A stretch of 64,000 bases of DNA from Nemertoderma westbladi (Eukaryota; Animalia; Xenacoelomorpha): contig JAUCBJ010002409.1 in assembly GCA_032718475.1 (NCBI GenBank), positions 1 to 64,000 of the forward strand, written 5' to 3'. The notes below the pieces were generated by a model that was not told where the DNA came from, did not search any database, and was given only the letters and a program-made list of their open reading frames with translations. How positions within the stretch are numbered: position 1 is the stretch's first letter; the number at the start of each line of letters is the position of its first letter. Positions 1 to 64,000 of the stretch are shown piece by piece. A program made the translations under genes and the position numbers.

Positions 1-3000
1 GAGAAAGCGATCTTCCTCCATTTGTTGCGCAGCCAACTCGGTAGTGCCTGCGCTATCGTGGTGATGTTATTGGACGCGTTGAGCTCGTATGGCGCGTCTA
101 GCGTCTTCAGCACGATCAGCGCCTTCTCGACTTTGTTAGCAAACGTCTTAATGCTAACGGGGTTATCCTGTAGGCCACCCGATGTTATGCCTCTCAGCGT
201 CTGCCTGATGATCTTGGCCGGGTGCCCGTATTCCCTATCCAGTGCCCGCCATGCTGTCGTGAAGCCGCCCTCTATTCCTTGGTATTGCCTCACGATGTCG
301 TATGCTGGGCCTCCCGTGTACACTTGTAGATACTTTAGGCACTCCGCCTGCGTCAAGTTTTTTGTTAGTATTTCGTTACTATACATTCGCCGAAACTGTA
401 AGTATTCTTCCGGCCTGCTCCCATCGAATTTGAACGGTTCCACGGGTGGTAATTCGATCCTCGTTTTCAACGCATCGATCAACGTGGCCATCCCCATTGC
501 CTGCGCTTCTAATGGATTCGACGGGTGCTGTATAGTTTCCCCTGTCTGGTGCGGTTCGTCCGTCCTATTTCTTGATCTTCTCTGACTCGGATATGTCATC
601 GGGGGTAGCGGCCCCCTCCATATGTCTGTATCACACGACCTGTTTTCATCTAGGGGTCTCGTTGTTCTTGTTCCTGTCGGGGTATATTGTTGATATTGTG
701 ATGGGGGAATGTCACCCTGTCCCCCCCCCCACCGGTATGTCTGGTACTGGGGTTGATGTTAATATGTTGGGGCCCATACACCTATCCGCAATAATTCCCC
801 CCTCCCCTGGGTATATGTTATGTCCCTGCATGCTGTAGTCATACTGCTGTGCTGGTACCGGTATAGGCCTATCAGCTTCTGGCCTACTCGCCGGTATGTA
901 TTCCGCGACTTCCGGGTTTAATCCCGTTGTCCGCGCTATCCTATCGCCTACATTGCCTCTCTCAGTATGGCCTACGGTATGTGCAGTAAGACCTACAGTA
1001 TGCCCTACAGTCTGCATGTGTTGCTCGGGATCGAAGTTTATTCTTCTCGAATAATCCTCCCCGCGGCTACCGTATTCTCGATCGGTAGGTATATTCCGTC
1101 GGAAAGTTTCTCTTCGACCCCTCTCTCCACTGTTTTCATCTTCGTACCGGTACATCGCGTACCCCTCTCTCGGCGTGTAATGCGTCTCACCGGATCGCAT
1201 CCCTCCGGGGCGACGGCAATCTCCCGGAGTCCGACCCCACTGACTCTCCGTTCTCATCTCGACTACCGACGGCTCGCTGTCCGTCCTCGCTCTTCTATCT
1301 TTTGCGGCGATACTTCTACTACTCTCTTCCTCTCTTCTCCTATCAGTGGAATATTCCCGCTCACGAGATCTCTCGTCGACCTCCCGGTTAAACCCCACTG
1401 TTCTTCTTTCCTCCTCTGATCGGGCTCGACGCTCCGTCTGCCCTCCCGCGACGTCAACCTGTCTTTCTCTGCTCGATCGCACGTCGCCGGGGATACTCGC
1501 AATCCCCCTATTACTTTCCGTCGCCGGTTGTTGCGGTTTACCTTGTTCGGCCCTCGCATTGTCCGCTGACGGCTGTGGGACACTCTCTGCCCCCCCCCCC
1601 CCTCGCCGCTAACTCTCTGTTGTGGGGCCCTTGTAGCCCCCCCCCACCCGCTACATTCTACTTCGCTACCTCTCGCCCCGCTACTATATATCTCTCTAGT
1701 CGACACATCAACCCTATCACAGTCGGGTCTGTTCACCCCCGCCTCTCCCTCTGCTATTGCGTGGCCTTCCAGGCCCTCTACTCCCTGCCTACCAACTACG
1801 CGGCCTACCAGGCCCTCTGCTCCCTGTCTACTAACTACGCGGCCTACCAGGCCCTCTGCTCCCTGTCTACTAACTACGTGGCCTACCAGGCCCTCTGCTC
1901 CCTGGTTACGTAGGCCCGACGTGTTTACATTAATAGCACCCATATTGGAAACGGAATTAATTTGCTCATTTGAAACAAAATCATTTGTATTATTCTGCGC
2001 GACTACGTTATCTGAATTATTTTGTAAATTCGGGCTAAGATCATTATTTGAATTATTCGAATTATTCTGTGTAATTGCGTTATTTAAGTTATTTTGTAGG
2101 TCCGAATTCGAGTTATTATTTTGATTATTTGAATTATTTTGCGTAACTACATCAATATTAGGATTATTTTCTACATTAACACTGGGATTGTTCTGATTTA
2201 AATTTAAATTACTACCACTAGGCAAAGTATTTCCTGTAATAAAGGTTTGATTAGCGTTATCCCATACGGTACTATTAATATCAACAACGTCTACTGTACC
2301 ATTATTATTACCCCTCCCGCCCGTACGGTCGCACCAGTTTTGGGTCTGTCGTGCGGTCCCTGTCAGTGGAGTATTAATAAATATATCTACGGCCCTCGGC
2401 TCCTCAAAAATACTCGAGCCGGCCCCGGTTTCAGACGGCGTCGCTTGCACGTATTCCAACTCGTGCTCCCCTCTAATTATATTTCCCGCAAACTCACTCT
2501 TCCGTTTCTCTAATTCCTTGCGCTCTTTTTCACTCTCTGCCACTTTCCCCTCACGCTCCTGGGTGTCCTTGATGGCCGAGTCTGCGGCACTCTTAATGCT
2601 CTCCCTTCGTCTCGCCTCACGCTCTTTGCGTTCCTTTTCCTTTCTCGTCTCATATTCCTTGCGTTCCTTTTCCCTTTTTGCCTCACGTTCCTTGCGTTCC
2701 TCTTCCATTCTCGCCTCACGCTCCTTGCGTTCCGCCTCACGCTCCTTGCGTTCCTCGTCTTCCCTTGCCTCACGCTCTCTGCGTTCCCTTTCCTCTCTCG
2801 CTTCACGCTCCCTACACTCCCTTTCCTCTATCTCATCATACTCCCTTAGGCTTTTCAAAGCCCTTTCGGCCCTTTCTCCGGTTTCTCTAAGCAATACCGT
2901 TTCCCTCTCTAACCGCACTCTTCCCTCCTCTAGCCGTTCCTTCATTTCTCTCTGACCTTGCTCTGCCATGCTGAGACGGTATGCGGCTCCTATTTTTCTC

Positions 3001-3908
3001 ACCGCTCTTTCTTTCGCGGAGGATGTAGCAGACTTATCGGTTACGACGGACTTCCCCCGCCTTCCCGACCTACTAACTTTCTCCCACTTCCCGGAGCTTT
3101 CTCCGACCGACGAGGCCGAATCCTCGGTGTTAACCTCGGATTCGCCCCCTTCGAGTCCCCTCCAACCCACCGGTTTTACTCCCCGGGCATCGATTAAGTA
3201 TGGCCCTATGTACACTGGCGCTATACTAGGTCCCATACTCCCACACTCCCATAGTTCAAACAGTTCGCCTGCAATTCCCTTTGCTCTCTCCCCGGCTAGT
3301 TCTCTCTGCCCAAAACGTATCAGGTAATTTAAGTGTCTATCCGACTCACCTAGTCGCTTTCTCAGTCTCACCTCGTCTATCTTCGCCCCTTCCTTCTTGG
3401 CGTCGTTTATCAGCTTCCGGGTCGCGTTGTAGGCCCGTCGAAGTCGGTCAGAAACCCCGACGTCCTCGTCGCCGACCTCTCCTCCGTCCCTCCGGGTTCG
3501 ACGTCGTACCGGCGGCTCCACCGTCGCCGTTCCGGTGGGCCGTCCGTCGCCCTCGGCCTGTAGCTGGCCGGCGACATCGGTACTAATCTCTCCTCCGTCT
3601 CTTCGCGTCCGGCGTCGCACCGTCGGCCCCACCGATTCGGTGGGCCGCTCGTCGCCCTCGGCCGGTAGCTGGCCGGCGACATCGGCGCGCCGTCCTCCGT
3701 CCCGTGTCGACTCATCTCCTTCTCCCTCCGTCTCGCTCTCTCTCTCTCTCGGCTCGACTTCGGGTTCCAGGCCCTCCTCGTCCTGTGCTTCCGGTTCGCC
3801 CGTTATCGATGGCTCCGGCGTCGTGGGCCTGTATCGTTTGGTCGCGGCCTCGCGGATCGTTAGGTCTTCGTCCGGGGTCCGCGTCGGTGTCTCGCCCGAT
3901 TCACTCAT
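1..3908 (-). CDS. BEL/Pao Gag polyprotein, N-terminal part (coiled-coil, Asn-rich and repeat segments, then DUF1759-like domain); frameshifted
   Basis: ATG at 3908. ORFs 1263-3908 and 712-1482 and an open frame running off the left edge can be joined by frame changes at poly-C runs (about 1590-1645 and 721-730). Confidence 0.72.
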
Positions 3909-4086
3909 CTCGTTTGTGGCTGATGATTCGGCTAGCTAGGTTGCAGTTCTTAGAGTTTAACTAGGGCGGCAGCTCGGTTTTAGTTACTGTGTTTAGCTGG
4001 GGAAGCAACACCGTTTTAGTTACTGTCTAGGGGAGCAGTTGTTTAGTTACTGTGACGGGATCCAGGAGGGATCCCGATTTATCCGA

Positions 4087-4588
4087 TGTGGTATTTAGTC
4101 CACGCGTCCCCGCCGTGTATAAGAGTGAAATAGAGATAACTGAGTTCTGAAGTTCGGTGTATAATAATAGGTTATAGGATATAGATATATTGTGAATTAT
4201 ACGGTGGGCGGGATACGGTAACTAAAGTCCCGTGATCCCCTAACTAAACTAATTGGCTGTACCCTACGCTAGCACTGCTGCACTGAGATAACTGAATCAC
4301 TGATTAATAGGTTATTGGTTATATTGCACGGTGGCCTTACTGCTACTCAATCGATGCCATTCCCCCCTCTGATTGGTTAATACCCTTGTTGGCGCCCCGT
4401 GGAGTATTCCCGTTCACTCCACCTGTTCTCCTTGGGTTAGGGGTTTGGCCCCTGACCCTCTATTGTGTGCTTCCTTCCCACTCTTATTGGGATGGCACGA
4501 GTTGGTTAATTGCCCAATCTCGTGGCTCCCAATATTGCTTATCGGCTAATAACTTTATGGGGTGTTGGCGGGATTGAATAAGCTAACA
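4087..4588 (-). repeat. Putative 5' LTR (TGT...ACA, about 500 bp)
   Basis: The outer TG end at 4588 is clear. The inner end (...ATACCACA at 4087) is a guess because the second LTR is outside the window and no canonical TGG PBS follows. Confidence 0.45.
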
Positions 4589-5902
4589 GGTAGGCATATG
4601 GAGTCATTCACATCAACCTTTAGGTAGGTATATGGAGTCATTCATACATACCTTTAGGTAGGCATATGGAGTCATTCACACATACCTTTAGGTAAGCATA
4701 TGGAGTCATTCACACATACCTTTAGGTAGGCATATGGAGTCATTCACACATACCTTTAGGTAGGCATATGGAGTCATTCACACATACCTTTATGTAGGCA
4801 TATGGAGTCATTCATACATACCTTTAGGTAGGCATATGGAGTCATTCACACAAACCTTTAGGTAGGTATATGGAGTCATTCATACATACCTTTAGGTAGG
4901 CATATGGAGTCATTCACACATACCTTTAGGTAGGCATATGGAGTCATTCACACATACCTTTAGGTAGGCATATGGAGTCATTCACACATACCTTTAGGTA
5001 GGCATATGGAGTCATTCACACATACCTTTAGGTAGGCATAGGGAGGCATTCACACATACCTTTAGGTAGGCATATGGAGTCATTCATACATACCTTTAGG
5101 TAGGCATATGGAGTCATTCACACATACCTTTAGGTAGGCATATGGAGGCATTCACACATACCTTTAGGTAGGCATATGGAGTCATTCATACATCCCTTTA
5201 GGTAGGCATATGGAGTTATTCATACATACCTTTAGGTAGGCATATGGAGCCATTCACATATATCTTTATGTAGGCATATGGAGTCATTCATACATCCCTT
5301 TAGGTAGGCATATGGAGTCATTCACACATACCTTTAGGTAGGCATATGGAGGCATTCACACATACCTTTAAGTAGGCATATGGAGTCATTCATACATCCC
5401 TTTAGGTAGGCATATGGAGTTATTCATACATACCTTTAGGTAGGTATATGGAGTCATTCATACATACCTTTAGGTAGGCATATGGAGTCATTCACACATA
5501 CCTTTAGGTAGGCATATGGAGTCATTCACACATACCTTTAGGTAGGCATATGGAGTCATTCACACATACCTTTAGGTAGGCATATGGAGTCATTCACACA
5601 TACCTTTAGGTAGGCATATGGATGCATTCACACATACCTTTAGGTAGGCATATGGAGTCATTCATACATACCTTTAGGTAGGCATATGGAGTCATTCACA
5701 CATACCTTTAGGTAGGCATATGGAGGCATTCACACATACCTTTAGGTAGGCATATGGAGTCATTCATACATCCCTTTAGGTAGGCATATGGAGTTATTCA
5801 TACATACCTTTAGGTAGGCATATGGAGCCATTCACATATATCTTTATGTAGGCATATGGAGTCATTCATATATCCCTTTAGGTAGGCATATGGAGTTATT
5901 CA
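4589..5902. repeat. 34-bp tandem array (gtaggcatatggagtcattcacacatacctttag), about 38 copies
   Basis: Period 34 read directly (e.g. 4624 and 4658); each junction reads CTTTAG|GTAGGC. Confidence 0.97.
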
Positions 5903-5994
5903 TGGTCTATTTTTGTCTTTTATCTTTTAAATTGCAATTTTGATGATGACAGCATGCAAACCCTACCCTTACATTATTATATTGGTTCCCAATT

Positions 5995-6141
5995 CCCATT
6001 GTATTGGCCAGTGTAGTATGATAGCCTGTGTAAGCTGTTCCAGGCAAAGCACTGTGGCCAAACATTTCGCTCCCACCAGGGGTCGAACCGTTGCCTTCTC
6101 ATTGTATTTCCAGAATTTCACAACTACACCAAATTGCTACC
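5995..6141 (-). mobile_element. Possible degenerate tRNA-derived SINE head
   Basis: The minus strand has A-box-like TGGTGTAGTTG and B-box-like GGTTCGACCCC with tRNA-like spacing. No full cloverleaf is visible. Confidence 0.3.
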
Positions 6142-6274
6142 AGGCCCCCATAATATTTCATTGTCATTCTTATTTATTTCATCTGTAATTTTATTATGAC
6201 TGTCCAAATATTTAAATAATAAAGTAATTAACGGCACATATGTTTGAATATTTGTTTATTTTTATATATTTTAG

Positions 6275-6397
6275 GTGCGTTGGGGTGATAGCGTTGAGTT
6301 GTTTCAGGCGCAGATAAACAACGTTGTTGGCGATGTGTTTATCGCTTCGGCTTGTGTTGCTTATTACGGCGCTTTCACTAGCGAGTATAGACATCAG
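6275..6397 (+). CDS. DNAH6: Dynein heavy chain exon (VRWGDSV...[12 protein letters not shown])
   Basis: ttttag| and |gtatgt boundaries; 41 codons. Confidence 0.88.
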
Positions 6398-9300
6398 GTA
6401 TGTGATAACATATTAGTTTCCTATTATAGCTCGTTTAATTCGTCGTCACCATAACAGTTGTTTATTGCAGTTGGTATATTTCTCTGTAACAATTGTAACT
6501 TTTAGCTACAGAGGGTATACTTGGTAAAGGAATGAATGAATGGAAAAGGTAACTGTTTGTTGCATATGTTATATGGCGTTGTAACAATTATAACTTTTTG
6601 TTACATATGTTATTTGGCGTTGTAACAATTATAACTTTTTGTTACATATGTTATTTGGCGTTGTAACAATTATAACTTTTTGTTACATATGGTATATGGC
6701 GTTGTAACAATTATAACTTTTTGTTACATATGTTATTTGGCGTTGTAACAATTATAACTTTTTGTTACATATGTTATTTGGCGTTGTAACAATTATAACT
6801 TTTTGTTACATATGGTATATGGCGTTGTAACAATTATAACTTTTTGTTACATATGTTATTTGGCGTTGTAACAATTATAACTTTTTGTTACATATGTTAT
6901 TTGGCGTTGTAACAATTATAACTTTTTGTTACATATGTTATTTGGCGTTGTAACAATTATAACTTTTTGTTACATATGTTATTTGGCGTTGTAACAATTA
7001 TAACTTTTTGTTACATATGTTATTTGGCGTTGTAACAATTATAACTTTTTGTTACATATGTTATTTGGCGTTGTAACAATTATAACTTTTTGTTACATAT
7101 GGTATATGGCGTTGTAACAATTATAACTTTTTGTTACATATGTTATTCGGCGTTGTAACAATTATAACTTTTTGTTACATATGGTATATGGCGTTGTAAC
7201 AATTATAACTTTTTGTTACATATGTTATTCGGCGTTGTAACAATTATAACTTTTTGTTACATATGTTATTTGGCGTTGTAACAATTATAACTTTTTGTTA
7301 CATATGGTATATGGCGTTGTAACAATTATAACTTTTTGTTACATATGTTATTCGGCGTTGTAACAATTATAACTTTTTGTTACATATGTTATTTGGCGTT
7401 GTAACAATTATAACTTTTTGTTACATATGGTATATGGCGTTGTAACAATTATAACTTTTTGTTACATATGTTATTTGGCGTTGTAACAATTATAACTTTT
7501 TGTTACATATGGTATATGGCGTTGTAACAATTATAACTTTTTGTTACATATGTTATTTGGCGTTGTAACAATTATAACTTTTTGTTACATATGTTATTTG
7601 GCGTTGTAACAATTATAACTTTTTGTTACATATGGTATATGGCGTTGTAACAATTATAACTTTTTGTTACATATGGTATATGGCGTTGAAACAATTATAA
7701 CTTTTTGTTACATATGGTATATGTCGTTGTAACAATTATAACTTTTTGTTACATATGGTATATGTCGTTGTAACAATTATAACTTTTTGTTACATAATAT
7801 GTTATATGTCGTTGTAAGAATTGTAACTGTTGGTACAGATGGTATTTGTCATTGTAGTAACAATGGTAACTGTTGGTTACCGAGGGTATATGTCGTTGTA
7901 ACAATGGTAACTGTTTGTTACAGATGGTATATCGTTGTAACAATGGTAACTGTTTGTAACAGATGGTATATCGTTGTAACAATGTTAATTGTTGTTACAG
8001 ATGGAATATGTCGTTGTAACAATAGTAACTGTTTGTTACATATGTTATATGTCGTTGTAACTATGACAACTGTTTGTTTTCAGCTGGTGGAGATGTGGGT
8101 GAACCGATGTATAGACCTAGAAGTGCCTGTTACATCCGGTATAACGTTAACCAACGTTCTAGCCGACCCATTTGAGATCCGTCAATGGAACGCCGACGGG
8201 TTGCCTAGAGACGCAGTGTCAACAGAGAATGCCATACTCGTAACTAGAGGGCGACGTTGGCCCTTAATGATAGACCCACAGGAACAAGCCAACAGGTAAA
8301 TTATTGCCACCGTTATAGTCCACAAATTATAACTACAGTAGGACCAAACCGTTTTTGGCGCCTTCACCCATGATGGAGTAAGTACTATTTCAGCGGTAGC
8401 TGTTGTCAGAAAAAGTCTTTTTACAGACTATGTGTATTTGTGTACCAAGTTTGGTTTAATATCATCAAAGACAGACTTAAATTATTAGTATTAGTCTTCG
8501 CACATTAGGCTCCAGGTCCAGACAACGGTTGAAACATCGTTACCCGTTCGTATACTTAATTAATGGGATTCTTAACTACCCATTCGGATAGGTTTTAACA
8601 AATTATTTAATTATAATTTTAATATATAATTATTCCCCGGGTGAAATATAATTGACCATCGCAATAATCAAGTAATCCAAATATTCATTGTAATTATACA
8701 AATTTTAGGTGGATCCGAAATCGTGAGGCCAAGAACGGTCTCAAAGTCATCAAGTTGACTGACAATAACTTCCTAAGGACACTCGAGAACTGTATACGTA
8801 TAGGAATGCCAGTCCTGTTGGAAGATGTGGCTGAAACATTGGATCCAGCGTTGGAACCCATACTCCTCAAACAGACGTTCATACAGGTAGTCCAGACATT
8901 CATACAGGTAGTCCAGACATAGGTAGTCCAGACATTCATACAGGTAGTCCAGACATAGGTAGTCCAGACATTCATACAGGTAGTCGAGACATTCACACAG
9001 GTAGTCGAGACATTCATACAGGTAGGCATATGGAGTCATTCACATAAACCTTTAGGTAAGTATATGGAGTCATTCATACATACCTTTAGGTAGGCATATG
9101 GAGTCATTCACACATACCTTTAGGTAGGCATATGGAGTCATTCACACATACCTTTATTTAGGCATATTGAGTCATTCATACATACCTTTAGGTAGGCATA
9201 TGGAGTCATTCACACATACCTTTAGGTAGGCATATGGAGTCATTCACACATACCTTTAGGTAGGTATATGGAGTCATTCACACATACCTTTAGGTAGGCA

Positions 9301-12300
9301 TATGGAGTCATTCACACATATCTTTAGGTAGGTATATGGAGTCATTCACACATACCTTTAGGTAGGCATATGGAGGCATTCACACATACCTTTAGGTAGG
9401 CATATGGAGTCATTCATACATCCCTTTAGGTAGGCATATGGAGTTATTCATGGTCTATTTTTGTCTTTTATCTTTTAAATTGCAATTTTGATGATGACAG
9501 CATGCAAACCCTACCAGGGGACATTCATACAGGTAGTCCAGACATTCATACAGGTAGTCGAGACATTCACACAGGTAGTCGAGACATTCATACAGGTAGT
9601 CCAGACATTCATACAGGTAGTCGAGACATTCACACAGGTAGTCCAGACATTCATACAGGTTGTCCAGATATTCATACAGGTAGTCCAGACATTCACATAG
9701 GTAGTCCAGACATTCATACAGGTAGTCCAGACATTCATACAGGTAGTCCAGACATTCATACAGGTAGTCCAGACATTCATACAGGTAGTCGAGACATTCA
9801 CACAGGTAGTCCAGACATTCATACAGGTACTCCAGATATTCATACAGGTAGTCCAGACATTCACATAGGTAGTCCAGACATTCATACAGGTAGTCCAGAC
9901 ATTCATACAGGTAGTCCAGACATTCATACAGGTAGTCCAGACATTCATACAGGTAGTCGAGACATTCACACAGGTAGTCCAGACATTCATACAGGTAGTC
10001 GAGACATTCATACATGTAGTCCAGACATTCATACAGGTAGTCCAGACATTCATACAGGTAGTCCAGATATTTACACAGCTGGTAGTCGAGACATTCACAC
10101 AGGTAGTCCAGACATTCATACAGGTAGTCCAGACATTCATACAGGTAGTCGAGACATTCACACAGGTAGTCGAGACATTCATACAGGTAGTCCAGACATT
10201 CATACAGGTAGTCCAGACATTCATACAGGTAGTCCAGACATTCACACAGGTAGTCGAGACATTCATACAGGTAGTCCAGACATTCATACAGGTAGTCCAG
10301 ACATTCACACAGGTAGTCGAGACATTCATACAGGTAGTCCAGACATTCACACAGGTAGTCCAGACATTCATACAGGTAGTCGAGACATTCATACAGGTAG
10401 TCCGGACATTCATACAGGTAGTCCAGACATTCACACAGGTAGTCGAGACATTCATACAGGTAGTCCAGACATTCACACAGGTAGTCCAGACATTCATACA
10501 GGTAGTCGAGACATTCATACAGGTAGTCCAGACATTCACACAGGTAGTCCAGACATTCATACAGGTAGTCCAGATATTCATACAGGTAGTCCAGACATTC
10601 ACACAGGTAGTCCAGACATTCATACAGGTAGTCCAGACATTCATACAGGTAGTCCAGACATTCATACAGGTAGTCCAGACATTCACACAGGTAGTCGAGA
10701 CATTCATACAGGTAGTCCAGATATTCACACAGGTAGTCGAGACATTCACACAGGTAGTCCAGACATTCATACAGGTAGTCCAGACATTCATACAGGTAGT
10801 CCAGACATTCACACAGGTAGTCCAGACATTCATACAGGTAGTCGAGACATTCATACAGGTAGTCCAGACATTCATACAGGTAGTCCAGACATTCACACAG
10901 GTAGTCGAGACATTCATACAGGTAGTCCAGACATTCACACAGGTAGTCCAGACATTCATACAGGTAGTCCAGACATTCATACAGGTAGTCGAGACATTCA
11001 TACAGGTAGTCGAGACATTCACACAGGTAGTCGAGACAGACATTCATACAGGTAGTCCAGACATTCATACAGGTAGTCCAGACATTCATACAGGTAGTCC
11101 AGACATTCATACAGGTAGTCGAGACATTCATACAGGTAGTCGAGACATTCATACAGGTAGTCGAGACATTCATACAGGTAGTCGAGACATTCATACAGGT
11201 AGTCCAGATATTCACACAGGTAGTCCAGACATTCATACAGGTAGTCGAGACATTCATACAGGTAGTCCTGACATTCATACAGGTAGTCGAGACATTCATA
11301 CAGGTAGTCGAGACATTCACACAGGTAGTCGAGACAGACATTCATACAGGTAGTCCAGACATTCACACAGGTAGTCCAGATGTCCAGACATTCATACAGG
11401 TTATCCAAGTCCATTAATTTATACATTAATTATAGAGAAATTGAATTTAATTATTTTCGCCTACTTCTTTCAATCGGGTTAGTCAACGTGTCGGACATCA
11501 ATTATGGAAGACACCTGTTCCATCGCACGACGTTCAATGTCTCAACCACTGTCCCGATATTGTCTCATATCGAAATAAATGCTGAGTTACCGTGGTGACA
11601 GTGGTCAGCATAGATGTAAATAAAGCACAGTGACTTAAATGACTTTTCAATATAAGTAAGCAAAACAGCATCATATAGGTATTATTCTCAACTATTTTAT
11701 TGATTGGTATTTCTTTCTAACTCATTATTCCTTGATCTCATTCGTAGGGCGGCCGATTACTCATCCGTTTGGGAGACTCGGATATCGATTACGATAAAAA
11801 TTTCCGTTTCTACATGACCAGCAAGATGGCCAATCCGCATTATCTACCCGAAATCTGCATTAAAGTTACCATTATTAACTTTACTGTAACCCGAAGTGGA
11901 TTGGAGGATCAGTTGCTAAGGTAGGTATCTCATAGCTGATTGGTCTATTATATCAGTGATCATTGTAGTTTATAGATAATATAGATTACGATCTTTCAAC
12001 TTTTTATCTCTCCGTATCAGCACTGCTCCGAATTAGGCCTACTAAGATATCTGATAATAAGATTAAAGTTTACTAACACATTGGGTACCTTCTGTAGATG
12101 TAATTTGTTTCCATAGCGACGTTGTTCGATTGGAACGTCCCGATCTGGAGGAGCAACGGAACCAGTTGATCGTCCGAATAAACGCCGATAAAAACCAACT
12201 GAAACTAATCGAAGATCGGATACTCAAACTATTGTTCACCTCGCAGGGGAATATATTGGATGACGAGGAACTCATTAACACTCTCAATGAATCCAAGGTT

Positions 12301-15300
12301 ATTTTTACTGCAAATAGTATAAAATCTAAAGAAATAAAACGAAAATATAAAATATTATAAATATCCTAAAGATTCAAAATTTTGCTGGTCCAATTCTCTC
12401 CCTATAATGTTGAGTTGAATTATTTTATAGATTACCAGTGGGGTTATAACAACCCGACTGAAGGAAGCTGAGGAGACTGAGGCTAAGATCTCGGTTGCTA
12501 GGGAACGCTACCGACCCGTTGCTACCAGAGGGTCTGTACTTTATTTCATTGTTGCCTCTCTCGCCAATATCGATTCCATGTATCAGTTCTCTCTGAAATA
12601 TTTCAAACAGGTTAGAAACTTAGTGTCGAGTATTTATTCCTGGTGACTTACAACAATTTATCGTAGGCTCTAATATTAATTAATATTATTAAAAGTCTAT
12701 CTTCTAGTTTAGGTGCCCTAAGCAATTACAGACCACCATTGTGTAATATCGGTTGTTTATAGTTAACTGCCAGTATGTCGTTGTTGGGCCCAGTATTTGA
12801 CATTTTGTGGTTGTAAAATAAAATGCTAATTCGACATTTTATCTGATATAAATAATTAAATAATATCAAGTACTCTTTCATTTAATTATCGCCATCTTTT
12901 AATTACCTTGTCAGCTTTAGCATTACAGTTTTACTAGATTGTTGTATATAAATGTTGAAATATTGTAATAAAGATAGAAATTACATTACAAGAAATTACA
13001 ACAGTTTCCGTAGAGTTCAAAGGTTAACCAGTTGGTACATTAATAAATTGAATCGATAATTATTTATTAATTGAAGAGCTAATTAATATGATCGCTATTT
13101 ACCAGCATCGCTAATTAATTAATTTTGCTCTATAATTTTCTCAGCTATTCAACACGACTATAGAGGTGAGTGAGAAATCGTCTGACCTGGATGAGCGACT
13201 CAACATTCTCCTCAACGAGATCACCAGGTTTATCTACTCCAACGTCTCACGGGGTCTCTTCGAGAAAGATAAACTCGTCTTCTCTTTCATGATGTGCGGC
13301 GATATTATGAGACTGGAACGCGGAAGTATTACAGAGTTGGAGTGGAACCTATTCCTCCGAGGGGCTCCAGGAATGGACAGGGTGAGTGTTCTATCCGGGA
13401 TAAAATATACAAACATATGTCTGTATTATTTATTATATTTACATAAACTTTTTAATCCTTTTCAACACCAACCCATAAGTGTTTCAGGTGGTTTACCAAT
13501 AAATATTTCTCTATATTATATATTTAAATTAAAAAGATAAAAAATAACTTAATTTATAAATTTCAAATAAATTTTTTTAACAATTTTTTTGTAATATTAT
13601 TTATATTTATATCCGTAGCAACATCCCCCGAAACCCGATGTCCATTGGTTGACTCCGATTGTGTGGAAAAACATTTGTGATTTGGAAGAAACTCTTGATT
13701 GCTTTAAAGGAATACAACAAGCTATTGCTGTAACTTCTATAGCTGTAACAATAGGCGATGTTACGGTGAGTAAACCCTTCCTCATTGGTCAAATTTATTG
13801 CAATCTTAATTAATGTATTGCTGTAAAACCTGTAAAAAGGACAATGTATTCTATTGTTGTGATTTGATTTACCACAGGTTGATGGATTTCAAGGCGACAG
13901 CAGTGAAGCAATCAGCGGCGATGTCGTTTCGGATTGGGATTCCAGATTAACGAGTTTCCAAAAACTAATTCTAATCAAATCCGTTAAAGACGAAAAGGTA
14001 AACTAAATGAGTAAAGTAGAAAAGTAAAGTAGAAAAGTAAAGTAGAAAAGTAAAGTAGAAAAGTAAAGTAGAAAAGTAAAGTAGAAAAGTAAAGTAGAAA
14101 AGTAAAGTAGAAAAGTAAAGTAGAAAAGTAAATTAGAAAAGTAAAGTGGAAAAGTAAAGTAGAAAAGTAAAGTAGAAAAGTAAAGTAGAAAAGTAAAGTA
14201 GAAAAGTAAAGTAGAAAAGTAAAGTAGAAAAGTAAAGTAGAAAAGTAAAGTGGAAAAGTAAAGTAGAAAAGTAAAGTAGAAAAGTAAAGTAGAAAAGTAA
14301 AGTAGAAAAGTAAAGTGGAAAAGTAAAGTAGAAAAGTAAAGTAGAAAAGTAAAGTAGAAAAGTAAAGTAGAAAAGTAAAGTAGAAAAGTAAAGTAGAAAA
14401 GTAAAGTAGAAAAGTGAAGTGGAAAAGTAAAGTAGAAAAGTAAAGTGGAAAAGTAAAGTAGAAAAGTAAAGTAGAAAAGTAAAGTAGAAAATTCTCCCTC
14501 CATTCTGGAACCATCAGGACTCTGCCGCAATGACGGGAAGCGTGTAGACGGGGTGACACTTGTGCCTTGGTCCCAGGGTCGAATGCTAACCTGGGATGCC
14601 ACAGTGGTTGACCCCCTTGCCCCTAGTCACCGCCAACAGACGCTAATTGCAGGGGGTCGTGCTGCAGAGGGTGCCGAACAGGGAAAGAACTTGACATATG
14701 CGGAGGTGATGGAGCGGGGTCATATATTTCACCCTGTTGCGTTCGAGACCCTGGGGCGCCCCGGTCCGGAGACGTCCTCCTTCCTCCAGGAGATTGGGTC
14801 CCGTCTCCACACCATGACTCATGAGCCGCGCTCCCACAGGTTTCTACTTCAGCGTATCGTCATGGCCATTCTGGTGGGCAACGCGGCGTCTGTCCTGGCA
14901 ACTGCTGGCCCATCCCCTGGTGGACTCTTTGGGGATTAGGGCCCGGTCAGTAGCCTTTGCCGTAGCATACTCTAACGCAATGTTCAATGTATCGTATATT
15001 ACAATATTACTTTTAGTTTTATATTATATCTTAGTAACGGTGCCATTGTAACATCTCTATTTTTGATTTACACCGGTTTTTTGGTGTTAGAAATTTGATG
15101 GAATTCATATAAATTGGTTTATCTGTTATAGATGCTAATAATTTGTTATTTTTAATGTTTGTTGAAGTAGAAAAGAAAAGTAGAAAAGAAAAGTAGAAAA
15201 GAAAAGTAGAAAAGTAAAGTAGAAAAGTAAAGTGGAAAAGTAAAGTAGAAAAGTAAAGTAGAAAAGTAAAGTAGAAAAGTAAAGTAGAAAAGTAAAGTAG

Positions 15301-18300
15301 AAAAGTAAAGTGGTAAAGTGAAGTAGAAAGGTAAAGTAGAAAAGTAAAGTAGAAAAGAAAAGTAGAAAAGTAAAGTGGAAAAGTGAAGTAGAAAAGTAAA
15401 GGAGAAAAGAAAAGTAGAAAAGTGAAGTGGAAAAGTGAAGTAGAAAAGTAAAGTAGAAAAGTAAAGTAGAAAAGTAAAGTGGAAAAGTAAAGTAGAAAAG
15501 TAAAGTAGAAAAGAAAAGTAGAAAGGTAAAGTAGAAAAGTGAAGTAGAAAAGTAAAGTAGAAAGGTAAAGTAGAAAAGTAAAGGAGAAAAGAAAAGTAGA
15601 AAAGTAAAGTGGAAAAGTGAAGTAGAAAAGTAACGTAGAAAAGTAAAGTAGAAAAGTAAAGTGGAAAAGTAAAGTAGAAAAGTAAAGTGGAAAAGTAAAG
15701 TAGAAAAGTAAAGTAGAAAAGTAAAGTAGAAAAGTAAAGTGGAAAAGTAAAGTAGAAAAGTAAAGTAGAAAAGTAAAGTAGAAAAGTAAAGTAGAAAAGA
15801 AAAGTAGAAAGGTAAAGTAGAAAAGTGAAGTAGAAAAGTAAAGTAGAAAGGTAAAGTAGAAAAGTAAAGGAGAAAAGAAAAGTAGAAAAGTAAAGTGGAA
15901 AAGTGAAGTAGAAAAGTAACGTAGAAAAGTAAAGTAGAAAAGTAAAGTGGAAAAGTAAAGTAGAAAAGTAAAGTGGAAAAGTAAAGTAGAAAAGTAAAGT
16001 AGAAAAGTATAGTAGAAAAGTAAAGTAGAAAAGTAAAGTAGAAAAGTATAGTAGAAAAGTAAAGTAGAAAGGTAAAGTAGAAAAGTAAAGTAGAAAAGTA
16101 TAGTAGAAAAGTAAAGTAGAAAGGTAAAGTAGAAAAGTAAAGTAGAAAAGAAAAGTAGAAAAGTAAAGTGGAAAAGTAAAGTAGAAAAGTAAAGTAGAAA
16201 TTACTAACCAATTAAATAAAGATTTCATCCAAATAAAAATACTCATATACGAGTTTTCCTTTCCTTGTGTAGGTGGTAGTTTCTGCGAACCAGTTCGTTA
16301 CGGGGAACCTCGGTAAATTCTTTGTTGAGAACCCTCCGGTAGACTTGGCCGTTCTCTACAACGATATCTCCCCCACCGTTCCTCTCGTATTCATTCTCAG
16401 TACCGGAAGTGACCCGATGGCAGCATTCCAACGATTCGCAAAGGAACGAGGATGTTTGGACAAGTTAGTTGTGTTTTTTTTAATATAAGAAAGATGGCAA
16501 ACGCTATGAAATTGGGAAATAACGCGAATAGGTCAAATATTAAAAAAATAAGCCGGCGTGACACTACGGCTACTGTTGCGCTAATATATTATCCTGGTTT
16601 TACAGTTGAATTATATTCCATTCTGTTTAAGATGCCTTTTTGCTTGTATTCTAGAATTCAAGCGATTTCCCTCGGTCAAGGCCAGGGTCCGGTAGCCGAG
16701 AGAATGATATCGAGTGCCGTAAAGTCGGGTCACTGGATATTCTTACAGAACTGCCATCTGGCCGCATCTTGGATGTTATCTTTAGAGAATATAGTGAAGG
16801 TAGTACCGCATCTAATATGTTTATTTATTAAATATACATATTTTTATTTGCTATACTTTTATTTTAATGTATTTCAGAAAGGCAAATAATTTTAGTTTAT
16901 TTTATTTTTCATTATAACATTCGCCCACAGAACCTCGTCGAGGATCCAACATCGACACACGAAGAGTTCCGATTATTCTTGAGTTCTATGCCGACTAAGG
17001 CGTTCCCGGTATCGGTGCTGCAGAACGCTGTCAAAGTAACTAACGAACCTCCTAAGGGACTTCGAGCCAACATAAGGGGCGCCTTCTTCGGCTTAACTCA
17101 GCAATTCTTTGAAGAAAACAGTAAGTTGTAGTTTATAAATAAATAAATGTTAAGGAGAAACATTGAAGTCCCACCTCGGTGTAAAAAGTTGCATTGAATT
17201 CACATATCTCAGGAGGTCGTGAGTTCGATCCCTGGGTAGTTTTCGTTTCGGCACGAATGCTTTAAGGGGACTAGCCAGGTCGTATTTCTGCTTTTCATTC
17301 TTAAATGGTAGCTAAATGAGTAGCAGTTTCCTCTGGGGAGTATAGTTCTGGGGGGACCGCCTTGGAAATTAGTTGTCAGACGTGCGTAATCCATAAACGT
17401 TAAGTCGAAACTTTCAGTTTAAAAATAAATCAAAATAGTTAAGGAGAAACCTCCAGTTTAAATATATAAAAAGTTAATAAAAGTTATGGAGAAGGGCCCT
17501 ATCCAGTTTTGTTCACGCTGGGGAGATAATTATGTCAAAGCCAATCAAAGGTTAACTACACAACGATTAAATATTTAGTAAATGATGACAATCAATATTC
17601 ATTAGTAGTTATCGTTAGGAAATACTTGACTGCGATTGGATAACATTAGTAGCTATTATGTAAAATCAGCCCGTAATTATTAATAAAATGAATGATATTA
17701 CACCGGTAATTTACAAAGAGTGATCTACAAAAGCGTATCATGCATGATACATGAAATATGTTTCATGATGAAATGTTTTAGGTGCGGGGTGGATTGAATG
17801 TAATATAATCTTATTATTTCATTAGTTCTATCACGCCATATGGTATTCGATTCCATTGTATTTTATGTAAATATAATGTGTTGAGAGTTTTCTTTCGGTT
17901 GATTTTGAAATCTGAATTTATTATTATTTTAATTGTCTCTAGTTTTGGGTATTCAATGGAGGAAGATGGTATTTGGCGTCTGCACATTCCACGCAATCAT
18001 TCAAGAAAGAAAGAAGTTTGGACCTCTAGGTTGGAATATTAAGGTGAGTGCCTAATTAACAAGTCTTCCACTAGGGGGCGCATAGTATGCCTGTAAGACC
18101 TGAAGCCCCTTAAGGGTAGGAACTAAAAACGCTCCCCCAATCAAGACATTAAAATTAAATAAGCATGGAATATTCATAAATATTCGTATTCACTGCGGAA
18201 CACTGCTACTAATAAGAGATGCTATGCCGGCTTAACAAAACTATTTTTGCCACCACCATGCAATCCACAATTGGCATGATCCAATTTTAAGAATGCTATG

Positions 18301-21300
18301 CGGGCTTATCAACAACATTAGTCTGGTTGGAGATGTGTGCAACGTGCATTGTACTTGACACAGTGAACCCGACTTAGAATTCTTGTGAATGTGCCATCCA
18401 GAGATTTGGTGTCTTCCGAAGTTAGAGCCCAGCATGTACACTCATTAGGAGGAGTACTGGAACTACTGCTGCTCTAAATAATCTAAATAAACCTTTCAGC
18501 TTTCGATTAATTCTTTGTGAATTTCGAGATCAGTAATGTACTTGGCTGGATTTCCTCCCCGGCAGAGGTTCTCGGGGTAAAGTTTCTCTAATCTCATATG
18601 CCCAAACGGGACTACCGCTGTTTGGACATAGAGATAACCGAGTGTTTTTGCAAAGAGCTAAGTTGCAATAGTGTGGAAGCCGCATCAAGTATTTTACGAC
18701 TGAGGTGATTGTGTCCGTCTACTTTGTTAGATTGACTAAGACGTTATCGTTGACTAATTTCAAGATTGTTGGTAAATTACGAGGGCCACTTTGTCTTCTA
18801 ACGGATCCAAAGTCCCCCTCACCCGGTTTCTCATTTTCCTCTTCCCAGAGGTTATTCCTTCACAGTAGCTTACATCCCAACACACTTATTGATAATGATA
18901 CTATTATTAATTGTAGCTTACATCAATACACTAACTGTTGGTAATGATACCCGTTAAGGCATATTAAAAATAAGTTTTATGTAACTGAAATATGTTGATG
19001 TTATTGTTGGATAACAATATTAATTATCACTTTTATTTTATATACGCAGTATGAATTCTCCGAAAGCGATCGTGAATGCGCCATGGATAACCTGAATATT
19101 TATGTTTCTGAAGGCAGCATTCCTTGGACTGCGTTAGAGTTTATTACAGCTGAGGTGAGTGTGAGCATCACGTGATCTCTATATTTATGTTATTACCATA
19201 ACGACTGTTATTACAAAATATAAACAGGTAAAACCTCTAGTGTTACATCCCACAAACTAACAAAAAACATAGAATCAGGACGTTAACGCCCAAAATATTG
19301 TTCAGCCACTGGGAGTCGAGGTTTTACTTGTTTATTTTATATAATATATACAATATGCCCCCCTGTTAGTCAGTATGTCGCATGCAACCTTTATTTATGT
19401 TATAACCATAACTACTTTTATGTTATTCCCATAGCGACTTTATGTTATTCCCATAACGACTTTATGTTATTCCCATACCGACTTTATGTTATTTCCATAC
19501 CGACTTTATGTTATTCCCATAACGACTTTATGTTATTCCCATAACGACTTTATGTTATTCCCATAGCGACTTTATGTTATTCCCATAGATAACGTACGGC
19601 GGCCGTGTTACCGACGCTTGGGACCAACGGTGTTTGCGAACAGTTCTCAAGAGGTTTTTCGGTCGCAGGATTATGGAGCCGGACTATAAATACTCGGAAT
19701 CCGGTACTTATTACTGTCCGGAGGCGGATACTCTTACAGAATTCCGGTCCTACATAGACCAACTACCAATACTCGATCAGCCTGAAATATTTGGGATGCA
19801 CGAGAATGCTAACATTACCTTCCAGGTTGATAATAATTATTATTGTTAACAAGAGTGGACGATTTTCTATGAATTTTAAATCTCTTCTTTCATAGGGTAT
19901 TTAAAAAAGGCAGTCATTTATCTATCTACTAAAAATAACTAAATATTATGATATTAATATGACAATAATTAATAATATTAATAATTTTTTTTTTAATATA
20001 CGCCCCCACTCGGGGCAATTCGGGTACTTTATTTATATAGTCCAGCTATTAAAAGGTATTTATACTGGATACAGAACAATAAAATAAAACAATATAGAAA
20101 TAAAACTTTGTAGAAAACTGTTAATAGACAGTTTTAAAAGGACTGGTTAGCATTACAGTTAGTGAAGTGATGGTGTTTTGAGAGACCTATTCTTAATATT
20201 CTATAATAATAATATCACCAAATTTTAACAGGAAAATCACTAAAATATTTAGTGTCCACTATAATTATATTAATTATCACTAAAATCTATTGATTGTCAT
20301 TAAAAGGGAAAGGAGCAGGTTACAGCGACACGTTGTTCTAACCATAACATTCAACTAAATTCAATAGAACACCTTACAGTTATAGTTTTAGTGATAAAAA
20401 AAATAGTAAATATTTGTACGTTATATATGTACTGAATATTAGACAACACTTTTAATTATCCTTAAAGCAATTTTTTAACTTTTTTTTTGAGTTTAGATGC
20501 AAGAAACGTCTGCGTTGATTGGAGTTATACTCGGTGTTCAACCCCGTTCGGAGGCGGGGGGAACGGGTAAATCGAACGATGAAATTGTCTACGAACTGGC
20601 CGAGAACATCCTCGATAAACTCATGGATAAACTCGATATGGAAGACGCCAAGAGAGATATGTTTGAGGTGAATAAATTGTTTGTTTTGTTTTTCCATAAC
20701 AACATTTAGGAATTTGTGTGATTTCCATTAAGGAGGATATATAAGTTTTACTACATTGTACGGAAACTGAAATAATAATTAATAAATAATTAATAATTAA
20801 TAGATTTTTGCCGAAAATTGGTGCAATAAATTATTATAAAGGCCATTATTTTTTTTAGTTGGACAAGAAAGGAAGGATGAACTCCCTAACAACGGTTCTC
20901 CTGCAGGAGGTCGATCGATTCAATAAACTGCTGGGCGTTATTAAGGTAAGTAAAGTATCTGTGTTCATTAATGGATATTAATTATCATTTTATACGGGTA
21001 TACCACCGTGTCGACCACACGATCATCGGATGGTTTTACTTTCATTTCCGTTAGTGCCAAGCACACGATCGGAGGGTTTTACTTTCATTTCCGTTAGTGC
21101 CAACCACACGATCGGAGGGTTTTACTTTCATTTCCTTTAGTGCCAACCACACGATCGGAGGGTTTTACTTTCATTTCCGTTAGTGCCAACCACACGATCG
21201 GAGGGTTTTACTTTCATTTCCGTTAGTGCCAACCACACGATCGGGGGGTTTTACTTTCATTTCCTTTAGTGCCAACCACACGATCGGAGGGTTTTACTTT

Positions 21301-24300
21301 CATTTCCGTTAGTGCCAACCACACGATCGGGGGGTTTTACTTTCATTTCCGTTAGTGTCAACCACACGATCGGGGGGTTTTACTTTCATTTCCTTTAGTA
21401 CCAACCACACGATCGGAGGGTTTTACTTTCATTTCCTTTAGTGCCAACCACACGATCGGAGGGTTTTACTTTCATTTCCTTTAGTACCAACCACACGATC
21501 GGAGGGTTTTACTTTCATTTCCGTTAGTGCCAACCACACGATCGGAGGGTTTTACTTTCATTTCCTTTAGTGCCAACCACACGATCGGAGGGTTTTACTT
21601 TCATTTCCGTTAGTGCCAACCACACGATCGGAGGGTTTTACTTTCATTTCCGTTAGTGCCAACCACACGATCGGAGGGTTTTACTTTCATTTCCGTTAGT
21701 GCCAACCACACGATCGGGGGGTTTTACTTTCATTTCCTTTAGTGCCAACCACACGATCGGAGGGTTTTACTTTCATTTCCGTTAGTGCCAACCACACGAT
21801 CGGGGGGTTTTACTTTCATTTCCGTTAGTGCCAACCACACGATCGGGGGGTTTTACTTTCATTTCCTTTAGTACCAACCACACGATCGGAGGGTTTTACT
21901 TTCATTTCCTTTAGTGCCAACCACACGATCGGGGGGTTTTACTTTCATTTCCGTTAGTGCCAATCACACGATCGGAGGGTTTTACTTTCATTTCCTTTAG
22001 TGCCAACCACACGATCGGAGGGTTTTACTTTCATTTCCTTTAGTGCCAACCACACGATCGGAGGGTTTTACTTTCATTTCCGTTAGTGCCAATCACACGA
22101 TCGGAGGGTTTTACTTTCATTTCCTTTAGTGCCAACCACACGATCGGAGGGTTTTACTTTCATTTCCGTTAGTGCCAATCACACGATCGGAGGGTTTTAC
22201 TTTCATTTCCTTTAGTGCCAACCACACGATCGGAGGGTTTTACTTTCATTTCCTTTAGTGCCAACCACACGATCGGAGGGTTTTACTTTCATTTCCTTTA
22301 GTGCCAACCACACGATCGGAGGGTTTTACTTTCATTTCCTTTAGTGCCAACCACACGATCGGAGGGTTTTACTTTCATTTCCGTTAGTGCCAATCACACG
22401 ATCGGAGGGTTTTACTTTCATTTCCTTTAGTGCCAACCACACGATCGGAGGGTTTTACTTTCATTTCCTTTAGTGCCAACCACACGATCGGAGGGTTTTA
22501 CTTTCATTTCCTTTAGTGCCAACCACACGATCGGAGGGTTTTACTTTCATTTCATTTAGTGCCAACCACACGATCGGAGGGTTTTACTTTCATTTCATTT
22601 AGTGCCAACCACACGATCGGAGGGTTTTACTTTCATTTCCTTTAGTGCCAACCACACGATCGGAGGGTTTTACTTTCATTTCCTTTAGTGCCAACCACAC
22701 GATCGGAGGGTTTTACTTTCATTTCCTTTAGTGCCAACCACACGATCGGAGGGTTTTACTTTCATTTCATTTAGTGCCAACCACACGATCGGAGGGTTTT
22801 ACTTTCATTTCCTTTAGTGCCAACCACACGATCGGAGGGTTTTACTTTCATTTCCTTTAGTGCCAATCAGACGATCGGAGGGTTTTACTTTCATTTCCTT
22901 TAGTGCCAACCACACGATCGGAGGGTTTTACTTTCATTTCCTTTAGTGCCAACCACACGATCGGAGGGTTTTACTTTCATTTCCGTTAGTGCCAATCACA
23001 CGATCGGAGGGTTTTACTTTCATTTCCTTTAGTGCCAACCACACGATCGGAGGGTTTTACTTTCATTTCCGTTAGTGCCAATCACACGATCGGAGGGTTT
23101 TACTTTCATTTCCTTTAGTGCCAACCACACGATCGGAGGGTTTTACTTTCATTTCCTTTAGTGCCAACCACACGATCGGAGGGTTTTACTTTCATTTCCG
23201 TTAGTACCAACCACACGATCGGAGGGTTTTACTTTCATTTCCTTTAGTGCCAACCACACGATCGGAGGGTTTTACTTTCATTTCCGTTAGTACCAACCAC
23301 ACGATCGGAGGGTTTTACTTTCATTTCCTTTAGTACCAACCACACGATCGGAGGGTTTTACTTTCATTTCCTTTAGTGCCAACCACACGATCGGAGGGTT
23401 TTACTTTCATTTCCTTTAGTGCCAACCACACGATCGGAGGGTTTTACTTTCATTTCCTTTAGTGCCAACCACACGATCGGAGGGTTTTACTTTCATTTCA
23501 TTTAGTGCCAACCACACGATCGGAGGGTTTTACTTTCATTTCCTTTAGTGCCAACCACACGATCGGAGGGTTTTACTTTCATTTCATTTAGTGCCAACCA
23601 CACGATCGGAGGGTTTTACTTTCATTTCCTTTAGTGCCAACCACACGATCGGAGGGTTTTACTTTCATTTCCTTTAGTACCAATCACACGATCGGAGGGT
23701 TTTACTTTCATTTCCTTTAGTGCCAATCACACGATCGGAGGGTTTTACTTTCATTTCCTTTAGTGCCAACCACACGATCGGAGGGTTTTACTTTCATTTC
23801 CTTTAGTGCCAACCACACGATCGGAGGGTTTTACTTTCATTTCCTTTAGTGCCAACCACACGATCGGAGGGTTTTACTTTCATTTCCTTTAGTGCCAACC
23901 ACACGATCGGAGGGTTTTACTTTCATTTCCTTTAGTGCCAACCACACGATCGGAGGGTTTTACTTTCATTTCCTTTAGTGCCAACCACACGATCGGAGGG
24001 TTTTACTTTCATTTCATTTAGTACCAACCACACGATCGGAGGGTTTTACTTTCATTTCCTTTAGTGCCAACCACACGATCGGAGGGTTTTACTTTCATTT
24101 CCTTTAGTGCCAACCACACGATCGGAGGGTTTTACTTTCATTTCCTTTAGTGCCAACCACACGATCGGAGGGTTTTACTTTCATTTCCTTTAGTGCCAAG
24201 CACACGATCGGAGGGTTTTACTTTCATTTCCTTTAGTACCAACCACACGATCGGAGGGTTTTACTTTCATTTCCTTTAGTACCAACCACACGATCGGAGG

Positions 24301-27300
24301 GTTTTACTTTCATTTCCTTTAGTACCAACCACACGATCGGAGGGTTTTAGTTTCATTTCCTTTAGTACCAACCACACGATCGGAGGGTTTTACTTTCATT
24401 TCCGTTAGTGCCAATCACACGATCGGAGGGTTTTACTTTCATTTCCTTTAGTGCCAACCACACGATCGGAGGGTTTTACTTTCATTTCCTTTAGTGCCAA
24501 CCACACGATCGGAGGGTTTTACTTTCATTTCATTTAGTGCCAACCACACGATCGGAGGGTTTTACTTTCATTTCCTTTAGTGCCAACCACACGATCGGAG
24601 GGTTTTACTTTCATTTCCGTTAGTGCCAATCACACGATCGGAGGGTTTTACTTTCATTTCCTTTAGTGCCAACCACACGATCGGAGGGTTTTACTTTCAT
24701 TTCCTTTAGTACCAACCACACGATCGGAGGGTTTTACTTTCATTTCCTTTAGTACCAACCACACGATCGGAGGGTTTTACTTTCATTTCCTTTAGTGCCA
24801 ACCACACGATCGGAGGGTTTTACTTTCATTTCCTTTAGTACCAATCACACGATCGGAGGGTTTTACTTTCATTTCCTTTAGTGCCAACCACACGATCGGA
24901 GGGTTTTACTTTCATTTCCTTTAGTGCCAACCACACGATCGGAGGGTTTTACTTTCATTTCCTTTAGTGCCAACCACACGATCGGAGGGTTTTACTTTCA
25001 TTTCCTTTAGTACCAACCACACGATCGGAGGGTTTTACTTTCATTTCCTTTAGTGCCAACCACACGATCGGAGGGTTTTACTTTCATTTCCTTTAGTACC
25101 AACCACACGATCGGAGGGTTTTACTTTCATTTCCTTTAGTACCAACCACACGATCGGAGGGTTTTACTTTCATTTCCTTTAGTACCAACCACACGATCGG
25201 AGGGTTTTACTTTCATTTCCTTTAGTGCCAACCACACGATCGGAGGGTTTTACTTTCATTTCCTTTAGTACCAACCACACGATCGGAGGGTTTTACTTTC
25301 ATTTCCTTTAGTACCAACCACACGATCGGAGGGTTTTACTTTCATTTCCTTTAGTGCCAACCACACGATCGGAGGGTTTTACTTTCATTTCCTTTAGTAC
25401 CAACCACACGATCGGAGGGTTTTACTTTCATATCCTTTAGTGCCAACCACACGATCGGAGGGTTTTACTTTCATTTCCTTTAGTACCAACCACACGATCG
25501 GAGGGTTTTACTTTCATTTCCTTTAGTACCAACCACACGATCGGAGGGTTTTACTTTCATTTCCTTTAGTGCCAACCACACGATCGGAGGGTTTTACTTT
25601 CATTTCATTTAGTACCAACCACACGATCGGAGGGTTTTACTTTCATTTCCTTTAGTGCCAACCACACGATCGGAGGGTTTTACTTTCATTTCCTTTAGTA
25701 CCAATCACACGATCGGAGGGTTTTACTTTCATTTCATTTAGTACCAACCACACGATCGGAGGGTTTTACTTTCATTTCCTTTAGTGCCAACCACACGATC
25801 GGAGGGTTTTACTTTCATTTCCTTTAGTACCAATCACACGATCGGAGGGTTTTACTTTCATTTCATTTAGTACCAACCACACGATCGGAGGGTTTTACTT
25901 TCATTTCCTTTAGTGCCAACCACACGATCGGAGGGTTTTACTTTCATTTCCTTTAGTACCAATCACACGATCGGAGGGTTTTACTTTCATTTCCTTTAGT
26001 GCCAATCACACGATCGGAGGGTTTTACTTTCATTTCATTTAGTACCAACCACACGATCGGAGGGTTTTACTTTCATTTCCTTTAGTGCCAACCACACGAT
26101 CGGAGGGTTTTACTTTCATTTCCTTTAGTACCAATCACACGATCGGAGGGTTTTACTTTCATTTCCTTTAGTGCCAACCACACGATCGGAGGGTTTTACT
26201 TTCATTTCCTTTAGTGCCAACCACACGATCGGAGGGTTTTACTTTCATATCCTTTAGTGCCAACCACACGATCGGAGGGTTTTACTTTCATTTCCTTTAG
26301 TGCCAACCACACGATCGGAGGGTTTTACTTTCATTTCCTTTAGTACCAACCACACGATCGGAGGGTTTTACTTTCATTTCCTTTAGTGCCAACCACACGA
26401 TCGGAGGGTTTTACTTTCATTTCCTTTAGTACCAACCACACGATCGGAGGGTTTTACTTTCATATCCTTTAGTGCCAACCACACGATCGGAGGGTTTTAC
26501 TTTCATTTCCTTTAGTACCAACCACACGATCGGAGGGTTTTACTTTCATTTCCTTTAGTACCAACCACACGATCGGAGGGTTTTACTTTCATTTCCTTTA
26601 GTGCCAACCACACGATCGGAGGGTTTTACTTTCATTTCATTTAGTACCAACCACACGATCGGAGGGTTTTACTTTCATTTCCTTTAGTGCCAACCACACG
26701 ATCGGAGGGTTTTACTTTCATTTCCTTTAGTACCAATCACACGATCGGAGGGTTTTACTTTCATTTCATTTAGTACCAACCACACGATCGGAGGGTTTTA
26801 CTTTCATTTCCTTTAGTGCCAACCACACGATCGGAGGGTTTTACTTTCATTTCCTTTAGTACCAATCACACGATCGGAGGGTTTTACTTTCATTTCCTTT
26901 AGTGCCAATCACACGATCGGAGGGTTTTACTTTCATTTCCTTTAGTGCCAACCACACGATCGGAGGGTTTTACTTTCATTTCCTTTAGTGCCAACCACAC
27001 GATCGGAGGGTTTTACTTTCATTTCATTTAGTACCAACCACACGATCGGAGGGTTTTACTTTCATTTCCTTTAGTGCCAACCACACGATCGGAGGGTTTT
27101 ACTTTCATTTCCTTTAGTACCAATCACACGATCGGAGGGTTTTACTTTCATTTCCTTTAGTGCCAACCACACGATCGGAGGGTTTTACTTTCATTTCATT
27201 TAGTACCAACCACACGATCGGAGGGTTTTACTTTCATTTCCTTTAGTGCCAACCACACGATCGGAGGGTTTTACTTTCATATCCTTTAGTGCCAACCACA

Positions 27301-30300
27301 CGATCGGAGGGTTTTACTTTCATTTCCTTTAGTGCCAACCACACGATCGGAGGGTTTTACTTTCATTTCCTTTAGTACCAACCACACGATCGGAGGGTTT
27401 TACTTTCATTTCCTTTAGTGCCAACCACACGATCGGAGGGTTTTACTTTCATTTCCTTTAGTACCAACCACACGATCGGAGGGTTTTACTTTCATATCCT
27501 TTAGTGCCAACCACACGATCGGAGGGTTTTACTTTCATTTCCTTTAGTACCAACCACACGATCGGAGGGTTTTACTTTCATTTCCTTTAGTACCAACCAC
27601 ACGATCGGAGGGTTTTACTTTCATTTCCTTTAGTGCCAACCACACGATCGGAGGGTTTTACTTTCATATCCTTTAGTGCCAACCACACGATCGGAGGGTT
27701 TTACTTTCATTTCCTTTAGTACCAACCACACGATCGGAGGGTTTTACTTTCATTTCCTTTAGTGCCAACCACACGATCGGAGGGTTTTACTTTCATTTCC
27801 TTTAGTGCCAACCACACGATCGGAGGGTTTTACTTTCATTTCCTTTAGTGCCAACCACACGATCGGAGGGTTTTACTTTCATTTCCTTTAGTACCAACCA
27901 CACGATCGGAGGGTTTTACTTTCATTTCCTTTAGTGCCAACCACACGATCGGAGGGTTTTACTTTCATTTCCTTTAGTGCCAACCACACGATCGGAGGGT
28001 TTTACTTTCATTTCCTTTAGTACCAACCACACGATCGGAGGGTTTTACTTTCATTTCCTTTAGTACCAACCACACGATCGGAGGGTTTTACTTTCATTTC
28101 CGTTAGTACCAACCACACGATCGGAGGGTTTTACTTTCATTTCCTTTAGTGCCAACCACACGATCGGAGGGTTTTACTTTCATTTCCTTTAGTGCCAACC
28201 ACACGATCGGGGGGTTTTACTTTCATTTCCTTTAGTGCCAACCACACGATCGGAGGGTTTTACTTTCATTTCCGTTAGTGCCAACCACACGATCGGGGGG
28301 TTTTACTTTCATTTCCTTTAGTGCCAACCACACGATCGGAGGGTTTTACTTTCATTTCCTTTAGTGCCAACCACACGATCGGAGGGTTTTACTTTCATTT
28401 CCTTTAGTACCAACCACACGATCGGAGGGTTTTACTTTCATTTCCTTTAGTGCCAACCACACGATCGGAGGGTTTTACTTTCATTTCCTTTAGTGCCAAC
28501 CACACGATCGGAGGGTTTTACTTTCATTTCCGTTAGTGCCAACCACACGATCGGAGGGTTTTACTTTCATTTCCTTTAGTGCCAACCACACGATCGGAGG
28601 GTTTTACTTTCATTTCCTTTAGTACCAATCACACGATCGGAGGGTTTTACTTTCATTTCCGTTAGTGCCAATCACACGATCGGAGGGTTTTACTTTCATT
28701 TCCTTTAGTGCCAACCACACGATCGGAGGGTTTTACTTTCATTTCCGTTAGTGCCAACCACACGATCGGAGGGTTTTACTTTCATTTCCTTTAGTGCCAA
28801 CCACACGATCGGAGGGTTTTACTTTCATTTCCTTTAGTGCCAACCACACGATCGGAGGGTTTTACTTTCATATCCTTTAGTGCCAACCACACGATCGGAG
28901 GGTTTTACTTTCATTTCCTTTAGTACCAACCACACGATCGGAGGGTTTTACTTTCATTTCATTTAGTACCAACCACACGATCGGAGGGTTTTACTTTCAT
29001 TTCCTTTAGTGCCAACCACACGATCGGAGGGTTTTACTTTCATTTCCTTTAGTGCCAACCACACGATCGGAGGGTTTTACTTTCATTTCCTTTAGTGCCA
29101 ACCACACGATCGGGGGGTTTTACTTTCATTTCCGTTAGTGCCAATCACACGATCGGAGGGTTTTACTTTCATTTCCTTTAGTGCCAACCACACGATCGGG
29201 GGGTTTTACTTTCATTTCCGTTAGTGCCAACCACACGATCGGAGGGTTTTACTTACATTTCCTTTAGTGCCAACCACACGATCGGAGGGTTTTACTTTCA
29301 TTTCCTTTAGTACCAACCACACGATCGGAGGGTTTTACTTTCATTTCCTTTAGTACCAACCACACGATCGGAGGGTTTTACTTTCATTTCCTTTAGTACC
29401 AACCACACGATCGGAGGGTTTTACTTTCATTTCCGTTAGTGCCAACCACACGATCGGAGGGTTTTACTTTCATTTCCTTTAGTGCCAACCACACGATCGG
29501 AGGGTTTTACTTTCATTTCCTTTAGTACCAACCACACGATCGGAGGGTTTTACTTTCATTTCCTTTAGTGCCAACCACACGATCGGAGGGTTTTACTTTC
29601 ATTTCCGTTAGTGCCAATCACACGATCGGAGGGTTTTACTTTCATTTCCTTTAGTGCCAACCACACGATCGGAGGGTTTTACTTTCATTTCCGTTAGTGC
29701 CAATCACACGATCGGAGGGTTTTACTTTCATTTCCTTTAGTGCCAACCACACGATCGGAGGGTTTTACTTTCATTTCCGTTAGTGCCAATCACACGATCG
29801 GAGGGTTTTACTTTCATTTCCTTTAGTGCCAACCACACGATCGGAGGGTTTTACTTTCATTTCCGTTATATTTTAGATTTCTTTAATAAATCTGCAAAAG
29901 GCAATTAAAGGTTTGGTTGTTATGGACGACAAACTGGAACTGATTTATGGTTGTTTCCTTAACAACCAAGTACCTGGCCAATGGGAGGACGTCGCCTATC
30001 CGTCATTGAAACCGCTCGGTAGTTGGGTCAATGACCTTAGACTGCGAACACATTTTATTGATGTGAGTATTGGTTGAAATTATTATTATTGCTATTATAT
30101 TATGGTGAGCGCATATGGCTGCGTTGGACTGTTATGAGGTGATTGACGTCGTTGATGCGGTACCGGTAGCTTCTATACTAAATTAAGTATTTAACTTTCA
30201 GTTTTATGTTATTATCAAGTTATTACCGATAGACTGCTGTCTACATGTCCAGACAGTGTACTGACGATTCCGACAAACATGTTCTTATGTTTGTTATCAT

Positions 30301-33300
30301 GTTGCTTAGAAACACTCGTGCAATAAATAAATATTTCCTCCCCAAAGTTATTTATCTATTCCTAATATTTATTCGGATTGTATTCTTGCAGCATTGGGTT
30401 CGCAATGGGGCCCCGAGGTCCTTCTGGCTGTCCGGTTTCTTCTTCCCTCAAGGGTTCCTTACCGGTACTCTTCAGAACTACGCCCGTTCCTATGACTACC
30501 CTATAGACCAACTGAGTTTCATGTTCCGAGTTCTACCCCACTACAGAGACCAGAATGAGGTTGCTAAGCAACTATCAGAACTAAAGTTTGGCGAAGAAAT
30601 GGAAATGGATAAAGAGGTTGGTAGACGCCATCTAGCGTCAGTTTAGTGTAGGAAATAAATACTGGCACTATAATATTTCGCGCCGTAAAATATAACAATC
30701 ACTTAAATATAAACCAATACTAATTACTTATCTTGCCCATCTCAGAGTCCATGAACAGAATAAGTGGCCATGTATTAATTGCACACTTTTTATATATGTT
30801 TATTTTTACCATAATTAATAATGTGCATTTTGTGACTTATTCGTGTATTTATTGTATGGTGTGCCCTACTGTCGGATAAAAAACTCCTAGATTAGTATTG
30901 AGTTACGTTATTTAACGTTGTATTTCAAGGCGACTTGAAAATAATGTTGTGTTTTATCTGTAAGATGGGTGGGTGCACTGGCTTCGTTTTAATTACTATA
31001 GGTAAGGCGAGCCTAGTGAGGGTTTAAAATAAATATAAGTAAATTGCCCAAAAAGACCGAGCGATACATTCCGATATCGTTTCAGATTCCAAAGATTAAG
31101 GACGGAGTTTTAGTCCATGGTCTGTTTCTGGACGCGGCCCGATGGAATGACGTCACCAACCAGCTGAGTGACCCCCTGCCAGGCGAGATGAACCCAACCT
31201 TCCCGATGATGCATATGGAACCCCAGATGAGTTTCCAGGTTCCAGAACGCGATTATATCTGTCCGTTGTATAAAACATCAGCACGAGCCGGGGTTCTATC
31301 TACTACCGGTAAGTTTATTTAACACGAGCCGGGGTTCTATCTACCGGTAAGTTTATTTAACACGAGCCGGGGTTCTATCTACCGGTAAGTTTATTTAACA
31401 CGAGCCGGGGTTCTATCTACCGGTAAGTTTATTTAACACGAGCCGGGGTTCTATCTACTACCGGTAAGTTTATTTAACACGAGTCGGGGTTCTATCTACT
31501 ACCGGTAAGTTTATTTAACACGAGCCGGGGTTCTATCTACTACCGGTAAGTTTATTTAACACGAGCCGGGGTTCTATCTACCGGTAAGTTAATTTAACAC
31601 GAGTCGGGGTTCTATCTACCGGTAAGTTTATTTAACACGAGTCGGGGTTCTATCTACTACCGGTAAGTTTATTTAACACGAGTCGGGGTTCTATCTACTA
31701 CCGGTAAGTTTATTTAACACGAGCCGGGGTTCTATCTACCGGTAAGTTTATTTAACACGAGCCGGGGTTCTATCTACCGGTAAGTTTATTTAACACGAGC
31801 CGGGGTTCTATCTACCGGTAAGTTTATTTAACACGAGCCGGGGTTCTATCTACCGGTAAGTTTATTTAACACGAGCCGGGGTTCTATCTACTACCGGTAA
31901 GTTTATTTAACACGAGCCGGGGTTCTATCTACCGGTAAGTTTATTTAACACGAGCCGGGGTTCTATCTACCGGTAAGTTTATTTAACACGAGCCGGGGTT
32001 CTATCTACCGGTAAGTTTATTTAACACGAGCCGGGGTTCTATCTACCGGTAAGTTTATTTAACACGAGCCGGGGTTCTATCTACCGGTAAGTTTATTTAA
32101 CACGAGCCGGGGTTCTATCTACTACCGGTAAGTTTATTTAACACGAGCCGGGGTTCTATCTACTACCGGTAAGTTTATTTAACACGAGTCGGGGTTCTAT
32201 CTACCGGTAAGTTTATTTAACACGAGCCGGGGTTCTATCTACTACCGGTAAGTTTATTTAACACGAGCCGGGGTTCTATCTACTACCGGTAAGTTTATTT
32301 AACACGAGTCGGGGTTCTATCTACTACCGGTAAGTTTATTTAACACGAGTCGGGGTTCTATCTACTACCGGTAAGTTTATTTAACACGAGCCGGGGTTCT
32401 ATCTACCGGTAAGTTTATTTAACACGAGCCGGGGTTCTATCTACCGGTAAGTTTATTTAACACGAGTCGGGGTTCTATCTACCGGTAAGTTTATTTAACA
32501 CGAGCCGGGGTTCTATCTACTACCGGTAAGTTTATTTAACACGAGCCGGGGTTCTATCTACTACCGGTAAGTTTATTTAACACGAGTCGGGGTTCTATCT
32601 ACTACCGGTAAGTTTATTTAACACGAGTCGGGGTTCTATCTACTACCGGTAAGTTTATTTAACACGAGTCGGGGTTCTATCTACTACCGGTAAGTTTATT
32701 TAACACGAGCCGGGGTTCTATCTACTACCGGTAAGTTTATTTAACACGAGTCGGGGTTCTATCTACTACCGGTAAGTTTATTTAACACGAGTCGGGGTTC
32801 TATCTACTACCGGTAAGTTTATTTAACACGAGTCGGGGTTCTATCTACTACCGGTAAGTTTATTTAACACGAGTCGGGGTTCTATCTACTACCGGTAAGT
32901 TTATTTAACACGAGCCGGGGTTCTATCTACTACCGGTAAGTTTATTTAACACGAGCCGGGGTTCTATCTACCGGTAAGTTTATTTAACACGAGTCGGGGT
33001 TCTATCTCTACCGGTAAGTTTATTTAACACGAGCCGGGGTTCTATCTACCGGTAAGTTTATTTAACACGAGCCGGGGTTCTATCTACTACCGGTAAGTTT
33101 ATTTAACACGAGCCGGGGTTCTATCTACTACCGGTAAGTTTATTTAACACGAGTCGGGGTTCTATCTACCGGTAAGTTTATTTAACACGAGCCGGGGTTC
33201 TATCTACCGGTAAGTTTATTTAACACGAGCCGGGGTTCTATCTACTACCGGTAAGTTTATTTAACACGAGCCGGGGTTCTATCTACTACCGGTAAGTTTA

Positions 33301-36300
33301 TTTAACACGAGTCGGGGTTCTATCTACTACCGGTAAGTTTATTTAACACGAGCCGGGGTTCTATCTACCGGTAAGTTTATTTAACACGAGCCGGGGTTCT
33401 ATCTACTACCGGTAAGTTTATTTAACACGAGCCGGGGTTCTATCTACTACCGGTAAGTTTATTTAACACGAGCCGGGGTTCTATCTACTACCGGTAAGTT
33501 TATTTAACACGAGCCGGGGTTCTATCTACTACCGGTAAGTTTATTTAACACGAGCCGGGGTTCTATCTACTACCGGTAAGTTTATTTAACACGAGCCGGG
33601 GTTCTATCTACTACCGGTAAGTTTATTTAACACGAGCCGGGGTTCTATCTACTACCGGTAAGTTTATTTAACACGAGTCGGGGTTCTATCTACTACCGGT
33701 AAGTTTATTTAACACGAGCCGGGGTTCTATCTACTACCGGTAAGTTTATTTAACACGAGCCGGGGTTCTATCTACTACCGGTAAGTTTATTTAACACGAG
33801 CCGGGGTTCTATCTACTACCGGTAAGTTTATTTAACACGAGCCGGGGTTCTATCTACCGGTAAGTTTATTTAACACGAGCCGGGGTTCTATCTACCGGTA
33901 AGTTTATTTAACACGAGTCGGGGTTCTATCTACCGGTAAGTTTATTTAACACGAGCCGGGGTTCTATCTACTACCGGTAAGTTTATTTAACACGAGCCGG
34001 GGTTCTATCTACCGGTAAGTTTATTTAACACGAGCCGGGGTTCTATCTACCGGTAAGTTTATTTAACACGAGCCGGGGTTCTATCTACTACCGGTAAGTT
34101 TATTTAACACGAGCCGGGGTTCTATCTACTACCGGTAAGTTTATTTAACACGAGCCGGGGTTCTATCTACTACCGGTAAGTTTATTTAACACGAGTCGGG
34201 GTTCTATCTACCGGTAAGTTTATTTAACACGAGCCGGGGTTCTATCTACTACCGGTAAGTTTATTTAACACGAGCCGGGGTTCTATCTACCGGTAAGTTT
34301 ATTTAACACGAGCCGGGGTTCTATCTACTACCGGTAAGTTTATTTAACACGAGTCGGGGTTCTATCTACCGGTAAGTTTATTTAACACGAGCCGGGGTTC
34401 TATCTACTACCGGTAAGTTTATTTAACACGAGCCGGGGTTCTATCTACTACCGGTAAGTTTATTTAACACGAGTCGGGGTTCTATCTACCGGTAAGTTTA
34501 TTTAACACGAGCCGGGGTTCTATCTACCGGTAAGTTTATTTAACACGAGCCGGGGTTCTATCTACTACCGGTAAGTTTATTTAACACGAGCCGGGGTTCT
34601 ATCTACCGGTAAGTTTATTTAACACGAGTCGGGGTTCTATCTACTACCGGTAAGTTTATTTAACACGAGCCGGGGTTCTATCTACTACCGGTAAGTTTAT
34701 TTAACACGAGTCGGGGTTCTATCTACCGGTAAGTTTATTTAACACGAGCCGGGGTTCTATCTACCGGTAAGTTTATTTAACACGAGTCGGGGTTCTATCT
34801 ACTACCGGTAAGTTTATTTAACACGAGCCGGGGTTCTATCTACTACCGGTAAGTTTATTTAACACGAGCCGGGGTTCTATCTACTACCGGTAAGTTTATT
34901 TAACACGAGCCGGGGTTCTATCTACTACCGGTAAGTTTATTTAACACGAGCCGGGGTTCTATCTACTACCGGTAAGTTTATTTAACACGAGTCGGGGTTC
35001 TATCTACTACCGGTAAGTTTATTTAACACGAGCCGGGGTTCTATCTACTACCGGTAAGTTTATTTAACACGAGTCGGGGTTCTATCTACCGGTAAGTTTA
35101 TTTAACACGAGCCGGGGTTCTATCTACTACCGGTAAGTTTATTTAACACGAGCCGGGGTTCTATCTACTACCGGTAAGTTTATTTAACACGAGCCGGGGT
35201 TCTATCTACTACCGGTAAGTTTATTTAACACGAGCCGGGGTTCTATCTACTACCGGTAAGTTTATTTAACACGAGCCGGGGTTCTATCTACTACCGGTAA
35301 GTTTATTTAACACGAGCCGGGGTTCTATCTACTACCGGTAAGTTTATTTAACACGAGCCGGGGTTCTATCTACTACCGGTAAGTTTATTTAACACGAGTC
35401 GGGGTTCTATCTACTACCGGTAAGTTTATTTAACACGAGCCGGGGTTCTATCTACTACCGGTAAGTTTATTTAACACGAGTCGGGGTTCTATCTACCGGT
35501 AAGTTTATTTAACACGAGCCGGGGTTCTATCTACCGGTAAGTTTATTTAACACGAGCCGGGGTTCTATCTACCGGTAAGTTTATTTAACACGAGTCGGGG
35601 TTCTATCTACTACCGGTAAGTTTATTTAACACGAGCCGGGGTTCTATCTACTACCGGTAAGTTTATTTAACACGAGCCGGGGTTCTATCTACTACCGGTA
35701 AGTTTATTTAACACGAGCCGGGGTTCTATCTACTACCGGTAAGTTTATTTAACACGAGCCGGGGTTCTATCTACTACCGGTAAGTTTATTTAACACGAGC
35801 CGGGGTTCTATCTACTACCGGTAAGTTTATTTAACACGAGCCGGGGTTCTATCTACTACCGGTAAGTTTATTTAACACGAGCCGGGGTTCTATCTACTAC
35901 CGGTAAGTTTATTTAACACGAGCCGGGGTTCTATCTACTACCGGTAAGTTTATTTAACACGAGCCGGGGTTCTATCTACTACCGGTAAGTTTATTTAACA
36001 CGAGCCGGGGTTCTATCTACTACCGGTAAGTTTATTTAACACGAGCCGGGGTTCTATCTACTACCGGTAAGTTTATTTAACACGAGCCGGGGTTCTATCT
36101 ACTACCGGTAAGTTTATTTAACACGAGCCGGGGTTCTATCTACTACCGGTAAGTTTATTTAACACGAGTCGGGGTTCTATCTACTACCGGTAAGTTTATT
36201 TAACACGAGCCGGGGTTCTATCTACTACCGGTAAGTTTATTTAACACGAGCCGGGGTTCTATCTACCGGTAAGTTTATTTAACACGAGCCGGGGTTCTAT

Positions 36301-39300
36301 CTACCGGTAAGTTTATTTAACACGAGCCGGGGTTCTATCTACTACCGGTAAGTTTATTTAACACGAGCCGGGGTTCTATCTACTACCGGTAAGTTTATTT
36401 AACACGAGCCGGGGTTCTATCTACTACCGGTAAGTTTATTTAACACGAGCCGGGGTTCTATCTACCGGTAAGTTTATTTAACACGAGCCGGGGTTCTATC
36501 TACTACCGGTAAGTTTATTTAACACGAGCCGGGGTTCTATCTACTACCGGTAAGTTTATTTAACACGAGCCGGGGTTCTATCTACTACCGGTAAGTTTAT
36601 TTAACACGAGCCGGGGTTCTATCTACTACCGGTAAGTTTATTTAACACGAGCCGGGGTTCTATCTCTACCGGTAAGTTTATTTAACACGAGCCGGGGTTC
36701 TATCTACTACCGGTAAGTTTATTTAACACGAGCCGGGGTTCTATCTACTACCGGTAAGTTTATTTAACACGAGCCGGGGTTCTATCTACTACCGGTAAGT
36801 TTATTTAACACGAGCCGGGGTTCTATCTACTACCGGTAAGTTTATTTAACACGAGCCGGGGTTCTATCTACTACCGGTAAGTTTATTTAACACGAGCCGG
36901 GGTTCTATCTACTACCGGTAAGTTTATTTAACACGAGCCGGGGTTCTATCTACTACCGGTAAGTTTATTTAACACGAGCCGGGGTTCTATCTACTACCGG
37001 TAAGTTTATTTAACACGAGCCGGGGTTCTATCTACTACCGGTAAGTTTATTTAACACGAGCCGGGGTTCTATCTACCGGTAAGTTTATTTAACACGAGCC
37101 GGGGTTCTATCTACTACCGGTAAGTTTATTTAACACGAGCCGGGGTTCTATCTACTACCGGTAAGTTTATTTAACACGAGCCGGGGTTCTATCTACTACC
37201 GGTAAGTTTATTTAACACGAGCCGGGGTTCTATCTACCGGTAAGTTTATTTAACACGAGCCGGGGTTCTATCTACTACCGGTAAGTTTATTTAACACGAG
37301 CCGGGGTTCTATCTACTACCGGTAAGTTTATTTAACACGAGCCGGGGTTCTATCTACTACCGGTAAGTTTATTTAACACGAGCCGGGGTTCTATCTACTA
37401 CCGGTAAGTTTATTTAACACGAGCCGGGGTTCTATCTACTACCGGTAAGTTTATTTAACACGAGCCGGGGTTCTATCTACTACCGGTAAGTTTATTTAAC
37501 ACGAGCCGGGGTTCTATCTACTACCGGTAAGTTTATTTAACACGAGCCGGGGTTCTATCTACTACCGGTAAGTTTATTTAACACGAGCCGGGGTTCTATC
37601 TACTACCGGTAAGTTTATTTAACACGAGCCGGGGTTCTATCTACTACCGGTAAGTTTATTTAACACGAGCCGGGGTTCTATCTACTACCGGTAAGTTTAT
37701 TTAACACGAGCCGGGGTTCTATCTACTACCGGTAAGTTTATTTAACACGAGCCGGGGTTCTATCTACTACCGGTAAGTTTATTTAACACGAGCCGGGGTT
37801 CTATCTACTACCGGTAAGTTTATTTAACACGAGCCGGGGTTCTATCTACTACCGGTAAGTTTATTTAACACGAGCCGGGGTTCTATCTACTACCGGTAAG
37901 TTTATTTAACACGAGCCGGGGTTCTATCTACTACCGGTAAGTTTATTTAACACGAGCCGGGGTTCTATCTACTACCGGTAAGTTTATTTAACACGAGCCG
38001 GGGTTCTATCTACTACCGGTAAGTTTATTTAACACGAGCCGGGGTTCTATCTACTACCGGTAAGTTTATTTAACACGAGCCGGGGTTCTATCTACTACCG
38101 GTAAGTTTATTTAACACGAGCCGGGGTTCTATCTACTACCGGTAAGTTTATTTAACACGAGCCGGGGTTCTATCTACTACCGGTAAGTTTATTTAACACG
38201 AGCCGGGGTTCTATCTACTACCGGTAAGTTTATTTAACACGAGCCGGGGTTCTATCTACTACCGGTAAGTTTATTTAACACGAGCCGGGGTTCTATCTAC
38301 TACCGGTAAGTTTATTTAACACGAGCCGGGGTTCTATCTACTACCGGTAAGTTTATTTAACACGAGCCGGGGTTCTATCTACTACCGGTAAGTTTATTTA
38401 ACACGAGCCGGGGTTCTATCTACTACCGGTAAGTTTATTTAACACGAGCCGGGGTTCTATCTACTACCGGTAAGTTTATTTAACACGAGCCGGGGTTCTA
38501 TCTACTACCGGTAAGTTTATTTAACACGAGCCGGGGTTCTATCTACCGGTAAGTTTATTTAACACGAGCCGGGGTTCTATCTACCGGTAAGTTTATTTAA
38601 CACGAGCCGGGGTTCTATCTACCGGTAAGTTTATTTAACACGAGCCGGGGTTCTATCTACTACCGGTAAGTTTATTTAACACGAGCCGGGGTTCTATCTA
38701 CTACCGGTAAGTTTATTTAACACGAGCCGGGGTTCTATCTACTACCGGTAAGTTTATTTAACACGAGCCGGGGTTCTATCTACTACCGGTAAGTTTATTT
38801 AACACGAGCCGGGGTTCTATCTACTACCGGTAAGTTTATTTAACACGAGCCGGGGTTCTATCTACTACCGGTAAGTTTATTTAACACGAGCCGGGGTTCT
38901 ATCTACTACCGGTAAGTTTATTTAACACGAGCCGGGGTTCTATCTACTACCGGTAAGTTTATTTAACACGAGCCGGGGTTCTATCTACTACCGGTAAGTT
39001 TATTTAACACGAGCCGGGGTTCTATCTACTACCGGTAAGTTTATTTAACACGAGCCGGGGTTCTATCTACTACCGGTAAGTTTATTTAACACGAGCCGGG
39101 GTTCTATCTACTACCGGTAAGTTTATTTAACACGAGCCGGGGTTCTATCTACTACCGGTAAGTTTATTTAACACGAGCCGGGGTTCTATCTACTACCGGT
39201 AAGTTTATTTAACACGAGCCGGGGTTCTATCTACTACCGGTAAGTTTATTTAACACGAGCCGGGGTTCTATCTACTACCGGTAAGTTTATTTAACACGAG

Positions 39301-42300
39301 CCGGGGTTCTATCTACCGGTAAGTTTATTTAACACGAGCCGGGGTTCTATCTACCGGTAAGTTTATTTAACACGAGCCGGGGTTCTATCTACTACCGGTA
39401 AGTTTATTTAACACGAGCCGGGGTTCTATCTACCGGTAAGTTTATTTAACACGAGCCGGGGTTCTATCTACTACCGGTAAGTTTATTTAACACGAGCCGG
39501 GGTTCTATCTACTACCGGTAAGTTTATTTAACACGAGCCGGGGTTCTATCTACTACCGGTAAGTTTATTTAACACGAGCCGGGGTTCTATCTACCGGTAA
39601 GTTTATTTAACACGAGCCGGGGTTCTATCTACTACCGGTAAGTTTATTTAACACGAGCCGGGGTTCTATCTACTACCGGTAAGTTTATTTAACACGAGCC
39701 GGGGTTCTATCTACTACCGGTAAGTTTATTTAACACGAGCCGGGGTTCTATCTACTACCGGTAAGTTTATTTAACACGAGCCGGGGTTCTATCTACTACC
39801 GGTAAGTTTATTTAACACGAGCCGGGGTTCTATCTACCGGTAAGTTTATTTAACACGAGCCGGGGTTCTATCTACTACCGGTAAGTTTATTTAACACGAG
39901 CCGGGGTTCTATCTACTACCGGTAAGTTTATTTAACACGAGCCGGGGTTCTATCTACTACCGGTAAGTTTATTTAACACGAGCCGGGGTTCTATCTACCG
40001 GTAAGTTTATTTAACACGAGCCGGGGTTCTATCTACTACCGGTAAGTTTATTTAACACGAGCCGGGGTTCTATCTACCGGTAAGTTTATTTAACACGAGC
40101 CGGGGTTCTATCTACTACCGGTAAGTTTATTTAACACGAGCCGGGGTTCTATCTACTACCGGTAAGTTTATTTAACACGAGCCGGGGTTCTATCTACCGG
40201 TAAGTTTATTTAACACGAGCCGGGGTTCTATCTACTACCGGTAAGTTTATTTAACACGAGCCGGGGTTCTATCTACTACCGGTAAGTTTATTTAACACGA
40301 GCCGGGGTTCTATCTACTACCGGTAAGTTTATTTAACACGAGCCGGGGTTCTATCTACTACCGGTAAGTTTATTTAACACGAGCCGGGGTTCTATCTACT
40401 ACCGGTAAGTTTATTTAACACGAGCCGGGGTTCTATCTACCGGTAAGTTTATTTAACACGAGCCGGGGTTCTATCTACTACCGGTAAGTTTATTTAACAC
40501 GAGCCGGGGTTCTATCTACTACCGGTAAGTTTATTTAACACGAGCCGGGGTTCTATCTACTACCGGTAAGTTTATTTAACACGAGCCGGGGTTCTATCTA
40601 CTACCGGTAAGTTTATTTAACACGAGCCGGGGTTCTATCTACTACCGGTAAGTTTATTTAACACGAGCCGGGGTTCTATCTACCGGTAAGTTTATTTAAC
40701 ACGAGCCGGGGTTCTATCTACTACCGGTAAGTTTATTTAACACGAGCCGGGGTTCTATCTACTACCGGTAAGTTTATTTAACACGAGCCGGGGTTCTATC
40801 TACTACCGGTAAGTTTATTTAACACGAGCCGGGGTTCTATCTACCGGTAAGTTTATTTAACACGAGCCGGGGTTCTATCTACTACCGGTAAGTTTATTTA
40901 ACACGAGCCGGGGTTCTATCTACCGGTAAGTTTATTTAACACGAGCCGGGGTTCTATCTACTACCGGTAAGTTTATTTAACACGAGTCGGGGTTCTATCT
41001 ACCGGTAAGTTTATTTAACACGAGCCGGGGTTCTATCTACTACCGGTAAGTTTATTTAACACGAGCCGGGGTTCTATCTACTACCGGTAAGTTTATTTAA
41101 CACGAGCCGGGGTTCTATCTACCGGTAAGTTTATTTAACACGAGCCGGGGTTCTATCTACCGGTAAGTTTATTTAACACGAGCCGGGGTTCTATCTACTA
41201 CCGGTAAGTTTATTTAACACGAGCCGGGGTTCTATCTACCGGTAAGTTTATTTAACACGAGCCGGGGTTCTATCTACTACCGGTAAGTTTATTTAACACG
41301 AGCCGGGGTTCTATCTACTACCGGTAAGTTTATTTAACACGAGCCGGGGTTCTATCTACTACCGGTAAGTTTATTTAACACGAGCCGGGGTTCTATCTAC
41401 CGGTAAGTTTATTTAACACGAGCCGGGGTTCTATCTACTACCGGTAAGTTTATTTAACACGAGCCGGGGTTCTATCTACTACCGGTAAGTTTATTTAACA
41501 CGAGCCGGGGTTCTATCTACTACCGGTAAGTTTATTTAACACGAGCCGGGGTTCTATCTACTACCGGTAAGTTTATTTAACACGAGCCGGGGTTCTATCT
41601 ACTACCGGTAAGTTTATTTAACACGAGCCGGGGTTCTATCTACTACCGGTAAGTTTATTTAACACGAGCCGGGGTTCTATCTACTACCGGTAAGTTTATT
41701 TAACACGAGTCGGGGTTCTATCTACCGGTAAGTTTATTTAACACGAGCCGGGGTTCTATCTACCGGTAAGTTTATTTAACACGAGCCGGGGTTCTATCTA
41801 CCGGTAAGTTTATTTAACACGAGCCGGGGTTCTATCTACTACCGGTAAGTTTATTTAACACGAGCCGGGGTTCTATCTACCGGTAAGTTTATTTAACACG
41901 AGCCGGGGTTCTATCTACTACCGGTAAGTTTATTTAACACGAGCCGGGGTTCTATCTACTACCGGTAAGTTTATTTAACACGAGCCGGGGTTCTATCTAC
42001 CGGTAAGTTTATTTAACACGAGCCGGGGTTCTATCTACTACCGGTAAGTTTATTTAACACGAGCCGGGGTTCTATCTACTACCGGTAAGTTTATTTAACA
42101 CGAGCCGGGGTTCTATCTACTACCGGTAAGTTTATTTAACACGAGCCGGGGTTCTATCTACCGGTAAGTTTATTTAACACGAGCCGGGGTTCTATCTACT
42201 ACCGGTAAGTTTATTTAACACGAGCCGGGGTTCTATCTACTACCGGTAAGTTTATTTAACACGAGCCGGGGTTCTATCTACTACCGGTAAGTTTATTTAA

Positions 42301-44460
42301 CACGAGCCGGGGTTCTATCTACTACCGGTAAGTTTATTTAACACGAGCCGGGGTTCTATCTACTACCGGTAAGTTTATTTAACACGAGCCGGGGTTCTAT
42401 CTACCGGTAAGTTTATTTAACACGAGCCGGGGTTCTATCTACTACCGGTAAGTTTATTTAACACGAGCCGGGGTTCTATCTACTACCGGTAAGTTTATTT
42501 AACACGAGCCGGGGTTCTATCTACTACCGGTAAGTTTATTTAACACGAGCCGGGGTTCTATCTACCGGTAAGTTTATTTAACACGAGCCGGGGTTCTATC
42601 TACTACCGGTAAGTTTATTTAACACGAGCCGGGGTTCTATCTACTACCGGTAAGTTTATTTAACACGAGCCGGGGTTCTATCTACTACCGGTAAGTTTAT
42701 TTAACACGAGCCGGGGTTCTATCTACTACCGGTAAGTTTATTTAACACGAGCCGGGGTTCTATCTACTACCGGTAAGTTTATTTAACACGAGCCGGGGTT
42801 CTATCTACCGGTAAGTTTATTTAACACGAGCCGGGGTTCTATCTACTACCGGTAAGTTTATTTAACACGAGTCGGGGTTCTATCTACTACCGGTAAGTTT
42901 ATTTAACACGAGCCGGGGTTCTATCTACTACCGGTAAGTTTATTTAACACGAGCCGGGGTTCTATCTACCGGTAAGTTTATTTAACACGAGCCGGGGTTC
43001 TATCTACTACCGGTAAGTTTATTTAACACGAGCCGGGGTTCTATCTACCGGTAAGTTTATTTAACACGAGCCGGGGTTCTATCTACTACCGGTAAGTTTA
43101 TTTAACACGAGCCGGGGTTCTATCTACCGGTAAGTTTATTTAACACGAGCCGGGGTTCTATCTACTACCGGTAAGTTTATTTAACACGAGCCGGGGTTCT
43201 ATCTACTACCGATAAGTTTATTTAACACGAGCCGGGGTTCTATCTACCGGTAAGTTTATTTAACACGAGCCGGGGTTCTATCTACTACCGGTAAGTTTAT
43301 TTAACACGAGCCGGGGTTCTATCTACTACCGGTAAGTTTATTTAACACGAGCCGGGGTTCTATCTACTACCGGTAAGTTTATTTAACACGAGCCGGGGTT
43401 CTATCTACTACCGGTAAGTTTATTTAACACGAGCCGGGGTTCTATCTACTACCGGTAAGTTTATTTAACACGAGCCGGGGTTCTATCTACTACCGGTAAG
43501 TTTATTTAACACGAGCCGGGGTTCTATCTACCGGTAAGTTTATTTAACACGAGCCGGGGTTCTATCTACTACCGGTAAGTTTATTTAACACGAGCCGGGG
43601 TTCTATCTACTACCGGTAAGTTTATTTAACACGAGCCGGGGTTCTATCTACTACCGGTAAGTTTATTTAACACGAGCCGGGGTTCTATCTACTACCGGTA
43701 AGTTTATTTAACACGAGCCGGGGTTCTATCTACTACCGGTAAGTTTATTTAACACGAGCCGGGTTCTATCTACTACCGGTAAGTTTATTTAACACGAGCC
43801 GGGGTTCTATCTACCGGTAAGTTTATTTAACACGAGCCGGGGTTCTATCTACTACCGGTAAGTTTATTTAACACGAGCCGGGGTTATATCTACTACCGGT
43901 AAGTTTATTTAACACGAGTCGGGGTTCTATCTACCGGTAAGTTTATTTAACACGAGCCGGGGTTCTATCTACTACCGGTAAGTTTATTTAACACGAGTCG
44001 GGGTTCTATCTACTACCGGTAAGTTTATTTAACACGAGTCGGGGTTCTATCTACTACCGGTAAGTTTATTTAACACGAGTCGGGGTTCTATCTACCGGTA
44101 AGTTTATTTAACACGAGCCGGGGTTCTATCTACTACCGGTAAGTTTATTTAACACGAGTCGGGGTTCTATCTACTACCGGTAAGTTAATTTAACACGAGT
44201 CGGGGTTCTATCTACTACCGGTAAGTTTATTTAACATGAGTCGGGGTTCTATCTACCGGTAAGTTTATTTAACACGAGCCGGGGTTCTATCTACTACCGG
44301 TAAGTTTATTTAACACGAGCCGGGGTTCTATCTACTTCCCATTTGGTATTTTGTAGGTCATTCAACTAATTTCGTTGTGGCTTCACACTTGCCGACAGAT
44401 ACCCCTAGTGACTATTGGATATCCATGGGAACTGCGTTGCTATGTCAACTTAATGAGTAG
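6275..44460 (+). CDS. DNAH6: Axonemal dynein heavy chain 6-like, C-terminal ~1171 aa (end of stalk, AAA5, AAA6, C-terminal domain); 21 exons, 5' part outside the window
   Basis: Join 6275-6397, 8084-8295, 8709-8886, 11748-11920, 12117-12297, 12431-12610, 13145-13381, 13619-13765, 13878-13997, 16273-16463, 16655-16799, 16931-17120, 17943-18043, 19050-19154, 19589-19825, 20497-20667, 20859-20945, 29877-30062, 30392-30616, 31086-31308, 44357-44460. All introns are GT-AG, phases are compatible, total 3516 nt with no internal stop. Motifs: [82 protein letters not shown]...CQLNE. The paralogue call (DNAH6) is from recalled similarity. Confidence 0.9.
6455..8080. repeat. 41-bp tandem array (gttacatatgttatttggcgttgtaacaattataacttttt), about 30 homogeneous copies with degenerate flanks
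   Basis: Period 41 (6600, 6641). Degenerate units continue up to the acceptor at 8083. Confidence 0.95.
8084..8295 (+). CDS. DNAH6: Dynein heavy chain exon (LVEMWV...[14 protein letters not shown])
   Basis: tttcag| and |gtaaat boundaries; AAA5-region motif. Confidence 0.92.
8709..8886 (+). CDS. DNAH6: Dynein heavy chain exon (WIRNRE...[16 protein letters not shown])
   Basis: ttttag| and |gtagtc boundaries; phase-compatible with neighbours. Confidence 0.92.
8872..11400. repeat. 21-bp tandem array (cagacattcatacaggtagtc) derived from the exon end + donor, about 95 copies, interrupted at 9022-9519
   Basis: The unit matches the exon 3' end cagacgttcatacag|gtagtc (8872-8892). Confidence 0.96.
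9022..9515. repeat. Second copy of the 34-bp array (about 12 units) plus its 67-bp unique tail
   Basis: 9449-9515 is identical to 5901-5967. Confidence 0.95.
11748..11920 (+). CDS. DNAH6: Dynein heavy chain exon ([10 protein letters not shown]...NPHYLPE...LEDQLL)
   Basis: cgtag| and |gtaggt boundaries; conserved motif. Confidence 0.92.
12117..12297 (+). CDS. DNAH6: Dynein heavy chain exon ([14 protein letters not shown]...[17 protein letters not shown])
   Basis: catag| and |gttatt boundaries. Confidence 0.92.
12431..12610 (+). CDS. DNAH6: Dynein heavy chain exon (ITSGVI...YRPVATRGS...[11 protein letters not shown])
   Basis: tatag| and |gttaga boundaries; 60 codons. Confidence 0.92.
13145..13381 (+). 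CDS. DNAH6: Dynein heavy chain exon (LFNTTI...[15 protein letters not shown]...GMDR)
   Basis: ctcag| and |gtgagt boundaries; 79 codons. Confidence 0.9.
13619..13765 (+). CDS. DNAH6: Dynein heavy chain exon ([11 protein letters not shown]...)
   Basis: cgtag| and |gtgagt boundaries; 49 codons. Confidence 0.85.
13878..13997 (+). CDS. DNAH6: Dynein heavy chain exon (...[21 protein letters not shown])
   Basis: cacag| and |gtaaac boundaries; 40 codons. Confidence 0.85.
14011..14490. repeat. 13-bp purine-rich array (gtaaagtagaaaa), left block
   Basis: Directly visible; begins 13 nt after the donor GAAAAG|GTAAAC. Confidence 0.96.
14492..15165 (+). mobile_element. 5'-truncated non-LTR retrotransposon with restriction-like endonuclease (CRE-like): ORF end (stop at 14939) + AT-rich 3' UTR
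   Basis: Frame reads [36 protein letters not shown]...K...Y...[10 protein letters not shown], the RPDG/WDxT/FETLG pattern of CRE-clade RLE domains. The 3' boundary is approximate. Confidence 0.75.
15166..16200. repeat. 13-bp purine-rich array, right block (more variants, including AGAAAG|GTAAAG)
   Basis: Directly visible. Confidence 0.96.
16273..16463 (+). CDS. DNAH6: Dynein heavy chain exon (VVVSAN...[12 protein letters not shown]...)
   Basis: tgtag| and |gttagt boundaries; AAA6 motif. Confidence 0.92.
16655..16799 (+). CDS. DNAH6: Dynein heavy chain exon ([12 protein letters not shown]...[11 protein letters not shown])
   Basis: tctag| and |gtagta boundaries. Confidence 0.93.
16931..17120 (+). 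CDS. DNAH6: Dynein heavy chain exon (...FRLFLSSMP...[11 protein letters not shown]...)
   Basis: cacag| and |gtaagt boundaries. Confidence 0.93.
17943..18043 (+). CDS. DNAH6: Dynein heavy chain exon (...[19 protein letters not shown])
   Basis: tctag| and |gtgagt boundaries. Confidence 0.93.
18210..18560 (-). mobile_element. Degenerate RTE-like LINE fragment, same family as 46276-46971
   Basis: Shares blocks with 46600-46760: gtctggttggagatgtg, ccatccagagatttggtgtc, gttagagcccagcatg, gaggagtactggaactactgctgctctaaataatc. Ends are approximate. Confidence 0.75.
19050..19154 (+). CDS. DNAH6: Dynein heavy chain exon (YEFSESD...[12 protein letters not shown])
   Basis: cgcag| and |gtgagt boundaries. 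Confidence 0.92.
19413..19588. repeat. 22-bp tandem array of the acceptor region (cgactttatgttattcccatag), about 8 copies
   Basis: The last unit ends in the true acceptor AG at 19587-19588. Confidence 0.92.
19589..19825 (+). CDS. DNAH6: Dynein heavy chain exon ([14 protein letters not shown]...[12 protein letters not shown])
   Basis: catag| and |gttgat boundaries. Confidence 0.93.
20497..20667 (+). CDS. DNAH6: Dynein heavy chain exon (MQETSAL...ILGVQPR...DMFE)
   Basis: tttag| and |gtgaat boundaries. Confidence 0.9.
20859..20945 (+). CDS. DNAH6: Dynein heavy chain exon ([29 protein letters not shown])
   Basis: tttag| and |gtaagt boundaries. Confidence 0.92.
21015..29868. repeat. 43-bp tandem array (tgccaaccacacgatcggagggttttactttcatttcctttag), about 205 copies
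   Basis: Period 43 (21062, 21105). It fills intron 20946-29876, and the last unit supplies the polypyrimidine tract of the true acceptor. Confidence 0.98.
29877..30062 (+). CDS. DNAH6: Dynein heavy chain exon ([16 protein letters not shown]...[12 protein letters not shown]...)
   Basis: tttag| and |gtgagt boundaries; 62 codons. Confidence 0.93.
30392..30616 (+). CDS. DNAH6: Dynein heavy chain exon (HWVRNG...[19 protein letters not shown]...)
   Basis: tgcag| and |gttggt boundaries. Confidence 0.93.
31086..31308 (+). CDS. DNAH6: Dynein heavy chain penultimate exon ([20 protein letters not shown]...[16 protein letters not shown])
   Basis: ttcag| and |gtaagt boundaries. Confidence 0.93.
31282..44336. 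repeat. 41/38-bp tandem array (cacgagccggggttctat[cta]ctaccg-gtaagtttatttaa), about 325 copies; unit = last 27 nt of the exon + donor + intron start
   Basis: The first unit overlaps the coding exon (31282-31308). The array ends about 20 nt before the acceptor at 44356. Confidence 0.98.
44357..44460 (+). CDS. DNAH6: Dynein heavy chain last coding exon ([33 protein letters not shown])
   Basis: ttgtag| acceptor, phase 1, TAG at 44458-44460; typical inner-arm dynein C-terminus. Confidence 0.93.
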
Positions 44461-44574
44461 CCAATTAGACGCCAACACAAGTCGTGAAGAATTTTGAATT
44501 GAATGACATCATAGGTTAACCCCCCATCCAATCCAGTATTTGTGCCAGTAAAACTGTAACGAATTCGAAGTTTA

Positions 44575-44580
44575 AATAAA
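44575..44580 (+). terminator. Candidate polyadenylation signal AATAAA of the dynein gene
   Basis: First AATAAA after the stop, about 115 nt downstream. Confidence 0.45.
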
Positions 44581-45292
44581 ATATTAATAACTTTACTATA
44601 AAACAATCACCCATTGTAAATAGACCCCCCCCCCCCCCCCCCCCACCCCCTTGCTAACATCAATTGTTGTACAGTTTTTATTATCGAATTTATTGTGTAT
44701 ATATATTTTGTATATATAAAACATCTAGGTGTACAGATATTATCGTATTGTATATACATTTTGTATGTAGAGCCTTCCTTGTACGTATAGTTTTTTCAGT
44801 ATTTAATACTTATATACATAACAATCATATTGTACAGTTTTTTTTAATTATCTTGTTAAATATACTTTTTAAATTTTTTAACTTTTTAAGTATACTTTAG
44901 TAAATGCATTAATTATATGATTATTAAAACTGAACCGTCCAATCTATCGATTGTTGTAACTTTAATTCATATTATACCGGGTAAATGTTGAAAAACAAAT
45001 TATTAAACATTTGAGTTTTCAACCTATCTAGGCCTATTACATTTAATACATCCCTTAAAAATAGATAAATTGACTATCAGGTCTTTATTTTTCAATAATT
45101 TGTTAGAACCCTCCTAAACTTCCAGCTACATTTTATTTTTATAAAATTCTGCACACAATTTACAGAAAAATACTTAGTGTTTACCTTGAAATCCGTCACA
45201 TCTGCGTTCTCTATCCTGACAGACAAACAAAGGACAGTTATATGAAGCTTATAAACGATATGCAGACTACCACGACTGCCTACTGTTATTAC

Positions 45293-48247
45293 GAACAAAA
45301 ACTAAAAGTAACATGTTGGTTAATGCCAACCATATTTATTGCCCAAGTCACGTACCGGACTAAAAATATACAAAAATGTAAATCATTAAAGAATGAATGG
45401 TGGGATGGCTTTGATTATTTGATTGCCGAATACACAATAATCGGTCCCCTCCCGCTGCGATACACTCCAACCACAGTTTGTTATAGAAAAAGCTACAACG
45501 AATTTTGAAAAAAAACGTCACATACTCACATATGGGATAAATTTCAAATTTTCTTATTGTAATTAAGGGCTCATTTTGGCCATTTAAATTACAATAGGGT
45601 TGGTGCGCGAAAAAATTGTTGGGCTAGAAACAATCGAATAAGGGGTAACAAGGTGCCCTGAATCGGAGTGGCGGGGTGTGTTTTTTTGTAAAAACACGAG
45701 GAAAGGGTCGAAATGACGGGTTTAAGTAAGCCCAGGAAGCTAATTTTGAAAATCGGCTGTGATTGGCTGCTACATATTAATGTCACTACGCTGTGCGGCA
45801 GCTCCAAACCAAAACCCAGTATGTCAATTTTTTCGAAATCGATTTTTTTCGATTTTTGGGGTTATTGGGGGCGTAGAATTCATCTGACTCAGTTTCGAAA
45901 CCATAGCACTAACCGATTTCGCAGTATTAACAATTAATTAATTAACTAATTAGCTAATTATGAGCAAACACCACGTCGAAACACAGTAATGCTAGTTACT
46001 GGGTTTCGTTTACCTTTCTGGTGCTATTTTGAAAAAGTTACTCCATCAAAACCCAGTATGTGCTCAAAAATCCCGAAATCCTATGCCAAAACCCAGTAAC
46101 TGCACTTACTGGGTTTCGAGCAAAATTCTTTACTGGGTTTTCACCTGGTATTTTCTGAACAAAATCAAGTATCGTTTCCGAAAGACAAAACCTAGTATGT
46201 CAATGTCAATGTCAGATTTACCACGTCAAAACCCAGTAAACATAGTTACTGGGTTTCCAGCAGTTTGAGATACTACTACTACTACTAGGATCGGCATGCT
46301 GCATTGAAGCTGCATTTTTAAAAATGCTGTGCCGGCTTGTCGACAAAATTGCACCGCCACAACTCCCTATCACCCATGACATTTGCTAGATCATCCGCAT
46401 CTTCAAGGCCAGTGTCCTTTAAGATGCGTCTCAAGAAAGTCATGGGCTGTCCACCATGCTTATTCACTCCATGAGGCTGCCAAAGTACAAGATTATGCAC
46501 TGGCTGGTCCTCACGGCGAAAGCAATGTCCTGCAAAGCGGAGGCGATTTTGTTCTAGTGTCAAGCTTGGGGGAACCAATGAGACACCTCTAATGTTATAT
46601 AGTGTCTGGTTGGAGATGTGTGTATTGTACTTGACACAATGAACCCGGCGTAGCATTCTTGTGAATGTTCCATCCAGAGATTTGGTGTCCTCAGCAGTTA
46701 GAGCCCAGCATGGGCTCCCATAGAGGAGTACTGGAACTACTGCTGCTCTAAATAATCGGACCTTGTGTTTCTGATTAATGCTCGGTGACTTCCAAATCTT
46801 GGAAAGCCTATTCAAGGCTGCCCATGCCTTTCCCTTACGTATTCGAAGGTCCTCACCTGACTTCCGGATCCATGATCCCAGGTAACAGAAATCGTCCACA
46901 TGCTCAAGCATCCATCCTTTGAGGTTATGCTCATCCGATCAGAGACTTGCTGAGGACATTCAAAGTTAAGATGAGATACTAGGTTTTGACGTGGGATTTC
47001 CCTATGCAGATACTATGCCAAACCAAAACCCAGTAACTCCGGCAACGCAACAGACGTAGACAAATAATTAAGTGTTCTAGAATATTATATTCTACAATGT
47101 TGCCTCTTTGTTTTCGCTAACCGTTGGCGAAGGAAGTCAGAGTTACTGGGTTTTGGCGAAGGGACTTGTCAGTTACTTGGTTTTGGCATGGGAAAGGTAA
47201 CTGATTGGAAAAGTTAAATGTTAGTTTACTGGGTTTTGGTGTGGGCAAATTAGTTACTGTGTTTTGAAAAGGGAACAATGACGTTACTGGGTATTGATGC
47301 ATCAAAAATCACAATTGTTTTCTTTTCAGCCATACCAAAACCGTGTAAGTCGATTTATAAGAAAAGTAAAGAATAAATTAAAAAAACAGTTTTGGCACTA
47401 ATAATATATATGTACAATTTGTAAAGGTACACAAAATTATAACTCATCAAATTAAATTTCAACCAAATGCCAGCTGTTTAAAGTCCAAAACTTTAATATC
47501 TCGAAAAGTCAAAAAATGTACTTACTGGGTTTTGGTTTGGAGCCGCCGTGTGCTTGGATAATTTCTTATATTGTTTTCTACGGAGGTGATTTTCGATCGA
47601 TTTAAATACACATTTAATCTCAATAATTTCACATGTGGCTTATATTAATTGAAAGCGGGGAGTATTGCGCGTCTTTCACAGTATAATTAATTAAATTCAT
47701 GGTGATGAATATTGATAAAATTAATAAATTCACAATTATAAACTCGCATATTGCCTGACCAGGTGTGCAAGCACTGAACCACTCAGCCCTATCCGGCTTC
47801 CCGGGCTAAACACGCAATTTCGACCGTTCCCACGCGTTTTTACAAAAAAAAAACACACCCCGCCACCCCGAATAAGGGGCTTGTTACCCCTTATTATTCG
47901 ATTGTTTCTAGCCCAACAATTTTTTCGCGCACAAACCCTATTGTAATTTTAATGGCCAAAATGAGCCCTTAATTACAATAAGACAATTTGAAATTTATCC
48001 CATATGTGAGTATGTGACGTTTTTTTCAAAATTCGTTGTAGCTTTTTCTATAACAAACTGTGGTTGGAGTGTATAGCAACTAACAGGAGGGGACCGATTA
48101 TTGTGTATCTGGCGATCAAATTATCAAAGCCAACCGACCATTCATCATTGTCTGATTTACATTTTTGTTTATTTTTATTTTTAGTCCCGTACGTGACTTG
48201 GTCAATATGGTTCGCATTGACCAACATGTTTCTTTTCGTTTTTGTTG
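45293..48247. mobile_element. Non-autonomous long-inverted-repeat (foldback/MITE-like) element, possibly nested
   Basis: About 45293-45740 is an inverted copy of about 47796-48247. An inner inverted pair lies at 45795-45840 / 47500-47547, with many AAACCCAGTA/TACTGGGTTT motifs between. No transposase ORF. Confidence 0.75.
46276..46971 (-). mobile_element. 5'-truncated RTE-like LINE with (TAG)n tail and 10-bp TSD
   Basis: ORF 46318-46911 reads LEHVDDFCYLGSWI...KAWAALNRLSKIWKS...VLLYGS..W, the post-RT region of RTE-type LINEs. TGAGATACTA occurs at both 46266-46275 and 46972-46981. Confidence 0.88.
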
Positions 48248-48311
48248 ATATAAAAATAACGTTTTTTTCAGGTCCATAGACAACAGTTTTGTTCATCACA
48301 TTGTTAAACAG

Positions 48312-48645
48312 GAAAACATATTATTTAGCCGAAAACATATATATTATTTAGCCGGAAACATATATATTATTTAGCCGAAAACATACATATTATTTAGCTG
48401 AAAACATATATATTATTTAGCCGAAAACATATATATTATTTAGCCGAAAACATATATATTATTTAGCCGAAAACATATATATTATTTAGCTGAAAACATA
48501 TATATTATTTAGCCGAAAACATATATATTATTTAGCTGAAAACATATATATTATTTAGCCGAAAAAATATATATTATTTAGCTGAAAACATACATATTAT
48601 TTAGCCGAAAACATATCACTGAGTCAAAAACATATTATTTAGCCC
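48312..48645. repeat. 23-bp tandem array (gaaaacatatatattatttagcc), about 13 copies
   Basis: Directly visible. Confidence 0.93.
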
Positions 48646-51600
48646 AACTTTTCACGGCAAAGTTTGCCAGAAAGTGAAACTTTATATTCTAACTGCATTT
48701 GAAAAAATGTCCTAAAGGTGACCGAATTTTTATATTTTTTCTGATTCTCAAGAGAAATAACACGGAAAAAACATTGATCTGTACTACATTTTTACATATC
48801 GGAATGTTTCTTCTCTCAATAACGGCCGATAAATTTTTGGGGCACTTAATGGTTTCATGTGCAGAAATTATCGTTCTTTCTATCCATCGATATCGCGGGT
48901 TCCCGCACGTATGGTGGTACATCGGTCAATATGGTTGGCAGCGACCCATGTGCACGTGACACTTGTTTATTGTTTTGATTAGAAATTGCCTACCACTGTT
49001 AGTTGTAGCCTTGTAGTAGAGTTGATAATAGACTTGATAAATAAGACCTGATAATAAATAATAAATTAAATTATCGATGTTTGAGGATCGGTGTTAAATA
49101 ACATAACAAAGGTGATAAAACACTGAATGATTCAACTTTAACATAATTATTAATAATGAAGTATTTATTGTTTAATATATTTTTTAATTTACATTGAGTA
49201 ATAAATACTGTTACTGACTAGAAGTAATCTGTAGTACAGGACTCCCTCTTCTACGTCGACAAGCAAAAACTACCAGAATAACGATAATTACTACACGAAA
49301 TTAGCTACGTCTCAACAATTAGATCACAAACAAACATGTAAAACCAGTCGTCTATCACATAAACAATATAATTTATAATAAATAAAAAAACACGAAATGA
49401 CAATAATATACCAGAATTAATTAATATTAATTAATATGTTAGTAATAATAAATATAAAATGAAACCAACGAAACAGTTTCATTAAAAGCATCAAATGGAG
49501 TAATAACTATTTACATAAATACGTGTATGTAAAGTAGCACTTTACAGTGTCCTGATCCGAGTAGTTTGTTACACGAACGAACATAGAGAGTGGAAATAAA
49601 GCCACGAGGTACAGGATACTGCAAACTACTTTGTAGTAAGTATGTATGTAGTTTTCATGACCTACTATTAGTAGGTCATATATACATATATTCCAAAATT
49701 GCAACACTACAAAACGACTGCCGATGAAAAGTTTCTTATAAAACAATTCTTTTTTAAAAATTGTGATATGGTAACGGTTGTAACGGTAACCTGGTAACAA
49801 GTTGTTCAGGCATACAAATGACGCCGGCGAATAATGTTATACAAAGGCCTTGACAGTCAATAATCGTTAAGTAATGTTGATATTTTGTAATAAATAATAA
49901 TAAATGTAAAAGTTCACCGTTCATACGTACAATAATTAGCACCTTCAATCAATTAACGACTCCCTTCCTATTCGAAGACATTTCATTGGACAGTTATCCT
50001 TGATTACGTAACACATTATATAAACCAATCGACTGTAACACATATATTATAGTAGTAATATAAAGGAATTAGGGTTACTTTACGGGGGAGTTAGTAAAGT
50101 TTAGTTCAACTGCCAGGACAGGACGCAGGGGTACGGAATCGTTCACTTTGCGGAAATTTTTTTAATCAAAAGTAACGCCGTTTTCTTGTGAAATTTATTA
50201 AAAACAAATACGAGTACAAAATCGTAGTTTCCATATAATTTTACACAAATAATGTGAGATGAAAATAATGGTAATATGAATAATAATAATATAAATAATG
50301 GCAAAAATTTCCAAATATAGGAATTTAGAAATCCGGATCCGGATTGTTACGATGTAACAATAGATGTAATAATTCCGAAATAGATTGTAACACTGAATTA
50401 GCAGGATGTTTCCACAGTTTGTTCGGTAGTCACGAAACCCTCAAACACAGTTAATTTATAAGTTTAATGTGTTAAATATGAAGTTTGAAATTATCCAAGT
50501 ATATCATATCAGTGTGTTTGTGTTACAAACTATATCGGAATAAATATTAAAAACCTAATTATATTGACAATATAACAAACAATAACAATACGGAATTAAA
50601 CAGCATTAGGGGAACTGCCAATCAATCTATAAAATATATTTAAAAAACATTTAGGCCCTCCTTAAAGCGCTGACCATTATTTACTACCGACTAAATAATA
50701 ACGCAGTAATTATAAAGTTTGTAAAATTCATTCAGGAAAAAGTAGCACATTAATCTTATTCATAATAAATTTGTATCCTATTGCGTTTGGGTATATTTGT
50801 ATGTACAATGGTACTGTTAGCGGTTTATATCACAAACAATATCATCATAGACATAACAATAATCAGAAGCATTGAGTTTCTGCCCTTTTCTATACGATAG
50901 GTAGGAAAACTAGTGTATATTTTTGGAAATTTGCGAATATTATACATTAATATGACATTTTTATAGTTTCTGAGATATAATTTAATATATTATATAAAAT
51001 AAATGAATCACTTGTGTAATTCAATGGTATTAAAGTCGATTCTATAATTTTTGGTGGAGTTAATGTTATATGATTGTTAAGTGAGATACGACGGGGTGCA
51101 GCCATACAGTGATAGAAAGATGATTGAATGCCAGGTTACATCGTCACTAGAGACTAATATAGTATATATTTTCCCTGAAATACCCTTCGCGTAGCACGTG
51201 AGAGGTTGAGTTTCCAGAATTAATTATATAAAATAGGGAAGTTACACCTTCGCAAAGCTAATAGGAGACAGAGCTAAGATGTTAATGCTAATAATGACCT
51301 GCACTGACGTCTGCGATTAAATTTGCTACTCCAACCAAATTTCTGAACTCCATTCACAATAATTACTATATGTTCTAGCTAATTAAATGTTAATGGCACG
51401 CCACATAGAAGGGATGGAAGGGAGGTACTGGGTTACAGAGAGGTGTGCCCCCACCACAGGGGGCACCTGGTCACAGGGAGAGGGGATGATTATACCTCAG
51501 CACAAGGGGGCAGCGGTTTCACCGCTGAAGGGGACTCTGATGCCCCCACCGCAAGGGGGAACTATAATGCCCCTACACCATAAATTACTGCTAAATATAG

Positions 51601-51648
51601 TTAATAATATAAAATATAGGACAACTAAAAATTGCCATAATAAAGTGT

Positions 51649-54073
51649 TTATTGTGGAAGGGCGGGGAAGTTTGAACCTAAAGGTCGTTGTAGCGAAGGT
51701 TTATTCAGAGTCAATATGTAGATATGGGAGGAGCCGTTACGGAGACTGTTACTGAAGAAGACCTTGTCGTTACGACAACACAGATAGGTAAGTTTACTGC
51801 GACTCTTGTGCATAAAGACCCCGTCGAGATGACCGGTGTGCACATCGCGGATCTCGATGGCTCGGTCCCCCCACCCGAGGACGTGGCCCGTATCGATGTA
51901 GGTCACCGAACTGGGCAGCTCCCCCCATTGGAGCACAACGTCCTTGTAGACCCCGCTGGACGTGTCCACGTAGGCGCCCTCGTTATCGTAACACACCAGC
52001 AGTTTCTTACCCTCGGATTGGGGCAGAACGACGATGCATTGTGGCTCGATGTCCTTGGAGTCGTTGGTACGCGGTAGGAAGATGTCCCTATCCACTCCCG
52101 ATTGCAGGTCGATCGTGTGGAACCCACGGTTACTCCCGTAGACAACCTTATACTTGGAGTCGTCCTCGATGGCGAGATCAACAATGAGCGGTTCTTTACC
52201 GAAGACAGGGACGCTCTTGAACGCCATGAACTTATTATAGGGTTTCTGAGCCCAGGCGTAGACTTCGATACGGTGCTTGAGAGCGATGGGTAGGAACTTA
52301 ATGAGGTCGAGGTTGATGAACTTGTAGTGGAGACAGCCTTCGAGATCCCCGATGGTCATATAGGGCGGAGCACCTCGACCCAGACGTGTATCCTCACTGC
52401 CGCTAGCGGCTGATATCGGCTCCTTACTGATCTTGGCCTTCAACCAGGCCAGGTTGTAGACCCTAATCTTGTTGTTCTTCCCGGATATAGTGATCAGCAC
52501 CTGAAGCTCTCCCTCCACGACGTCCATCTGCTTGAATCGACGGCCCTTGACCAGGGAGTAGGTCTTCCCTTGCCCGCTCCTGTCCAGTAGACTCAGCCCG
52601 TCCTCTGTACCCACCAACAGATTGACTCCCCACAACGCCGCGCTCAGAACACCCGAACCGAATCGCTTCTTGTATTTGTGGATCTGTGGCATCTCGTCGA
52701 CGCCCTCGTGCGACGAGATGTTGACGCTGACGTCCTGGATCGAGGACTTCCGTTGCTGCGGGGTCGCGGGGGAAGGCGCCGCTCCGAAACCGAACGCGAG
52801 GAAACTCCGGTTGGGCGTGGCCGCGAGGGGGCGCTGGGTGCGGGGGGGCATCTCGGAGGAGGTGCGTCGACGGGCGCTAGGGGGCGTCACCTGGTGCGGC
52901 AGGACGTCCGGTAGGACATTGGATTGACTGCGGCCGCGCATGTCGGGAGTGGAGGAGGCGGACGATGTATCGCTGAGTCGACGTCGTCGACCGGGGGGCG
53001 TAGATGAACCGGTCGAGGTATCGCCTCCCCCCATCGAGGAGGAGCCCCCTTCCCCCCCGCTGACCCCCAACTCGGCGAAGCTCTCAGGCAGCGGTTTGGG
53101 GGGCCCGCTCGCCAACATTGTGCCGTCGTTGTTTATCCGACCAGCCGGCTCGCTTCCCTCCTCCTCACTATCTTCTTCATCGGATGAGGGCGCAGTGTGG
53201 GCGTTGTTCGGCGCGGCGTGGGCGCTAGGGGGCGAGGGCGTGGACAGCTGTAGCGCGGACGGCCGACAGATGGCGTCTAGCACCTCGCTGGGCTGGAGGT
53301 TCCGGTACTCCGGGGTGCTATGCTGCCTGACCGGCGGTACCGGGGGCGGCCCGTCCGGCTCCGACGGCTTCGGACCCGGACTCGCGTCGGAATCCGAGGA
53401 TACCAGCGGCCCGTCCAGGAATATCGCGTTGCTCCAGGGCTGCGCGGCCTCGCCCCCAGGTCGTTGACCCTCGCCGTCCTCAGGGTGTTGACCTTGACCG
53501 CCCTGAGGTCGCTGACCTTTCATACTCTCCTGCAGTTCCCGCCAGTCCTGCTCCAACTGCGACCGATTGTGTTCGAGACTTTTCTGCTGATTTCTGCGTC
53601 GCCGGTCTTCAGAAGTTTCCCCCTCGTTGCGGCATATGTCGCCGGATGGTTGTCTAGCAACACTATGGTCGTTGGATTGTTGCTTAGCAACAATGTGGTC
53701 ACCGGATGGTCTAGCAACAATGTGGTCACCGGATGGTCTAGCAACAATGTGGTCGCTGGAGGGTTGCCTAACAACTGCGTGGTCACTAGATGCTTGCTTA
53801 GCAACAATGTGGTCACTGGATGGTTGCCTAACAACAATGTGATCGCTCGATTGTTGTCTAGCAACAATGTGGTCGACGGATGGTTGTCTAGGATTCCCAC
53901 GCCGTGGACTACCAATGACACTAGACTCAGACCGGGATTCATTCCGTCTGTCCAACAACTCGTGGACTCTGGAGCCGGCTATCTCGTCTAACTTCTCAGC
54001 CGGTACGGTAGCCGCTCGGGCCCGTCGAGCCTCGGCCAACTCCACAGCTCGCGAAGAGGCAATCTCCTTCAAT
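51649..54073 (-). CDS. MAP4K4: MAP4K4/MINK1/TNIK (misshapen)-family Ste20 kinase, last exon with CNH domain
   Basis: Acceptor tttttctag|A at 54073. Motifs PQIHKYKKRF..AALWGVNLLVGT..LLDRSGQGK, YAWA.KPY.KFMAFKS, WGELPSSV, HLDGVFMHK are diagnostic of the GCK-IV CNH domain. The symbol denotes the family co-orthologue. Confidence 0.9.
53638..53895 (-). repeat. Coding 27/30-bp repeat (DHIVARQPSS-like), about 8-9 copies
   Basis: Visible in DNA and in the 807-aa ORF. Confidence 0.9.
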
Positions 54074-54863
54074 CTAGAAAAATACCGGTAATAAAAGTTT
54101 ACATAAACCTAGAGATTTAAGAGAGTTTAACTGAATTAAGTGAATTAACGTTTGTGGAAGTCTTGGGAGAGATCAACTAAAGAGCACAGCGCGGGCAAGT
54201 AGGTAAACTTAGATCGGGCTTAACGATACATCATATCAACCAAATCTACTGTAATAAGTTAATGTAATAAGGTGCGGAGGTGAGATAGGAACAAATCAGA
54301 AGGAAGACAGACAAACTGAGGAGACCGTAGCGGCCAAACACTCGGAGACATGGGGGGAAACTGGACGCATTTATACGTTATTTTAACCAAAACAATAAAC
54401 TAAACACAATAGAACAGGTTAACCGGTACGGTTTTATTTTTGAGAATAATCAGCTGTTATTTGCGTCGAATTTCCCCTAGAGAGGGATTAATTTTTATTG
54501 CGTCCAGTTTCCCCCCCTATCTGAACACTCATATACGGCTATGTATGTATATTGTAAACTCTCCCTGATTAAGTACGAATGTTCCATCTCTTTGGATGTG
54601 GAGCATCTCGCTCTATATGGATGATGGGAAAATAATCCTTATACCTCTGGGATTCACGACAATGAAACATAATTCTTTAGCACAAACCCTAATCTAACAA
54701 ACACAGGGAAAGGCGATATGAAACAAACTATATTCCATGACATAACAACCCGTGGAACGAGGATATATTAATTATATATAATCCATTTGTATACCGGTAC
54801 TTTATTATACAAAAATATACTTGGGAACGATACAATTCACTTGAATGTAATATATTGTGTTAC

Positions 54864-56257
54864 CTGTTTGAATTGTCTGGAGGCGAGTTGTAGGGATCCT
54901 GTTTGGTGCGGTTGAGGTCACTGACCCGGACCCATGGTTCGTTACTGGGACACAATTCGGTGGAGTCGGAATGAACGAGACCCGGTTGGGTCTTGGTGAG
55001 AGTGGACGAGTCGTTGCTAGACAACCCCCGCCCGTTGCCGGGGGGACCCCCGCGATGGATGCGCTCGTCTCGCGGGGCGGGTTGGTCGATGCGAGCGCTG
55101 ATAGCGTGGGGATCGATTAGCGACACGGGTCTCGCGGAACCCGGGAGCGCGTTGCTAGCGTGGGGATCCACCAAGGATACCGGTCTACCGGAAACCGGGG
55201 AAACCAGCTGGCCCGAAGTGAATCCGATGGGGGGCGACTCTCTGGTGGGCGTGATGACGTCATCAGCTGTGTACCGACGCTCGGGTATCGGCGGGCCGGT
55301 AGGAGACACGTCAACCTGCGACGGCTGGGGCTGGCGAGCAGTGATGTCAGCCCGAGGGGCGGCATGGGGTTCCTGGAGTTGTTTGGGAGCCCCTCTGGGG
55401 TGATCGGCAACACCTCTCGATGACTCACCAATCCCTCTTTGTGGCGCACCCATCCCCCTTGGTGACTCACCCACCCCCCTTGGTGACTCACCCATCCTTC
55501 TTTGAAACTCTGGAATCCCTCTCGGTGACTCACCAATCCCTCTCTGTGACTCACCAATCCCTCTATGTGACTCACCAATCCCTCTCTGTGACTCACCAAT
55601 CCCTCTCTGTGACTCACCAATCCCTCTATGTGACTCACCAATCCCTCTCTGTGACTCACCAACCCCTCTATGTTGCTCAGCAACCCCTCTATGTGACTCA
55701 CCCATCCCCCTTTTCGGTTCTTGTACGACCTTATTCTCATTAAACCGCCTATGTTGCTCTGCGGCGCGCGCTATTGGGCCACCACCATCGCTGCGCTGGC
55801 TGAGCGCAGCCCCACCACTGTGTCTCCTATTAGCCGGTACCGCATGCCCCCCACCATGCCCCCCACCGCCACCAGCCCCACCTACACTCGCGCGATGACC
55901 TACAGGTATCTGACTCCGGGGTATACCCGCTTGGAACCGCGACAAACCGGCCTGCGGCATGGCTGGCTTCACTATGGGAGGCTGACTCTGATTGTGCTGA
56001 CTCTGTCTGCCCTGGCGCCCCAACTGCCGGCCTTGCTGCGGCTGCTGTGGCGCCGCTTTGGGCTCCATTATATCCGCGAACCGCTGCCGTATCTCTCTCT
56101 CCTTTGGGGCCTGCAGCACCGACGGCAGTTCGTTCCCTACATCCTCTTCACTGTCACTTCCGTTCCGCCCTTCTCCCTCTCGAGCTGCCAGCTCCTCTCG
56201 ATCCTGGCGTCTCCGCGTTTTATGACGATCTATGTGCTCCTTCAGTTGGAGTTTTAC
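54864..56257 (-). CDS. MAP4K4: MAP4K4/misshapen-family kinase, post-kinase linker exon
   Basis: tttttag|VKLQLKEHIDRHK matches the conserved post-kinase motif (QLKDHIDR). It ends AG|gtaac in phase 2, joining the next exon in frame. Kinase exons are presumably beyond the right edge. Confidence 0.85.
55415..55712 (-). repeat. Coding 21-bp repeat (GIGESQR/GIGESHR-like), about 14 copies
   Basis: Visible in DNA and in the 419-aa ORF. Confidence 0.9.
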
Positions 56258-58316
56258 CTAAAAATTAATTGAGTAATATAATAATTTAACACCGAACGTT
56301 CAGATATTAAACAGTTGTAGAGTACCGTAATTATTTATCGGGATATTTCACGTGCCAATATTACTGGCACTTTTCATATGCTAATAATATGATACCAACA
56401 CTCACCACTTACAGCATCGTATAAAAAATTGGTTTATTCCAACCTCAATGTCCGATTTAATTGGGTTGACAGATCAGTATAGAGTGATTAGATATTGAGA
56501 TAGTTAACATTCCGGCTTCAATTATTAATAATTAATTTATTAATTGTGGCGTTCAATACATTTTGTGGCATATCTCGATAACTAATCACTATCTACACCT
56601 ATTATGAAGGTTTCGAGGTCGACTCCCACTAAATGAAGACAAACAGTTGCTTGTCATCGAATCTAGTTGATCGAGTTACAAAATCTCAAAATGTTGTACA
56701 TAAAAATCAATATATAAAAATCGCTACAAATGTGAAAATAAGGCCTAGGAGTGAAAATAAGTCAATTTTAATAACCGTTTTACGCAGATGAAGATATATT
56801 ATAGCGATTTTTTTCTCATTAGGCCTAATAAAAACCCAAGTACTGCGAACAATGTACAACAACAAATACCCAAGTAGGGCCTATATTGTGTTCGTGTGAA
56901 GTTCAGTGGCTAAACATATTCTCTCAAACTCAAAGTTAATTATTTCAAAAATAGTGAGAAAAATTTGTGTAGTTTTTGGCTGATTTTGGGTAAAAAAATC
57001 ACAACTGATATTTGTCACATGGCGAAAATCAACCAAGTGTAAGCAGAATAATGTACAATACGGGTTTGCTCTGAATAAGCAAACCCTTTTTATGAACATC
57101 GCTAGTTTGGCAATTCATTAAGTAATTGTTGGTACAGTTTGAATTGGTTTGCGTTATTTTACATTTTTACTATAAAACACTATAGGCCTATATAATACGT
57201 GACATGTGCTGCACCCAGGGTTGTTTCTGGCATTATCAATGGAAAATGGGGTATAGTTTTTTGTATTTTCCATTATTTTTTGGCCCAATGAAAATGGACT
57301 GTATGCTAAATCACTTGGTACTTGGAATCAGTTTAAATTAATATATAAGATAATAATAATATATTTTAACTAATGATATTATTATTAAGACTACTACTAA
57401 TAATAATATAGATTCCAAAATAAACCATGAAATTTATACAACAAACATCTAATCTAATCTGGAATCTACAACATGCTACAGCAGAACAGCCTGCTACGGC
57501 CGTTCGATTAAAGGCCCCTCCTATTTTGTTTCACCACCAAACTTAAGATTGCGAACAGTTCATGTTAGTTATTGCGCGGAGCACTGCTAGTGGGGTCGCT
57601 TAAGGTGAAAATCGTTAATTGCCGGACAAAAGCATGAAAATATGACTATATATGTAAAAAAATGTGTAGATTAATCTGAGCCTGTGTACCAAAAAAATTG
57701 ACTACTTCCCTAGCAACAGGGTGACTTTTACATAGCAACCGGGTAAAATTGGTCATTTCTGTTATTGAAACTCACCATATACAAAAATTACGATTATATA
57801 ACTGGTTTAGTTTATAATATAAGTCTGTAGACGTTTCCATAGCAACAAGGAGACCTTTACCTAGCAACCTATCTATATTTAATGGAATTATGATTGAAAC
57901 TTGGGATAATCAACCTGACTAGCAATAGAAGATGGTTAGTGATGACATAGGCGCTGATACACGTTTCCTTAGTAACCGGGGACCTTTCCCTAGCAACCGT
58001 TGTATATTTAATGAAATTATGATTGAAACTTGGGATAATCAACCTGTCTAGCAATATAAGATTGTTAGTAATAACATTGGCGCTGATACACGTGTCCATA
58101 GCAACAAGGTGACCTTTCCCTAGGAACTGCCTGAAATTTAGTGTAATTAATATTGGAACTGGAGATAAACAGATAAAGATTTGATCTGGAGATAAAGATT
58201 TTGGCTTTATGAGGATAATGTGTTTATACATCAAATACACAGCCACAAAACTGTAAATTAAAATTATTTAGTATTATAGTTATACCAATTCTTTTAATTA
58301 TACGAATCATATGTAA

Positions 58317-61300
58317 TCAATAACAAGAGCAAGTGCATGTGCATAATTCTGTGCATTTAAACCCAGCCTTCCCACACTTGCAGTTTGTGCAATTGCGCTT
58401 TTTGCATGCACATTTAATGAGTTCGTGGCACATCGTTGCAGCGTCTGGCAGTGAGCTCCAGACGGGATTCCATTGAGTAGTAAATACCCAACCGAAATCT
58501 GCTGGTGAAGGAAGTATCGGTTTGTCCTGTGTGCAGACTGCCCAAACGCTGGCTTGATATGTAGCCCGCATCACATGTTGGTAAAGGGCGTGTTGAGTTG
58601 GTGGCAAGCGATCAATCACGCAGTTGCGTTTGGTGAATAGATCCCGTCTTGTATTATTTATACTCGTTCTGTTTGATTTTTTGTCATACATACGTATAAC
58701 AAATTTTTCCAACGCTTTGAATTCTACACTTTCGATTCCATTTGGGAAGGGATTAAATGGCTGATCGTATACTGCCTTGAAAGTTGATGTGATTTCTGGC
58801 ATGGCCAACCAAGTTTCCAAGCAGTTATTTTGCCAATATTTCTGAAGTGGGACACGGTGTCACAGCCACTAAGGGCATGGAACATCAATAAACCCTTTGA
58901 TTTGTCCTCACCTAACTTTTGGGATATATTATTCACATTAAAATATTTAAAATGTTTTCCAGAACCGAATGCTAACCATATGTTCAGACTGGGATGATTG
59001 GATATTAAATAGAAGTGAACTCCGATCAGTATTACTAAAACGTCTGTATCACCTGTGCGCACAATGATATTTGTAGCCCCCATTGACAATGCATGCTGTA
59101 TGTGTACTATAATGCGGGTGTCAGCTTCTTCGTGTGAGCAATTTCCCATAATGGTGCCTCGACTATCCTGACAGAGCACATCTTCTTCCAATGTTGAGTA
59201 AATATATTTCCCTTCTGGGTATTTTTCTAGAATAATTGATTTGGATAAGTAGTTGAACAACTCGTTTTTATTATTAGAGTTCCTTAAGAAATCCATCCAA
59301 TTTGCTGGAATTTTGGTTTTATCCTTAATGTTAATTTGGTTTCCACTACCACGTAAGTTTCTGATACCCATTTTCAAGCTTTCATGGCAGTATCTGTCAA
59401 AAACAAAGTCAACCCTGTCAGAATTGTTCAATTCGTGCTTTATATGAGGTATTATTTTATTAGTTAAATAGTCTTGTATGGTGGAACATCCTATAGGTCG
59501 AAGGCAATGAACTATGAAAGGTGCATCAAAGACTTTAGCATGAAAATACTCAGGGACATCAACACTATATGTTGTATCAAAAACCTTTAATATGTCAGAT
59601 TTAGTCCCATAATTGATGTCACCATACTGTGAAAGTGAAGGTGGATAAGGGTGATTCTCATGAGCAAAGAAGACAGACGGATCTCCTTTTCGGGTTTGAT
59701 TCGCAATAAAGAGTTTTCCAAACAATGATGCGTCGGATCGAACCTCAGACATGCGTTTGTTCTTTACATTAGAGAGTCTAGGCGATTTAAAAGTTGGAAA
59801 CGAGTTGGATTTAATGACATCTTTGAACGGCCTTACATTATTAACTAAAACATCAGTTACAAAATTAGTATATTGTATCTTGCCACATTCTTCAATTTTA
59901 CTTATGGTATTAACTACAGAGTCAGGAGCATATGCTTGACTTGGTATCAATATGAGTTTGTCAGATTTTGAAATAAATGGGTTACCGTGTTCCTTAATGG
60001 TAATTACCAGATTATTGACATCATTTTGAAATGACTTTTGGAAAGCTATTGTTTCTTCATGGTGTTTTTTATCTGTGAGTGACAGATTTGTTCTTGAGTC
60101 TATTGTTGTCTCGAATTTGCCAATCAATCTAGCAAGTTCCGGTCCGGCTAAGAGCCACCTTCGAAATCCTGCTTCATTCTCAGTAAGACCAATCACACCA
60201 CCACTACCTTTAACTTTTTCATTTTCCTGTTCATGAGCTTGGTCGAGAGGTATAGCTGAGAAACGTCGACTTGACTTCGATGCAACCCAATTTCCTTTAT
60301 TAAACACTTCGAATATGGTTTGTGGGAGAGACTTCATATCTAACAGAAATACACTTACCCATCGACTGTAGTGGTAATGGTCTAAACTAAAAAAGTAAAC
60401 AACTAGAGTCTCTAAACAACTTATGAATAGTTGGAAATTTTTCTCTCTGTGAGCTCGAATAAATACTAGAATTAGCCTCTGAATTCTCAAAATGAAGTCG
60501 TAGAACTGAAAGGTTGGATGCTCTGTTGCCATTAAGTCTCTCCAGTCTGAAAATGAATAACTATCAATGTGATTTGTATTCTCGAATTCTGAAAAGGCTT
60601 CAATCTGCATATGCTTGACTTGGTATCAATATGAGTTTGTCAGATTTTGAAATAAATGGGTTACCGTGTTCCTTAATGGTAATTACCAGATTATTGACAT
60701 CATTTTGAAATGACTTTTGGAAAGCTATTGTTTCTTCATGGTGTTTTTTATCTGTGAGTGACAGATTTGTTCTTGAGTCTATTGTTGTCTCGAATTTGCC
60801 AATCAATCTAGCAAGTTCCGGTCCGGCTAAGAGCCACCTTCGAAATCCTGCTTCATTCTCAGTAAGACCAATCACACCACCACTACCTTTAACTTTTTCA
60901 TTTTCCTGTTCATGAGCTTGGTCGAGAGGTATAGCTGAGAAACGTCGACTTGACTTCGATGCAACCCAATTTCCTTTATTAAACACTTCGAATATGGTTT
61001 GTGGGAGAGACTTCATATCTAACAGAAATACACTTACCCATCGACTGTAGTGGTAATGGTCTAAACTAAAAAAGTAAACAACTAGAGTCTCTAAACAACT
61101 TATGAATAGTTGGAAATTTTTCTCTCTGTGAGCTCGAATAAATACTAGAATTAGCCTCTGAATTCTCAAAATGAAGTCGTAGAACTGAAAGGTTGGATGC
61201 TCTGTTGCCATTAAGTCTCTCCAGTCTGAAAATGAATAACTATCAATGTGATTTGTATTCTCGAATTCTGAAAAGGCTTCAATCTGCAATAATGTCAATG

Positions 61301-63509
61301 CAGCACATGTAGTTTGATGAGCTTTTCGTGTCCTTGTAATATGTGCTACTTTAAGGAAAGAATCAGCCACACCATGAGTAGCAATATTTGCTTCTGTAAG
61401 CAACTCAACCCATCCAGAGCAATCCAAAATATCCCCAAGACACCCCCACAAAGCCTTCTCAATATGTAAGCCTCCAAGCATACATACTAGCTTACTTTCT
61501 CCAAATTCGTCAGGGAAGTTCCATTGTATATACTTCGATATTGCATATAATGGCTGGTCACATGTTATGACAGGTACTTGACCCGGATTCAAGTACCCCG
61601 TAATTTTCTGAATAATCCTTATAGAATGCATTACCATAGCTGGGTTGTCCGACTTCTCGGGAAACATTGGAAGCATGGATACTATTGCGGGATTGGAAAC
61701 ATGGCCCCTGTTCATGGATGCATGATGTGCAGCCCATGAAACTGCTTGCTCTTTTGAGGTAATTTCACTTTCTAGAAGATTCTTAACCTCATGTATCCAA
61801 GTTTCTTCGTCTTCTATTGCATTTGTTAACAGATCGGGTGGAAAAATATGATTTGTTAGCATGTTTCTACATCTATTTACAGAAGTATTCAAATTCAATG
61901 CAGGGACAACTGTAAATGAAGTGGGAAGTTCTGGTTTTGTGCTTCTAGTTATACGTACTTCATCAACATGACGTGCCGCTCCTGCATTATTTTCATTTGG
62001 AAATTGAGTGATGGAGAGGCCAGTTCCATGAAATGATGACTTTGCTGTGGTTGATGATAGATTCACATCAATATTGTCAAATGCTCCAGTTGTAAATAAT
62101 CCATTACGTAAATTGATAGGGCAAACAATATCATCAATTTGTGCTCGTTCAGCAACAGTACATGCAACAGAGTTTTCTATTTGCAATATCCGATCATATG
62201 ATGAACATATCCCAAGTGAATGCATTTGGTCTATCAATACTTTGCTCCAGGTGGTGCTATGAATTTTTAATCCAATATATTGGGGTAATGCTGGTTCCCT
62301 CTTTGTACAATGCCGAACATGGAGACCTCCAACTGACTGTGTCCTAGATTGTTTATAATTATAAGTGATTAACTGAGAAATTGTGAGTCCTTCCTGTGAA
62401 ATCTCAGCGTCAGTGTTAATACCAGAACCATACAAGAGCATTGATATTAGAAGTTGGAGATAATGAGGAGATCCATCTATTTGGCATGAATCGGAAAAGG
62501 TGCCAGAAAATGATGGAACTTCATGTTGCAATAAATGATATCGACATAGATTTGCAGCTTTTGACAATATGGATAGATCAGCATCAACATCACGTACTGA
62601 AAATGCCGCCATGGTCATTTCTTTCATCGATTCTGGAAACACCAAAATTACATTTTTCCCATCAGAAACAACCTGAACATTATATTGTTTGAAATGTTGA
62701 ATAATGTCATCCTTTAGGTGAGTTTTATTCACTGAGACATAGTATCCCAGTTCTTCTAATCGATCTGACAATATTTTATGTAGCTCTGCTAGCTTAAACA
62801 CACTTGTTCCACTCCCCACTGACTCTTCAATATGATTAACAAGATCATTGAATGCTCTAGATCGTGCTATTATTGATTCCTCAACAATTATTGATTTGCC
62901 ATTGTTTGTCCTGTCGCGAAGAAATGATCTATGCGTATTTCTGTATTTTGTAAGGCATTCTATATGATATTTTGCACCACTCGCTACAAAGTCGCCACCA
63001 CCCTTACGTAACATTTGAAAATCATTCATATCATTTGCCATGTTTGTCAAATTTTGCTGTGCATTTAGCGTGGAATAGTCATGTAAGTCGCCAGAGTCAC
63101 CTTCACAAAAGATACAAGCTTTATTATTATGTAACTGGGTTCTTTTCTGCCGCTTAACATCATCATATATATTATTATCGTTTGAACTCGCTATACTTCG
63201 TGAAGGAGGCTGCAAGGACAGCTTTCGTTTGTTTAATTTACGTTCCAGTTTGTTATTGCAAAAAACCAACCGACAAGAATGGTGCCACTTGGCAACATTT
63301 CTCAGCAGATAAAATGCCTTGGTTTCTGCACTGAAACTTAATTCGATTGGTAACATTCCAATGTCTCTAAATTGATTAACATTGTCAAGAAAACGCTCAT
63401 ATATTCCGATGATTTCTTCAGAAGCTGGTGTATTGCACGGGTTATTAAGTTTTTCCGCGGAAGTTTTCTGACATATAATACATTTACTAAAGTCTAGATG
63501 GGTCTCCAT
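58317..63509 (-). pseudogene. Academ transposase (DDE + XPG-like nuclease + Cys-rich zinc finger), about 1504 aa when repaired; broken by a 679-bp duplication and a 1-bp deletion
   Basis: Motifs CIICQ, AKYH..C, AFDNID, TCDQPL, LGGLHIE, PLDQAHEQ, then HEEADTR, GDTDV, FHALSGCDT, LPPT...H..RA.YQA..W, C.C...C..C.C......C...C.C. Removing 679 bp and adding one G near 58817 gives a single frame. Confidence 0.82.
59928..61288. repeat. Exact 679-bp tandem duplication within the transposase
   Basis: 59928-60606 repeats at 60607-61285; GCA microhomology at the junctions. Confidence 0.95.
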
Positions 63510-64000
63510 TGATTTACAAACTCGAGGTTTTAGGTTCAACTACTAGTAAACTATTCTCACCAAATTTATAGTATCATGTTTGTAGGTAAATGGTAATGAA
63601 TGTTAAGACATCACATTGGTAGTAGTGTAGCTCGTTTCAATATTATTCTGCTATTTTTAAAAGCTGTTTTAAAGCTAATACCTTTTGGAGGTATTACATG
63701 GCCTTTTTTGAAATTATAAAAAATTTTATTTTGTTTTATAGATTATTATAATAATAGGCTATATAACAATAATTTTATAGCTATAATGAAAAACAGACTA
63801 GCGACAATCGAAAACATTAGCTACCACAAAAATTAAACGTGTAATGAGTTCACACTATGTTCCAGAACATAAATCAATTAGCAAAAACAGCTATTGAAAA
63901 ACATAACCCATAATGGTGACACGGGCTACACCAGTACCTACCTGAATAATAGTCAACTACAGATGAAAAATAAAAGTCAAATGTGTGAATAAATTTTGTA

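Follow-up and report, generated by a model that had tools for sequence, protein, structure and literature searches.

The DNAH6 dynein gene analysed here carries tandem arrays in seven introns, and we think it probable that these arrays are mirage minisatellites in an expressed gene, namely local copies of DNA at or beside exon borders that likely have no function and likely do no harm, since the splicing machinery picks the first donor and the last acceptor. The 3' part of the gene occupies 6275-44460 on the + strand of the window, the whole 64,000-nucleotide stretch of Nemertoderma westbladi DNA that was studied, and its last 21 exons fall within it.

Gene structure and inventory of arrays

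DNAH6 exons 1-7, + strand: 6275-6397, 8084-8295, 8709-8886, 11748-11920, 12117-12297, 12431-12610, 13145-13381
DNAH6 exons 8-14, + strand: 13619-13765, 13878-13997, 16273-16463, 16655-16799, 16931-17120, 17943-18043, 19050-19154
DNAH6 exons 15-21, + strand: 19589-19825, 20497-20667, 20859-20945, 29877-30062, 30392-30616, 31086-31308, 44357-44460 (stop)

All 20 introns between these exons have GT-AG ends, and the spliced length is 3,516 nt, corresponding to 1,171 codons and one terminal stop. The unbroken frame over 21 exons described by the first-pass annotation is thus confirmed, the sole stop being at the end. Its description of an intact dynein gene holds for the open frame, the 21 exons and the GT-AG ends, and applies to the 3' 1,171 codons alone, the 5' part lying beyond the window. 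A PDB search with exon 15 ranked DNAH6 chains first (E 2e-35), and the spliced protein aligns end-to-end with mollusc DNAH6 at 68% identity, with zero gaps at the junctions of six array introns. A quick tree built from 39 DNAH6 sequences (annelids, echinoderms and lancelets being absent from the named rows) placed the protein apart from those of vertebrates, molluscs, flatworms, rotifers and arthropods, in no supported group. The donors of exons 5, 6, 10, 15 and 19 (5 of 20) start with GTT, unlike the usual GTA or GTG.

The age of the introns was assessed against 80 metagenome loci, of which 16 gave at least three aligned pieces and seven were used for intron positions; none of the 80 was a related locus of the same organism. 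Introns 1 and 20 occur at the same position in one locus (L013) and intron 3 in another (L036), both from unrelated eukaryotes, and these introns were therefore not created by their arrays. The same sharing rules out intron gain by tandem duplication (the Rogers model) for introns 1, 3 and 20. Introns 9, 14 and 17 are missing from L013, L040 and L075, or ambiguous there. Two dynein loci of unrelated eukaryotes (L032:11220-13012 and L055:5790-9480) likewise have introns packed with short repeats.

TRF recovered all seven of the array-bearing introns that the first-pass annotation had listed, each with its own array, with units of 34, 41, 21, 13, 22, 43 and 41/38 bp; its limits for the 21-, 13-, 22- and 43-bp arrays are 8872-11380, 14010-16200, 19394-19587 and 21025-29868. 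The arrays cover 28,894 of the 39,768 nt in the span 4589-44356 (72.7%), in agreement with the earlier estimate of well over half. The arrays and the elements that touch them are as follows.

1-4588, - strand: retrotransposon with a gag-like DUF1759 ORF (PF03564, E 6.5e-12)
4588-5902, + strand: 34-bp array, ~39 copies, in the intron preceding the first visible exon
6398-8088, + strand: intron 1, almost wholly one 39-41-bp repeat (TRF array 6550-8078)
8872-11408, + strand: 21-bp donor array, intron 3, unit of 15 nt of exon 3 plus the donor
9020-9515, + strand: 34-bp block inside the 21-bp array, ~13 units (9020-9450) plus 65 nt of unique flank
13985-16200, + strand: 13-bp array, intron 9, ~117 copies; a 673-nt insertion (14492-15164) divides it into two blocks
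19394-19588, + strand: 22-bp acceptor array, intron 14, the last copy ending on the real AG
21007-29868, + strand: 43-bp array, intron 17, ~205 copies of a pyrimidine tract, 19 interspersed unit types, ending 8 nt before exon 18
31282-44336, + strand: 41/38-bp donor array, intron 20, 324 units plus a 23-nt partial, 12 unit types

The units are unrelated to one another, the 34/21 pair excepted, and to speak of a gene-wide system was an overstatement. Once the arrays are collapsed, the remainders of the array introns are short, at 34-345 nt; the 14 array-free introns have a median length of 283 nt. No decayed repeat was detected in the remainders of introns 0, 3, 9, 14, 17 and 20, where 9-83% of control windows reach the same score.

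Repeat units at donor and acceptor sites

The 21- and 41/38-bp units are donor-derived, as the first-pass annotation had proposed, and contain 15 and 27 nt of their own exon end. The 21-bp unit differs from the end of exon 3 by one synonymous base; its array stays in frame with exon 3 until a stop after the second copy, and the 9-mer of the real donor recurs unchanged 86 times in intron 3. The 41/38-bp unit consists of the 27 terminal nt of exon 20 and 14 nt of intron. Among the 323 downstream units of intron 20, 322 keep a donor 9-mer identical to the real one, which illustrates the mirage trait of GT/AG retained in many, not all, copies, and each downstream donor runs into a stop 11 nt in. 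Intron 20 is the largest intron (13,048 nt), with a remainder of 34 nt outside the array. The 13-bp unit, thought earlier to be probably donor-derived, can now be called exon-derived more precisely: 11 of its 13 positions agree with the 13 nt that close exon 9, and no other of ~3,500 coding 13-mers scores so high. A Pfam search of the ORF in the insertion at 14492-15164 gave no match.

On the acceptor side, the 5' end of intron 1 (6398-6548) consists of decayed copies of its repeat, the 5' part scoring 112 against a maximum of 62 in 261 control windows. The ~30 young copies at 6590-7790 amount to 1,201 nt without any AG. The old copies have eight AG in 291 nt and resemble the acceptor of the intron; judged by their alignment, which reaches 5 nt into exon 2, they probably cross it. 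In intron 14 a lone 22-bp copy lies at 19184-19205, and the upstream copies retain AG in two of nine cases and lack it in seven. Between the lone copy and the array, at ~19210-19330, a short element with inverted ends was seen by eye, possibly a MITE that divided an older array. In the 43-bp array of intron 17 the AG arises where two copies meet.

Three arrays span an exon boundary, those of 21, 13 and 41/38 bp (15, 13 and 27 nt of exon respectively); the intron-1 array probably does so, and the 22-bp array terminates on AG. The 43-bp array leaves a gap of 8 nt before its exon, and 372 nt separate the 34-bp array from the nearest visible acceptor; these two are junction-adjacent or derived, outside strict mirage membership. 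The three repeats that the first-pass annotation called acceptor-associated do lie on the acceptor side: the 22-bp array and, probably, the degenerate 41-bp copies reach the junction, and the 43-bp array does not.

The 34-bp array is cut on its 5' side by the retroelement at 1-4588, which we take to be of BEL/Pao type and whose TG...CA terminal segment adjoins the array start. The AG/GT junction reported for the 34-bp unit, a candidate ratchet point of recursive splicing, is present, scoring 3.3 as an acceptor and 6.0 as a donor on gene-derived matrices, but with no visible splice site there the signal of its own intron is not established as the source. The array has also been duplicated into intron 3. 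Its flank at 5903-5967 is 100% identical to 9451-9515, beyond the 34-bp block in the 21-bp array, and the left join of that block falls in an AGGTAG common to both units. The 34- and 21-bp units have a 10-nt core and AGGTAG in common; in a post hoc comparison, 50 of 5,000 shuffles matched as well for the majority unit and 1 of 5,000 for the best variant. Given this likeness, the 34-bp unit may be a second-generation copy of the 21-bp unit.

Palindromes that we take to resemble the RFX X-box consensus were observed at 7848-8070, 12107-12120, 19192-19570 and 57833-58105. They occur in both acceptor-side units and in a 129-bp unit (9, 2 and 1 of 300 shuffles as good, post hoc) and in none of 11 other units tested; outside arrays, 8 of 10 lie within the DNAH6 gene body. 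They are possible seed motifs, or possible sites of RFX binding in a ciliary gene.

Beyond the gene, the window holds the following features.

45294-45724 and 47807-48246: 440-bp inverted repeat pair, 87% identical
46318-46938, inside that pair: decayed reverse-transcriptase-like fragment (DUF6451, below cut-off), with a second copy in DNAH6 intron 13 (18321-18483)
51649-56257, minus strand: presumably a MAP4K/Misshapen-like gene, represented by two long exons; CNH domain present (PF00780, E 1.6e-45)
53644-53891 (30-bp) and 55413-55708 (21-bp): arrays of coding repeats within the exons at 51649-56257, away from junctions
59928-61288: perfect 682-bp tandem duplication inside a long minus-strand ORF region (58317-63539)

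A Pfam search of the 979-aa ORF at 58317-63539 gave no match; the region is probably a transposon, and the 682-bp duplication is probably either very recent or an assembly slip.

Splicing past repeated splice signals

Decoy sites were scored on matrices built from the splice sites of DNAH6 itself. Strong decoys number in the hundreds in introns 3, 17 and 20 only, and in introns 1, 9 and 14 the score of the real site is reached by 0-3 others. In intron 17, 148 decoy acceptors score at least as high as the real acceptor. A branch-point account of the choice made there (a YTNAY motif 24 nt from the real acceptor and ~7 nt closer to each decoy) loses force, the motif being absent at 6 of 21 real acceptors.

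Four runs (X1-X4) were aligned to 29810-31370. Run X4 yielded a single contig, of 1,838 nt, from which introns 18 and 19 are missing with GT..AG limits; its loose ends carry the last bases of exon 17 on one side and the first bases of exon 21 on the other. Depth inside introns is zero and the word share is 0.20 against 0.193 expected for exons only, and X4 is therefore read as a transcript assembly, although its automatic classification was DNA. The contig joins exons 17/18 and 20/21 at the predicted bases: in intron 17 it takes the last acceptor, in intron 20 the first donor. Hence normal DNAH6 mRNA is made from the authentic sites of introns 17-20, as recorded in this one contig; contigs drop rare isoforms, and array lengths in the X4 sample may differ from those of the window. 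The earlier statement that the spliceosome must ignore hundreds of decoys is borne out by the X4 contig for introns 17 and 20, but decoys in such numbers exist in three introns rather than throughout.

When the 32 nearest decoys were translated, 31 led to a premature stop; the second 21-bp donor alone keeps the frame, adding seven residues. Such outcomes would suit arrays that tune DNAH6 dosage or timing through decoys and nonsense-mediated decay, or that act like the introns of Drosophila kl-3 and kl-5, and some precedent comes from the ABCA7 VNTR, whose length is reported to track splicing changes (PMC5954066), and from the special expression programme that kl-3 and kl-5 are described as requiring (PMC6508621). 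We nevertheless regard a function of this kind as very unlikely: the units are unrelated, differ in age and are interrupted by insertions, the array introns measure 0.4-13 kb rather than megabases, the X4 contig has normal joins only, and AG is absent from the acceptor-side majority units. We found nothing in support of a dynein-specific role of the arrays. The absence of AG from the young copies of intron 1 and from most upstream 22-bp copies fits selection against decoy acceptors, and the 43-bp array goes against it; for the 22-bp unit, loss of AG is indistinguishable from its original absence.

The remaining runs bear on the reality of the arrays. Both large units (43-bp and 41/38-bp) are present in all three intron-bearing DNA runs, from two samples, at more than 40 times the unique depth; in X1 the unit depths are 4,395-5,500 and 1,657-2,110 against a unique depth of 34. 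Since both units appear in DNA from two samples, these two arrays are not assembly artefacts. That the arrays as a whole were created by assembly is a reading to which we give hardly any weight. It draws on the runs of more than 30 identical units, which are open to miscounting, and on a short-read depth excess that varies among runs and often falls under the assembled copy number, contig depth being no measure of copies. It is countered by the mixture of unit types within the two big arrays (12 and 19, interspersed), by the excess itself, and by an X1 contig over the unique middle that ends within the first unit on either side. The copy numbers given are those of the assembly, and the true ones may differ.

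Runs X2 and X3 carry both the 38- and the 41-bp form, a variant common to the samples. Single-base differences from the window mark X1 and X2 as probably other individuals. At position 29874 (-3 of the intron 17 acceptor) X1 and X2 have C where the window has T, and X2 differs also at 29870; these differences are polymorphism in the 8 nt that separate the real acceptor from the decoys.

Origin of the arrays and known counterparts

The first-pass annotation had named as the parallel Drosophila kl-3 and kl-5, which encode axonemal dyneins. The likeness, that of an axonemal dynein gene with introns filled with repeats, is real but weak. Fingerhut et al. 2019 (PMC6508621) describe kl-3 and kl-5 introns made of megabases of simple satellite, which amount to more than 99% of the locus and for which there are dedicated RNA-binding proteins; these introns are not built of junction copies. 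With a largest intron of 13,048 nt and units of 13-43 bp, intron gigantism of the kl-3/kl-5 type is ruled out for DNAH6. Closer counterparts are the amphioxus mirages and the boundary VNTRs of human F7, CBS, LMNB2 and ABCA7.

The name mirage goes back to amphioxus Adh3 (Canestro et al. 2002, as cited in later papers). Amphioxus mirages have been described in Adh3 and the globins BflGb6 and BflGb9 (Ebner et al. 2010, PMC3087553) and in troponin C and PGBD5 (PMC3902484), as tandem duplications of 5' and 3' exon-intron boundaries that leave splicing undisturbed and whose origin is termed unclear (PMC3087553). The DNAH6 arrays resemble them in having boundary copies at both 5' and 3' sites, in overlapping unit sizes (10-72 bp in Adh3), in lacking AG/GT in some copies, in normal splicing, and in edge copies that escape homogenisation. 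They differ in copy number, where up to 205-324 in DNAH6 compare with 2-7 for the globins and PGBD5, in affecting six or seven introns of one gene, though Adh3 may also hold several mirages, and in that one DNAH6 array was copied into another.

Human donor-spanning VNTRs are known from F7 intron 7 (37 bp), CBS intron 13, 6-16, LMNB2 and PDGF (Borensztajn et al. 2006, PMC1557585). According to that account the first unit of the F7-type VNTRs covers the exon end and donor and is followed by identical pseudo-donors, as in DNAH6, and the most upstream donor is used in F7, LMNB2 and PDGF, as in DNAH6 intron 20. Unlike DNAH6, they have 5-26 copies and one array per gene, CBS and 6-16 use the second or third donor, and the portion of PMC1557585 at hand describes no acceptor-side arrays. 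For the VNTR in ABCA7 intron 18, De Roeck et al. 2018 (PMC5954066) report alleles as long as ~427 units, or 10.7 kb, and the size of the DNAH6 arrays therefore has precedent. That array begins at the donor GT; its unit is, however, reported to be without exon sequence, it is a single locus, and its length affects exon skipping. Taken together, the DNAH6 arrays likely belong to the known boundary minisatellites of the amphioxus mirage and human F7 type, of which they would be a dense and harmless example.

Whether repeats are born preferentially at boundaries can be judged from the six fully visible arrays, of which five (liberal count) or four (conservative count) touch or cross a junction. 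A gene-wide null, with seeds spread evenly over collapsed intron DNA and later insertions in array-free introns left out, gives an expectation of ~1.0 (P 0.0005 for five and 0.008 for four). A per-intron null, with each array collapsed in its own intron, gives 2.5-2.9 (P 0.02, 0.14 and 0.28), and counting intron 1 wholly as repeat gives 3.1-3.6 (P 0.05 and 0.15); should arrays have eaten away the interior of introns, for which the mere 34 nt left of intron 20 speak, this null would be too lenient. All six arrays lie at most 10 nt from a junction (P 0.0001 gene-wide, 0.006 per intron), a threshold picked after looking. Because the per-intron P values range from 0.02 to 0.28 and this single gene was selected for its striking look, the boundary bias in repeat birth claimed by the first-pass annotation is suggestive; what stands is that units were copied locally from borders and that the gene-wide null is rejected.

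A mutation process that targets exon-intron borders, through transcription or spliceosome pausing, R-loops or nucleosome edges, would explain this excess and the closeness of all six arrays, but as the main cause it appears unlikely to us. Apart from the per-intron result and the selection of the gene, the 34-, 23- and 129-bp arrays of the window lie at no visible junction. Moreover, no array unit contains an exon-exon join, and hairpin seeding gave z values of +0.14 to -2.23 in seven of eight stretches (the 13-bp one not being computable), with no common signal. A transcription-, splicing- or R-loop-coupled origin, as suggested earlier, is accordingly unsupported.

We favour instead a model in which local duplication, tolerance and expansion act in turn. 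Slippage or break repair would first duplicate 13-43 bp in a short intron. The first donor and last acceptor then rebuild the mRNA, as seen in introns 17 and 20 and as would apply elsewhere, and since the mRNA is normal, junction-crossing copies survive. Unequal exchange, slippage and conversion would expand and homogenise the array, as the variant blocks and decayed edge copies suggest. Finally, arrays are sometimes copied between introns, presumably by repair at shared short sequence; the duplication is exemplified by the 34-bp block within the 21-bp array. Neutrality is assumed throughout. The closeness of arrays to splice sites then likely has its main source in the shortness of the introns, in the tolerance shown to copies that cross a junction and in the disappearance of intron interior that is dispensable. 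Geometry alone may be insufficient, as the gene-wide null is rejected (P 0.0005-0.008), and a mutational bias may add to it. A bolder version, in which junction duplications are preferred genome-wide, grow to hundreds, replace introns (as in intron 1) and seed others (21-bp to 34-bp), with selection removing AGs and tolerating donors, strikes us as unlikely.

The literature searched yielded no genome-wide test of junction bias, and the portions at hand of two papers on human repeats and splicing (PMC2812944, PMC10078293) contained no test of junction enrichment. With the origin of mirages called unclear (PMC3087553), an array-rich genome would permit such a test. What is notable in DNAH6 is the density of arrays and the choice of acceptor in intron 17. 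The first-donor rule was derived from human F7 (PMC1557585), we found no comparable rule in print for skipping ~200 upstream acceptors, and intron 17 is the acceptor-side counterpart to the F7 first-donor experiment. If the genome-wide version were true, this intron, in which the last acceptor prevails over ~150 upstream acceptors of equal or greater strength, would provide a natural exon-definition assay. The DNAH6 arrays provide transcript evidence that 322 identical donors and ~200 acceptor-like repeats leave splicing correct.
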